64,000 nucleotides of DNA, from NCBI RefSeq assembly GCF_964213995.1, contig NC_135830.1, forward strand, positions 4,588,001 to 4,652,000. The letters are read 5' to 3'. Below are positions 1-64,000 of the stretch, one piece after another. Under the pieces are notes generated by a model. The model saw only the letters and a list, made by a program, of their open reading frames with translations. It was not told the DNA's origin and did not search any database. The translations under genes and the position numbers were made by a program. The stretch is from Mustelus asterias (taxonomy: Eukaryota). Every line of letters starts with the position of its first letter. The stretch's first letter is position 1.

Positions 1-1
1 C

Positions 2-97
2 TTTATTTCCGCTGGAACTCAGAATAAATTCAGAGAGGAGTTAGTGAATGCAGCAAAATATCCAATGAGAATAATATTAATGTTATTTAGCCGTTAA
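2..97 (+). CDS. 3' end (TM7/helix 8) of a GPR139/142-like GPCR, cut by the window edge (GPCR-0)
   Basis: Frame 2 reads FISAGTQNKFREELVNAAKYPMRIILMLFSR*. This aligns to the FIYAxTQxKFREQLK C-termini of the three other GPCRs in the window. Confidence 0.8.
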   Translation, partial: FISAGTQNKFREELVNAAKYPMRIILMLFSR

Positions 98-329
98 AAA
101 CATTACAATCTGCTGCGTATTGTATATTAGAATTGACCATTTGCTCTTATTGATTATGCCATGCAAAACGTCTCCTCATAGAAGCATATACACTATCTTT
201 GAGATCCAGTAACAGGCTGTCAATTCAGTTATATCTATATAACCCATGTAATAATGACACGGCATTTTTGATGGGTCTTTTAATCTACATGTAGATTGGT
301 CAAATCAGTTCGATCAAGGGAGCCTTGAG

Positions 330-3210
330 GAGGGGTTCAAAGGATATATTCACGTTAGTTTCCTCGAACGGTATGTACTGAAACCTACGTGGGAGTAAGC
401 TATCCAAGATCTGGTCCTATGTAATGAGGGAGGAATAATTAACGATCCTTCCTTTCATTACCCTTTCACGCTCTTTGGTTCATCCCTTCATCCCTTTTTC
501 TCAATTGTACCTCTCTCCCAGCCGTCTGCCGCCACCCCCCCCCCCCGCCCGCCCCCTCCACATCTTCATCTGACACAGCTTACCCTCTGATTTCAGCTTC
601 TCTGTTGTTTGGCCATTCACACATTCTATTCTCTCTATGGACTGCCATTAGGAGCCTTCCCCCTTGTTTTTGTGGCTTTGGCTCATCTTACATTCCTCCA
701 CCCTACAGTATAAATATCTCCGACTTCCCACATCTTTTAACTTTGCCAAAGGGTTATCTGGACTAGATGCATCAGATATTTTCTCTCCTTACAGACGCTA
801 GCCAGACCTGCTGGGATTTTCCAGTATTTTCGCATTTGGTTTCAGATTCCAGCATCCATAGTAAATTGCTTTTATCCCATAATAAATGATCTTATAGTGA
901 TGGATCCTCGCGGTAGGAGAGATCACAGTATGGTTCAATTTAAATTATAGATGGTGCGTGAGAGTCTAAAATCTAATACCCGTATCTTGTGCTTAAACAA
1001 AGGATACTACAATGGGATGAGGGACGAGTTGTCTATGGTAGACCGGGAGCAAAAACTTCGTGGAGGTACAATTGAAAAACAGTGGAGGACTTTCGAAGTA
1101 ATTTGTTTTTACAGTGCTCAGCAAAAGTATACAAGTATATAAGGAAGGACTGCAGAAAAAAGGTATAATCAGCCATGGGTGTCTCGGGAATTAAAGGGGG
1201 GGAACAAATTGAAAGGGAATGCGTACAAAGTGGCAAAGATTTGTGGAAAACTAGAGGATTGGGAAATATTTAAAGGTCAACGAAATGCCACGAAAAAAAA
1301 GCTATAAATAAAGTTAAGATACATCATGACAGTGAGAGTGAATATATAAAAAAACAACAGATAGCAAATGTTTTCCAAGTATATAAAACTAAAAAGATTG
1401 GCGAGGGTAAACATTGGTCTTTTAGAGGATGAGAAAGGGCATTTAATAATGGGAAATTGGGAAATGACCGCGCCATTGATCAGGCATTGATCAGGGATTT
1501 TGTGTTGGTCGTCACAGTGGAAGACACAAAAAACATGCCAAAAATTGATGGTGGCAATGTGAGGTGAGGACCGAGGAACGATCATTATCGTTGAAGAAGT
1601 AATGTTGGGCAAGCTAAGCACAGGCACACAAGTCTCCTGACGCTGATTAAATGCATCACAGGGTATTAAAAGAAGTGGTGTGGCAACGAACAAATGCACT
1701 GATGGTAAGTTACCAAATTCGCTGGAAACTGGGGCGGTTCCTGCAGATTGGAAAACAGCAAATGTGACACCACGGTTTAGAAAATGAGGCAGACAAATGG
1801 TGGGTAACAATAGGCTGGTTAGCTTAACTTAACTTCTGTGGAAAAGGTTTGAATCTATCATCAAGGAAGAAATAACGAGACATCTGAATATAAATTGCCC
1901 CATTGGGAAGACACAGCATGGGTTCATGCAAGGCAGGTCATGTTTAACAAAGTTACTGGAATTGGTTGAGGACATTGCGAGCGCGGGTTACAATGAGGAA
2001 CCGGTGGATGTGGTGTGTTTGGATTTCCAGAAGGCATTCCACAAAGAGCAACACAAAAGGTTAATGCTTGAGATAAAGGTGCACGGCACTATGGAGAATG
2101 TATTAGCATGGATGGAGATTGGTTAATTAAGAAGAAAAAAATGGTGGGAGTAAATGGGTGTTTTCCTGGTTGACGATCAGTGAATCGTGGTGTGCCTAAC
2201 GGATCAGTTCTGGGACTACAATTGTTTACAATTTACATAGAATGATTTGGAGTTGGGAAACAAATGTAGTGTGTCAAAGTTCGCAGATGACACTAAGATG
2301 AGTGGTAGAGCAAAATGTGCAGAGGGCACTAAAAGTGTACAAAGGGATTATAGGTGGTTTCAGGGAGTGGATAAGTGTCTGGCAGTAAATTCGAGGTCAT
2401 CCATTACGGTAGGAATAAAAGCCAAATCGGCTATTATTTAAATGGTACAAATTACAGCATGCTGCTGTGCATTGGGACCTCGGCATCCTTGCGCATGGAT
2501 CACAATACATGGTTTGCAGGCAAATTGAATGTTGTCTTTCATTGCTAAAAAAGAGGAGGTTATGTTTCACCTGTCTAAGATGCTGGTTAGGCCACAAATG
2601 GAGCATTGCGTACAGTTTTGGTCTCCATAATTGAGAAAGGATATACTGGCAGTGGAGATTTACTAGGTTGATTCCGGAGTTGAGAGTGATACCTTATGAG
2701 GAGAGAATGAATAGACTGGGACTATAATCATTGACTGGGACTATAATCATTGGAATTTAGAACAATGGCGGGGGGTGAGGGGGGGGGGGAGGTTGTGGGG
2801 TGGGGGGGATGGGATGGGGAAGATCTTTCAGAAACATATATATTTATGAAGAGAATAGATAAGATAGAATAAGCGTGGTTGTTACCACTGGCGAGTGAAA
2901 CTAGCACCAGAGGGCATAGCCTCAAAAAAAGGAGGAGCAGATTTAGGAATGAGTTGAGGAGGAACTTCCTCACATAAGGGTTGTGAATCTGAGGAATTCC
3001 CTGCCCAGTGCCGCAGTTGAGGCTACTTCGTTGAATGATTTAAGACAAAGTTAGACAGATTGTTTAACAGTGAAGGAATTAAGGGTTATGCTGAGCGGGC
3101 GGGTAAGTGGACCTGCGTCCACAAAAAGATTAGCCATGATCTTATTGAATGGTGGAACACGCTCTCGGGGCATGATGGACTGCTCCTGCTCCTATTTCTT
3201 CTGGCCTTGT
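330..3210 (+). mobile_element. Degenerate CR1-clade LINE ORF2 (endonuclease end plus RT), interrupted by a Penelope-derived insertion
   Basis: Fragmented ORFs contain GRSCLT, LDFQKAF and SKFADDTK. There are many stops and frameshifts and a CR1-like 3' end near 3100-3210. Boundaries are approximate. Confidence 0.85.
448..880 (+). mobile_element. Penelope-like terminal-repeat fragment inserted in CR1
   Basis: Ends in acagacgctagccagacctgctgggattttccagtatttt...ttcagattccagcatc, like 46780-46830. Flanked by ataattaacgatc / ataataaatgatc, a probable target-site duplication. Confidence 0.6.
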
Positions 3211-5950
3211 GTTCTTCACCCCCAAATTACTGTACATTAGTGTTGGAATTTGTCGTGGTTATTATTAGGGTGCTCTGCCTGCGCTAGCTCAATCCTGGTA
3301 TATTCCTGTAAGCCCCAAGTCCCCACATCCGTGGAGTAGATGGAGCGTCCGAATACTGGATATCATATGTTTATTATTGAACAATGTAATATCAATATTC
3401 TGCTCGGAATGTTTAGAACATTTACATGTAGGATATCCCCTGAACTGGAACACTTATTTCGCTCATGATTTCTTCTGCAATCTACAAACAACATCCCTCA
3501 GTCATATGCCTGAGCCAAGAATATTGCAGGAATAGAATTGCTGGAGGCAACCAAAAGCACAAAATAGTTTTTAGTTCACCGTCTAATATTTTATATTGGG
3601 AAGTAGGATTGCACGCCCTGGATTACCAAACTATAGTCATTTGGCAAAATGCCCGTCCTGATCAAATGGATGTAGACATTATACACAAATATCCAAAATA
3701 TGGGGAAAAATTATTTTCAACTGAATGCAGCAATCGTCAATCTCTAATCTTAACTCGTGTCTTGTTCACTTTCCACGCACTTGCAGTTCAACAACACAGT
3801 AATTACTTTTATTCATTAATTGCAGCAATGAATCGCTTTAAAACAGTCCACAGCAGATCCAGTCTAGAAACTAGAAACATCAAATAGGTTTAGGAATTAT
3901 CAAGCAATAGTATGCACATTACATAATATCTCGACTTTTTCTCAAGTCCTGCAACAATATATGCAGTGAAAAAAATCTCTTCAAATTTCTTGGTGAGAAT
4001 TGTCTCCAAAATGGAAAAAAGCAAATTGAATGTTGGTATAAGAATTGAAAAACAGAATATTTTAAATGGTGTTAAATTTGGAATAAAAATGACAACCAGA
4101 GACTTTTTTTTTCCTTTCCAAAGAAATCTACAAGTTCGCAGATACAATAAGCAATTGGGAAAGCAAATAGTATGTTTGTCCTTATTGCAAAATGATTTGA
4201 TTAAAGGAATAAATAAGTCATTCTTTGATTGAGTTGGATTTCCATAAGACTGCACCCGGTATACAGTGTGCAGTTTTGATCTCCACATTTAGTAAATAAT
4301 ATATTTGCAGTAGACTGAATGATCATTCGATCCATGGGATAAGGGTGGTGTCCTATGATGAGAGGGTGAGTCCATTGAATTCACATTAATAGAATCAAGG
4401 AAACTAGCAGCACCAGTAAGCCATTTGTCACACTGATCCTATTCCGCCATTCAATATCATTGTAGATGATTATCTATCTCAATGCCATATTCCCTCTTTC
4501 TCACCATACCATTGATGCCATTAAAATCTAAGGCATTGTTTGTGTATTTCTTGATTTAGCTCAGCCGTTTGGCCTCCACAACCCCTTTGACCGCGATTTC
4601 CACACTTTAGCTACCTTTTTAGTGAAGAAATGTTCCTGATTTCAATCCTAAATAATGTGGACCGTTTTCTAAGACTGTCCCCTGGTTCTTGATTCTCCCA
4701 TCACGTCTTGCTCCATGGACTTTGTTTGTCTCATGCTCAAAAGTGGCCAGTGAGATAAGCAAGACCTTGCCTTTACCACCATATTTAGGTTAAAATTTCT
4801 AGATCTCCTTCTGTGCAGATGCTTCATAATTTTTCCACCACTATGCCTTTCCACTACGATACCCTGAACTGTAGACTAACTCGCAGACTGCAGTTTCCTG
4901 ATATATTTTGGCAAGATAATTGACGAAAAAGGAACAATAAACACATTTTAATTTTCCTACTTGCCAGGAGCCTCTGCAGAATAAATTATTTCTCATAGAT
5001 TGATGAAAGAGACCTAGCTTGTTTCCAAGAAGATCCTTGGATTATCTGTGGGCCCAGGATTGATTCAATTGAATTTGTACAACCATTTCGCGAATGTGAT
5101 GTTGGTAGCGCAATAACAATTTTCGACTGAAACTCGCTGGAATCTCAATTCCAGATCATAAGTTTAATCTAACCGCTCCCACTTTGTTAGAATGTGAAAC
5201 GAAAAGATGCGCAATTACATCTTGTCTCGCAACAATTCTCATGGCTTCATTGGATCAGGTTTTCATACTTGGACGAATAATTTATTTATTAGTTGAAACT
5301 ACCATTTATGTGTAGTGACATTCTCTTCTCTTGTCATAATTTACTGGTTATGTTCGTTATTATCAACACGCATCGTTGGTTATCTAGGCATGTATTTTAG
5401 GACACATTTCACGTACTTAACTCACTGCATCATCTATTATTACCGTCAGAAAATGTGGGGCTAAGCCTTCAAGTTCACTTATTTTCATCAATGCAGAAAA
5501 CGCATGTCAATATATAAAATAAAAGCCGTATGGAGTGCAGTTACCATTTAAGGGAAACGAAGTTAGTCAATAATGCAACAAAATTACATAATTAACTGGA
5601 CTGTCTATCATTCATTGATTTATTTTGCAAATGTCATAAACGCTTACATTGAATTCCTGCAATACTTCAGAAGTTGTGCGTGCATTCATAACAATGGAAA
5701 TCCTATTACTGTCTTTATAAAGCGGGCTGCTACAGCAATTAGATGGATGCAAAATAATGAATTGGTATTAGAATGTTGAAGGTCGAGACATAGCTAGTTT
5801 GGTTGGAATGCATCCTCAGATACTGAAACAATGCTTGTCCATATACAAAAGACTGGAACCACATTGTGCATTGAGCTGATTATTTGCGCCAAAGTACTTT
5901 CAGCCACTGTTCAATACACTGGGAGAAAATCTATCTCCCCGTGATTTCGG

Positions 5951-6265
5951 GCGGCATGGTGGCACAGTGGTCAGCACTGCTGCCTTACAGCGCAAGGGAC
6001 CGTCGTTCAATTCCAGCCTCGGGGAGCTGTCTATTTGAAGTTTGCATGTCCTCCCCGTGTCTACATCGGTTTCCTCTGGTTTTCTCTCACAGTCCAAAGA
6101 TGTGTAGGTTGAGTTGATTTGCCATGCTGAATTGCTCCTTCACGTCAGGGGGACTGGCAGGGTAACTACATGGGGTTACCGAGATAGGGCCTTGTTGGAA
6201 TTGTTGCTGGTGCAGGCATGATGGGCCCATGGGCCTGCATGTGCACTGCAGGGACTCTATGATTA
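5951..6265 (+). mobile_element. HE1/V-SINE-type tRNA-derived SINE
   Basis: ggcggcatggtggcacagtggtcagcactgctgcc head, gttcaattcc B-box-like motif, cacagtccaaagatgtg core. Confidence 0.85.
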
Positions 6266-7760
6266 TCTTTGATGATTATATGTTTAATGGCATTAACATT
6301 AACCGTGGTTTTATCAGAGATCTGAAGCTGAACAGCACCAGCTGCAGACGGTCAGTGTAAATAGACACACGGGGACAAAACTGCTGGCAATTAATCCTTC
6401 AAGGCTGACTTTAAAGTATGTCCTTTTTTTCAGTGACTCTGGGTAAAAATCCTGAAACTTATTTCCAAGCACCATCCTCAGTGCAACTACAGCATAGCGA
6501 ATATAGCCTTCCAAGAAATTGGCTCTCTGCTAGTTGTTAGGTGCTATGAATGATTGGCAACAAAATCCATGGCAGAATTATTGAATTATGCCTTTGCTAT
6601 AAAATGAAGAAAACACATTTCAAGAAGTATTACTTTGCTATACTGTGAAGCAAGATTATGGAATGTTTGTACATGTATTTATGTGTGACTGATTTAATTA
6701 ATCTGCATACATTTCGGCTGAAATGTTTAAATAATCAAAATAACGAAGTGTTAGTAACATATATTTGAAGTGGAAATGACCAAGCTATGATATCAGAAGA
6801 TTGCAGAGTTGGATCATCAGCTCAGCACCAATGGTTTAAGAAGGCGATAAATTCTTCAGAACTACAACTTGACGCTGATGTGCTTGGTTCACCCATCATT
6901 GAGAAGCGGAAAATGTTTTTGAGACTATGGTGCCGATTAGTCTTTCTTTTTTTTTCTGATTTCCACGACCACTTACAACTGTATGGGGCATGACTGCACA
7001 GATTGTGATTTTGATCTTTCGAGCAAATTTGCATGTTTAAGTGATTGGTGCAGGCGATCACCAATCAAAATATGGTTATGATCGTCCCTGTTACAACATA
7101 TAGACCTGTCAGTTGTCGAGATGTTGTTTCATTGGTACAATAAGTTTGCTTGACCGTAAACTGGAAGGTTTAGGTGACTGGCAAAAGGAGATCACCTATC
7201 TGTACATTGCAATGATTGTTCACCTAGGCAGGAGGCTCAGCTGCTCATAAATTTGAATGTTTTTCTTTCTGGTCCAGCAAGGTCAATTGGAAGTAAATTG
7301 GAATGTTTGTTTCCTCAGGTACAGGAAGGACAACTGTCAGTAGCTTGTGAGATATTTCTAAGTAACATAGGAATTCCAATTGCTATGAAATTGGTCTAGT
7401 AATCGTTCTGCTGCAGGAATATCGTCCGTCAACAAGGTGGGAGCTTTGGGTCTCTGACACCGATTGGATTATCTGTCAACAAATTATGATGTGTATGTGT
7501 CTACCAGTGTGGGATTATCTGTCAATAAATCGGGATATTTGTGACTCTGGTTTAAGAATGTTCCTGTTCGTGAATTCGAATGCGTTTTTGTGTGTCCGAT
7601 GCAGGAAGATATAAACTTGCCAAAAAGCAGATAGAAAACATAGGCATCGTGCAAGCAATATTTATTCCCCAAGTATAAAGCAAGTCAATGTTGTCTATAT
7701 AATGTAGAAATGATATGATATATATTGTTTTCACTGTTTGAACAATTTATTGATTATAGC

Positions 7761-8635
7761 TCAGCGAATTGTCAACAGACTTTTCAACTGCTCTCTAAAT
7801 TTGCTCTGCGTTATTGCATAAATAAACGTGTTTGTGCAACAGCTTAACATCTGAAGCATGTTTCCACTTTCTTGAAAAATAAACTTAGGGTCACTAAATC
7901 CATTTATTTTATAATTCTTTATAAATCGATGACAAAAGAACTCCACAACATACGTCATCCACAATAGGATGAAACTACCCGAGATAGCAAATAGTAAAAC
8001 GATTGACTTTCTCCTACTCTCCATCTCTCTGTCATTGCTATTCTCTCCTCTACCCTGAATATGGAGTCTTCTTCGTGATCTGCTTGCAGCCAGGATGTGT
8101 CTGACAGTGAGGAAATTGAACAGAAGAATCAGAAAGAATGGGAGACAGGGAGTTATCATGCGGTCGAACCAATCAAATGCTGTCCATAATCGTGAAGTAT
8201 AACGGACATCCTTCTGTTTGCAATACCAGGGGATATTGCCAATTACGTAAATAGGTTCATGCATAAAGTACCAGGGGATGTTGATTAAAACACCCAACGT
8301 GCACACTGCTCCAATAACAACCGCTGCTGTTTTCTGGGTGCAATACTTCGTTTTAAGTTTCTGGCAACATATTGCTACAAATCGATCAAAAGTGAAAGCG
8401 ACTGTTAACCAAATAGAACTGTCCCTTGCTGCATATATTAGAGCAATGCTGAGACTGCAGACAGGAGTAATAGACAATAAACTGCCTGGGAAATAAATTG
8501 CAGGAATACGGTTCATTATCACGGCAGTGATGATGACCAGGAGATCTGTCACTGCCATGAAGACTAGGTATCTTGAGATACATCTGGAGAGACCACACTC
8601 TCCTCGGGAGATGACCACAATCGCTACCAAATTAA
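7761..8635 (-). CDS. GPR139/142-like GPCR-1, exon 2 (TM1 end to stop)
   Basis: Phase-1 acceptor cttacag|TT. Open frame with MAVTDLL (TM2), FTFDRFVAIC (TM3), PWYC (ECL2), RRKSIVLL and SCCTNTFIY (TM7). Confidence 0.93.
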
Positions 8636-8744
8636 CTGTAAGAAAGAGAGAAAAACGTCATTCCATAGAAACAGTTAGTAGCCATATATTATGGCGAGAA
8701 ATTCGAACATGTCACTGGATAACAACAATTAAAATGAAATAAAC

Positions 8745-9420
8745 ATAAAATGCTGCTGAGGGAATCTGAAACAGTACGGAGAATTCTGGAAAAACGCAAT
8801 ATGTTTGATAGCCTCTGAAGGAGTGGAAAATTGATTTAATATTTCCAGTACATTTGACTCTTCCTCAGAATGAAAGAGAGGGCGAATGAGCTGGATATTA
8901 AACTATAAATGGGAGAAATTGCAACACCTTGTAGGAACATTGAAAACAAAAGACAGATAGCCTGTGGCAGAGGGATGGGGAAATTAAGGGTTTTTGTACT
9001 GAGACAACAAAAGTATGGGACACTGAACAAAGAGAGAGGTTTAAGATGGAGGAGAAAAGTGACAGTTTAAATTTGTTAAAGTCAATGTCGAGTCCAAAGG
9101 CATGTAATAAGCGTAAATGGATGATGCGGTGCTGTTCTTCCAGCTTGCACTCGGCTTCACTAGATCATGGCAGCAGGCCCAGGCAGGGCATGTGAGCATG
9201 AGAACAAGCCAGTGAGACAAAATGTCTTGCAAATTAAGTTGCATGGGAAAGCTTTCCGGAGTTAAGTATCATAGAGAACTGGATCAAAGTGTTACTGGAT
9301 CAAAGTGTTAGCCGTCCTTTGGGATTCAGAGAGGGGTAAAGGGAATATCTGTGATAGGCCAAAAGGGAAGATGAGGTGCTGTTCCTCCAGTTTGCACTGG
9401 GCTTCACTGGATCATGGGCG
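8745..9420 (-). mobile_element. Penelope-like retroelement remnants (GIY-YIG C-terminal part, duplicated) in the GPCR-1 intron
   Basis: Minus strand encodes CKLEEQH-type peptides twice (about 9120-9150 and 9368-9400). Terminal-repeat-like sequence with CTGAGGA...GAAA at 8868-8842. Confidence 0.6.
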
Positions 9421-10570
9421 CTCAGCCGAAAACAGTTAAAGGCCAGAAGACAAGAGGACAACGCCGCCACCCTTTCAGCAGTTGTGACCACAAGGGCAAA
9501 TTTGAATCTACGAGGACGAGTGCAGGAAGTCTAGAAGGAGACATTTTAGTGTGGGTGAAAGGGACAGGAAAATTGAGCCGGCCAGTGCCGTGCTGACAGT
9601 TTTCAATGAAAGGATGAACAGCAGGTTGGAGGCCAGAATGTGGGTCGCAAGTTGTGGGAGAAAAAAATGACGGCACGTGAAAATATCAGTCGAACCGGCT
9701 AAAGACTCCTGCCCAAGGAATTGAGAATGGAAAGGGGGGTAACCGAAGAAAATTTGAGCATTGGAAAGAGCCCGAAATGAATTGTGGTGAGGAGGGAAGA
9801 AGACTAATTGTGCAATTGTCTGAGTGCTTTCTTCTTTATATCCATTCAAGGGCATATACGCATCTTATTTTAAATGCAACCGACTTTTCAGGATCCACTG
9901 CCGATCAGCTAGGATGTTATCAAATCCTGCTGTCAGAATCGAAATAAAATGTTTCTCCCCCACACGCACGCTAAAGTCTGCTGATTACCTTGAACTAATG
10001 AAAGCTGTTTATTAACTTCTCTGATAACTATTATTTCCAGGGCTTCAATCGAAACCTCATCACTCTGTACATTTTAATTTCGTCTCGTAAAATCAACCTG
10101 GATTCAAGTTTATATTTTTAATTTTCATAAATCGATGACAATTCCTGTGAATAGTTATTCATTCTCTCAAAATTCCAGAACGTTTTTATTTTAACCTTGT
10201 TTATATCCTTAGTGTTCTGATAGCCCATCCCTCTCTACCATAATTAATCCCTTGAATAATTTCGCAGCAGCGATCTTGATGACTACGGAGGTTGTTATCT
10301 TCAACAATTTAAAAACCACGTTTAAATAAAGCATTCATCAGAATTTAATCATTGAAGCTCTGGTATCCACTGGCTTCTATGCAGTTCACCGTCTTCCAGC
10401 AACAGATATGCTTCTGAGGATGAATGCTCAGATGTTAGTATGCTTCTCAGACGGCTTCTAAACACTGTTTCACAGACTATAGCAGAACTTCAATCCTTCT
10501 ACAATATATGATTCCTCTGCATATTGCTTAGTTTTCAGTGAGATTACAAAAAACATTGTCAACACTTTAC

Positions 10571-10640
10571 CTGGAACAGCGATGACTGCAAGTGCAGTGT
10601 AGAAAACAGCATATGCAGGACCTCTTGGTGGGGTATGCAT
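10571..10640 (-). CDS. GPCR-1 exon 1 (MHTPPRGPAYAVFYTALAVIAVP)
   Basis: ATG at 10640 and phase-1 donor CCAG|gtaaag at 10570. Splices in frame to 8635 to give a 314-aa 7TM protein. Homologous to the end of GPCR-3 exon 1 (YYPILAIVGVP). Confidence 0.85.
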
Positions 10641-11002
10641 TGTATGTGAGCAGTCGAGACGTCCGTTTGAGAACTCTGATGCGCTCTGTGCAAAATTCAT
10701 TGCACCCATTTTCATATGTGTTGCCAATCCGCCAGAGACACACTTAGATTATCTCATCGTTGATGTTAACTGCGCTAATTGAACAATTTCATTCGGTTGC
10801 ATCACCACTTTTGATATTTGCAGTCATTAAACAAATTGATATAATTACATCATCATCAATGTTAGTTACATTTATGAACATATTGAGCTCGATATAAAGG
10901 CAATAAAATAATTTACTTCGATAATTATTGCCATTATTTTCTCGTTTTAGTGTCCGTCCAATGGAGTGAATAAAATATGGTTTTCTGTGCGTTATGGCAA
11001 AG

Positions 11003-11240
11003 TTGTCTGCTCTGTGTGGAGTTTGCACGTTCTCCCCACATCTGTGGGGGTTTCCTCCGGGTGCTCCGGTTTCCTCTCATAGTCCGAAAGACGTGCTGGT
11101 TAGGTGCACGGGTCATGTGAAATTCTTCATTAATGTACCCAAACAGGCGTCTGAGTGTGGTGACTAAGGGACTTTCAGAGAAACGTCATTGTTGTGCTCA
11201 TGCAAGCCGACTTCTGAATAATAAATGAACTTTAAACTTT
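11003..11240 (+). mobile_element. 5'-truncated V-SINE with a different 3' tail
   Basis: gtgtggagtttgcacgttctcccc...gggtgctccggtttcct core shared with the other SINEs. Confidence 0.75.
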
Positions 11241-11254
11241 ATTTTAAAACTGCG

Positions 11255-12880
11255 ATTGATCCCATCCGGCTCAGCGGACTTGTCTAACGTAATACAATTT
11301 AGGATTCTCAAAATTTCCTCCTTCGATATGTTGGCATTCTGGAGAGTGTTCACACATCTATCCCTGACCTCAACATCCATCACGTCCTTCTCGTTGTTGA
11401 ATACAAAAACAAAGTAGTTATGAAGGATCTCACCGAATTCATGTGGCTACACACATGACTTCCCACCACTGTCCATGATATTTTTGATTCAGTTCCAGGG
11501 ACATGGGCGTCGCTGGCTGGCCAGTATTTGTTGCCCATCCCTAATCACCGTTCGCAGAGTGCAATTGAGTGTCAATCACATTGGCATGGCTCCTGAGTCA
11601 CATGCAGGCAAGACTAGGTAAAGAAGGCAGATTTCCTTCCCTAAAGGACATTAGTGATCCAGTTGGGTTTTCCCGACAATTGCCAATGTTTTCATGGTCA
11701 TCAGTAAATTTCTCAATTCCAGATTTCTTCTTTATGAATTTAAATTCCGCTATCTGTCGTGGCGCGATCCAAAAATGTGTCGCCAGTACATTGACTGAGT
11801 TTCTGGATTAATAGTCTAGCAATAATACCACTAGCTATTATTGCCTCCCCGTGGAACTACTCTGTTCTTGCTACCCTTTTGTTCATCTTACATGCATAAA
11901 AAACCTTGGGATTCCTCTTGTTCCTATTTGCTAAATACATTTCATGGTCCCTTTTAGCCCTCCTGATTCCACGTTTAAGTTCCTTCCTATTGTCACTATA
12001 CTCCTCAAGAATCAGTTTCTAAATGCCCAGATCTATCGTATGCTTCATTTTTTCCTGTTAACAAACCTTACAATTTCCATTGTCATCCATGTTACTCGAA
12101 TCCCTCCACTTCTATCCTTCATTTTTGTTGGCACATTCCTCTTCTGTATTTCAATCAACCGTCCTTTAAAAGCGTCCCACATGTGCAGACGTGGATTTGC
12201 CCTGAAAGAGCCGCTGTCACTCAACATTCGTCAGTTAATGTCTAATTTGGATGTAATTGGTCCTCGCCCAATCAAGCAACCTCACCAGAGGGCCACTCTT
12301 GCCTGATTCATGACGACCCGAATTCTTATTCAATTATGCTCGCTGAGCCCAAAATGCTCCCCCACTGAAATATCCATTACCTGGCCCGGCTCATTCCCCA
12401 ATATTTTGGCCGCTCCTTGGTTGGACTATCAACATATTGTGTCAAAAAAGCTCTCCCGGACAGTTCTAACACATTTCTCTCCATCCGTGCCCTTGGCTGT
12501 AAATGAGTCCCAGTCAATATGGGGGAAGTTGAAGTCACCCACCACACATACCCTGTTTTTATTTCAAACGTTTCAAGTATCTGACTAAACACCTGCTCCT
12601 CCTTCTCATGTGGTTTGTTGCAATGTCTATAGTACACTCCCAACTTTGTGCTTTCACCCTTTATATTCCTGAGCTCCAACCATAATGCTTCAATGCACGA
12701 TCCCTCCAATGTGTCCACCCTCAACACTACTATGATGTGCTCCATAATCAGCAATGCAACTTCCCCTCCACTTTCCTTTCCACTTCTGTCCCGTTCTAAA
12801 ACAACGATATCCTGGAATGTTAAACTGCTGTCCGTGTCCCTCCTTTAACCACATCGGCGCAATTGCAATCACATCACAAC
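11255..12880 (-). mobile_element. Degenerate CR1 ORF2 (endonuclease region) with a nested SINE at about 11487-11851
   Basis: Peptides ALWLELRN..LGVYYR, FLTQYVDSPT and DKSAEPDGI. The nested element has a tRNA-like head on the minus strand. Confidence 0.75.
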
Positions 12881-13050
12881 GATTGGTTCACCTCGAAGTG
12901 TGATGGAGGCAGCTTCATTCGACTCATTCATTGATTATTTGAATAACATTTCACGAAGGAACAGAATGGAGCAAGAAATGATGCATGTTTGGAGAGTCAC
13001 TGCAGACGCAATGGGCTGAATGGCGACCTTCTGCGTTGTAACGATTCTGT

Positions 13051-13978
13051 GAACATAGAAAATAGAACATAGAACAGTACAGCACAGAACAGGCCCTTCG
13101 GCCCACGATGTTGTGCCGAGCTTTATCTGAAACCAAGGTCAAGCTATCCCACTCCCTATCATCCTGGTGTGCTCCATGTGCCTATCCAATAACCGCTTAA
13201 AGGTTCCCAAAGTGTCTGACTCCACTATCACTGCAGGCAGTCCATTCCACACCCCAACCACTCTCTGCGTAAAGAACCGACCTCTGATATCCTTCCTATA
13301 TCTCCCACCACGAACCCTATAGTTATGCCCCCTTGTAATAGCTCCATCCACCCGAGGAAATAGTCTTTGAACGTTCACTCTATCTATCCCCTTCATCATT
13401 TTATAAACCTCTATTAAGACTCCCCTCAGCCTCCTCCGCTCCAGAGAGAACAGCCCTAGCTCCCTCAACCTTTCCTCATAAGACCTACCCTCCAAACCAG
13501 GCAGCATCTTGGTAAATCTCCTCTGCATTCTTTCCAGCGCTTACACATCCTTCTTATAGTGAGGTGACCAGAACTGCACACAATATTCCAAATGTGGTCT
13601 CACCAAGGTCCTGTACAGTTGCGTCATAACCCCACGGCTCTTAAACTCCAACCCCCTGTTAATAAAAGCTAACACACTATAGGCCTTCTTCACAGCTCTA
13701 TCCACTTGAGTGGCAACCTTTAGGGATCTGTGGATATAGACCCCAAGATCTCTCTGCTGCTCCACAGTCTTCAGAACCCTACCTTTAACCCTGTAATCCA
13801 CATTTAAATTAGTCCTACCAAAATGAATCACCTCACATTTATCAGGGTTAAACTCCATTTGCCATTTGTCAGCCCAGCTTTGCATCCTATCTATGTCTCT
13901 TTGCAGCCTACAACAGCCATCCACCTCATCCACTACTCCACCAATCTTGGTGTCATCAGCAAATTTACTGATCCACCA
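13051..13978 (-). mobile_element. Young 5'-truncated CR1 copy (same subfamily as 40473-44852)
   Basis: ISKFADDTKIGG...MEHTRMIGSGIA, near-identical to the long copy, with a (TTCTATG)n tail. Confidence 0.95.
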
Positions 13979-16900
13979 TGCCATTAAACAAATTAGGACC
14001 AGAGCACAGAGACAATATTCAGTCAATCGATCATGTTCAGTTACTCAATTGCACTATGGTTTACCTCTATTTTAACTCAAGTGTTCGCAAATGTATTATT
14101 AATTTTGCTTTGCTAGCATGTGGTAATCTATTATTTCAAATGTTTAGTTAATTGAGTGATCTCATTTTGCTTGTGAAATCGTTGCCATTAGACAACCTTT
14201 TGTCCAGAGAATATGACACTGGCCTGGCCCTGCTCTGAGGTCAGTGTTAGATTTTCCTCAAACTCTATGAACCAGTTTCTCTCTTTCTATCATATCAAAC
14301 TATTTTATCATACATACATAGTACACAGGCAAACATACGAATTGGGAACAGGTGTAGGCCACTTGTCCCCTTGAGACGGCTGCCCAATTCAATAAGGTCC
14401 TGGTGAATCAAATTGTAACATCAACAACACATTCTTGCCTACCCCGATAACCAATCTACAATTTGGTAATCAGCAACCTATCTAGCTCTGTCTTGAAAAT
14501 ATTCAAAGTATCTGTACCCCTGAGGAAAATAATTCGGAAACTCACGACGCTCTCAGAGGAAACAACAAATCTTTTCATATCTGCCTTCAATTTGTGGCCA
14601 CTTCATTTAAATCAGTGACCGCAAGTCCTAGATTCTCTGACAAGAGGAGACATCCTCTCCACATTAAAGTTGTCAATGATTCTCAGGATGCTAAAGGTTT
14701 CAATAAAGTCGCCTCATTCTCCTGAACACTAATGGATACAAAGATAACTTATCCGGCCCTTCTTCAAATGCAGTCCATTCTTTGTAGTTGTCTACTAAAG
14801 ATTTTTTTCTTAATGCATTGACACCTTCCCTTAATTAAGGTGACTAATACTGTAAACCTTAGGTACCATTTGAACTTAAAATCTAATTGTGTTCTTTTGA
14901 GAAATGAACCATAAGGTTGAAACCATAATCAGGCAGTAGATGAGGCTAGCCCGTGGCCCTTGACGTATGCTGACGTCTGCGATCGTGGTTTGCCTCAGCT
15001 TGGATTAAAAACCAGGGAAGCCAATACGTTTAATCCTATGCTTTACCGGATGCAATTTTTCAAAGCCATTTCGGCCGTTTGGCTAAGATGAAGCGATAGC
15101 TCAAGCCCGGGAGGCAGATGCATCGTGTCAGCTTGGATTTTGATTGATCGAACCCAAGATGGGATGCAATTTCTTGTCTTGTGAGCTTGGATCTTGTTTG
15201 TCCGTCATGGGTGATGGCGGGGCAATGATTGGATTTAATTTTGAATTGGCTTTTTTGATTATAATTAAAGTGCCGATTATAATTAAACTGGTGGATCAAA
15301 TTATGTAATGGGATTGTGATTGGTTTTAAGGAACGAACTTTCTGAAGGTAAGTATTAACCTGGTGTGCTATTGCTTATTTTTGAGAATGAAGTGAGCAAC
15401 CAAATTCATTAATGATGCATTTTTCAGAAGCAGTAAATTTCACGAGTTCACTTTGATGTATCACTCTTCCTTCCACTAAGTTGGATGATCACCCGCATCT
15501 CGTCCCAGACAAGGGTCTCTTGGACTCTCTAGAACAACCTCCAACCACAAGTGTTCTTACAGTTTCTGGTTAAGGAGTCCGTCCTTGGTGTCTCCAGCAC
15601 TTATTCTTTCCTGCAGTCTCGTTCACGGGTTTAAACATTCAACCGTTCCTATGCATTATTCTTTGAAATTCCAGATTTTTCCGTCATTCCACATCTATCC
15701 CCTCATATTTACTCAATCACCCGTTTTGAAAATCCGTTTAAAATCCAGAAGTTTACTTACTCCAATCTATATTCTGGCTCCATTGGGGCTGATCTTTGTT
15801 GATTCTGAATGTCTTTTGAGGCGACTTTCTACTTAAGTCAGGATTTTCATTTATTGCTGAATGATCTCAATTTATTTGGGACTTGAGATTTTTTACATAA
15901 TGATCGTATGCCTTGCGTCAAGAGTTTGGATCATATCCATGACGACGAGAAAGGATATATGGAGTAGTGCATTTCAGATTTGATTGTTTCGAATAAGCAG
16001 TTAAATCAATGTGTCAGTCAACATAAATGTATATGGGGATGCGAGCTGGAGTAGTCTATACGCCCTTTGAGCCCGCTATGCCAGTCAATAAGTCCATAAC
16101 TCGTCCTCAACCTTAACTCGCACTTAATGCTTTAATTCCCTTCAAACACAGAAACATGCCGACATTTACCTTAAACCTACTCAACGACTGAGAATGTGAC
16201 ACAGATCTCTGGGTACTGAGTCCCAAAGATTCACACCCATGTGCTCAAGGAAATATTTCCGCTTCACTTTCCAAAACGACCAACACCTATTGTGAGAAGT
16301 TGATCTCGTGCTCAGGGACCTGAAACATTTTCTCATCGTACAACCTGGCAAGAACGTAAATGGTTTTTTGTCTTTCAAACAATCACCTCCGGGAACCTGC
16401 CTGCAGGTGCTTCGTGGCTGCAATCAAAGGAAGATCTACCATTTATTCCATCAAGAGGACAAAATGGCAGCCCATATTGGAAACGTGATCTCACGAATGC
16501 TTTCTATAATTGTAGTCATACACATTTACTTTTACGTCTCATCCATTTGTCGACAAAGCCAACCTTCCTAATTATTTGCTGTATCTGTGCTTTAAAATTT
16601 TGTAATTTGTATACAAGGACATCATTTTTCCCTTAATGTATACAATTTCAATTCTCGCACAAGCCCCAAATATTTTATTCTGTTGATCTCCACCAAAGTG
16701 AATAACTTAGCACTTCAAACTTTGCCTTCTATATGCGATGTTCCTGAACTGTTGCAAAACTATTACTCTTTGCGGCTCCGGGGTACCCATTCCCGTCTCA
16801 CATTTTATCGTCAGCCAACTTAACGGTATTGCGCTCAAGCTCCTTATTAAATTCACTGACAAGGATTCTACATAAGTTAGGCTTTTGTTCTGTTTATTGT

Positions 16901-17754
16901 GTTGCATCATTCGTTCCAGCCTACTCTCCATTTTCGACGCATTAGTCAATTCTCATTTCAGCTTAATATATTACAAACGTTACTATACATGCAAATTTAG
17001 TGCACTAATTCCGTGGCAGTAAAAATAAAGTCAAATATATGTCAATTAGTTCGGTCTGACCGATTTTACTACTTAGGTTTTCAAAATTCTTAACAGCATT
17101 ACCGGGAATGGTTTCTTTTCATTTTCGTATTCAATCTGCTTAATCAGACTATGTATTTTAAAGTGCCCTATTACCAAGACCCTAACGATAAACTGTAGAA
17201 TTTTACCGACTATCCTCATTGATTAGTCTAACCAGCCCACTGTTCATTATTTTCTCCCTTCACTTTTACTTGATAATAAATAACTTGCTGCCATCTAATG
17301 ATTGGAATAAAAATTAATCGCTGAATTGAAGAAGGCTTTGCAGGCCTGAAGCTCAGGTCAATATCATGTTTACGACTATACTTGGATTGCTTAATTGATT
17401 CGATATTGATTGTGGTTCGTGGCTCTGTCAAAGAGATGTTGAGCTTCTAACATTGAAGCGGTTCTAATCTTTTGAGAAACATTTCTGTGGCGAGGATGGG
17501 GTTGGAGATGGAGGTCGCGAGGGCGCTGGTTACAACCAGACAAAGTCTTATAATCGTCTTTTGATTGGTGAAGTGTTTATATTTTTATTTGCTTTCAGCA
17601 TTATTTCTTCCGTTGCTTTGCCTTCTACGTGTACTTACTTGTAATTGTGTTATAATTTCATGCACCTGTCATTCATCTATTTTATTCATCATTATACCAT
17701 CGACATATAAAAACGGAATCGTCAGCAATTATTAATTATTTTCTGCTTCTCAGT

Positions 17755-18426
17755 TTGCAGGTGCAGCAGGTAATCAAGATGGCAAATGGAATGTTGGCCT
17801 TTATCGCGAGAGGGATGGAGTATAAAAGCAGGGGGGTCATGTATAGGGTACTGGTGAGGCCGTATCTAGAGTACTGTGTACAATTTTGGTCCCCTGATTT
17901 AAGAAAGGATATATTAGCTTTGGAGGGGGTACAGGGAAGGTTCACCAGGTTGATTCCGGAGATGAGGGGGTTAGCTTATGAGGAGAGATTGAGGAGACTG
18001 GGCCAGTACTCATTGGAGTTTAGAAGGTTGAGGGGAGAACCTATAGAGACATATAAGATAATGAAGGGGCTAGACAGGGTAGAAACAGCGAGGTTATTTC
18101 CACTTACAATAGAAACAAGAACGAGGGAGCATAGCCTCAAATACGGGGGAGTCAATTTAGATCAGAGTTGATGAGGAACTTCTTCTCCCAGAGGGTAGTG
18201 AATCTTTGGAATTCTCTGCCCAATGAAGCAGTAGAGGCTACCTCTTTAAATGTGTTTAAGTCACAGTTTGATAGATTTTTAACCACTAAGGGAATTAAGG
18301 GTTATGGGGAGGGGGCAGGTAAGTGGAACTGAACCCACTATCTGATCAGCCATGATCTTATTGAATGGTGGAGCAGGCTTGAGGGGCTAGATGGCTTACT
18401 CCTACTCACATTTCTTATGTTATGTT
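17755..18426 (+). mobile_element. CR1 3' fragment
   Basis: [18 protein letters not shown]-terminus and ttcttatgttatgtt tail. Confidence 0.9.
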
Positions 18427-18620
18427 TCCCCTTGATTGAATATTGTGCGTCGATTATATGTGAACCTGTGCCCACCTCACCTTCCCCTTGGTTGGTTGTA
18501 ACAGTTCTTCTCACTTCAAGTACCGGAGCTATTACATTTATCGAATTCTTACCGATATGTTTACTGCTCTTAGTGTGTATTATTTAACCATTCACCGTCT
18601 TCTCCCCCTCTCCCCTACAG

Positions 18621-19526
18621 TTAACATCGTGACCATTGTGATCCTGTCCCGAGGAAGATGTGATCTCTCCAGATGTATTACTCGGTACCTAGTATTTATG
18701 GCAGTGACAGATCTCTGGGTCATTATTACCGCTGTAATATTAAACCGAATTCCTGGTATTTATTTTCCAGGTAATTTTTTTGTCCATCACTCCAGTGTGT
18801 AGTGTCAATATTGCACTGAGGTATGCAGCCAGGGTCTGCTCTGTCTGGTTAACAGTCGCTTTCACGTTTGATAGATTTGTTGCCATCTTTTGCCAGAAGC
18901 TGAAAGCAGAATATTGCACCAATAAAACAGCAGCTATTGTCATAGGATTGATCTGTGCATTGGGTTTTTTAACCACTATTCCTTGGTACTTTATACACGA
19001 ACCTTTCTACATAGTTGACAATGTACCCTGGTATTGCAGACTTAATTATATCCGTTTTACTTCTCCTGTCTGCACAGCATTTGATTGGTTCGATCATCTT
19101 TTAACCCCACGTCTCCCATTCCTTCTGATTGTTTTGCTTAATGCACTGACTGTGAGAAACATTCTTATGGCTAATAAAGCACGCAGGAGACTCCTGGCCG
19201 AAAACAATGGAGAGAATCATAATGACCCAGAAATGGAATGCCGCAGGAAATCCATTGTCTTACTGTTCGCTATTTCTGGTAGTTTCATCCTCCTCTGGAT
19301 GACGTATGTTGTACAGTTCTTGTATGAGCGATTTACGAATGATTATAAAGTCAATGGCTTCAGTGACCCCAAATTTATCCTCATTGAGTCTTCAAATATG
19401 CTCCAGCTTTTGAGTTGCTGCACAAACACATTCATTTATGCTTTAACTCAAAGTAAATTCAAGGATCAGTTAAAGGCTTTGCTCCAAGACTCCCTGAATG
19501 TAATATGCCACCTGGTTAAATTATGA
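18621..19526 (+). pseudogene. GPR139/142-like GPCR-2, exon 2; frameshifted (pseudogene or sequencing error)
   Basis: Acceptor cccctacag|TT. ORFs 18488-18802 and 18780-19526 join across a T7 run (18775-18781) where T6 would restore the frame. Closest paralog of GPCR-1. No exon 1 found. Confidence 0.85.
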
Positions 19527-20199
19527 CAGGAATAAATTAAATGCATAACTCTGTCCTATATGAATATCACTGCTATCGTCTACATTTAGTAAGCAATGTA
19601 ATTTACAAGATTTCATGTTGATTAACGTGAACAGGAACCATTTTTCTGCTTTGAGTCCTGCACAGACAGAACCGCAGTGGACATAATTGTAAACGTGATC
19701 CCACAATACGAGAATGAGCCACATATATCTGTGAGACTGATCTGGCGAATTTCTGTGGCCAGTCATTCAAATGTCATGAGTTATTTACAGTTGACCTTCC
19801 TTAATCAGTGACAGAAGCAATCCAATGAAATAAGAGGTTACCTTGCATTGGGGAGAAAGAACATCTAAATTTACTGACACGTGATCTACCTGGAGCATAG
19901 AGACAACTAGTCTAATTCACTGATTGTTTACCGTATTCCATCAGAGACAGAAATATCTCAATTTATTGGCAGCTGACCATTTTGTACCAGCACAGGAAAA
20001 AAAAGTCCCTATTAGCTGAACCTTATTTCCTTATTCCAAACAAAAAGTACATCAGATGGGCCTTTTTGCCGCCAATCAACGGCCTGATCAATATTAGTAC
20101 GGCTAACTGTTACTCTAGATTTTGTTCATTCAATTTAAACCGGACTAACTAGCGTGTGGTCTTTGAACCCAGGTCTACATTGTAATCATACAGTAAGTA

Positions 20200-20945
20200 G
20201 CATAATGAAGAAGAGGTCATTAGGCCCAGTGGGTCTGCACAGCAAAGTAGACTAAATCTTCATGAGCACCACTTTTGAGCACTTGGTCTAGTGCCTTTAT
20301 TGTTATGATATCCCATGTGCTCATCCACATCAATTTTAACGGTTTGGACGTTTTTTGCTTCTATGACATTCCCAGGCAATGATTCTCAGCAGTGTTTGGG
20401 TGAAATATTTTTCCTCAAACCCATCTGAGCCTCCTACCCCTCGCCTTAAAAATCCGCCTGTCCTTATTGACCCTTCAACTAAGCAGAATAGTTGTTTCCT
20501 CTCCACTCTGTCCATTCTCCTCATAATCTTTTAGACGTTAATCTGATCTCTCATCAGCCTACTCTGCCTAAAGAGAACAACCCGAGCCTATCAAACCACG
20601 ATTCACAGCTCAGATACTCAATTCCTGGCCCATCCCGTTGAAACTCGTGGCAGCCTCTCCCGTGCAAGCATGTCCTTCCTATATTCAGACGACCAGAACT
20701 TCACAAATCACTGCATTCGTCGCCTAACTGAGGTTCTGCACTGCTGTAAAATAACCTCCATGCTCTCATAACTTATCCCACGACTGCTGAAGACAGGACT
20801 CCCGTATCCCTTTTAAACTATCCTCATAAGCTGTCCTGCTGCTTTCAGGGATCTGTGGACCAACACTCGTAGAACCCTCTATTCGTCTTAGATTCCGAGT
20901 GCCCTGTGATTAATTGAGTACCATCTTGTATTGTTCCTTCCAAGG
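20200..20945 (-). mobile_element. Old CR1 3' fragment
   Basis: MRRMDRVERKQLF... and degenerate RT C-terminal sequence. Confidence 0.65.
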
Positions 20946-22270
20946 TGTAGTTTGCGCCTCTCAACTGCTCCTCTAGTGACATTACCACCGCACCCTACCT
21001 CCTTCTCATCACTCTTGCCTTCAGCCTGTCCCATCACTCCTCACTTCGATTTTCATGTGCATTAAATCTGATTCGTGTTAAAACATTCCCTATCTGAATT
21101 CAGCTTTTGTTCTCAAATGTACTAAGGATATAAGATGTACTGTACAGCCAGACATGCGACACCCTATCAGATGTTGGGACAAGGTTACTGAGAATAATTC
21201 GATATTCTTGACATTAGTTTTATATCAAAACATTAAACTGGGGTTCCTGTTGAAGGGAGATTTGAAGCATAGGTTTAGAGGGAACAATATCCTTGGTTTA
21301 GGTGCCTGTATAACAATGTATATTCAAAGCTAACCGTATAGCAATTTATATTAGTAGGAATTTACTGTTCGACGATCAGAAAAGGGCATGCATGAAATCT
21401 GCACCATGTTAACAGGTACTCAGGATAGTAATACGACACAAGATGGCAAGATGGATGCTAGCTTTTAGCCACACTCCTGAACACCATTAGCTGGCTTGAG
21501 CATAAGCTTGTGTACAATACACTACAGATACTGGTGACTGGTACCAGTCTATGATCTGAGGCCTCGGATGAGAACCAGATGCAGAGGATTAGGGAGGACA
21601 GTCATGGGAGATGAGAAGCTATGAAGCCATGAAGTTATTATTGATTGTTGGGAAACGATTCTGCCGAACTGTATTTTATCGGAAAGGAAATCTACCATCT
21701 TTGTTTCGCCTGTCCTAAATGCCACTCCACGAGTGGTTGCTTCTTAACTCTGCTTTGAAATCGAATTGATTTCAATTCGAAATTGAAATTGAAACTCTGC
21801 CGAGCAATCCTCCAGGTTCAAGGCAAATGCAACAATTGCTAATTTTGTCACCGTTGCCCCTGTCTCATGAAATGGCACTGGAGAAGCAGTATTGTACACT
21901 CAAGGACTCCAGATGGGAGAAAGAAAGATAATATTGACTGAGGTACCATGAGTCGTGTCCATGAGTCGAGCTGATGCACAAGCCCACCTTACGTATTGCC
22001 CTTTTCATTCGATATGTGACTGCTATATGTAATCTGTAATCAATGTTATTGGACGAGGTACAGCCATGATAGGCTGTGTAGATGTTTGAAAAATGTATAA
22101 GAATGGATGTTTTTCCTTTGTTCGTCAGAGAGAGGCACTGGGTTAAACAGAAGCCATCTCCCCGCCGGCGAAAATAAATCGTTTGATGCGAGGACCAACC
22201 CTGAGCGTTGAGTGATTTCTTTGAGAGTCTCTCCCGCTAACAGGCCAAATGGTATATTCTATTTCGGCAG

Positions 22271-22378
22271 ATTCTGTAGAATGTAAAACTCGGAGAAAAC
22301 TCTGCCCAGAGAACCAGGGAGAGAATGTTAATGTGCAGAAAGATTTGAAATTGTCAGAGCCGGAAGAGGCAGTTCCCA
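22271..22378 (+). other. Unidentified 108-nt phase 1-1 exon-like segment (xSVECKTRRKLCPENQGENVNVQKDLKLSEPEEAVP)
   Basis: tatattctatttcggcag acceptor, CCA|gtgagt donor, open frame, length divisible by 3. A paralog with the same splice sites lies at 26837-26947 on the minus strand. Confidence 0.5.
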
Positions 22379-23442
22379 GTGAGTAACAGTAAAACCACTG
22401 CGACAAATGAAGAGACTGAACTCAATCGACAACAGAGAGATATGTTCCCATGATTACAAGACACCCAAACAACACAAAGTGAATGTAGAAATAAAATGAA
22501 ACTGACTATAAATATTTGTATTGCAATCGAAAGCGAGACACAATATTTTGCATCGGTAGAAGATAAACAAGTGGATGAAAAGGGAAGCATAGACTCCCAG
22601 GAAGTGTTAAACCGACATAAATTAATGACATTTGACATCGATGAGCAGCATCGTTCGGCCCCTTTGGAGCTGATGAATCATATTAATACTCTGTTGGATC
22701 TTGCTCTGCTCGGTGATGGAACACCGCTGGGTTACGCTCGGACAATAATTTCTGGAAACGGATTGCCTCACTGATAATCAACTTTCCCTCGTTTTTGTCT
22801 GTCAGTAAGGAAAATATAAACTGAAATGTCGAATACATCATAGGATCAGACAGCGCGGTGGAATGACATTCGGCCCTTCTGGTGGATGTTGCCCCTTTAT
22901 AAATGAAATCCAACACTTCCTAATGCCCATGATGTTTTCTCCATAACCCCGTTTACCTTTCCTGTGCCAGTACTTGATCATAAGCAGTTCGTAATTCACT
23001 GTTGAGTCTGCTCCCACCACTCATTCTAATCGTGCAATCCAGATCAGAAATACTTGCTGTGTAAGATGAAGTATCACGTCAGTCCTCACTGGTTTGTGTT
23101 GTAATAACAGTGAATATAGTTCCATCAGATTTAATATAATGGCAATACCGCAAAAGAATAGATTTGTTCCCGTGCTTTCCACATTGCACGGGTAGAAAAG
23201 TGGATAATCACTCCATTTTTTTTGATCCTCCAGTTTCCAGTTCCCTGGTGTCCAAGAACCCGCCCCTTCAAACCTCTGCTGCCGTTGACACGGTTGCTCT
23301 AAGATGTGAATATTCAGGAACTTGTCAGTACATAACACACTGGCACAGTCAATCCCTAGGACAGACACCGAAATGCCTGCTTCAGCCACACACTTCAGGA
23401 ATGGCAAGTAAAGGAAACGCTGCCGGGGGGATAATTTCTGCT

Positions 23443-25432
23443 GAGAGTCATAGGGTCATAGAGGTTTACAGCATGGAAACAGGCATTCAGCATGCTTGGT
23501 TTCATTGGTCAGAACATTGAATACAGGATTGGGACATCTTGTTGAAGTTGTACAAGACATGGGTAAGGCCACACTTGGAATAATGTATACAGTTCTGGTC
23601 ACCCTATTATAGAATGGATATTATTAAACCAGAAAGAATGCAGAAAAGATTTACTAAGATGCTACCGGGACTTGATGGTTTGAGTTATAAGGAGAGGATG
23701 GATAGACTGGGACTTTTTTCTCTGGAGCGTAGAAGGCTGAGGGGTGATCATATAGAGGTCTATAAAATAATGAGGGGCACAGATCAGCTAGATAGTCAAT
23801 ACATTTTCCCAAAGGTAGGGAAGTCTAAAACTGGAGGGCATAAGTTTAAGGTGAGAGGGGAGACATTCAAAAGTGTCCAAAGGGGCATTTTTTTCACACA
23901 GAGGGTGGGGAATGCCGAACTTGTCCATGCCACCCTTTTTTTAAAACCCCGAAGCTAATCACAATTGCCCTGTTTGGTCCATATCCCTCTATACCGATCT
24001 TACCCATGTAACTGTCCAAATGCTTTTTAAAAGACAAAATTGTACCCGTCTCTACTACTACCTCTGGCAGCTTGTTCCAGACCTCTGTGTGAAAACATTG
24101 CCCCTCTGGACACTTTTGCATCTCTCACCTTCAACCTATGCCCTCTAGGTTTAGACTCTCCTACCTTTGGGAAAATATATGGACTATCTAGCTGATCTGT
24201 GCCCCAATTAGGTCGAATCGGATGAAAGAATATAATATTAAGGTTAAGACGCTTGGCAGTGTGGAAGAGCAGAAGGATCTTGGGGTCCGGGTTCATAGGA
24301 CGCTCAAAGCAGTGTCGCAGGTAGAGGTTGTGGTTAAGAACACGTATGGAATACTGGCCGTCATCAATAGAGGAATTGAGTTTAGAAATCGGGAGATAAT
24401 GCTGCAGCTGTATAGGGCCCTGGTCAGACCCCACCTGGAGTACTGTGCCCAGTTCTGGCCGCCTCATTACAGAAAGGATGTGGAAGCCACAGAAAGGGTG
24501 CAGAGGAGAATTACAAGGATGTTGCCTGGATTAGGTGGCATGCCTTATGAGGATAGGTTGAGAGAGCTGGATCTTTTCTCCTTGGAGAGGCGAAGGATGA
24601 GAGTTGACCTGATAGAGGTGTATAAGATACTGAGAGGTATTGATGGAGTGGATTCTCAGAGGCTTTTACCGAGGGCTGAAATGGTTGCCACAAGAAGTAA
24701 CAGGTTTAGGGTGCTGGGGAGTAGGTACAGAAGAGATGTTCGGGGTAAGTTTTTCACTCAGAGGGTGATGGGTGCGTGGAATCGGCTGCCGGTAGTGGTG
24801 GAGGAGGCGGATTCGATAGGGTCTTTTAAGAGACTTTTGGATAAGTTCATGGAAGTTAGTAAGATAGAGGGTTATAGGTAAACCTGGTAGGTAGGGACAT
24901 GTTCGGCGCAACTCGTGGGCCGAAGGGCCTGTTTGTGCTGTAGCTTTTCTATGTTCCATGTTCTATTATTTTATAGACCTCTCTAAGATCACTCCTCAGC
25001 CTTCTACGCTCCAGAGAAAGAAATTCCAGTCTATCCAGCCTCTCCTTATAACTCAAGCCATCAAGTCCCAGTCGCATCCTAATAAATCTTTTCTGCACTC
25101 TTTCTAGTTTAATAATATTCTTTCTATAACAGGGTGACCAGAACTGTACTCAAAATTCCAAGTTTGGCCTCACCAATGTCTTGTAGAACTTCAACAAGAC
25201 GTCCCAACTCCTGCATTCAACGTTCTGACCAATGAAACCAACATGCTGAATGACTTCTTCACCATTCTGTCCAGCTGTGACTCCACTTTCAAGGAGCTAT
25301 GAACATGTACCCCTAGATCTCTTTGTTCTGTAACTCTCCCCAACGCCCTCCCACTAACTGAGTAAGTCCTGCCCTGGTTCAATCTACCGAAATGCATCGC
25401 ATCTATCTCAGTTAAACTCCATTCGTCAGCCC
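23443..25432 (-). mobile_element. Nested CR1 stack inside the V segment: outer minus copy plus inner plus-strand copies at about 23485-23910 and 24207-24965
   Basis: RT C-terminal ORFs 23614-23958(+), 24222-24881(+), 23894-24121(-) and 25191-25397(-). The outer element resumes after each inner insertion. Confidence 0.85.
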
Positions 25433-25492
25433 AGAATTTCTACCGATTCTGCCGAGAAGATCAGTCGGTTAGAAATCTCGTAATTGCAACTG

Positions 25493-26046
25493 TACAGGAC
25501 CTTGGTGAGACCACATTTGGAATATTGTGTGCAGTTCTGGTCAACTCATTATAAGAAGGATGTGGAAACGCTGGAAAGAGTGCAGAGGCGATTTACCAGG
25601 ATGTTGCCTGGTTTGGAGGGTAGGTCTTATGAGGAAAGGTTGAGGGAGCTAGGGCTGTTCTCGCTGGAGCGGAGGAGGCTGAGGGGAGACTTAATGAGGT
25701 TTCTAAAATGATGAAGGGGATAGATAGAGTGAATGTTCAAAGACTATTTCCTCGGGTGGATGGAGCTATTACAAGGGGGCATAACTATAGGGTTCGTGGT
25801 GGGAGATATAGGAAGGATATCAGAGGTAGGTTCTTTACGCAGAGAGTGGTTGGGGTGTGGAATGGACTGCCTGCAGCGATAGTGGAGTCAGACACTTCAG
25901 GAACATTTAAGCGGTTATTGGATAGGCACATGGAGCACACCAGGATGATAGGGAGTGGGATAGCTTGATCTTAGTTTCAGATAAAGCTCGGCACAACATC
26001 GTGGGCCGAAGGGCCTGTTCTGTGCTGTACTGTTCTATGTTCTATG
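25493..26046 (+). mobile_element. Young CR1 3' fragment inserted in V framework 3
   Basis: Near-identical to the 3' end of the 40473-44852 copy. tgcaactg microhomology at the 5' junction and ttctatg tail. Confidence 0.95.
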
Positions 26047-26089
26047 AACGACTCTGCTAAGTATTACTGTGCACTGAGTCGGTACACAG

Positions 26090-26129
26090 CACAGTGACAC
26101 AGTAACACGGAGAGATCCGTACAAAAACC
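26090..26129 (+). promoter_or_regulatory. Recombination signal sequence 1 (CACAGTG, 24-nt spacer, ACAAAAACC)
   Basis: Perfect heptamer and nonamer directly after YYCALSRYT. The spacer is one base longer than the canonical 23. Confidence 0.85.
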
Positions 26130-26151
26130 TGAACATAGTGAGGATTACAGA

Positions 26152-26190
26152 CACAGTGATGCAGAACACGGAGAGAGCTGCACATAAACC
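26152..26190 (+). promoter_or_regulatory. Recombination signal sequence 2 (CACAGTG, 23-nt spacer, ACATAAACC)
   Basis: Second unit of a 61-62 bp tandem duplication. Perfect heptamer, 8/9 nonamer. Confidence 0.75.
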
Positions 26191-26836
26191 TGCACATGAT
26201 GAGGATTGCAGACACTCGGACATTATTGTTTGTTTAGTTATTGTTTCCATGGGGAATCATGTTATTTGGATTATTTTTGTTCTGGCATTCCTGGCAGTTC
26301 TATTGATTTGCAACCTTTTCTAACTTTATTTAATTTTAATGAAATATAACACGGTACAGGATCAGGTGATGCTCTATTTTAAGCAACGATCTGGAATGCA
26401 CTGTTGGAATGAAGGGTGAATATGGTCAACAGTAACGTTCAAACGGATAATTGCTCAGTGCTGGGGAAGGAAGACAATAGGGTCAACGCTCCAGAGCAAT
26501 GCATGGAGAGAGGAAATAATTAGATTGGACCTTTAAAAGGACAGTATCTAATCAAAGGCCGTATTTCATCCTTCAGCGCTGTATGATTCCATGAAGGATG
26601 TTATATTTTCAGGCAGTTACTATCAGCCTTTTTCTCTATTTTTTTATTTATTGAGTGAATTCAATTTTCTCCCTGCTTCTGGGATTTGAAATATCTACAG
26701 TTTCTATTATTTTGATTCCTACTTTGACTTTTTGGTGGTTGGGGTTCTTGCAATCGCGGGAACTTGTCTCAAAGTCTCTCAGTTGTCGTTTGGGATCAGA
26801 ATGTTCAGCTTCCGCAGTGGTTTTATTGTTACTCAC

Positions 26837-26947
26837 TGGGTGCTGCCTCTTCCGGCTCTCTGACAATTTCAATTATTTCTGTCCATCAAATCATCCTCTC
26901 CCGGGACTCTGGGCAGAGTATTCTCTAAGTTGTACATTGTACTGAAG
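26837..26947 (-). pseudogene. Degenerate paralog of the 22271-22378 exon (xSVQCTT*RILCPES...EPEEAAP)
   Basis: ccctcttctgcag acceptor and CCA|gtgagt donor. Contains an in-frame stop and indels. Intron homology continues to about 26690 versus 22515. Confidence 0.5.
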
Positions 26948-27052
26948 CTGCAGAAGAGGGATCGGTCATTCAGTTCAACAGATTCATGTCCGTTTATACT
27001 CCATACCATTCAGCACCCACCAGTAATCTAATTGCCCATTTCACACACCCTG

Positions 27053-27611
27053 TATAGAACATAGAACATAGAACAACTACAGCACAAACAGGCCCTTCGG
27101 CCCACAAGTCGCGCCGAAACACATCCCTACCTTCGAGACCTACCTATAACCCTCCATCCTATTAAGCTCCATGTACTCATCCAGGAGTCTCTTAAAAGAC
27201 CCTATTGAGTTCGCCTCCACCACCACTGACGGCAGCCGATTCCACTTGCCCACCACCTTCTGTGTGAAAAATCTCCCCCTAACATCTCGCCTGTACCTAC
27301 CCCCCAGCACCTTAAACCTGTGTCCTCTCGTAGCAGACAGTTCCACCCTGGGAAAAAGCCTCTGAGAGTCCACCCGATCTACGCCTCTCAACATCTTATA
27401 CACCTCTATTCAGTCTCCTCTCATCCTACGTCTCTCCAAGAAGAAAAGACCGAGTTCCCTCGGCCTATCCTCATAAGGCATGCCACTCAATCTAGGCACC
27501 ATCCTTGTAAATCTCCTCTGCACCCTTTCAATCTTTTCCACATCCTTCCTATAGTGAGGCGACCAGAACTGAGCACAGTACTCCAAGTGGGGTCTGACGA
27601 GGGTCTTATAT
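27053..27611 (-). mobile_element. CR1 3' fragment
   Basis: ORF 27140-27403 RT C-terminus and agaacat-repeat tail. Related to 24207-24965. Confidence 0.9.
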
Positions 27612-28453
27612 AGACCTGTATTGGTCTATCGTTTCAAACGTACCCATAAATGTATCAGTACACCCTGGTCCAAACACACGGGGTGGCAACAAGTTCTAAA
27701 TTCTGACGTCTCTTTGTTTAAATTCCTTCATTTTAATACCTTTTAATAACGTTTCTGTTCAAGACGATAACATGTTCATGGCCCAATTCTCTGGAGACTA
27801 CCCACAAATAAACAATAGCTCCACAATCACCCCATTGAACCCATTCATATTTTAAATCATGTCTGCACATCCTCCTCCTGGTTCTCCATTCTCCAAAGAG
27901 AGACTCAGCACGTTACACCTTTCAGTGAGATGTGGATTGTTGCTGATTTCTTTACTTATATGTGCATAACGAGAGTCGGACAATTCTAACTGATAGAAGT
28001 AGGAGCGGTCCGCTCAATTTACGAAGCTGCTCTGCCATTCAGGAATGACGTGGATGATCTATTACTTCACCAACAACTTTCTGCATTGCCCTCACAATCC
28101 TTGGATTATTTTAATAATCAACTATCAATCGAATACAGCCTTGCATACACCCTGCAATGACAATCCACAACTCTCTGTGGGATAGAGTCTACAGATTCAC
28201 AACAGTGGTTTGATTGAAGACATTCCTCTCTTCTGGTTTCAAATGTCTGTACCCTTATTCTGAAACTGTGACGTCAAGTTATAAACTCCAAAGATTGGAT
28301 ATATCGACCACATATCTGTTCTATCAACAACTTAATAATATTTTATGTTTCAATGAGTGTACCTCTAATTCCTCCCAATTCTAGGATTAAAGGCCCGGGC
28401 TACTCAATTTATTCACATTGAGCAATCCTGTTATCTGAAAACTCGGTACTCAC

Positions 28454-28481
28454 TCAGGGTGAAAACAAGGAGGATTCCCAT
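28454..28481 (-). CDS. Candidate signal-peptide first coding exon (MGILLVFTL) of an unidentified, probably dead gene
   Basis: ATG at 28481 and phase-1 donor A|gtgagt. Preceded by acceptor tcatttgttccag (28493) and an upstream donor GAG|gtgagt (28558). Phase-compatible with the 26947 exon, giving MGILLVFTLTSVQC. Confidence 0.4.
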
Positions 28482-30096
28482 CGTTCTGCTGCCTGGAACA
28501 AATGATAAGATGACCGGGAGCTGGAGACTGCAGACCTGCGCTTCTCTGGGAGACTCACCTCAGAGCTGCAATGAAATACTTCAAACCCTGGCACTGGTAA
28601 CTTGTGCCAAAGCCAAAGTTCACAACAAAAAAAAACTTGAGGATTAAAATGCGACGCTCATCTGTTAATATTCAGTCCATTATCCACGACCGCTATTTCT
28701 GCCTTGGAGCTCCCAGAACCATTTTGCCACCGCACCGCCACCCACCCCCCACCCCCCCACGCCACCCCCCCCCTCCCACCCCCTGGCTGTTGCGACCCGC
28801 ATTTTTGGAGTATTCTATGGTCTGTAGTTGAGTGGAAGAGGGCCGTGCTCACGAGATCTTTGATGGGGTGGACGGATCTGCAGTTTCTTATGCTGTATTG
28901 TGTGAATGACGGTCAGGTTTAATGAGTGAGCTGACATTCATCGCTTCGTTGGATCTGTGGGCTGCGTTTCAAAATCCCACCCACGTTAGTCTGCTGTACA
29001 GGAGATAGGAGATGGCGTCGTTGTGTCAGTGGAAGCTCCCACCCTCTTTTCCCCGCTGTCGTGAGTTGGGAGATCGGTCAATGTGATTTTATTGGATGGT
29101 ATTATTTCCGCTCTTATTTCTGTCGTGCCCCGTTCCTTTAGCAACACCCTGGGGGGGTTTGCGGGAACTCAGTTAAATGTTCGAGCAGAATGCCAAAGCC
29201 TCAGAACACGCAGCTTCCCTCAGTCCAGAAACTGGTGATCAGGTTACAATATCACACCTTCCACTGACAACATCCACGCATTAATTTACCACATACACAG
29301 CGATTCCTACACCATCGATATTGTCTAAATTAGATTATTGTGTGCACCATATTTGATTGATGATTTGAGGATCTTGTGCCAGATGCGGGCCTCCATTAAA
29401 ATGTACCAACGATGAGAAACTTTAGTTTTGTGGAAAGATTGGAGAAAGTGGGAATCTTCGCCATCGAACAAAGAAGTTTGAGATAATATTTGATTAATAT
29501 TGACAGTTATTCTCGTTGAATAAATAAGGAAACATGGCACCTAATGGCAGAAGGTTTGTCACCAGATGACTTACATTGAAAGGAATGGCATTTGAGAAAG
29601 AACCAGCGGCAATTTGAGCAGGCATTTGCTTTACAATGTGATTTGTTGTCATATGGAATATACTCAGAAAGACTTGTGGAAGAAGATTTAATAGTAAATG
29701 TCAACAGTGAATTGGACAACTAAAGCCATGGAAACATTAGCAAGGCAGTCGTGTAGGCACAGTGGAATGATAATAAATTGGTAACTGTGCAAAAGTGGCC
29801 ACCAAGACACGATGTGCTGAATGATATCCTTCTGTAATTGAATGATGAAGGAAGGGGAGCATAAGTTCCAGATGTTCCCAGTATCTAAAAATATTTCCGT
29901 TTTCTGAGCAGTTACTGTTCGAAGTTCCGTGCTATTTTTACGCAAATAATCAAAGTTTGCCGTCAGCAGCCTGTTTGCAGAAATAATTTATGGTGTTGCC
30001 CGATTCACACTGCACAGACAGCCACAGGTATCATCCAGCTCTGGTACCGATAAAAACACTACAGGAGGCGCTGAGGTGTTTTGTGGGAGAAGTCAA

Positions 30097-30432
30097 AGAA
30101 TCATAGAATCCCTCCAGTGCAGAAAGAGGCCATTTATCTCATCCAGTCTGCACCGACCACAATCCCACCCAGTCCCTGCCCCCATATGCCTACATATTTA
30201 CCCACTAATCTCTCTAACCTACGCATCTCAGGACACTAAGGGGCAATTTTAGCATAGCCAGTCAACCTAACCCGCACATCCTTGGACTGTGGGAGAAAAC
30301 CGGAGCACCCGGAGGAAACACACGCAGACACGGGGAGAATGTGCAAACTCCACACAGACAGTGACCCAAGCCGGGAATCGAATCGAGGGGCTATGCCGCA
30401 GCAGTGCTAACCATTGTGCTACCGTGCCGCCC
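30097..30432 (-). mobile_element. HE1/V-SINE-type SINE
   Basis: Reverse complement of the head ggcggcacggtagcacaatggttagcactgc, the core, and a (ATTCTATG)-like tail. Confidence 0.9.
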
Positions 30433-31524
30433 GACTGGCAGCTGGTTTTCTTCAGCCCACTAAGTATCGGGTTGTTTCTTCGGTTTGACGCTGAAGATGT
30501 ATATCTGGGAGACGTGGGAAGTTTCAAATTGTGCTGAATATTCAGTTATACAGATTGACAGTGCAGAAACTATCTTTGGATTGTAATATAACCTGAGTGA
30601 TGGAAGTTCAGTGTGTGAACAGCGTATCTGCCCCCTCTGGCAGCTGCAGAAACGGGCTGAGTGATTGTATTCGGATTTTCAAGAAAATCTGATTGCCAAG
30701 ATGTTTACAATTGCAAAAAGATATCTTCTGAACAAAAATGTAGAAATAGTACTTAATGTCTGGTTTAAAAACAAAGCTGCTGAATGTCAATATGAGATAG
30801 GCACTCAGTGGATTCTATAATCACTGAATCGGAGAATTGTGCAGGTTGGATGGAATCACTTGTCCATCGTGCCATTAATGTCATTTAAAGAGCTATTGGA
30901 TTTTGTTCCTGAAGCCTCCTTTTTGTCGACAGCTCTGAAGATCCCACCCCCAAACCCCATCAGTTTATGCAATTCCCTTTTGAAGATTTCCAGTGAATCT
31001 TCAATGACATATTCCATACTAAAGTAGTATAGTTTAACAACGTTCTATTTATCTCCCTTCAGGATATTTTAACAATTATTGTAAACCTTGGAACTGTTCT
31101 TTGGAAACAGTTTTGCCTTACTCTCTCAAAGTTCAATGTTAATTTGAATTAGATTCCCCATTCACCATCATGGATTAAAGGAGAACAATTACAGATTCTC
31201 TAGTCTCTCTGTGCAACTGAAATCCGTCATTTCCTGACATCATTCCAGTCAACATCTTCTTTGAACTCTCCAAGACCCTCATATCCCTTCTTCTACGTAC
31301 TGACCAGAATGAGACACAATTCCTCAGTTCAATGACGTGTAAAATTTTAACATAGCTTCCTTACTTTTGTACTATTTCTCAAATTATAGACAAACATCCT
31401 CTGCGGATTATGAACAATTTTATAATCTGCTCATCCCAGTGATATCCATGTGTGCCTGCATTCATTCTGTTGCGGCACACGTTTAAAATAGTCGCGTTTA
31501 GTTTACGTTGCATCGCCTGATTAG

Positions 31525-32490
31525 CGTCATAGGTAGAGTCATAGAGGTTTACAACATGGAAACAGGCCCTTCGGCTCAACTTGCCCATGCCGCCCTTTTT
31601 TTAAACCCCCGAGCTAATCCCAATTGACCGCATTTGGCCCATATCCCTCGATACCCATCGTACCCATGTAACTATCTAAATTATTTTTAAAAGACAAAAT
31701 TGTACTCACCTCCACTACTACCGCTGGAAGCTTGTTCCAGACATTCACCACTCTCTGTGTGAAAACATTGCCCCTCTAGACACTTTTGCATCGCTCCACT
31801 CTCACCTTAAACCCATGCCCTCTAATTTTAGACTCCCCTACCTTTGGGAAAATATATTGACTATCTTGCTGATCTGTGCCCCTCATTATTTTATCGATCT
31901 TTATAAGATCACCCATCAACCTCCTACGCTTCAGAGAAAAAAGTCCCTATCTATCCAGCCTCTCCTTCTAACTCAATCCATCAAGATCCGATAGCATCCT
32001 AGTAAATCTTTTCTGCACTCTTTCTCGTTTAATAATACCCTTTCTATAATAGGGTGACCTGAATTGCACACAGTATTCCAAGTGTGGCCTTACCAATGGC
32101 TTGTACAACTTCCACAAGACGTCCCAACTCCTGCATTCAATGTCTGACAGATGAAACCAAACATGCCGAATGCCTTCTTCGCCACTCTGTCCACCTGTGA
32201 CTCCACTTTCAAGCAGCTATGAACATGTACCCCTCGATCTCTTTGTTCGGTAACTCTCCCCAACGCCATACCATTCACTGAGTAAGTCCTACCCTGGTTC
32301 AATCTACCAAAATGCATCACCTTGCATGTGTCTAAATTAAACTCCATCTGCCATTCGTCAGCCCACTGGCCCAATTGATCAAGATCCCGCTGCAATTGGA
32401 GATAACTTTCTTCTCTGTCCACTATGCCACCAATCCTGACGTCACCTGCAAACTTACTAACCATGCCTCCTATATTCTCGTCCTAATTAT
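31525..32490 (-). mobile_element. CR1 3' fragment
   Basis: VSKFAGD..WQMEFN RT peptides and ctatgact tail. Same subfamily as the outer copy at 23443-25432. Confidence 0.9.
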
Positions 32491-33152
32491 TAATATTAAG
32501 GACGTAATATGAATTCCTTCTCCCAAATTTGTCTTTCACACATCACTGCATTAGGTTCCGTTTGCTTCGTGTCTCTTCATAACCAAAGGATATGGGGAAG
32601 ACAGGATCAGTCTACTGAGTTGCACGAACTGCCTTTATCATAATGAATATCGCAGCAGTCTCTCAGGTCCGAATGGACTCTCCTGCTCATATTTTCTATT
32701 TTTATATGTTTCTAGAATCTGTGTATATCCTTCTGAATCTTACTACTTTCCTGCTCAGTGTTTCACACTCTGAATTCCAAATCTCAAAGTGTTGAAATTA
32801 TCTCTTTTTTAGAAGTTGGAGTTATTTTTCTGCACCATAAGGAGTAGTGGTCCTAATATTGACTCCAGGTAACATCATTGTATATTCTACTGCAGACACA
32901 ATAACCATCGTTCACGACCTCTCACTTCTTTCTGTTTGTTATCCAATATAATAATCGCACTGTTGCTATCCCTTTAATACACGTGGCGCAGCTTCTGAAC
33001 AACTTCATTGAATGAGACTTGATCAAACGTCATTCATAACAAACCAGCACCTTCGTATTTATATACCCTTTGTTACTTAGACAATGAACTACATTGAGTT
33101 TACCAGATATGTATTTCCATTATCATATTCGTTCTTTTGCTCGTTTATGTTT

Positions 33153-34165
33153 TTGATTTGATTTGATTTGATTTATTATTGTCACGTGCATTTGTATACA
33201 GTGAGCAGTATAGTTTCCTGTGTGTTTTACAGACAAGCATACCGTATATAGGGGATGAAAGTAGAGAGTGCAGAATGTATTGCTCCGGTCATAACTTGGA
33301 CGTCGAGAAATGTCAACTTAATGCGAGGTAGCTCCAATCAAAAGTCTCATCGCAGTCGGGAAGAAGCTGTTTTTGAGCTGTTGGTATGTGATCTCAGACT
33401 TCTGTATCTTTTTCCCCGAGGAAAAAGATGGAGGAGAGGATGTCCAGCGTGCGAGATGTCCTTGATTATGCTGGCTGCTTTTCTGAAGCATTGGAACGCG
33501 CAGACAGAGGCAATGGATGGGAGTCTGGTTTTAGTGATGGACTGGGCTTCATTCACAACCCTTTGTATTTTCTTGCGTTCTTGGACAGGGCAGATAAAAC
33601 CAGAAAGAATGCTTTCTATGGCGCATCTGTAGAAATTGGTGAGAGTTGTAGCGGACATGCCAGATTTCCTGAGTCTGCTCAGAAAGTAGAGGCTTTGGTG
33701 GGATTTCTTAACCATAACTTTAGCATGCAGGGAACAGGACAGGTTGTTGATGATCTGGATACCTAAAACCTTGAAGCTGTCAACCATTTCTACTTCGTTC
33801 CCATTGATTAGATAGGGGCATGCCCACCAACATGCTTCCTGAAGTCGATGACTATCTCCTTCATTTTGTTAACGTTGAAGGAGAGACTATTGTCGTCACA
33901 CCAGTTCACCAGATTCTCTATCACTTTCCTGTACTGTGTCTCATCATTGTTTGAGATCAGCCCCACAACGGTGGTGTCATAAGCAATCCTGAAAATCGAG
34001 TTGGATGTGGAATTTGGCCACACAGTCAAAGGTATATAAGGAGTATAGTGAGGGGCTGAGGATACTGCCTTGCGGAGCACCGGTGTTGAGGATAATAATG
34101 GAGTTGGTGTTTTTGCCTATCCATACTGACTGCGGTTTGCGGGTTAGGAAGTCTCGGATTTAAAC
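33153..34165 (-). mobile_element. Rex1/Babar-type LINE RT fragment
   Basis: YDTTVVGLISNNDE..KEIVIDFRK and LYFLSRLRK..FYRCAIESIL peptides, with an (AAATC)n tail. Confidence 0.8.
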
Positions 34166-34677
34166 CAAGAAGCAAATGTTTCTGTCCCCTGTTGTGGCCT
34201 CTCGTGATTTCTTCATGGCTAATATTGCTCTGACACATTTTCAGTTCCCGGTTTTATCCCTTTCTTCTTTTTAAAGCAAGTTGGAGCATTTCCAATCCTC
34301 CATTCCTCTGACACCACTCCCATATTCATTGAGGATGGAGTGATTATGGAACGTCCCACCCTACCATTATTTCCATTATTCCTGCCGTTAGCGATGCTCC
34401 TGCGTGCTATCGAGATGGCATATGCATTCTACGATATTATTATATGAAGAACTTTTGGATTGAAAGGAGTTAACAGAACTTGTTTGTTCAGTCAATGTAA
34501 CTAATGTCAGTCTCAATGGAACCGAAATGTGGCACCAGGGGGGTTCCCATTTCTATTGGTAAGGGACCTCTTTCAGCACAATAGCGTGAGCGGGTGCATC
34601 ACCTCCAACATTGAAAGAGATTAGCAGCTCCAGAGAGAAGAGCAGAAGAGATCAGAATCTGAGAGCAATAGATTGAA

Positions 34678-34900
34678 ATGGAGACAAATCTGAGAACAAT
34701 GGGTTGCAATGTTACAACAGTGGATCAGAATCTGAGAACCGTCGGTTGCAATGTTACAACAGTGGATCGGAGTTTATCCCTGGCACTTTTCATGCTTAAT
34801 CAGGATTGGATGCCATTAACATTAGCATTGTGGATCGAAAATATAGTTCTCGTTATTCAAGCAGGTTACTATCCCATTTTGGCAATTGTTGGTGTCCCCG
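34678..34900 (+). CDS. GPR139/142-like GPCR-3 exon 1 (repeat-containing N-terminus plus start of TM1)
   Basis: Ends YYPILAIVGVP with phase-1 donor CCG|gtaagt at 34901. Splices in frame to 38602 (374 aa if ATG 34678 is used; the start codon is uncertain). Confidence 0.85.
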
Positions 34901-35035
34901 GTAAGTCTCCTGATGCAATTTGTTATTCCATAAACAATGTTTACTTATTTTTGTTCTTTTCACATAGATTTTGGGAAAAATGAAGTAATTTTCTTCAAAT
35001 CTATTCATCATGATTGTTATTTGCCAACTCAGTAA

Positions 35036-36840
35036 TAAGAACATAAGAACATAAGAACTAAGAGCAGGAGTAAGCTACCTGGCCCTTCGAACCTGCTCCG
35101 CCATTCAATGAGATCATGGCTGGTATTTTGTGGACTCAGCCCCACTTACCCGCCCACTCATCATAACCCTTATTTCCTTTACTGTTCAAAAATGTATCTA
35201 TCCTTGCCTCAAAAACATTAATTGAGACAGCCTCAACTGCTTCACTGGACAGAGAGTTCCACAGATTCACAACCCTTTGGGTGAAGAAGCGCCTCCTCAA
35301 CTCAGTCCTAAACCTGCTCCCTCTTGTTTTGTGGCCATGTCCCCGAGTTCTACTTTCACCCGCCAGTGGAAACAACTTCCCTGCTTCTATCTTATCTATT
35401 CCCTTCATAATCTTACATGTTTCTATCAGATCTCCCATCAATCTTCTGAATTCCAATGAGTATAGCCCCAGTCTACTCACTCTCCCCTCATATGCCAATC
35501 CTCTCAACTCCGGAATCAACCTTTACCTTATCCAGCAGCCTTTGGTGCGGCACCTTGTCAAATGCCTTCCAGAAATCCACATACACCACACCCATAGGTT
35601 CCCCATTGTCCACTGCGCACGTAATGTTCTCAAAGAATTCAACCAAATTAGTCAGGCATGACCTGCCCTTCATGAACTCATGCTGTGTCTTCCCAATAGG
35701 ACAATTGATATTCAGATGTCTCGCTATTTCTTCCTTGATGATAGATTAAATACCTTTCCATGCTGCAGACGTTAGGCTAACCAGCCTATACTTACCCCCC
35801 TTTTGTCTACCTCCTTTCTTAAACCGTAGCCTCACATTTGCTGTTTTCTGCTGGAACCACCCCAGAGTCCAGCGAATTTTGGTAAATTACCACTAGCACA
35901 TTTGCTATTTCCCCTGACATCTCTTTTAGTACGTGGGATACATTCCTTCAGGGCCAGGAGACTTGACTACTTGTAGCCCCATTTGCTTGCCCAACGCTAC
36001 CTCTTTAGTGATAATGATAGTTTCTGGACACTGTGATAGCCTTCTTGTCATCAATTATTGTCATGTTATTTGTGTCTTCCACTGTGAAGGGGAACACAAA
36101 ATACCTGTTCATTGCCTCAGCCATTTCCTCATTGCCAGTTATTACATCTCCCTTCTCATCCTCTGAGGGACTGATGTTTAGTTTAGCCACTTTTTTTCGT
36201 TTTAGATATTTGCAGAAATGTTTGCTATCTCTTTTGATATTCTGAGCTTGTTTACTCTCATAATCCATCTTACTTCGCTTTATAGCTTTTTTCGTGACTA
36301 TCTGTTGACCTTTAAAGATTTCCCAATCCTCTCGGTTCCCACTAATCTTTGCCAATTTGTATGCATTTTCTTTCAATCTGACACCCACTTTATTCCCCTA
36401 GATATCCATGGCTGATTATCTATTTTTCTATGGTCCTTCCTTATCACTAGTATAAATATTTGCTCAGCACTGTGAAAAATCGCTTTGAAGATCCTCCACT
36501 GTTCCTCAATTGTCCCACAATAAAGTTTTTGTTCTTCGGCTTCCTGAGCCAAATCCTCCCTTATCCCAATGTAGACTCATTTGTTTAAACACAAGATACT
36601 GGTATTGGATTTTACCTTGTCACGCTCCATCTGTACTTTAAATTCAACCATACTGTGATCGCTTCTTCCGAGAGGAACCCTAACTGTAAGATCATTAATT
36701 ATTCCTGCCTCATTGCACAGGACCAGATTTAGGATAGCTTGCTCCCTCGCAGGTTCCATTACATACTGTTGAAACAAGCTATCGCGGATGCATTCTATGA
36801 AATCCTCCACAAGGCTGCCTTGATCAACCTGTTTTGAACA
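35036..36840 (-). mobile_element. CR1 ORF2 fragment with internal deletion in the GPCR-3 intron
   Basis: GRSCLTNLVEFFE and DFWKAFDKVPH peptides, with a taagaaca-repeat tail. Confidence 0.88.
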
Positions 36841-37249
36841 ATTTTAATGTTATCCTAGCCATATTACTCCAGTTCCACATATTCATGAACGACAGGTCAA
36901 CAAAAACTGTCTGCATCTTAACACACAATTTGTGCTAACCATTGTTCCTCTGCTCTCCTACAATGGTTTCCTTTCAGGAGAAATTCATTTTTAATATTTT
37001 CATGCTTGTAGTTAAATTCTTCAATGGCTCCATCCCAGCAAAGAATCCCGATTGCCCTTTCCATTCCCCATATTCCAGCAAACGGTTACTTATCCTTTTG
37101 CTTATGGATCCTGTTATGTTGCGAGAAAGTTAATGACGCTGCTGTGGATGGGTTTCTGGAGGTTGCGTTGTGAGCTGTTGCATACACGCATTCCTGTCAG
37201 AGGATATTTTGACTCAGTGCTCGGAAACATATCTGAAATGCAGATTCAG

Positions 37250-37545
37250 TGCATCTCAGTATCCAACATGACCAACAAACGGAGCAAGCGCTGCAGAGAG
37301 GAGAAGCTCTGGAAAGTGCGAGATGGAGGGGAAACCAACCCCAGCTTTTACCAACCTCCACATTAACAAGGACCAGAACACCAAGCGTTGCTGATTCAAC
37401 AAGTCCATGGCCATTGATCTGTTCTGCCTCCTTGAAGAAGACGTGGAGCCTCATGTCAGCGTAAAACAGTGTTGTCCATGGCAACTAAGTTCACAGTTTC
37501 CGTCAACTTCTCTGGATGTGGAAATTTTCCAAACAGTGCATATGA
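37250..37545 (+). mobile_element. PIF/Harbinger transposase N-terminal remnant
   Basis: Broken frames give FNKSMAIDLFCLLEEDVEP and LSMATKFTVSVNFSGCGNF, resembling the HARBI1-type N-terminal region. Confidence 0.45.
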
Positions 37546-38601
37546 CATATCCATTCCCATTCACAGATTATTCTCTCAGCTCTGTCAGAAGCAAAGAAGT
37601 GGAAAACGGAGTGTTGGGCAGGACAACAAGCCGAACAGCTGAACAATAGTTAGCTTTTGAAATTGGGAGAGAAAAGATAAGTTTAAATCAAGATTAAAGT
37701 CAAAAATAAAAAAGGAATTGGAATCTGAGCAGGGCACAGTTAATGATTGTTGCAGCATGGTGCACAGATGTTAGAGTGGTATTGGAGCTGAAGTGTGGAC
37801 AGAATAATAGCTGCTGTGCACAGCAGGGGAAATGTTCTTAATGAACCAGCTCCCACAGCACATCAATTCTTTGTCGCTCAGCAGCATGCCCGTAAGTATT
37901 TACAGTTGACAGATCAGAATTCTCATCTAGTGGTTACTGAGGGTCGTATTCAACAATGTAAAATACCGCCTTGAATGCCGTTCTAATGTGCAGAAGGCAG
38001 GTAAAATCATACCCGAGCTCTTCAGAGTTTAAACTCGAGCCCACACCCAACACAGAGTTGGACATTCACCTTTATCTCGTCCCCGTTTTTCCCAGATGAA
38101 CATATGGTTGGACTTATGTGAGTATGAGCTTGTAGATTTCAAAACTGGAGAATAAATCCGACTCGTGTTGTACGGGTTTGATACACAAAGCCAGCGCATC
38201 ATCTGTCTATCTGTCCCTGCACCTGATTTCAAATTTGTCTCTTTAGTTATTAATGTCTTCCATGCTCTTTGCTTCAAACTCCATTGAATTATCGCACATC
38301 TGTCCTCTGCCCATAACAGAACGCCACCTCTTGCTCCTCCAGTTACCCATTGGCTAATCCTTTACTTCTGGTTCTCTCCATCACCTTTGCATGCCACATC
38401 ATTCTTGCCTCCCCTCTCTTCTCACATTTTGGTTATTTTTTCACATCTGCTTCTCCCAGACCTTCCTGTTTCTCCTTTCTGGTCTATTTATTTCAGTACA
38501 TCACAGGATGCAGGAGCACATCTCATTATTTATTCTACTCAAATGGCAACTTGTTCCGCAGCCTGATGTATAATTTTAGTGTTTATTTTCCTTCCTTTCA
38601 G

Positions 38602-39503
38602 CGAACGTAATAACGATTTTCATTCTCACGTGCAAAAAATGTGGTCTCTCCAAATGTGTTGCTTGTTATCTGGTGGCGATGTCAGTGGCGGATCTACTAG
38701 TCCTTATCCTTGACCTGATACTGAGACAAATTCCAGCAGTTTATGAGAAATCGTTTTATTTCCTGTATTCCATTCCCGTGTGCAATTTTCATGCTGTTCT
38801 GCTTTATACAGCTACTGACTGTTCAGTCTGGTTCACCGTTACTTTCACCTTTGATCGATTTGTGGCCATTTGTTGCCAGAAGCTGAAAAGTAAATATTGC
38901 AGCGAGAAAACGGCGGCTGTGGTTCTGGGAACAGTGTCAGCTCTGAGCTGTCTAAAGAACATTTTCTGGTGGTTTATGTTATTAGGTAGTTATACGTTGT
39001 TAAACGACCCCTGGTTTTGTGCTTACAGAAGATATATTCTGTTCTCTCCATTCTGGGTAACAATCGAATTCATCCACAACATTCTAACGCCGTGTATTCC
39101 ATTTGTCCTAATTCTGCTCCTGAATGTTTTCACAATCAGACACATTTTGGTGATGAGCAGGGCCCGCAGCAGACTGCGGTCTCACAGAAGTGAGGAAAAT
39201 TACAAAGATCCAGAGATGGAGAGTCGAAGGAAATCCATAATTTTAGTGTTGGTTATTTCAGTCAATTTCGTTCTTTTATGGTCAACGTTAATGATATTTT
39301 CCATATGGAGACGGATGCATGGTTTAGGATTTCGGTCTATGCACTTAGATTTTTACGTTCTGGAATTGGGCTTCATGACGCAGCTCCTGAGTTGCTGCAC
39401 AAACACTGGGATTTATGCCGTCACCCAAACTAAGTTCAGAGAGCAGTTGAAGAATGTGGTGAAAAACCCCTTCATTGTAATTGTCCAATTCATTCAAAAA
39501 TGA
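38602..39503 (+). CDS. GPR139/142-like GPCR-3 exon 2
   Basis: Acceptor ttccttcctttcag|CG. Open frame from NVITIFIL through AMSVADLL, FTFDRFVAIC, PWFC, DPEMESRRKSI and SCCTNTGIY to the stop. Confidence 0.93.
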
Positions 39504-39981
39504 GGCCAACTGAAATACTGAGAGTTTTCAAAATATACCATTTTTAAAAATATGCAGGGGCACTGGGATGGGGCATTGACATGATTTGAAAACAAAAACC
39601 CTTGCAATTCCTCCTCTCTCGTTGGCCAATCCAACTGTCCAGCATCTTGCTCCTTCACACAAATTGAAAAGGAAACAGTCCCTGGCAGCTCCTCTCGACA
39701 ACTCGCTGGTGCAAATATTCATTAATTCACCATTGCACGCTCATTGGATAGAAACACTTACCCACCCGCCCTATAGGAACTGGAATTGCGGGGAGAGTGG
39801 GGAGTGGCAGGAGCTTTTGTAGAGGAAGTGAGGCCATTCAGATGCCGTGAGAGAGATGTGACATCGACTTAATCCCGCACAATTCAAATTAAGGAAGTGG
39901 GGGTGGGCAGGACGGTGGGCAGGACGGGGGGGGGGGGGGGGGGAGGGGGTGGAGTTAAGGGAGGTGTAAATATACGGGGCA

Positions 39982-40213
39982 TCTGAGCTCACAACGGACT
40001 CTCCACATTCAATATTTCACACTGACATAGTCAGATGGTCTCTGAGCTCACACTGGACCCCACATTCCATATTTCACACAGCCATAGAGTCGTACTGTCT
40101 CTGAGCTCGCACCGGATGCACCACATTCAATATTTCACACTTATGTCATCGACTCATACTGTCTCTGAACTCACACCCACACGCTCCACATTCACACTGT
40201 CGCTGAACTCACA
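39982..40213. repeat. Minisatellite, about 59-64 bp unit, 4-5 degenerate copies
   Basis: Recurring tctgagctcaca...ccacattcaatatttcacac...actgtc. Confidence 0.85.
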
Positions 40214-40554
40214 GCTAATAATCAAGGACGGACACAAATCAAATTTGAGTATTTCCGTTAGTGAAGGGTGATAATTAATTTGCAATGTCTATGCGCACAC
40301 GATTGTGTATGTGTGTGTCCATATGCATGTCCATAGGCATGTATGTGTGTGTGTGTGTCTGTGTGCATGCATGTTTGTTTATCTGTGTGCATATGCATCT
40401 CTGTATGTGTATGCATCTGTAAGTCTCAGTGTGTGTGAGTGCATTTGGTTCTGTCTGTTTCTGAGTGTGTTTAGAACATAGAACATAGAACAGTACAGCA
40501 CAGAACAGGCCCTTCGGCCCACGATGTTGTGCCGAGCTTTATCTGAAACCAAGA

Positions 40555-43400
40555 TCAAGCTATCCCACTCCCTATCATCCTGGTGCGCTCCATGTGCCTA
40601 TCCAATAACCGCTTAAATGTTCCTAAAGTGTCTGACTCCACTATCACTGCAGGCAGTCCATTCCACACCCCAACCACTCTCTGAGTAAAGAACCTACCTC
40701 TGATATCCTTCCTATATCTCCCACCACGAACCCTATAGTTATGCCCCCTTGTAATAGCTCCATCCACCCGAGGAAATAGTCTTTGAACGTTCACTCTATC
40801 TATCCCCTTCATCATTTTATAAACCTCGATTAAGTCTCCCCTCAGCCTCCTCCGCTCCAGAGAGAACAGCCCTAGCTCCCTCAACGTTTCCTCATATGAC
40901 CTACCCTCCAAACCAGGCAGCAACTTGGTAAATCTCCTCTGCACTCTTTCCAGCGCGTCCACATCCTTCTTATAGTGAGGTGACCAGAACTGCACACAAT
41001 ATTCCAAATGTGGTCTCACCAAGGTCCTGTACAGTTGCAGCATAACCCCATGGCTCTTAAACTCCAACCCCCTGTTAATAAAAGCTAACACACTATAGGC
41101 CTTCTTCACAGCTCTATCCACTTGTGTGGCAACCTTTAGAGATCTGTGGATATGGACCCCAAGATCTCTCTGTTCCTCCACAGTCTTCAGAACCCTACCT
41201 TTGACCCTGTAATCCCCATTTAAATTAGTCCTACCAAAATGAATCACCTCACATTTATCAGGGTTAAACTCCATTTGCCATTTTTCATCCCAGCTTTGCA
41301 TCCGATCTATGTCTCTTTGCAGCCTACAACAGCCCTCCACCTCATCCACTACTCCACCAATCTTGGTGTCATCAGCAAATTTACTGATCCACCCTTCAGC
41401 CCCCTCCTCTAAGTCATTAATAAAAATCACAAAGAGCAGAGGACCAAGCACTGATCCCTGTGGCACTCCGCTAGCAACCTGCCTCCAATCCGAAAATTTT
41501 CCATCCACCACCACCCTCTGTCTTCGATCAGACAGCCAGTTACTTATCCAATCGGCCAACTTTTCCTCTATCCCACACCTCCTCACTTTCATCATGAGCC
41601 GACCATGGGGGACCTTATCAAACGCCTTACTAAAATCCATGTATATGACATCAACTGCCCTACCTTCATCTACACACTTAGTTACCTCCTCAAAAAATTC
41701 TATCAAATTTGTGAGGCACGACTTGCCCTTCACGAATCCGTGCTGACTATCCTGGATTAGTCCGCATCTTTCTAAATGGTCGTAAATCCCATCTCTAAGG
41801 ACCTTTTCCATCAATTTACCAACCACCGAAGTAAGACTAACCGGTCTATAATTACCAGGGTCATTTCTATTCCCTTTCTTAAACAGAGGAACAACATTCG
41901 CCATTCTCCAGTCCTCTGACACCATCCCCGTGGACAGCGAGGACCCAAAGATCAAAGCTAAAGGCTCTGCAATCTCAACCCTTGCCTCCCAAAGAATCCC
42001 GGGATACATTTCATCAGGCCCAGGGGACTTATCGACCTTCAGTTTATTCAAAACTGCCAGGACATCCTCCCTCCGAACATCTATTTCCTCCAGCCTATTA
42101 GCCTGTAACACCTTCTCTTCCTCAAATCATGGCCCCTCTCCTTGGTGAACACTGAAGAAAAGTATTCATTCATCACCTCGCCTATATTTACTGACTCCAT
42201 ACACAAGTTCCCACTACTGTCCTTGACCGGCCCTAACCTCACCCTGGTCATTCTTTTATTCCTCACATAAGAGTAAAAAGCCTTCGGGTTTTCCTTGATC
42301 CGACCCACCAAGGACTTCTCGTGTCCCCTCCTAGGTCTCCTAAGCCCGTTTTTCAGCTCATTCCTTGCTAACTTGTAACCCTCAATCGAGCCATCTGAAC
42401 CTTGTTTCCTCATCCCTACATAAGCTTCCCTCTTCCTTTTCACAAGACATTCCACCTCTTTCGTGAACCATGGTTCCCTCACTCGGCCATTTCCTCCCTG
42501 CCTGACAGGGACATACCTATCAAGGACATCCAGTATTTGTTCCTTGAAAAAGTTCCACTTTTCATTAGTTCCTTTCTCTGACAGTTTCTGTTCCCAACTT
42601 ATGCCGCCTAATTCTTGCCTAATCGCATCATAATTACCTCTCCCCCAATTGTAAGCCTTGCCCTGCCGTACGGCCCTATCCCTCTCCATTGCAATAACAA
42701 AAGACACCGAATTGTGGTCACTATCTCCAAAGTGCTCTCCCACAACCAAATCTAACACTTGGCCCGGTTCATTTCCCAGGACCAAATCCAATGTGGCCTC
42801 ACCTCTTGTCGGCCTATCCACATATTGTGTCAGGAAACCCTCCTGCACACACTGCACAAAAACTGCCCCATCCGAACTATTTGACCTACAAAGGTTCCAA
42901 TCAATATTTGGAAAGTTAAAGTCCCCCATGACAACTACCCTGTGACCCCCACACATATCCATAATCTGCTGAGCAATTTCTTCCTCCACATCTCTATTAC
43001 TATTTGGGGGCCTATAGTAAACTCCTAACAACGTGACCGCTCCTTTCCTATTTCAAACCTCAGCCCATATTACCTCAGTGTGCAGATCCCCCTCGAAGTG
43101 CCTTTCCACAGCCGTTAAACTATCTTTGATTAACAATGCCACTCCTCCACCTCTTTTACCAGCTTCCCAACACTTACTGAAACATCTATACCCCGGAACG
43201 TCCAACAACCATTCCTGTCCTTGTTCTACCCACGTCTCCGTAATGGCCACAACATCGTAGTCCCAAGTACCAATCCACGCCCCAAGTTCATCTACCTTGT
43301 TCCGGATGCTCCTTGCATTGAAGTAGACACACTTCAACCCACCTTCCTGTCTACCGGTACCCACCCTTGAACCTGATACCTTCCCCAATACCTCACCACC
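40555..43400 (-). pseudogene. CR1 ORF2p (APE endonuclease plus reverse transcriptase); stop at 43053, frameshift near 42120
   Basis: YFNARSI, ITETW, MGDFN, SDH, GVPQGSVLGP and FADD motifs. The start is approximate. Confidence 0.93.
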
Positions 43401-43447
43401 CTCACTGACTTCTGGACTACAACTCCTTTTCCCACTCCCCTGACAAA

Positions 43448-44374
43448 TTAATTTAAACCCCCCTGAAGAGCCGTAACAAATTTCCCTCCGAGGATATTGG
43501 TGCCCCTCTGGTTCAGGTGCACCCTGTTCTGTTTGTACAGGTCCCACCTTCTCCAGAATGTGTTCCAATTATCCACGTATCTGAAGCCCTCCCTCCTACA
43601 CCATCCCTGCAACCACATGTTTAACTGCACTCTCTCCCTGTTCCTCAACTCGCTATCACATGGCACCGGCAATGTACCAGAGATGACCACATGTTTTGTC
43701 TTGGCTCTCAGCTTCCAGCCCAGCTCCAGAAATTCCTGCTTTAAATCCCCGTCCCTTCTCTTACCTATGTCATTGGTACCAATGTGTACCACGACTTGTG
43801 ACTGTTTCCCCTCCCCCTTCAGAATCCGGAAAACACGGTCTGAGACGTCACGGACCTTGGCATCTGGTAGGCAACATACCATCCGTGAGTCTCTTTTGCT
43901 GCCACAGAACCTCCTATTTATCCCTCTAACTAACGAGTCCCCAATAACTGTTGCCCTCCCGCTCTGCCCCTTACCCTACCGAGCCACAGAGATGGACACA
44001 GTGCTGGAGATCCTCTCACTGCGGCTCACCACTGGTATGTCATCCCCCTCAACCGTATCCAAAGCGGAATACTTGTTGCTAAGGGGAACGACCACCGGGG
44101 ATCCCTGCACGGACTGCTTCCTCCCAGCCCCTCTCACCGTCACCCATCTGTTTTCATTCCTCGGAGTAACTGTATCCCTAAAGCTTCTGTCTATGGCCAC
44201 CTCTGCGTCCCTAATGATCCTAAGTTCATCCAACTCCAGCTCCAGTTCCCTAACACGGTTTTGGAGGAGCTGCAGATGGGTGCACTTCCCACAGGTGTAA
44301 TCAGCAGGGACACTGTCGTCGTCCCTCACCTCAAACATAGTGCAAGAGGAACACAGCACTGCCTGCACACCCAT
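43448..44374 (-). pseudogene. CR1 ORF1p (CxxC zinc finger, coiled coil, SGNH/GDSL esterase) with an in-frame stop at 43976
   Basis: CSSC..CGKC, RVRELELELDEL, IGDS, HIGTND and HLN motifs. Both ORFs are in the same frame. Confidence 0.9.
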
Positions 44375-44852
44375 CCCCTCTAGATACCTTGCCAGTACCA
44401 GGTAGAAAGTGCAGAAATGAATTTAAACTCATCTCTGCTCGCCCTTTCTGCCTAAGCCCTGTGAGCGAAAGCCTTATAGCTCACACTCTGCTTCCCACAC
44501 ACTATGCTGCCCGCTCCCGACGCTGCCCGCTGTATACTGCAGCCTACCTTTTATACTTCACGCGCTTAAAAAAACCTTCCCAGACTCCTTAGCAGCCCAC
44601 TTCCAGTTTTCACTTTAAACTTAAAATACTGCTGCAAAAGTAAAGGCCAAAATAAAACACACACTAGCTGACTAATTAAATAAATAAACAATTCAATTAA
44701 TCTCTCACCAGCACTGCTGCCTCCAATCACTCCCTCTCAGCTTGCTCCAGTGGAACAATGAGGGGGAACCTCCCAGGTAACTGACTTTTAAAGTTAAAAT
44801 AAAAACCCTTCCCAGACTCCTTAGCAGCCCACTTCCAGTTTTCACTTTAAAC

Positions 44853-45475
44853 TGTTTGTTTGTCTGTTTGCATCTGTGTGTGTTTATGTGTGTGTGTGTA
44901 TATCTGCCTCTATCTCTGAGTGTGCCTGTGTGTGCATATGTGTGTATGTTTGTGTAGGTGTGTGTCTATATATATATATGTGTTTGTGTGTGTGTGGCTG
45001 TTTGTGTGTTGCGTGTGTGTGTGTCTGTGTGCGTGCGTGTTTGTGTGTGTGTGTGCGTATGTATAGGTTTTCGTGTCTGTGTCTGCAAGTGACAGAAATG
45101 TCTTGGTCCTGATTGCCGAAAGACTGAAGATGTTCTGCAAATTGGTCACTCAGTCTTCATTTGGTCTCCCTGATGCACGTTCTCCCCGTATCTGCTTCGG
45201 TTTCCTCGAGGTGCTTCGGTTTTCTGCTACAGTCCAAAGATGTGCAGGTTAGGTTCATTAACCACGGTGAATGCAGTGTTACGGGGATAGGTGGGGGAAA
45301 TGGCCTGGGTGAGGTACTCTGTCAGAGCGACTCTATGATTCTAAATTAGTTGTGTGTGTGTTTATGTATGTTTGTGTGTGTGCGTGTGTGGGTGCGTATT
45401 CGTGTGTATATATGTGTGTGCGTGTGCGTGTGTATGTATGTGCATATTCGTGTGTGTGTGTGCGCGCGCACGTGT
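44853..45475. repeat. Degenerate (TG)n microsatellite tracts (also 40300-40470), interrupted at 45085-45345
   Basis: Visible dinucleotide runs. Confidence 0.9.
45085..45345. mobile_element. Composite of a Penelope GIY-YIG fragment (minus) and a V-SINE 3' half (plus)
   Basis: Minus strand reads CIRETK*RLSDQFAEHLQSF, joined to the SINE core at about 45174. Confidence 0.65.
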
Positions 45476-45904
45476 TGCTCGCCATTCAGCAGCATTAACA
45501 AGAAACATTGGTTCGTCACCAAGAAAATCTCCTTGCCCCCTTTTTTAATTAAACAATGTCAGGATAGACCGAGCATATGTATGATACAAAATAAATCTTT
45601 CCCTATACCGCTCAAGCATTCTTTTTCAGAAGTCAAAATCACAGATGGGTTTACTAAAAATGAAGTTCCATCAGCACCGTGGCAGCAAATAATTCGAGGG
45701 TATTTGCAGCAGGGACGAGCTACAGACTAAATCTCCCTCTGTCCTGCACCAACAGCAAATACCCAGAATAACTACTGCACAACTGAATGCAAAATGATTC
45801 TGGGTCGATTAGAACCTGTCTTGTCGAAAACTGTAAATCAAATGGGGTTCAAGTTCTAAGTTAGGAGAAATAAAATTGCATTTTCTTAAATTAAACAACT
45901 TATT

Positions 45905-46835
45905 TAGAATCATCGCGTCCAATAATTCAGAAGGGGGCCATTAGGCCCATTGAGTGTGCACCGAGTCTCTGACAGATTATTTCACCCAGGCCATTTCCCC
46001 CACCCTATCCCCATAACACTACTTTTACTATGGAAATCAATCAAACCTGCACATCTTTGGACTGTGGAAGGAAACCGGAGCACCTGGAGAAAACCCAGGA
46101 ATACACGGGAAGCATATACATTGGAGGGACCAAATGCAAACTGGGGTACGAGTTTGCAAAACACCTTCAGTTCTTCTGCAATCAGAACTCAGACCTTCAT
46201 GTCGCCTGCCATTTGAACACACCACCCTGCTCTCCTGCCAGGATGTCCGATCTGGACCTTTTCCAATGTTCCAGTGAACGTTAACCTAGAATGATGGAAA
46301 AGCAATTCATGTTCCGACTTTACAGCTTTCCGGACTGAGCAGTGCGTTTAAAAACTTCAGAACGTGAACGTTTCTTTCACCTTCACCCCATTTCCATTTA
46401 TTTTATTTCAGTACTACGTTTCCTTTTGTTCGCCCATTTTTATTATTTTGCATTCTTATTTCTATTTTTTCATTTCGAAAATCTCGCCTTTTCTCTCTCC
46501 CCAATGCCTTCTCAGCTCGGGCACGCTGCCGCAATCTTGCATATTCCGATTAATGGACGCTTTTATCACCATGCTCGGCCTTTATCATCACCATTTACAT
46601 TCCATTTGTCTTTTTGACCATTCCATTCCTATCAATTTTAGCAAAGACCCAACCCACCCCCGCCCCCCGCCCAACGCATGCCCATACCCCTCACCCTCAC
46701 AGTAGAAATCTTGTCTGATTTTCCATTTCTTCAACTCTGACGAATTCTCATCCTGACTCAAAACGTTGGCTCAATTCCCTCTCCACAGATGCTCTCATAC
46801 CTGCTGAGATTTTCCATAATTTTCCGTTTTTATCT
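45905..46835. mobile_element. Composite of a V-SINE 3' half (minus) and a Penelope GIY-YIG/terminal repeat (plus)
   Basis: IYIGGTKCKLGYEFAKHL...VACHLN GIY-YIG-like peptide, then CTGACGA at 46737 and an acagatgc..cctgctgagattttcc end. Confidence 0.75.
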
Positions 46836-46999
46836 CACGCATGGAATCGCTGTGTAAGGAACTGAAAGCACTAATAATGTTCCCACCGAACGCTATATAG
46901 CACTGCTTTTCTCTTAGAGTTTCAGCACTTTCACGTTAATCTAATACTGGTGGGAAGCAGGGTCAAAGCCGGAATTATTCAGTCTCGAATGAAATCTGC

Positions 47000-48500
47000 A
47001 TTAGCAATCTCAGAGAAAATTGGGGGTGAATCTATGGCAGAGAGGATGGAATAGTTCAAAGAAGTATCACCAGTGTGAAAAGTTTAAACAAAAGTCTGGA
47101 GGAAGTAAATGCCGGACATTCTGGGTCATATGTGGAGACAGGGACTGAAAAAGAAGAAGGAGACAGGGGGAGGCATCAAAAGGAAATCAAAGGCTGAATT
47201 AGAGCAACATGGATCAAATGCAAAGAGGGGATATGAGAAAGCTCCGTGGGGAAAATCCCAAGATATTCTATAAGTACATCAATGGGAAGAGGAAAACCAG
47301 GGAAAGAATAGGGCCCACTAGGGGCGAAGGCGTGAAGCCAGAGGACATTGGTAGAGTGTTGAATGAATTCTTCACATCAGACTTCACTCAAGAGAATGAA
47401 GGCAAAGATATGGAATGCAGGGTGAGGGACTATGAGGTTATTGAGTAAATTGACATCGGGAAGAACAAACTATTAGAGATGTTGGCAGCATTGAAAGTGA
47501 ATAAATCTCCAGGTCCAGATGATTTCTGCCCCAGGCTGCTGTTGTGGGAGGCAAAGGAAGAGATTGCAGGGGCTCTGACACAAATTTTGAATTTATCTCT
47601 ACCGACGGGAGCGGTGCCAGACGTTTGGAGAACAGTTAATATAGTTCCACTATTTAAGAAGGGTTGTAGAGAGAACTACAGACCAGTGAACCTCACGTCA
47701 GTCGTGTGGAAACTATTAGTGAAACGTCTAAAGTAGGTCCCCTTTCTCCAGTTGGAGAGACAAAGCTTGATCAGGGATACTCAGCGTGGCTTCGTCAGAG
47801 GGAGGTCATGCCTAACAAATGTGATTGATTTGTTTGAGAAGGTGACCAGGTGCGTAGTCGAGGATAGCACAGTCGCTGTAGTTTATATGGATTTCAGCAA
47901 ACGTTTTGGGAGACTTGTAAAAAATGCAAATTCACATGGGATAGAGGATAATTTGATTAAGTGGATTGAATTGGCTCAGTTGTAGGAGACAGAGGGTGAT
48001 GACAGGAGACTGCTTTAGTGACTGAAGCCAGTGTCCAGTGGCGTACCACAGGATATGTGTTGGGCCTCCTATTATTTGTCATTTATATAAATGATATTGA
48101 TAACTATCTGGGCGCTAGGATTAGTAAGGTTGCGGATGACACAAAGATTGGACGGTTGGTTAACAGTGAAGTGGAGTGTCTTGGGCTACAAGAAGAGAAT
48201 GCATGGTCAAATGGGCAGTACGTGGCAGATGGAACTGAACCCTGAAAAGTGTAAGGTGATACACTTTGAAAGGAGTAATTTGGCAAGGAAATAATCAATG
48301 AATAATAGGGCAGTAAGAAGTTCTGTGGAACAAAGTGTCCTTAGCATGTTTGTCTAGAGATCTCTGAAAGCGGAAGGGCATGTTAGTAAGGTGTTTAAAA
48401 AGGCACATGAGACACTTGTCTTCATCAATCGTGGCACAGATTACAAAAGCAGGGAAGTCCTGTTGGAGTTGTATAGAACTTTGATGACGCCATTGCTCGA
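47000..48500 (+). mobile_element. Degenerate CR1 ORF2
   Basis: KSPGPD, YRPVNLTS, GRSCLT and KVADDTKIG peptides. Confidence 0.85.
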
Positions 48501-49035
48501 CCCCCATCGATCATTTTGGTTACCTCCTCGGAAAAATCAATCACGTTAGTTAACTTAACCTGCCCCTCTGACTTTCCCTCATTAGATCATGCCTTTCCAA
48601 ATGTGCATATATCCTACCCCATGGAATCCTCTCTAATGACTTCCCAAACACCGATGTGAGACTCACCCGTCTACAATTTCCTGGATTTTTTTTCTTGAAC
48701 AGAAGAACAACATTAACTACTCGCCAGTCCTCTGGGACCTCTCCAGTGGTAGCACAAAGATATTTGTCAAGGCCCCAGCAATCTCCTTTCCTACCTCTTT
48801 CAGTAAATTGGTGTAGATCCCATCAGGCCCTGGGGACGTATACATCTTAGTGCTCGTCAAAAGACCCAACACGACTTCTTTCTGGATCTCAAAAAGCACT
48901 AGCACATTAGCATGCTCCACGCTAATCCAAAAATCCTCCATATCCTTCTCCTTAGAGAACACAGATGGAAAGTCGTCCTTTAGGATCGCGCCCAAATATT
49001 CTTCCTCCAAGAACAAGTTCCCTCCTTTATCCATG
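48500..49035 (-). mobile_element. Degenerate CR1 ORF2 fragment
   Basis: SVFSKE..SPGPDGIY..LLKE peptide. Confidence 0.75.
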
Positions 49036-49782
49036 AGTGGACGACATTCTCCCTCCTTATCTCTCCCTCAATGTCAACAAAACGAACGAGATAGTCATCG
49101 ACTTCAGGGAGTGTAGGGGAGGAACAAGTGGAAATGGTCGACGGCTTCAAATTCCTAGGTGTCTCGAACACCAACAAACTGTCCGGGTCCCTCCATGCCG
49201 AGGCTATAGTTATGAAAGCTCACCAACGCCTCTTCTTTCTCAGGGGACTAAGGAAATTTGACATGTCCGCTGCGACTCTCACCAAAGTTTACAGATGCAC
49301 CACAGAAAGCATTATTTCTGGTTGTATCACAGCTTGGTGTGACTCCTGCTCTGTTCCCAAGACCGTAAAAAAACTACAAGGCGTCGTGGAAGAAGCCCAG
49401 TCCATCATTTAGAACAGTCTGCCACCCATTGATACTGTGTACACTTCCCGCTGCGTCGGAAAAGTAGCCAGCATAATTAAGGAATCCACGCACCCCAGAC
49501 ATAATCTTTTCCAACTTCTTCCGTCGAGAAAATGATCCAAAAGTCTGAGGACAAGTACCAAACGACTCAAGAAAAGATTCTTCCCTGCTGCCATCAGACC
49601 TTTGAATGGACCTACCTCGCATTAATTTGATGTTTCTGTACACCCTAGCTATGACTGTGACAGTACGTTCTAAACTCTGCCCCCTCCTTCATAGATCGAC
49701 ACTATGCTTTGACTGTGTTGCACGTACGAAAGAATACTTTTCACTGTATACTAATATAGGTAACAGTAATAAATCAAATCAA
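49036..49782 (+). mobile_element. Rex1/Babar-type LINE 3' fragment
   Basis: LNVNKTNEIVIDFR and KAHQRLFFLRGLRKF peptides, with an aaatcaaatc tail. Confidence 0.8.
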
Positions 49783-49809
49783 GTCATAAAAGAAACGGCA
49801 AGTAAAATT

Positions 49810-50102
49810 GCCATGATGGTACAGTGGTTAGCACTGCTGCCTCACAGCGCTAGGGCCCCGGGTTTAATTCCGGCCTCAGATCACTGTCTGTATGGAGCAT
49901 ACACGTTCTCCCCGTGTCTGCGTGGGTTTCCTCCCGGTGCTCCGGTTTCTTCCCACAGTCCAAAGATGTGTTGGTTGGGTTGATTGGCCATGCAATGTTG
50001 ATCCGTGTGTCAGGGGGTCTGGGTGGGATTGTAGTCGTTGCAGCCTCGATGGCCCGAATGGCCTCCTTCTGCATTGTCGGGATCTGATGGGATTCTATGA
50101 TT
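49810..50102 (+). mobile_element. HE1/V-SINE-type SINE (a further 3' fragment lies at about 50520-50655)
   Basis: Head, core and attctatga tail as in the other copies. Confidence 0.85.
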
Positions 50103-53100
50103 TTCACCACATGCAATAGCAAAGTGTGTCCAACAGATGGCTATGAAACCTCGAATTTTGGCATTACAGGAAACGGAGATTGTCTCAATTATTACTGCAA
50201 AGGTCTCGGTCTCTGCTCATCTTGAAATGCACCCAGCCTCTGTTTATATGCCACGAAATCACATTTCTGAATGTATGACAATAATTAAGTTATTTCTGTA
50301 CTCAGCAAATTCCCAATTGTCATTATGGTTATTCAGAACTTAACTGATATACAACAGCATTGAATTAAATCTTGGCCAATGTCATAATACTCCATTTCTG
50401 AGTTGTTACTTGACGAGAACGTGTCTGTCCTGATTCTGTACCAGAACATGTTACTGTTTGCACATCGCAAGGCTCTGTCTCAGTTATTATATTGCTGGAA
50501 CCTGCCACGTATACACGACATGTGTAGGTTAGAGGGATTAGTGGGTAAAATATGTCGGGATTTGGGGGTAGGGCCTGGGTGGGATTGTGATCGGTGAAGA
50601 CTCGATGGGCCGAATGGCCTCTTTCTGTACTGTAGGATTTCTATGATTTCTATGACATCTCAATCACTGCTGCACCAGCCCAGCTCCCTGTTCATAACCA
50701 ACAATATCCTGTCACTGTTATTATTGTGTTATATCATGTTTCTTTATTGCTGCACTTGTCCCTGTCAAAGCTTATATTATTGGAACGTCTTTGCCATTAA
50801 TTACTGTGCCAGGCTTTGTCTCAGTTTCTATTATACAATGTGAGGAATCAGAAACAACTAATTACGTTCGATCCTCTTTTGTTATTACTGCGCCAGACCA
50901 AACCCCTCTTCATCTTCAGCAAGATACGGTCTCAATTTTACTTTACTCAGTACTGCCCCACTTTTTCTTCCACTGGGCCACATCTCAATTCACTTCAAAT
51001 TATATCATGTCGCTGTTTATATTCCGGTCGTATCTGTTTTAGCCTACAATATTATAAAACCGTTTTCAGATTTTTTATTATTGCAGAATTTGTCCTTGTT
51101 CATATTAGAATAGATCTGGTCGTTTCCATAACTGCACCACTCTATTTCTATTACAGGAGACCACGCTGATTATTAATATACCAGATCTTGTTTCAGTAAA
51201 TACTAAACTGGACCTAGTATCCGCCCATATTACGACATATACTGTATCCATAATGAGTGCACTGTGCCCTGCCTCTGTATTACTGCACAAAAGTCTGTCC
51301 TTATTTTTATTAAAATAGACGATGTCGATGAAATATCACATCGGCTCTTGTCTTAGGTATTTGAGTGCTTATTATTTCAAATAGTCTATTTCCTAATAAC
51401 CCTTTTTGGAGAAAATTCACTTTATCTTTACAATTTCCCTTTAATTGTCCGATTCATCAGTTTCATGCATCTCCAGCTTCTGTGAATGTATGAAAATCAC
51501 AAACAGTCCATGCATTTCAATTAAATGATTATTTAATAATGTAATAATTAATTGATTAGCTTTCTGTTGCATACTCTTGTTTCTACAGTGCCTTTATTGT
51601 GTACCGTGTCGGATTATCTCCCTTTGGAGATCAGTTGGAAAATGAAGTGAAATCCAACGCGAATGATGAGCGGATTAATGGAAAATGGTCATCTCAGCAT
51701 GTCACAGAAGCTTCTGATATAAACCTCCGATGTTTGCTGATTTGTGCAAATGATTTCAAAAATGAACCTGGACCTTTCCCTGAAAGGAGATAAATGCGCC
51801 TGTACTTCGTATTGCTATTGATGCAAAGGACTGAAACATTTGCTGCTCTCCAGAGAAGGTTCAATATTTATGTTTCTGTAGTTTTTAACCGTTGCATTCA
51901 CCAATTCCATGGTAATGATCCGCAACATTTTGGTAGATTGGACTCCCTGTAGGTTATACTCTAAATAATCGAATATAAGACAGGACCACGTGCATCATAA
52001 AGATTGACCAGGCCTTGTATGATATTCACAGAGACCCGAGCTGATGAACGTGGACTGCATCAGTTCAGGAAGACAGCTCATCTCCACCTTCTAAAACGTA
52101 ATTAGGGAAGGGCAACCCATGCCAGTGACGCCCGCATAAATGATTTAAAATCGTGCAGAAATATAAGACACTAAATCTGGTCGAAGAATAAACAGATATA
52201 CCAGCGCAATGATAACATGAACTGTGCGTTGGAGTAACATAAACCAATTTATGGGTTACATTGAATAAGAGATTCATGATCAGCTATAACATTAAAATAA
52301 ACAGTAATTTGTGTGATCTTTGTAGAAAAAGTACTTTGTGGAATAATGACTAGTGGCAGTCAAATATAACAAAACGATACACAGGTCTTTTATTCAGAAT
52401 TGATAAGCTAACTGTTTCCAAAAATAATCATGGAGAATTAGAGCATTAGAATTTTAATGACCGGCTCCAGTGTATCAATAACAGAGACTGCTGGGCCCGG
52501 GGTCAGACTGTAGTGTGATATAAGGAAACAATTAGTTTTAGGGCCTTCGCGCAGGGTTTTGTGTCATGGTGAGTGACCCAGGGTTCTCTGTAGCAATCAC
52601 AGTGTGGAAACATCATTACAGAGGAAGGAGTGACTGACTCCATCTGACCACGAGCTGATATTCCGAAGGAGAGGACAATCATGGCGGATTTGTGATATCT
52701 GAGGGGCAATGCTGCATTTGTCAGACGAACAGAAAGCAGCCTGTTATTTCCCTTTCTTAGCAACTATTTACCTACACAAACTGGGGTCAGGTCCTGCAGC
52801 TTGCAGAAACCTGGATTTAAATTTTCAACTAAGGAAATATGATGACTGAAAAGTTTAAATATCGAATCATCATCAGAGGGGAAAAGAAAATAGTGCAGCA
52901 TATGTTAAGGGTAATTGTGCTTTTCCTAACAAAGTTCTATCCAGTGTCATTCTGTTCAAAGTGATGGTTTGTGAATAGTAATTAATGTATGAATGTTTCC
53001 TGGCATTTCCCGACATATATACACATACAGATTCTGTCAAAAGACGGAATCAGTCCAAGATGACAGCTGTATAAATATTGCATTTTATTCAATCTCAATT

Positions 53101-53589
53101 CAGGACAGAGGTAGATCCAGAAAGGATGCTGGCACAATTATATGGATGAACCATTCAAATGGCCCCATTGTTCAATAGCCCTTTAAATTTTAATCCCATC
53201 AAGGATTTTCCTAATTTGTTTTCCAAAGTCACGGTTAAATCTGATTCCATCACCATTTCAGGCAGTCCATTCCAGGTCACAACAACTTACTGTGTAAAAT
53301 GATATAAATACCCTTCTGTCCTCCTGTTCAAAAACAAAATCTGTGCCGATTGGTTACCGACCGCCCTCCCGGTTAAAAATAAGTATTTATTTAAATACCC
53401 CTCCCCCAACTTCATGATTTTCAGCATTTATGAAATAGACTCACGAGAACATGGATTGAGATACAGGGAAAGATAGAAAAAATAAAACGAGAAAGAAGTA
53501 CAGGGTGCTGACAGATAAAATGCTCAGAAACAAAAAGAAAAGAAACAAAGGCAGAGAAAATGATACAATTATGAAAGGAATGAAGAATT

Positions 53590-54198
53590 TTGTCCTTCAT
53601 TGCTAGATTAAAAACAGCGAGGTTATGTTGCAGCTGTATAAGGTGCTGGTGAGGCCACACCTGAAGTACTATGTACAGTTTTGGTCTCCTTACTCGAGAA
53701 AGGATATACTGGCACTGGAGGGGGTGCAGAGGAGATTCACTAGGTTGATTCTGGAGTTGAGAGGTTTGGCTTATGAGGAGAGACTGAGTAGACTGGGGCT
53801 ATACTCATGGGAATTTAGAAGAATGAGGGGAGTTCTTATAGAAACATATAAGATTATGATGGGACTAGATACGATAGAAACGGAAACAGCTGAAACTACA
53901 ACTAGGGGCATGACCTCAAAATAAGGGGGAGCAGATTTAGGACTGAGTTGAAGAGCAATTTCTTCACCCAACTGATTGTGAATCTGTAGAATTCCCTTCC
54001 CAGTTGATGCTACCTCATTGATGTTTTTAAGGTAATGATAGATACATTTTTGAACAGCAAAGGAATTAAGACTATTGGTGAGCGGGCAGATAAGTGGAGC
54101 TGAGTCCACGAAAAGATCGGCCATGATCATATTGAACGGCGGAGCAGGCTCGAGGGGCCAGATGGCCTACTCCTGCTCCTCGTTCTTATGTTCTTATG
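53590..54198 (+). mobile_element. CR1 3' fragment
   Basis: MLQLYKVLVRPHL peptide and ttcttatg tail. Confidence 0.9.
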
Positions 54199-55467
54199 TA
54201 ACAAGCGATTGTTTCCCGCCTTCACGGAACCCGGGTGAGCTGGGTGATTGATCCATTGACCATCCAGTTATGACCAAGAATGGAAATTTTAAAGAGATCA
54301 CAGGCTCATTTGTAAATGTCACCACAATGTGATCTGTGTGTCTCTGCCCTGACTCTCTGGACAGATATAGGCCGCATTTACAGATGTTCTCTCCAGATTG
54401 TGAAACAGGAAGATGCGTTACCTGAGAATGAAACAGCCAGCGTCAGTCTTCCTGCCTGTGAGGGTGAACTCATTCTGATAGCATTAAGAACAACCACACA
54501 GATTGGTGCCGGTCACAGTATTACATTCAACTCCATTTCCATTTTAAAGAATAACATCAATTATAACATATGGACTAAAGACATTAACTGGAGAGGAGAT
54601 GGACTGAAGTTTATCACTTGGGGAAAAGAATGAAAATTCAAGCAATAATGTTGCCCACAGAATGTAACTGTAAAATACAAACTTTCAAGTGTGTTAGCTG
54701 TTGTGTGAGAGAAATCGAGGAAAGAGGTTAACTGAATGAACTAATCTGAATCTGGTTCTGAATTTTTTGTGATTCAGCTTTTCAATCACAAAGTGCCTGA
54801 AGCCAAAAATTGAACATTGGGTTCTCGCAGCTGTCAGGTCCAGCTCTTAGGTGCATGGGTAAGTGAGTTAATTGAGATTGAGAGGGGGAAGAGATATTAT
54901 CTGATTTAGGTAGAGTTTGAGACTGAGAAAGAGAGGATAGCAGCAAACCATTTGAAAGATGCATTACCTTGCTAGCAGAATGGCCAGCTGTACATCACGT
55001 TCAACAGCGTCCCAGGTAATGTATTACCTTTAGGTATTGACTGAGGCTTAGAATCTGCAAGCAAACACTCAATAAATTATAATAACATGCTTAAGGTCAA
55101 TATCAATTATTTGCAACTTCCTTTTGAAAACAATGAAAAAACATGTGTATCGTCATCCACATCCACACATTACAGGTGCACTCACAAGGATGGCACAATC
55201 GTTAGCACTGCTAACTCAGCACGCTCGGGATGGATTGGCGGGGATGCGGCGGGAGCGTGCTGTGTTAACAGAAACAAGGTACATTGTGATAAAACTAAAC
55301 TCAAGGAGCAGTGAAATTCAAATGAATACATGGTCGCACTATAGTAAGAACTACAAATATGGTCAATTATCGGTTTCAAGGAATCATTGACTGATGCAGT
55401 AACTGATATAAGATCTAATGTTATGGACCCCGAGGGTCAACTAGAGAAAGAAAGAGAAGGACAAGTA

Positions 55468-55775
55468 CATAGCTTTTTCCCAGATCAGAAGTGACGTTCA
55501 CGAGGGGTCACGGGCTCAAGGTGAGAGGGGCGAAGTATAACTCAGATATTAGAGGGATGTTATTTACACAGAGGGTGTTGGGGGTCTGGAATGCGCTGCC
55601 AAGTAGGGTGGTGGAGGCAGGCACGCTGACATCGTTTAAGACTTACCTGGATAGTCACATGAGCAGCCTGGGAATGGAGGGATACAAACGATTGGTCCAG
55701 TTGGACCAAGGAGCGGCACAGGCTTGGAGGGCCGAAGGGCCTGTTTCCTGTGCTGTACTGTTCTTTGTTCTTTGT
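55468..55775 (+). mobile_element. Short CR1 3' fragment
   Basis: TRGHGLKVRG..FTQRV..WNALP peptide and ttctttg tail. Confidence 0.85.
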
Positions 55776-56869
55776 ACAGTGATAGACGAGATAGGACTCA
55801 CTGAACTGTTAACAGTGACATTGTATAGTACAGTATTAAATATAACAGGGTATTGTGATATTTGCAGCTACAAAATGGGCGTGAAATAAACTAAGCCCAA
55901 GCTGTAACGGAATTGCTTGAATAGGGGATTCATTTCCAAACTGAGACATGACTGAGCTTCGCAACAACTAAGACTGGATTCCAGTGCTATGTCTATATTC
56001 AGAATATCTGCAGTCATTACTGATACGGAGTCTGGATCTATGTAAACTGACACAGCATTTTGAGCTGAGATTGCTGATGCAGAGTCCGGATTAATAAAAC
56101 CTGAGACAGCGGCCGGAATGTCATTGTCCAGCCCGCACGGGAATTGCAGCGGGTAAGAGGCGGACCATGGAAAGGTCTGTTGCTGTCGGGCGGGACTTTA
56201 CGGTCCCAGGACTGGTTTTGCTGCCATGAACACTTCATTGAAACCAGTGAAGTATTTATGGAAATTAACACAGAATTAGAAATCCCAGATTGCGTTGTTG
56301 ACTGACAGAAACATAACAAATATTTCCCCACCAACACAGCACAGACACAAAGAGAAACATGAGAATAAATCAACGGCTTCGAGTGGGGATTCTGTATTCT
56401 TTTGGAAATTTTTTCTTCATCAGTTATTTACGACAAACAAGCGATGATGAAATTTATGTTCAGAATTAGGAGAAATTAACTCAAATCCCGAAATATAATG
56501 GCAGGGCCAATGTTTTTGTGGAGACATCCTGTGTTTTTTTTCTCTGTCTGTCTTTTTCCTGTCTAACTATGTGTCGTTTCCCTCCATGATGCGTGTTTGT
56601 CTTCACTCCACAACATGAAGTCAGCTTCCAGTCAATGTATCACCGCAACCCTATTCACAGGCTTTTAACGAAATGAGTCTCATTCAGTGAATTGGATTCC
56701 GTGGAGGGAACTTTCCTCGAACATTTGTCATGAGCATTCAATGACCTCAGAGTGTTCAATTGGAAATGTAGGGGAAATTTAACAATGTATCCAACCCGGG
56801 CTGTACCTCGTGGTGGGATTTGATGTGGCAGTACCAAAGGATCTTTCTCTGTATTTATCCAGTGCTTTC

Positions 56870-58490
56870 CCTGCTCTTGGCCCTGCCTCTGTTTATATTG
56901 CAGTATACCCTGTCTCTGTTCATATTAATGGAGTCATATAGTCATAGAATCACCGATTCATGCAGCGCAAAAGAGGCCCTTCATTCCACCTAGTCCACAT
57001 TAACACGTCGAGACAAGCTAACTGTTTATACTAATCTGGACACCTTTTTATTTTTATATTACACGTCTCCATGTCTCTGTTTATATTAAATAAGGCCCTG
57101 ACGCTGTTTATATTAATGTCTCTGCTTGTATTTAACTGGATTCAGTCCCAGTTCTGCACTTCAATATGCCCATGTTTATATTACATTCGACACGGCCTGC
57201 TCCCAGTAATGTGGAAACTGGCTGGGGGAAAATAATTCTCTATATCCTCCGACACATACAACTCTATGGAATAGGAAGTTGTCTTGTGCACTGGCGAACA
57301 CGAATATCTGAAATCTAATTCTGCTGACTACTATGAAAATCGCCATTAAGCCCTGCATAAAATGTGCTGTCGATCTAATACTCTCCGTTTCAGGAAATTG
57401 CCGGGAACCTATTTTTAACCCAATATATTTATTTATTATATTCTTTCCATTTCGCAAAAAAACTGCAGTATTGTAGCCATAATCCAAACAGAGGCATAAT
57501 CTAGAACATTAATAACAGTGACCCAGAGTGAAATATAGACAGAGTATGGAAAAACTATCATCTAAGCAGAGATTAGGTCCAGTGCAATATAAACTACGTT
57601 CTGGCCTGGTGGAGTAATAACAGGGGCAGCGTCTATTTTAATATAAGCAGTGAACTTATTCTAGTAATGAGGTAGTGCCGACTGCCAATGGGGGATGGTC
57701 AAAAGTCAAATGCTGGTATTTCCAATGACGCCTGCATCCCAGGAAATAAACGTTAAAACGTATGTATGACATGGTCCAGTGAGGGAAAACTGAGACAATG
57801 CCTAGTGTATTTCTAATGGATGCAGGAGTTTCTGCGATACAAACTGAGACAGAATCTCATGCATTATTGTAATTCCAATTGCAGAACCTAGATCGATATT
57901 CACTGAGGCAGGAACTAGTGTATTAGCTATGATTATTGATACAGGACCTATACTGATATAAATTGGGACGCACCCTAGTGCATTCGTAGGAATTTCTCAT
58001 ACGGGATGCAGAAAAGTGTACACTGAGACATGTAATGCAGCAAATAGGGTCTCCCATAATAAAATAATAACGGAGAGAACATGGTGCAAAGGATACAAAT
58101 ACATGGACTGCTGAAGCACTAACTGAAACAGGGTCGAGTATATTAGAAACTAATTAATTAGTAGCGCAATAACTCTGACCAAACCGTGGGTTAATGCAAG
58201 AAAGATAGCGGTGTTCCTAATTATTATACAGAGATAAATTTTCCAAGCGAACATAAAAACTGAGGCAGAGCTTCTTGCCAGATTAACTGAGACATAGTTC
58301 AACGCAGTCACAACGAAGAAAGTGTAACATAAACAGGGCGCTGGCCTTATATGTGAACAACTGATGTTGAGCCGAGTGCAGAAACAATGTAGAACGTGTC
58401 TGCTGTAAATACGATCAGAGACACCACCTAGTGTAACATAAACAGAGGCGGATAGGGTGTGGACCAGGTGAATATAGGCACAGATCTGAT
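56870..58490. repeat. Degenerate 27-bp satellite (consensus about ccctgcctctgtttatattacactagg) in two opposed blocks; related block at about 50660-51330
   Basis: 27-bp period at 56881/56908 and 57069/57096. Reverse-complement units such as ctagtgtaacataaacagaggc at 58428. Confidence 0.6.
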
Positions 58491-59683
58491 TTGCTTAAAA
58501 TTATTTAATGGGATTTGGCGTCACTGGGAAGTTCAGCTTTTGTGACCAGTTCCTAATTTCCCTTGAGAATGCAGTGCTGAGCCTTCTTCTTGAACCATTG
58601 CATTTCATACTGAGGAAGCACACCCACAGTGGTGATAGTAAGGGAATTCCATGACTTTCATCCAGTGACAGTGAATGAACAACAATATAGTTCCCCGTCC
58701 AGATGGTGTGTGGCTTGGTCGGGAACTTGTTGGTAGTTGTATTCCCACTCATCTGCTGCCCAATCCTTTTAAGTATCAGAGTTAATACAAAGGAGTGTCC
58801 TATTGAACTAGTTGCTGTACATCTGGTACATAGTTAACACTGCCAGAGTTGTGCGCCCATGATGCAGGGAGCACGATGCAGGTGGTGGATGGGTATTTTG
58901 TCCTGGATGGTGTCGAACATCTCGGGTGTTGCTTGAGAGACACACGTCTGATTGGTAGTTCCAGTAAGTAAACACTGTGGTCCTGTAGATAATAAAATCG
59001 GCGTGAGATGTGAAAAGTAGATGAAGTAACAATGATTAGAAGACAACGCTTAGATGGAGTAAGAAGGGAGGAGGGACGTGATTTTAAGTTCAGCAGCAAA
59101 ACAGACCAGTTCAGCTGAATGGCGTCTTTCTGTGCTGTAAGCTTAAAGTAACTTTCTAGTTCAGACCAAAATGTTCACCAAGAAAAGGATGGTAACCACC
59201 TCTGCTCCGAACTGAAAAACTGGGCAAATCCCAAAATGAAAAATGGAAACCTTTAAAAGTCAGCATCACATACACTTTTCTAGGTCGGGTAGATAATTAA
59301 GAAATATCTCCCCTTCGTGGAAGGGTCAACAACCAGATGATATAGATTTAAGTTAAGGAACGGTAGAGTGAGAGGGCATTTGTGGAGAACCTTTATCACC
59401 CAGAGGGTGTTTTGAATGTGCAACTAACTGCCTGAAAGGCTGGTAGGGGCAGGAACTCCACAGCATTTTAGAGAAATTTAAATGGGTCCTTGTAACACCA
59501 ATGCATCCGAGGCTATGGAGCAAGTGTTGGACAATGGAATTAAAAGAGATTGGTGTTTCTTGGCTAACGCAGTTACAATGGACTGATGGGCCTTTTCTGT
59601 GCTGTAAAACTCTATGACTCTAAAGCCTCTATCCAGGAGTTCTATTGCCTCCGAAATTGACGCATGATGTATGTTTTCGATAG

Positions 59684-60075
59684 TTAAAAATCCACAGGAA
59701 CCCTCCGTTTCTGTCCTCCTGCCCTCGGCAGAAGAAGTCTCCGCTCACAGGTTCGTCTCCCTCAGCTGCTGAGTGAGAGGTTTCTCCCCCCGAGAGATCT
59801 TCGTCAAGTGGACGATCAATGACAAGCCAGTGAATCCCGGGAACTATAAGAACACCGAGGTGGTGGCGGAGAACGGCAATGGCTCCTTCTTCATGTACAG
59901 CCTGATAGCTATTGCAGTGGAGGAGTGGTCCAGTGACACTTCTTACTCATGTGTGGTGGGACATGAAGCCATCCCCTTGAAGGTCATCGACAGGACGGTT
60001 GACAAATCCAGCGTTAAACCCGGTTTTGTGAACATTTCTCTTGCACTGATGGACACCGTCAATTCATGTCAATGA
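59684..60075 (+). pseudogene. IGHM: IgM heavy-chain C-mu4 plus secretory tail exon with a premature stop
   Basis: Acceptor tttcgatag|TT. Reads [41 protein letters not shown]...[44 protein letters not shown]1-set Cys/Trp/Cys, tailpiece with NIS sequon and penultimate Cys, TGA at 59770. Confidence 0.92.
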
Positions 60076-60102
60076 GAATCATACAGTTATATTCGAAACT
60101 GC

Positions 60103-60117
60103 AATAAACATAATAAA
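60103..60117 (+). terminator. Tandem AATAAA polyadenylation signals of the secretory mu transcript
   Basis: AATAAA at 60103 and 60112, about 30 nt after the stop. Confidence 0.7.
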
Positions 60118-60499
60118 ATCTTTTTCCTCCAATGATGAATGAAAATCGCTTAATTGATAGTTTTCCAGTTTTACTTCCATTAGATCTCTTTGGTTTGGAT
60201 CCCATATTTACAAGTCTTGTAGAATCAGTGCTCCCATATCAGAGACACGCTCCCTGGGTTCGAGACAGACCAGAGCATATTCATTACCAAATTCTGCAAA
60301 ATAGCTTCACCAACCTTCCTCTGCTGAGGAGAAATCCAACGAATACATATTTCAGATAATCAAATACAGCATATTTAGATCTTGATGTTCCTGCTTTTCC
60401 CTTTGTCCATCCCATTAACATTGATGTCAGCTTTAAGTTGCTGCACTACACCCACTGGGAACTGAAATGAGGGTCACACACAGACATAGAGCAACAATC

Positions 60500-60905
60500 C
60501 CCCATCAGAGAGAGGGGGGATTGAAATTGTTAACACACTGGATTCCCACCCCTCGAGCAAAGAGAGGGGAGGGGCATTAGGAAATCCACAGTAACTGTAC
60601 TGTCCCAGCAAAGTGAGGGGGCGGGGCATTGGATAATCCACTGTACCCGCACTCCACCAACAATGAGAGTGGGAGCGGCATTAGCTAAACCACTGTACCC
60701 TCGCTTCACAAAAAAGAGGAGTAGTTAATCCACTGTATCAGCACTCACCCCAAAAAGAGGGGGAAGGACATTAGTTAATGCACTCGACCCACAATTTCCC
60801 AGTGATGAAGAGGGGAGTGTAGTTAATCCACTGTACCCCCACATCCCAACAAAGCGAGGGGGAGGGACAGTAGTAAACCCCCTGTATCTACAGCTCCACA
60901 GCAGA
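60500..60905. repeat. Minisatellite, about 45-53 bp unit, about 8 degenerate copies
   Basis: Recurring gagggggagggacattagttaatccactgtaccc. Confidence 0.85.
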
Positions 60906-61371
60906 GAAAACCGAAATGGAAACTGCTCAGTCCATAGGAGAGAACAAAATGATGAACTCAATATGCTCCTCCTCCCCGAGCAGAAGTTACGGAAGGGAAT
61001 GGGATTCGATGGCATGGGCTCAGTCACCAAACGTTTTCTACTTTTCTGGCTGCAAATTCTGAACTTCTAACATGCAAATCATGTTGTGGAATATATATTT
61101 CTGGGACATTATTTTCAAAGTTTAAACACCATGTTCATCGTTTGCTAACGTTGATTTCTCACAATCCAAATTTAAACTGGTGACTGTATCCTCCCTGGGT
61201 TTTCATACACCCACCCCTGATTTTTATGTGGATCAATAAATTGTTGCATTCATTCAAAGAATTTCGCCTTACATCTCATAGTAGAGAAGTATCAACAGAG
61301 GATGTTGAAATCATTCTCCATAATTCGCACCCGTCAGGGTCAAAGTCTATTATTTCCATCCTGTGAAACGT

Positions 61372-63605
61372 GAACATAGAACATTACAACGCAGTACAGG
61401 CCCTTCGGCCCTCGAGTTGCGCCGACCCGTGAAACCAATCTCAAACCCATTTAACCTACACTATTCCAATATCATCCATATGTTTATCCAATGACCATTT
61501 CAATGCCCTTAATGTTTGCGAGTCCACTACTGTTGCAGGCAGGGCATTCAACGCCCTGAATATTCTCTGAGTAAAGAAACTACCTCTGACATCTGTCCTA
61601 TATCTATCACCCTTCAATGTAAAGCTATGTCCCCCTCATGCTAGCCATCACCATCCGAGGAAAAGGGCTCTCACTGTCCACCCTATCTAATTCTCTGATC
61701 ATCTTGTATGCCTCTATTAAGTCACCTCTTAACCTTCTTCTCTCCAACGAAAACATCCTCAAGTCCCTCAGCCTTTCCTCATAAGACCTTCCCACCATAC
61801 CAGGCATCATCCTGGTAAATCTCCTCTCCACCATTTCAAATGCCTCCGCATCCTTCCTACAATGCGGCGGCCAGAATTGTACACAATATTCCAAGTGCAG
61901 CTGCACCAGAGTTTTGTACAGCTGCAACATGACTTCATGGCTCCGAAACTCAATCCCTCGACCAAAAAAAGCTGACACACGGTACGCCTTCTTAACAACC
62001 CTATCAACCTGGGTGCCAACTTTCAGGGATCTATGCACATGGACACCGAGATCTCTCTGCTCATTCACAATACCAAGTATCTTACCATTAGCCCAGTACT
62101 CTGTATTCCTGTTACTCCTTCCAAAGTGAATCACCTCACACGTTTCCACATTAAACTCCATTTGCCACCTCTCAGCCCAGCTCTGCAGCTTATCTATGTC
62201 CCTCTGTAACCTGCAACATCCTTCCGCAGTGTCCACAACTCCACCGATTTGAGTGTCATCCGCAAATTTACTAACCCATCCTTCTACGCCCTCATCCATG
62301 TCATTTATAAAAATTACAAACAGCAGTGGCCCCAAAACAGATCCTTGCGGTACACCACTAGTAACTGAACTCCAGGATGAACATTTCCCATCAACCACCA
62401 CCCTCTGTCTTCTTACAGCTGGCCAATTTCTGATCCAAATCGCTAAATCACTCTCAATCCCATGTGTCCGTATGTTCTGCAATAGCTAACCGTGGGGAAC
62501 CTTATCAAATGCTTTACTGAAATCCATACACACCACATCAACCGCTTTACCCTCATTCACTTCTTTGGTCATCTACTCAAATAACTCAATAAGGTTTGTG
62601 AGGCACGACCTACCCTTCACAAAACCGTGTTGACTACCCTAATCAAATTATTCCTTTCGAGATTATTGGCACCCCTCTGGTTCATAGAAATAATAGAAAC
62701 CCTACAGTACAGAAAGAGGCCATTGGGCCCATCGAGTCTGCACAGACCACAATCCCACCCAGGCCCTACCCCCATATCCCGACATATTTTACCCACTAAT
62801 CCCTCTAACCTACGCATCCCAGGACACTAAGGGGCAATTTTGGCATTGCCAATCAACCTAACCCGCACATATTTGGACTGTGGGAAGAAACCGGAGCACC
62901 CGGAGGAAACCCACGCAGACACGAGGAGAATGTGCAATCTCCACACAGACAGTGACCCAAGCCGGGAATCAAACCCCGGTCCCTGGAGCTGTGAAGCAGC
63001 CGTGCTAACCACTATGCTACCGTGCCGTTCAGATGTAGACAATCCCGTTTGGAGAGGTTCCACCTACCCCAGAATGAGCCCCAATTATCCAGGTATCTGA
63101 ATCCCTCCCTCCTGCACCATCCTTGTAGTCACATGTTCACCGCTCTCTCTCCCTATTCCTCTCCTCGCTAGCAAGTGGCAAGGGTAACAAACCAGAGATA
63201 ACAACTCTGTTTGTTCTAGCTCTAAGCTTCAACCCTAACACCCTGAAATTCTGTCTTACATCCCCATCCATTTCCCACCTATGTCTTGGGTGCCTATGTG
63301 GATCACGACTTGGGGCTGGTCCCCCTCCCCCTTAAGAATCCCGAAAACACGATCCGAGACATCACGGACCCTGGCACCTGGGAGGCAACACACCAACCGC
63401 GAGTCTCTCTCGTTCCCACAGAATCTCCTATCTGTCCCCCTAATTATGGAGTCCCCAGTGACGAATGTTCTACTCCTCTCCACCCTTCCCTTCCCTTCTG
63501 AGCAACAAGGACATACTCTGTGCCAGAGACCTGTACCCTATGGCTTACACCTATTAATTTGTCCGCCCTAAAGGTATCCAAAACGGTATACTTGTTATAC
63601 AGAGG
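61372..63605 (-). mobile_element. Internally deleted CR1 (ORF1 esterase piece joined to RT) with a nested SINE
   Basis: RT ORF 61625-62482. ORF1 pieces GDSIIRG..HIGTQD at 63256-63483. Direct ORF1-to-RT junction near 62660. Confidence 0.9.
62680..63027 (-). mobile_element. HE1/V-SINE-type SINE inserted in CR1 ORF1
   Basis: Complete head, core and tail, flanked by a gttca duplication. Confidence 0.9.
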
Positions 63606-63664
63606 AACATTAGCACAATAGTACTATTGTACAATAGTGGTACAATAGTAAATAGAGAGGCGAC

Positions 63665-64000
63665 CGACAACACAACACACACATGACAGACACAAACACA
63701 CATAAATACACACATACAAAAACAGAAATACAGACAAAGAAATATACACAAAGAAAAACACAAACATGCACAAACATTGCACACATAAACAGACACACGA
63801 AAGCGAGCACATGCATACTAACACGCACAAATATTTATACAAACAAATATTGGCATACACACAAATACTCTAACAAAGAAATACGCAGATACATAAGCCT
63901 ATACAAAACAAGTACAAAAATAAACATATATATCCATGTAAATATGCGAATAAACGCACAATTTCACACAAGTGCAAACTCGTGTACACACAATCACACA
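63665..64000. repeat. Degenerate (CA)n-rich tract
   Basis: Visible dinucleotide runs. Confidence 0.85.

Follow-up and report, generated by a model that had tools for sequence, protein, structure and literature searches.

Four members of a large, putatively chemosensory GPCR family in a duplicated IgH/TCRδ block of the shark Mustelus asterias

Background

GPR139 and GPR142 are each encoded by two coding exons and share an agonist pocket that consists of E3.32, F3.33, H5.43, W6.48, R6.51, and N7.38 (PMC7318219). In cartilaginous fishes, the olfactory repertoire comprises 20-62 genes with a mean of 43.8, and it is held to be the smallest olfactory receptor set of the vertebrates despite the many sensory neurons of these animals (PMC10869828). 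In other sharks, published work shows IgM, TCR V, and NARTCR segments intermingled, with TCR V and NARTCR segments lying between IgM clusters on one chromosome, and neither the text nor the supplements of that paper name GPCRs in the complex (PMC12227049).

The window, by which the whole analysed stretch of 64 kb is meant, is part of a contig (C71) that resembles this antigen receptor complex but also carries GPCR genes. On balance, it can rather be expected that the window is a duplicated IgH/TCRδ block with four copies of an elasmobranch GPCR family that is separate from GPR139/GPR142 and likely chemosensory, with the V and IgM pieces likely being passengers. The family would then be an unreported resident of the shark antigen receptor complex.

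The GPCR genes of the window

The four paralogous class A 7TM genes in mixed orientation (+, -, +, +) that the first-pass annotation had listed are all present, and they are here called G0, G1, G2, and G3:

2..97, plus strand: 3' tail of G0, helix 8 and stop; the gene body is directly upstream of the window (locus L036)
7761..8635, minus strand: G1 exon 2, from the TM1 Asn to the stop, open
10571..10640, minus strand: G1 exon 1, short N-terminus and first half of TM1
18621..19526, plus strand: G2 exon 2, frameshifted in the T-run 18775-18781
34678..34900, plus strand: G3 exon 1, repeat-containing N-terminus and first half of TM1
38602..39503, plus strand: G3 exon 2, open

Class A membership follows for G1-G3 from Pfam 7tm_1 matches above the cut-off (7764-8657 on the minus strand, E=1.8e-23 for G1; 18744-19523 and 38580-39500 on the plus strand). 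The Foldseek matches of a predicted model (pLDDT 84) are all class A peptide-type receptors with TM values of about 0.6-0.7, and GPR139 is not among the 49 matches listed, a set too limited to bear on kinship. Two of the four genes are broken, G2 by its frameshift and G0 by an in-frame TAA near ECL3 that makes it a pseudogene; G1 and G3 have open reading frames, and G1 has an additional in-frame ATG at 10715. Exon 1 of G0 was located in L036 together with a homeodomain and O/E-like promoter motif, exon 1 of G2 was looked for and not found, and the three closest copies of G2 elsewhere have open frames. According to the tree, G1 belongs to a clade that is concentrated in the IgH/TCRδ complex, and the sister group of G3 is a large subfamily under positive selection, most of which is found outside the Ig/TCR complex.

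The shared phase-1 intron in TM1 is real, as the acceptor (AG/NN) lies immediately 5' of the TM1 Asn in all four genes, and donors (G/GT after xxP) are found at 10571(-) in G1 and at 34900(+) in G3. Also DRF in place of DRY holds for all four. The conserved loop EMESRRKSI stands as a general pattern, but its exact conservation does not, with EMECRRKSI in G2 and EMEKRRKSI in G0, and likewise NTxIY in place of NPxxY fails in G0, whose TM7 ends NxFIS. In a DNA-type read run, the summed contig depth, which is not a copy number, was far higher over G3 exon 2 than over its intron.

Relationship to GPR139, GPR142 and orphan receptors

The genes had been called GPR139-like, but they are orthologues of neither GPR139 nor GPR142. 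True GPR139 and GPR142 exist separately, with one match each (on contigs C23 and C12), and the family is 26-33% identical to GPR139, falls into a different clade, and has not kept the pocket, so that GPR139 orthology is rejected. A role as sensors of aromatic amino acids can therefore not be transferred to the family. In the tree, the family joins an amphibian orphan, with GPR139 and GPR142 apart; when monophyly with the family was tested against invertebrate relatives, GPR139/142 grouped with 5/6 outgroup rows under an arbitrary root. E3.32 and R6.51 are present in 15/15 GPR139/142 sequences, whereas in 77 rows of the family neither ranks among the five most frequent residues of its site; 60 of these rows have Asp3.37 and 12 have N7.38. 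The six pocket positions are I/Y/D/W/Y/N in G1 and L/Y/H/W/L/F in G3, and thus neither has the pocket of GPR139/142.

There is nevertheless a wider relation. GPR139/GPR142 are the best PDB sequence match of G1 (E=1.4e-7), they share with the family W6.48 and the two-exon structure, in which the phase-1 acceptor 5' of the TM1 Asn is the same in shark GPR139 and GPR142 is consistent with it, and they have F7.50 in 15/15 sequences, so that the missing NPxxY proline is a feature common to them and the family. By this intron and the absence of Pro7.50, the family may belong to a wider GPR139/142 lineage; the own exon 1 of GPR139 was not found in 60 kb. Unlike GPR139 and GPR142 with their one copy, the family has more than 1,500.

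Type I orphans, which are amphibian proteins labelled 'probable GPR139', are sister to the family (99.3/100), and type II orphans of shark, coelacanth, sturgeon, teleosts, amphibians, and reptiles stand next to it (61.7/91). Both differ from the family in that they appear with about one gene per species and are not expanded. To judge from taxon overlap, they are probably GPR210A/B of Rinne et al. 2019; the GPR210 taxa include coelacanth, gar, and fishes, overlapping with type II, and the word 'shark' is absent from the main text of that paper (PMC6504862; reference ids ENSLACP00000014196, 15589, and 19189).

Family size and turnover

A birth-and-death family had been proposed, and it turns out to be very large. 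For one TM3 motif, the assembly gives 1,525 exact matches and the control 0. Haplotigs inflate this count, and variant clusters escape it, such as a 4-Mb stretch of C15 in which >60 additional copies carry a DRM variant. Exon 2 is open in 15 of 20 sampled copies and the other 5 are broken. Databases hold 1,898 related proteins at E<=0.001, with sharks in 119 of the best 120, rays are among the named representatives, and subfamilies are common to different shark orders. An ancestral gene with two exons, whose sister is an amphibian orphan of low copy number, has multiplied into clusters on many chromosomes, and copies die through stops and frameshifts. The family is thus large, clustered, and subject to birth and death as is typical of chemosensory repertoires; in the literature outside subscription journals, no description of the expansion was found.

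Copy number and interleaving could be artefacts of the assembly, caused by uncollapsed haplotypes and misjoins, and there are indeed near-identical scaffold pairs (C128/C270 99.9%, C131/C71 99.5%, C108/C88 99.7%) and many motif matches on small scaffolds. Such an origin is highly improbable, as the first 100 motif matches and the C15 cluster are on contigs >100 Mb, the duplicate of the window differs by 7-11% and carries its own insertions, other sharks have many annotated paralogs, and the mixing of IgM, TCR V, and NARTCR has been published for other sharks as well. A mostly neutral expansion would be another explanation, in which a short two-exon gene multiplies in regions rich in repeats through segmental duplication and unequal crossing over, its loops diverge by drift and are mixed by gene conversion, and few copies matter. 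The broken copies, both in the window and in the sample, and the identity in protein of some copies (L162-L164) agree with it, but not the 15/20 open frames and the subfamilies shared between shark orders, and together with the selection data below this makes it a rather improbable explanation.

Family-like contigs of about 80% identity occur in two presumed-RNA contig sets that carry no tissue labels, and no exon 1-exon 2 joint was seen in them.

Association with antigen receptor loci

Between and behind the GPCR genes, the block contains pieces of antigen receptor genes:

6802..58948, plus strand: segmental duplication, colinear with C71:7.252-7.311 Mb at about 89-93% identity
23227..23442, plus strand: 5' part of a V relic, NARTCR-type (second, TCRδ-side) V segment with a Cys in CDR1
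23443..26043, no strand: two LINE insertions around a short V fragment from FR3 (25439-25492), which bears a stop
26044..26190, plus strand: 3' end of the V (YYCALSR, V piece 26044-26089) and two tandem RSS
59684..60075, plus strand: orphan IgM CH4 and secretory tail, best PDB matches Ig mu (E=1e-33)

The TCR V relic with RSS between two GPCR genes that had been noted before is present, split by LINEs and of the NARTCR type. A Cys in CDR1 is a feature of the supporting Vδ of NARTCR. The 5' part of the relic has 76% identity with a V at C71:14.35 Mb that is open and follows a NAR-V/D/J cassette. This paralog has the characteristics of a NARTCR second V (VNAR-only PDB matches, RSS 22/12/12/22, J, then V-RSS23); the PDB search gave no type for the second V itself, nor for the C1 exon at C22:53.07 Mb. 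A NAR-V upstream of the relic had no tblastn match in the window, where only flanking DNA matches, and the V in the window is therefore a truncated NARTCR relic. Its RSS at 26090 has a perfect heptamer and nonamer and a 24-nt spacer, the second RSS at 26152 has a 23-nt spacer, and these two are the only ones with a perfect heptamer at a score of at least 13 in the 64 kb. Since there is no strong RSS other than those of the V, a RAG-type rearrangement of the GPCRs is rejected. The IgM exon downstream of the GPCR genes was likewise found again, as a lone CH4 and secretory-tail exon with an in-frame TGA at 59770-59772. VH and other CH exons were not detected in the window, while VH-CH3 are present in the duplicated block, and a functional IgM cluster with VH, D, J, and CH1-CH4 in frame is thus not contained in the window.

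The GPCRs had been suggested to co-duplicate with antigen receptor loci. This is true for the block itself, which has a colinear counterpart of 52 kb at a distance of 2.7 Mb, but not for most of the family. In the fully listed subset, 41/56 copies lie outside Ig/TCR regions. The TM3 motif has no match in two IgL clusters, and 140 kb of the C16 cluster with 8 family loci contain no V or CH match. A family-wide tie to antigen receptor loci is rejected, and the link is local to the IgH/TCRδ complex: C71 has 26 IgM CH4 and 12 Vδ-like matches, about 10 family copies lie within 264 kb, and 91/134 of the G1-nearest copies are on contigs with IgM or Vδ, versus 18/131 of the G3-nearest copies. As the duplicate is colinear, both Ig/TCR pieces are broken, and the C16 and IgL clusters are not mixed, the V and IgM pieces were likely carried along as passengers when the GPCRs were duplicated. 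Whole blocks of GPCRs, NARTCR V, and IgM cluster are copied together in the complex and decay, and the window illustrates how IgM and NARTCR cassettes get copied and lost.

The local link could also have a functional reason. The family may be an immune repertoire of germline-diversified receptors by which leukocytes or barrier cells recognize peptides of microbes or parasites, like FPRs or MRGPRs, and one clade may reside in the IgH/TCRδ complex through shared lymphocyte regulation. The skewed distribution of the G1-nearest copies agrees with this, and so do the bamboo-shark orthologue of the Ig-linked clade (100/100) and the motif matches on C8 at 31.0 and 37.0 Mb, which flank exons of the MHC class II type. 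In catshark, a family cluster is on a contig of 133,841,611 bases, which is inferred to match the Ig/TCR chromosome 17, whose listed genes extend to 133.54 Mb (PMC12227049 table S1). However, most copies are away from Ig/TCR and the IgL clusters have none, and we regard an immune repertoire as unlikely, though less so than a neutral expansion.

Selection on the outer face

Diversification of ligand-facing loops, which had been postulated for the family, is indicated by codon models in two subfamilies but not in the Ig-linked clade. Under codon models that assume no recombination, set A (19 sequences) has an extracellular ω=1.92 versus 0.43 elsewhere at equal dS, and set B (17 sequences) has 1.64 versus 0.61. 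In set A, the positive class is kept under site-rate variation (2ΔlnL 68.8), and 16/18 top sites are extracellular. Set C, the Ig-linked G1/G2 clade, is under purifying selection (ω 0.25; 0.17 for the non-extracellular part) with no positive selection. In young subfamilies, ECL1, ECL2, ECL3, and the outer helix ends thus seem to change fast, with the cytoplasmic side constrained. The older Ig-linked clade is conserved, and its ligands are probably fixed.

For a neutral expansion it can be argued that the region-wide, tree-free NG86 estimates of extracellular dN/dS are near 1, with 1.06 (0.72-1.61) and 0.94 (0.64-1.40), and that dS of set B is 2.5-fold higher outside the membrane, a sign of gene conversion or mosaics, but neutrality fits neither the low non-extracellular ω in all three sets nor ω>1 at equal dS in set A. 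Positive selection of the outer face is also typical of host-pathogen conflict and thereby compatible with an immune repertoire, yet it is in the Ig-linked clade that diversifying selection is missing.

A possible chemosensory role

A homeodomain site is present in 6/10 promoters at a background of 5.4%, and a pair of homeodomain and O/E-like sites in 4/10 at 0.6%, in a test that was defined after seeing the sequences and with promoters that are not independent. The pair is absent from the G1 and G3 promoters. O/E sites are EBF1 sites of B cells as well. Pairs occur even in copies of the Ig complex, which speaks against an immune repertoire. Like vertebrate OR, TAAR, V1R, and V2R genes, the family shows clustered birth and death, a variable outer face, and some OR-like promoter motifs, and unlike them it comes from another receptor lineage. 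Chemosensory use is the best guess, a role predicted from sequence. The family may have kept a common G-protein interface and given each receptor a different pocket, and the set would thereby read many external ligands, probably peptides or metabolites and not Trp/Phe as in GPR139. The weakest step is a presumed expression in olfactory-type sensory cells, and in a catshark olfactory library the top-50 genes include no GPCR (PMC11979771).

Mammalian OR clusters flank TCRα/δ and MHC. It may tentatively be proposed that about 1,000 genes derived from a GPR139-sister orphan form a hidden set of chemoreceptors in sharks and rays, >10x their known olfactory receptors, and that an old clade has been in the IgH/TCRδ complex since the shark orders split, in place of the mammalian OR clusters. 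A family more than 1,000 strong and diversifying on its outer face has been masked by the automatic label 'probable GPR139', and it would either overturn the view of a small olfactory set in cartilaginous fishes or amount to a new germline-encoded set of immune sensors.

Expansions independent of the shark family are known from invertebrates. The atlas neighbours of the family are FMRFamide-receptor-like clusters with 7TM_GPCR_Srw, as in the srw chemoreceptors of nematodes, and Pfam srw has no match in the window proteins; in snails, FMRFamide-receptor-like GPCRs are a clustered expansion of a related branch with about 450 genes in Lymnaea (PMC11589774).

Receptor genes and relics in the window

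The receptor genes, the T-cell receptor V relic and the IgM exon described in the first-pass annotation of the window (G000:C71:4,588,001-4,652,000; G000 denotes the assembly, C numbers its contigs) were borne out, with corrections that include a stop in G0 and a frameshift in G2:

2..97, plus strand: G0, end of a fourth GPCR gene with its body upstream of the window; in-frame TAA
7761-10640, minus strand: G1, two exons, open frame
18621-19526, plus strand: G2, frameshift in a T-run (18775-18781)
23227-26190: V relic (NARTCR-type second V), three pieces split by two LINEs, recombination signal sequence (RSS) at its end (26090)
34678-39503, plus strand: G3, two exons, open frame
59684..60075, plus strand: IgM exon, a single CH4 with tail, containing TGA

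Three open frames of the window match Pfam 7tm_1 above cut-off, G1 and G3 have a phase-1 intron before the TM1 Asn, and the three closest copies of G2 (L058, L069, L070) are open. The N-terminus of G3 (34678-34790) is a tandem repeat with N-x-T sequons (NLRTxGCNVTTxDQ), present in 1-6 copies in paralogs (P0005, P0038), and, as judged from its sequence, probably forms a glycosylated stalk of variable length.

Relation to GPR139 and GPR142

The family is not GPR139 itself, which is ruled out by a separate GPR139 gene, by an identity of only 26-33% and by a tree position apart. A GPR139-specific motif has one match in the assembly (C23), in an exon with 84-93% identity to ray and tetrapod GPR139, and a search with this exon retrieved GPR142 (C12, 57%), followed by the family at the identity stated. 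In an IQ-TREE tree of 53 rows (a subset of 121, arbitrarily rooted), the branch joined to the elasmobranch family is a low-copy orphan of amphibians (SH-aLRT/UFboot 99.3/100), the next sister (61.7/91) is an orphan conserved in shark, coelacanth, sturgeon, teleost, frog and turtle, and GPR139 and GPR142 stand apart. Both orphans probably correspond to GPR210 (PMC6504862). Common ancestry of the family and GPR139 is supported by the shared intron acceptor. The residues of the GPR139 agonist pocket (PMC7318219) are not conserved: E3.32 and R6.51 occur in 15 of 15 GPR139/142 rows, whereas in 77 family rows neither is among the five commonest residues at its site; Asp3.37 is found in 60 of the 77. 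Two further low-copy orphan GPCR genes of non-mammalian vertebrates are also labelled 'GPR139' (P0336, P0439, P0331, P0407 and relatives), with no mammalian member in 120 rows.

Size of the family

Searched for as a 26-base pattern, which would catch 14 of 16 motif instances checked, FTFDRFVAI has 1,525 matches in the 3.68-Gb assembly (reversed control, 0); the pattern misses a subfamily of more than 60 copies with DRM in place of DRF (C15:80.4-84.4 Mb). Numbers per haplotype are lower than 1,525 because near-identical scaffold pairs (99.5-99.9%) inflate the count; the first 100 matches listed are all on contigs >100 Mb, and exon 2 is open in 15 of 20 loci sampled at about every fifth of these. 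At the protein level, 1,898 relatives were retrieved; all but one of the best 120 bear shark names, nearly always with the label 'probable GPR139', and ray proteins are among 20 representatives looked up. No chimaera member is among the named matches of this search. The receptor family is real, large and mislabelled, and is a birth-and-death GPCR repertoire; the literature search, limited to sources outside subscription journals, found no account of its expansion. Several C15 copies (L151, L154, L158, L159, L161, L165, L166) have Arg for the ECL2 Cys in open frames, and some also Tyr for the TM3 Cys, by which the class A disulfide is lost with the frame still open.

The link to antigen-receptor loci

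By hand count, C71 has 26 strong IgM CH4 matches and 12 matches to the V relic and is therefore the antigen receptor complex of PMC12227049, a paper whose text and supplements do not mention GPCRs. An open paralog of the V relic is positioned behind VNAR-type V, D and J segments that carry their RSS, and this arrangement is a NARTCR cassette. The family is represented by about 10 copies or fragments in the 264 kb around the window, which also hold 5 TCR-like V segments and an IgM cluster. The window from 6.8 to 58.9 kb is colinear with C71:7.25-7.31 Mb at 89-93%, where the same four GPCRs and the split V are followed by a VH, a further CH exon and CH4; a more distant version lies on C88. Co-duplication of GPCRs with Ig/TCR elements is thereby shown for this block; in the copy within the window, most of the IgM cluster has been lost. 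The mixing is real and local, and is most simply caused by segmental duplication. A near full-length CR1-type LINE (40558-43975, minus strand) has long open frames (reverse transcriptase part, 523 aa) and copies 94-96% identical in the duplicated blocks.

Family-wide, the co-duplication proposed in the first-pass annotation does not hold, as most copies lie elsewhere. Contigs with IgM or Vδ matches hold 91 of the 134 nearest matches of G1 (41 on C71), against only 18 of 131 for G3. G1, the paralog of G2 and their neighbours form a clade (92.3/99), to which a bamboo-shark orthologue and two copies located on other chromosomes also belong. In a codon subset listed in full, biased to the codon of G1, 15 of 56 motif matches are on IgM/Vδ-bearing contigs, and in another C71 holds 16 of 170 with 0.55% of the assembly; the Ig/TCR complex is therefore one enriched home among many. 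A 140-kb part of the C16 cluster contains 8 loci of the family and neither V nor CH matches, and two IgL clusters, typed by sequence reading (C13:60.1-61.4 Mb, C8:50.2-51.1 Mb), have no matches in the whole-assembly motif listing. On C8, family matches at 31.0 and 37.0 Mb lie on either side of MHC class II beta-like exons (34.4-34.7 Mb), which is no more than suggestive of a link; family copies are strung along C8:5.9-44.4 Mb. Those at C22:49.5-53.1 Mb end 0.3 Mb from a single C1-set exon, by reading a putative TCR constant exon.

Selection

Exon 2 was analysed with our own codon-model code on fixed GTR trees without recombination, after removal of sequences >99% alike (kept: set A, 19 of 22; set B, 17 of 21; set C, 19 of 30). 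For set A, the subfamily adjoining G3 (G3 itself excluded), M2a exceeds M1a by a 2ΔlnL of 302 with ω2 ~10 (68.8 and 4.9 with site-rate classes), 16 of the 18 top sites fall on the extracellular face, which makes up 87 of the 297 columns, and ω is 1.92 there against 0.43 in the rest at equal dS. Set B, from C15, has 1.64 against 0.61, with dS also higher outside (0.87 vs 0.35), which points to a mosaic history. By pairwise NG86, the extracellular face reaches no more than 1.06 and 0.94, and the intervals include 1. Set C, the G1/G2 clade, has ω of 0.25 and 0.17, and the codon models found no positive class among its 19 sequences. By the codon models, the diversifying loops suggested at first reading are found in sets A and B, whereas the Ig-linked clade is conserved; diversification and Ig linkage are separate, the diversifying copies being mostly away from Ig/TCR loci.

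Possible function

Modelling shows a predicted class A fold, and the family has a constrained cytoplasmic side, a variable outer face and birth and death of its genes; we infer a multi-ligand sensor set. Between the chemosensory and leukocyte repertoires considered in the first-pass annotation, chemosensation is the likeliest use, with somewhat better than even chances, because of promoter motifs, the small number of olfactory receptors known from sharks (PMC10869828) and the expansions that the related branch has undergone in parallel (atlas; snails, PMC11589774). A homeodomain site is found in 6 of 10 family promoters (background 5.4%) and a homeodomain plus O/E-like pair in 4 of 10 (background 0.6%), among them that of G0, in a post hoc test on promoters related to one another; the pair is absent from those of G1 and G3. 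Immune sensing comes next and is rather doubtful.

NARTCR-type V segments

Behind the NARTCR-type second V there are tandem 61-base repeats with one RSS-23 each (window 26090-26250; L020, L024, L026, L184), 2 in the window, 3 in L024 and at least 6 in L184, and by their sequence these extra RSS could be alternative rearrangement points. The flanks of the V relic (22242-23220 and 26384-26959) match the J-to-V spacer of an intact NARTCR cassette, the downstream match being a partial copy in inverted orientation. Directly upstream of an intact cassette is a CA-rich satellite of ~11 kb (L180-L181, G000:C71:14.335-14.347 Mb) with well over 100 RSS heptamers (CACAGTG/CACACTG) and ACACACACA pseudo-nonamers.

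What the first reader, a model, noticed from the sequence alone, without database searches (positions are those of the whole stretch)
23234..26089. Hidden NAR-TCR supporting-type V-delta, reassembled from three LINE-separated pieces
Seen: three fragments concatenate into a V domain with an extra Cys in CDR1 (CEYSGTCQY), a splice acceptor, no convincing leader exon and an RSS. Known: in the shark doubly rearranging NAR-TCR, the membrane-proximal V-delta lacks a leader and has a CDR1 Cys. I saw no NAR V, D or J upstream and no TCR J or C in the window. Inference: an orphan moved out of its cassette, or a decayed edge of the TCR alpha/delta locus.
Basis: partly seen in the sequence, partly recalled or inferred. 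Interest (0 to 1): 0.7.

Follow-up and report, generated by a model that had tools for sequence, protein, structure and literature searches.

The report
Broken gene from multiplied shark TCR-delta
This is a broken shark T-cell receptor gene segment, cut by retrotransposons and copied at least four times; tracing it shows that this shark's assembly holds many separate copies of the T-cell receptor delta locus, which likely include at least five real ones, where vertebrates usually have one.

Summary
Confirmed, with corrections. Three pieces join base for base into a supporting-type V-delta of the shark NAR-TCR family (CDR1 Cys, no leader). It groups with a white-shark gene labelled NARTCRdV in a published table. 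It is not a lone transposed orphan. It keeps 1 kb of its own cassette intron, faces the leader and intron of a lost partner cassette, and lies in a block of at least 47 kb with three sister copies. The pseudogene is ordinary. The context is not: 19 TCR-delta constant exons were found, and 9 of 9 examined sit in their own J-C mini-locus, 8 behind a NAR V-J-supporting V cassette. Six compared loci are 85.5-98.8% alike; three lie megabases apart on one contig. No delta constant lies before either TCR-alpha J array as assembled. Several copies carry RAG-type joints. Some copies may be haplotigs, and expression is untested. This scan earlier noted stacked RSSs, convergent cassette pairs and pre-joined NAR segments elsewhere in this genome, but three look-ups found no note on multiple delta loci.

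The parts
22243..23233 (+). Remnant of the intron that joins NAR J to the supporting V in intact cassettes, ending in the acceptor AG; not a leader intron
   Evidence: 70-74% identical to this intron of intact cassettes on C71, C119 and C90
23234..23442 (+). Supporting V-delta, piece 1 (FR1 to part of FR3, with the CDR1 Cys)
   Evidence: 172 of 207 bases match L005; open frame
23443..25438 (.). Insertion 1: composite of LINE 3' fragments in both orientations, 1996 bp; 24205-24965 is a later nested insert
   Evidence: 1238 bp in the C71:7.28 Mb sister, 1989 bp in C128 and C270
25439..25492 (+). Supporting V-delta, piece 2, with in-frame TAA at 25481-25483
   Evidence: 44 of 54 bases match L005; stop only in the window copy
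25493..26046 (+). Insertion 2: 554-bp 3' end of a young LINE, found only in this copy
   Evidence: 96.6% identical to 40477-41031, part of an element whose ORF hits Pfam RVT_1; absent from three sisters
26047..26089 (+). Supporting V-delta, piece 3 (with the YYC motif)
   Evidence: 36 of 43 bases match L005
26090..26129 (+). First RSS: consensus heptamer and nonamer, 24-nt spacer
   Evidence: intact paralogs have 23
26152..26190 (+). Second, tandem 23-RSS of the family's 61-bp repeat stack; a third unit breaks off near 26215
26383..28299 (-). Intron remnant of a facing partner cassette whose supporting V and NAR V-D-J are gone; interrupted by a LINE at about 27055-27615
   Evidence: 67-80% to J-V introns of intact cassettes, reverse strand; 76% to the plus-strand intron; sisters keep two short traces of the lost RSS stack and V
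28448..28481 (-). NAR-TCR leader exon remnant (15 nt shorter than an intact one) with donor site
29871..30651 (-). Two conserved blocks upstream of the leader remnant, shared with intact cassettes
   Evidence: 67-77% to C71:16.08 Mb, C71:11.08 Mb and C229

Best explanation
The segment is a LINE-split, stop-carrying pseudogene of the leaderless 'supporting' V-delta of the shark NAR-TCR, left in place in a decayed face-to-face cassette pair, and it likely makes no receptor. In an intact cassette a leader-NAR V-D-J exon is spliced to a supporting V that has rearranged to D-delta, J-delta and C-delta (known from PMC1845163 and PMC12227049; anatomy shown here). Inferred history, from shared and private insertions: (1) both cassettes lost their NAR V-D-J and the minus-strand one also lost its V; (2) a LINE entered the remaining V; steps 1 and 2 are shared by all four copies and their order is not resolved; (3) a block of at least 47 kb was duplicated, giving the C71:7.28 Mb copy; (4) a nested LINE was added; (5) a further duplication gave the C128/C270 copy; (6) this copy alone gained the 554-bp LINE and the TAA. 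It is likely debris of the segmental duplication that also multiplied whole TCR-delta mini-loci in this genome.
For: Collinearity with an intact paralog. Family: 55 of 59 longer homologs have NAR V upstream; published label; tree, window V plus three sisters 100/100, inside a 25-row group (95/87) with the labelled gene; CDR1 Cys in 30 of 30 fetched loci. Decay: insertions and stop; no NAR V or delta constant in C71:4.498-4.692 Mb; no NAR V-D-J trace with eight cassettes as DNA queries. In-place decay: own intron, partner leader and intron; intact convergent pairs with the same geometry on C71 and C119. Duplication: 85-93% to C71:7.244-7.298 Mb and 87-98% to C128 and C270; C128 and C270 are 99.9% alike and probably one locus. 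The C71:7.28 Mb sister lies 140 kb behind a delta constant.
Against: dN/dS between broken copies is 0.27-0.62 (7-9 synonymous, 7-14 non-synonymous differences), no higher than 0.24-0.41 between intact copies for three of four pairs. Neutral decay is therefore not shown by this test. The counts are small, and V identity (93-95%) is only slightly above flank identity (91-94%). The second RSS still has a 23 spacer and a near-consensus nonamer, so the site could still be cut. The order of events rests on four copies, two of them probably allelic. No expression data were obtained.
Confidence: 0.88

Rival explanations
1. A lone V segment that was moved out of its cassette into unrelated DNA.
For: No NAR V, D or J upstream; the neighbours are GPCR genes and repeats.
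Against: It keeps 1 kb of its own intron and faces a partner leader and intron in the geometry of intact pairs. What moved was a block of at least 47 kb.
Confidence: 0.05
2. The broken V still takes part in recombination as a decoy or as a source of non-productive joins, through its stacked RSSs.
For: The heptamer is intact in both RSSs, and the second has a 23 spacer. A wrong-partner join between a NAR D and a supporting V is assembled on C122.
Against: The nearest delta D-J-C is 2.5 Mb away; no promoter or leader lies upstream on its strand; no joint to this copy was seen.
Confidence: 0.04
3. A conventional leader-bearing V-alpha/delta, or a non-rearranging V domain, that happens to have an extra Cys.
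For: Pfam sees only a general V-set domain in the intact paralog; PDB hits of piece 1 are generic light chains.
Against: Conventional Vs fall outside its group; homologs are spliced behind NAR V; RSS present.
Confidence: 0.01
4. Context rival: the many delta loci are an assembly effect (uncollapsed haplotypes, or lymphocyte DNA in the sample), and the animal has one or two.
For: 16 of 19 constant-exon hits are on contigs other than C71. One pair of 12 compared loci is identical over 3.3 kb and others are over 99% alike. C850 is 99.9% identical to C71:12.25 Mb behind a V-D joint, and C122 is 99.2-99.5% identical to C71:12.22 Mb around an inversion.
Against: Three loci lie 1.2-3.9 Mb apart on C71 and are 92.9-95.4% alike. 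C110 and C119/C96 are 85.5-90% alike to two of them, and J number and layout differ. Alleles or somatic clones would not differ so much in introns. The same V-D junction stands on three contigs with different V sequences.
Confidence: 0.12

Closest known systems
NAR-TCR supporting TCR-delta V of cartilaginous fish (Criscitiello 2006, not held; features read in PMC1845163, labels in PMC12227049 Table S1)
   Same: Leaderless V with CDR1 Cys and acceptor; about 80% identity between the intact paralog and labelled white-shark genes; cassettes scattered over megabases in both orientations, as in the white shark table.
   Different: This copy is split, carries a stop and has lost its NAR V-D-J.
Elasmobranch antigen-receptor complex with TCR alpha/delta as one translocon (PMC12227049)
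   Same: TCR V, NAR-TCR cassettes and IgH pieces mixed on one contig.
   Different: The paper reports a translocon for TCR alpha/delta and miniclusters only for Ig; its table shows one delta-constant model next to TCR alpha in stingray and in catshark. Here 19 delta constant exons were found, none before an alpha J array.
Marsupial and monotreme TCR-mu clusters (PMC7615758)
   Same: Repeated units of V-D-J, supporting V, (J) and C for a three-domain chain derived from TCR delta; partial clusters lack the first V and D; pre-joined segments.
   Different: TCR-mu uses VH-like V domains and a diverged constant; here the Vs are NAR-type and V-delta and the constant keeps the delta signature. The resemblance is convergent.
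TRA/TRD separation in newts; extra TRD loci in galliform birds and flounder (PMC12698447)
   Same: Delta genes away from the alpha J array.
   Different: Those cases have one separate or one extra TRD; here there are many, on the same contig as TRA and on unplaced contigs.
Germline-joined shark Ig genes (PMC2193156, seen only as search listing)
   Same: RAG-type coding and signal joints in genomic sequence of a shark.
   Different: Here they are in TCR-delta units, and their germline status is not proven.

Membership tests
NAR-TCR supporting V-delta | No leader peptide of its own | tested here: met
   Upstream 1 kb is the J-to-V intron of intact cassettes; no leader match on the plus strand
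NAR-TCR supporting V-delta | Conserved Cys in CDR1 | tested here: met
   Present; 30 of 30 fetched family loci have it; feature from PMC1845163
NAR-TCR supporting V-delta | Descent from the supporting-V lineage | tested here: met
   Tree with the published NARTCRdV gene
NAR-TCR supporting V-delta | NAR V-D-J directly upstream | tested here: not met
   None in 194 kb around the V; so filed as a pseudogene remnant by descent, not as a working cassette
NAR-TCR supporting V-delta | Open frame and 23-RSS | tested here: not met
   Two insertions, TAA, 24-nt first spacer; second RSS is 23
NAR-TCR supporting V-delta | Rearranged and expressed with C-delta | not testable with these tools
   No RNA holder listed; database double-V proteins are gene predictions
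Conventional TCR V-alpha/delta | Own leader exon and place among conventional Vs | tested here: not met
TCR delta locus (for the multiplied units) | Constant exon signature CLxxxFxP, not the alpha signature CLxTD-F (PMC10322711) | tested here: met
TCR delta locus (for the multiplied units) | D segment with 12- and 23-RSS before 12-RSS J segments | tested here: met
   Seen in 6 of 9 loci examined; in the other 3 the D is already joined to a V
TCR delta locus (for the multiplied units) | Canonical order delta C - alpha J array - alpha C | tested here: not met
   No delta C in 110 kb before the C71 array or 138 kb before the C546 array; a simple-repeat tract and a scaffold gap lie just before them, so this depends on the assembly
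TCR-mu | VH-related V domains in both positions | tested here: not met
   NAR-type and V-delta-type Vs; works like TCR-mu clusters, not a member

The most novel reading that the evidence does not exclude
This shark has turned TCR delta from one locus nested in TCR alpha into an antibody-like family of self-contained mini-loci: at least five and up to 19 units of leader-NAR V-D-J, supporting V, Ig-like V, D, J and C-delta. They are detached from two TCR-alpha loci, some are fixed with germline V-D or D-J joints, and at least one V has joined across units. That would be a shark parallel of marsupial TCR-mu clusters, with the window's V as debris of the same amplification.
Probability: 0.55. Interest if true: 0.75.

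Novelty: new variant of a known kind. Interest (0 to 1): 0.5.

Why it matters
The pseudogene alone adds little beyond a datable series of LINE insertions and duplications. The locus plan it leads to matters more. Shark TCR genes are described as single translocons and only Ig genes as miniclusters (PMC12227049, PMC6795676), and TRD is described as embedded in or adjacent to TRA in all species with both chains except newts (PMC12698447). A shark with many separate delta units would show that the cluster plan can arise for a T-cell receptor in sharks too. It would make two questions testable: how one delta chain per cell is kept with many loci, and whether RAG acts on TCR genes in shark germ cells.

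Tried and rejected
Pfam on piece 1 alone: 0 families. PDB search: only generic light-chain Vs. Near-length homolog search: 1 hit, unnamed. Pfam PF09291 found no alpha constant in the genome; it was found later through a J motif. dN/dS gave no clear sign of neutral decay. Sequencing runs: no RNA holder listed. Laying on the unrearranged C71:12.22 Mb cassette did not list the C122 inversion joints, but the tables were cut: no verdict. A target-site duplication at insertion 1 was considered and rejected, because the paralogs show no doubled V bases. A single local inversion as the source of the facing introns was rejected, because the two introns are only 76% alike. Four primary papers were not held. 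No structure or complex prediction was run, as it would not bear on a pseudogene.

Full report
Observation. The three pieces are real. Against the intact paralog L005 they are collinear and match at 172 of 207, 44 of 54 and 36 of 43 bases. Piece 1 scores 103 bits; the best of 50 shuffled windows scores 25.8. Stacked 61-bp RSS units are typical of the family.

What it is. The genome is a shark's: the intact paralog is 95-98% identical to proteins labelled Mustelus asterias and about 80% to those of other sharks. These are gene predictions and may come from a closely related assembly, so they do not show expression. Of 59 longer homologs, 55 have a NAR-type V in front of this V type; the four others are P0013, P0043, P0057 and P0060. 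One homolog, white-shark LOC121270138, is labelled NARTCRdV in Table S1 of PMC12227049. PMC1845163 gives the marks of the supporting V as no leader and a CDR1 Cys. In a 38-row tree the window V and three broken sisters form a clade (100/100) inside a 25-row group (95/87) that holds the labelled gene; conventional Vs lie outside. The tree used 13 of the intact loci and 12 database supporting-type Vs.

Why it is not a lone orphan. Upstream, 22243-23233 is 70-74% identical to the NAR J-to-V intron of intact cassettes. Downstream, on the minus strand, lie a shortened NAR-TCR leader (28448-28481), conserved blocks upstream of it, and about 2 kb of the same kind of intron, 76% alike to the plus copy. 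Intact face-to-face cassette pairs with this geometry occur on C71 and C119. The sister copies keep two ten-base traces that fit the lost RSS stack and V of the partner; these are short and only supportive. No NAR V, D or J was found with eight cassettes as DNA queries over 104 kb, and no NAR V or delta constant over 194 kb by protein search.

History. The V lies in a block of at least 47 kb that recurs at C71:7.244-7.298 Mb (85-93%) and on C128 and C270 (87-98%); C128 and C270 are 99.9% alike. Insertion 1 is in all four copies, its nested part in three, and insertion 2 and the stop only here. Insertion 2 is 96.6% identical to the 3' end of a reverse-transcriptase-coding element in the window; the name LINE rests on this and on recall of shark repeats. 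Against a clean pseudogene story, dN/dS between broken copies was 0.27-0.62 on few changes, which does not show neutral decay.

The context. A search with the delta constant exon scored 73 candidates and gave 19 matches, three on C71. The exon carries the delta signature of PMC10322711 and not the alpha one. I read 9 of the 19 loci. All 9 have their own J segments, constant, hinge and transmembrane exons. Eight have a NAR V, NAR J and supporting V 18-48 kb upstream on the same strand; C71:11.04 Mb has a conventional V instead. Six loci compared pairwise are 85.5-98.8% alike over collinear blocks and differ in J number. Of 12 constant-exon loci compared over 3.3 kb, one pair is identical and the rest are 96.6-99.8% alike. 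I read this as at least five real loci; the true number between 5 and 19 is open, because 16 hits are on other contigs and some are probably haplotigs. The nearest delta constant is 2.53 Mb from the window V; its sister at 7.28 Mb lies 140 kb behind that constant.

TCR alpha. A J-motif search led to an array of 33 J segments and an alpha constant at C71:18.37-18.43 Mb, and to a second array with a 77% identical alpha constant on C546. No delta constant lies in the 110 kb or 138 kb before them. Long simple repeats precede the first array and a 200-N gap the second, so a misjoin or a missing piece cannot be excluded.

RAG-type joints in the assembly. A supporting V is joined to a delta D with the same junction on C96, C119 and C436, with another junction on C850, and a conventional V is joined to D at C71:11.024 Mb. 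A NAR D is joined to its J on C173. C122 carries a 5.77-kb inversion with a perfect signal joint between a NAR D 12-RSS and a supporting V 23-RSS. On C850 the left arm matches C154 at 99.5% and the right arm C71:12.25 Mb at 99.9%, which suggests a join across units, though an earlier recombination between units would look the same. One junction shared by three diverged copies argues for inheritance. The C122 and C850 cases could be somatic. The read tests were inconclusive.

Comparison with print. PMC12227049 (passages, section 6 and the whole Table S1 read; the PDF supplement not read) reports TCR alpha/delta as a translocon, with NAR-TCR cassettes scattered over about 9 Mb in the white shark, one marked germline-joined. 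Scattering and pre-joined NAR Vs are therefore not new. Its table has one delta-constant model next to TCR alpha in stingray and in catshark, and no explicit delta-constant row for the white and epaulette sharks. A constant-region search gave 14 proteins: 8 labelled Mustelus, 2 sevengill shark and 1 each of four other sharks; clustering and length limits make this a weak count. PMC12698447 and PMC7615758 (passages) supply the nearest parallels: TRA/TRD separation in newts and TCR-mu clusters. Also seen as passages: PMC1845163, PMC3457774, PMC6795676, PMC5931798, PMC10322711, PMC11372145. PMC2193156 was seen only in a listing. Eight searches showed no report of multiple delta loci in a shark in their listings, but the four key primary papers were not held, so novelty is not secure. 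Earlier notes of this scan cover stacked RSSs, convergent pairs and pre-joined NAR segments; look-ups for multiple delta constants found none.

Verdict. The finding is a correctly identified but ordinary pseudogene, worth about 0.15 alone. The multiplied delta loci it leads to are well supported as sequence, untested as function, and would surprise a comparative immunologist. Overall interest 0.5.

Noticed in passing
G000:C71:7085304-7141741 (L043-L049); also C71:11.0 and 12.22 Mb, C96, C110, C119, C123, C173, C181: Separate TCR-delta mini-loci, each with its own J set and constant gene; 19 constant-exon matches in the assembly.
   Followed up: yes
G000:C122:393165-398928 (L123, L124): 5.77-kb inversion with a perfect signal joint between a NAR D 12-RSS and a supporting V 23-RSS, and the matching coding joint; a wrong-partner but 12/23-legal join. 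Germline or somatic is open.
   Followed up: partly
L008, L010, L012 (C96, C436, C119); L016 (C850); G000:C71:11023720-11023800; G000:C173:95071-95100: Pre-joined V-D and D-J coding joints; on C850 the two arms match different units.
   Followed up: partly
G000:C71:18370833-18431905 and G000:C546:138289-242100: Two TCR-alpha J arrays with constants 77% alike, neither preceded by a delta constant as assembled; zinc-finger ORFs lie upstream on C71.
   Followed up: partly
L073:7611-8082, run X4 (organism B): One contig joins the supporting V directly to the first delta J and runs on into the J intron, so a V-J joined form stands in genomic-type sequence of a relative.
   Followed up: no
window 7764-8657 (-), 18464-19523 (+), 38580-39500 (+); more in the flanks: Array of rhodopsin-family GPCR ORFs interleaved with antigen-receptor debris; three scanned hit Pfam 7tm_1.
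   Followed up: partly
window 59773-60072 (+): An Ig C1-set exon that looks like a terminal IgH constant domain (isotype from recall); no other copy in 194 kb.
   Followed up: no
G000:C71:4507486-4509200: Two decayed conventional TCR V segments 103 kb upstream of the window V, 94.5% identical to an inverted stretch at C71:7.171-7.173 Mb.
   Followed up: no
window 40472-43131 (-): A long young LINE with endonuclease and reverse-transcriptase ORFs, of the family that gave insertion 2.
   Followed up: partly
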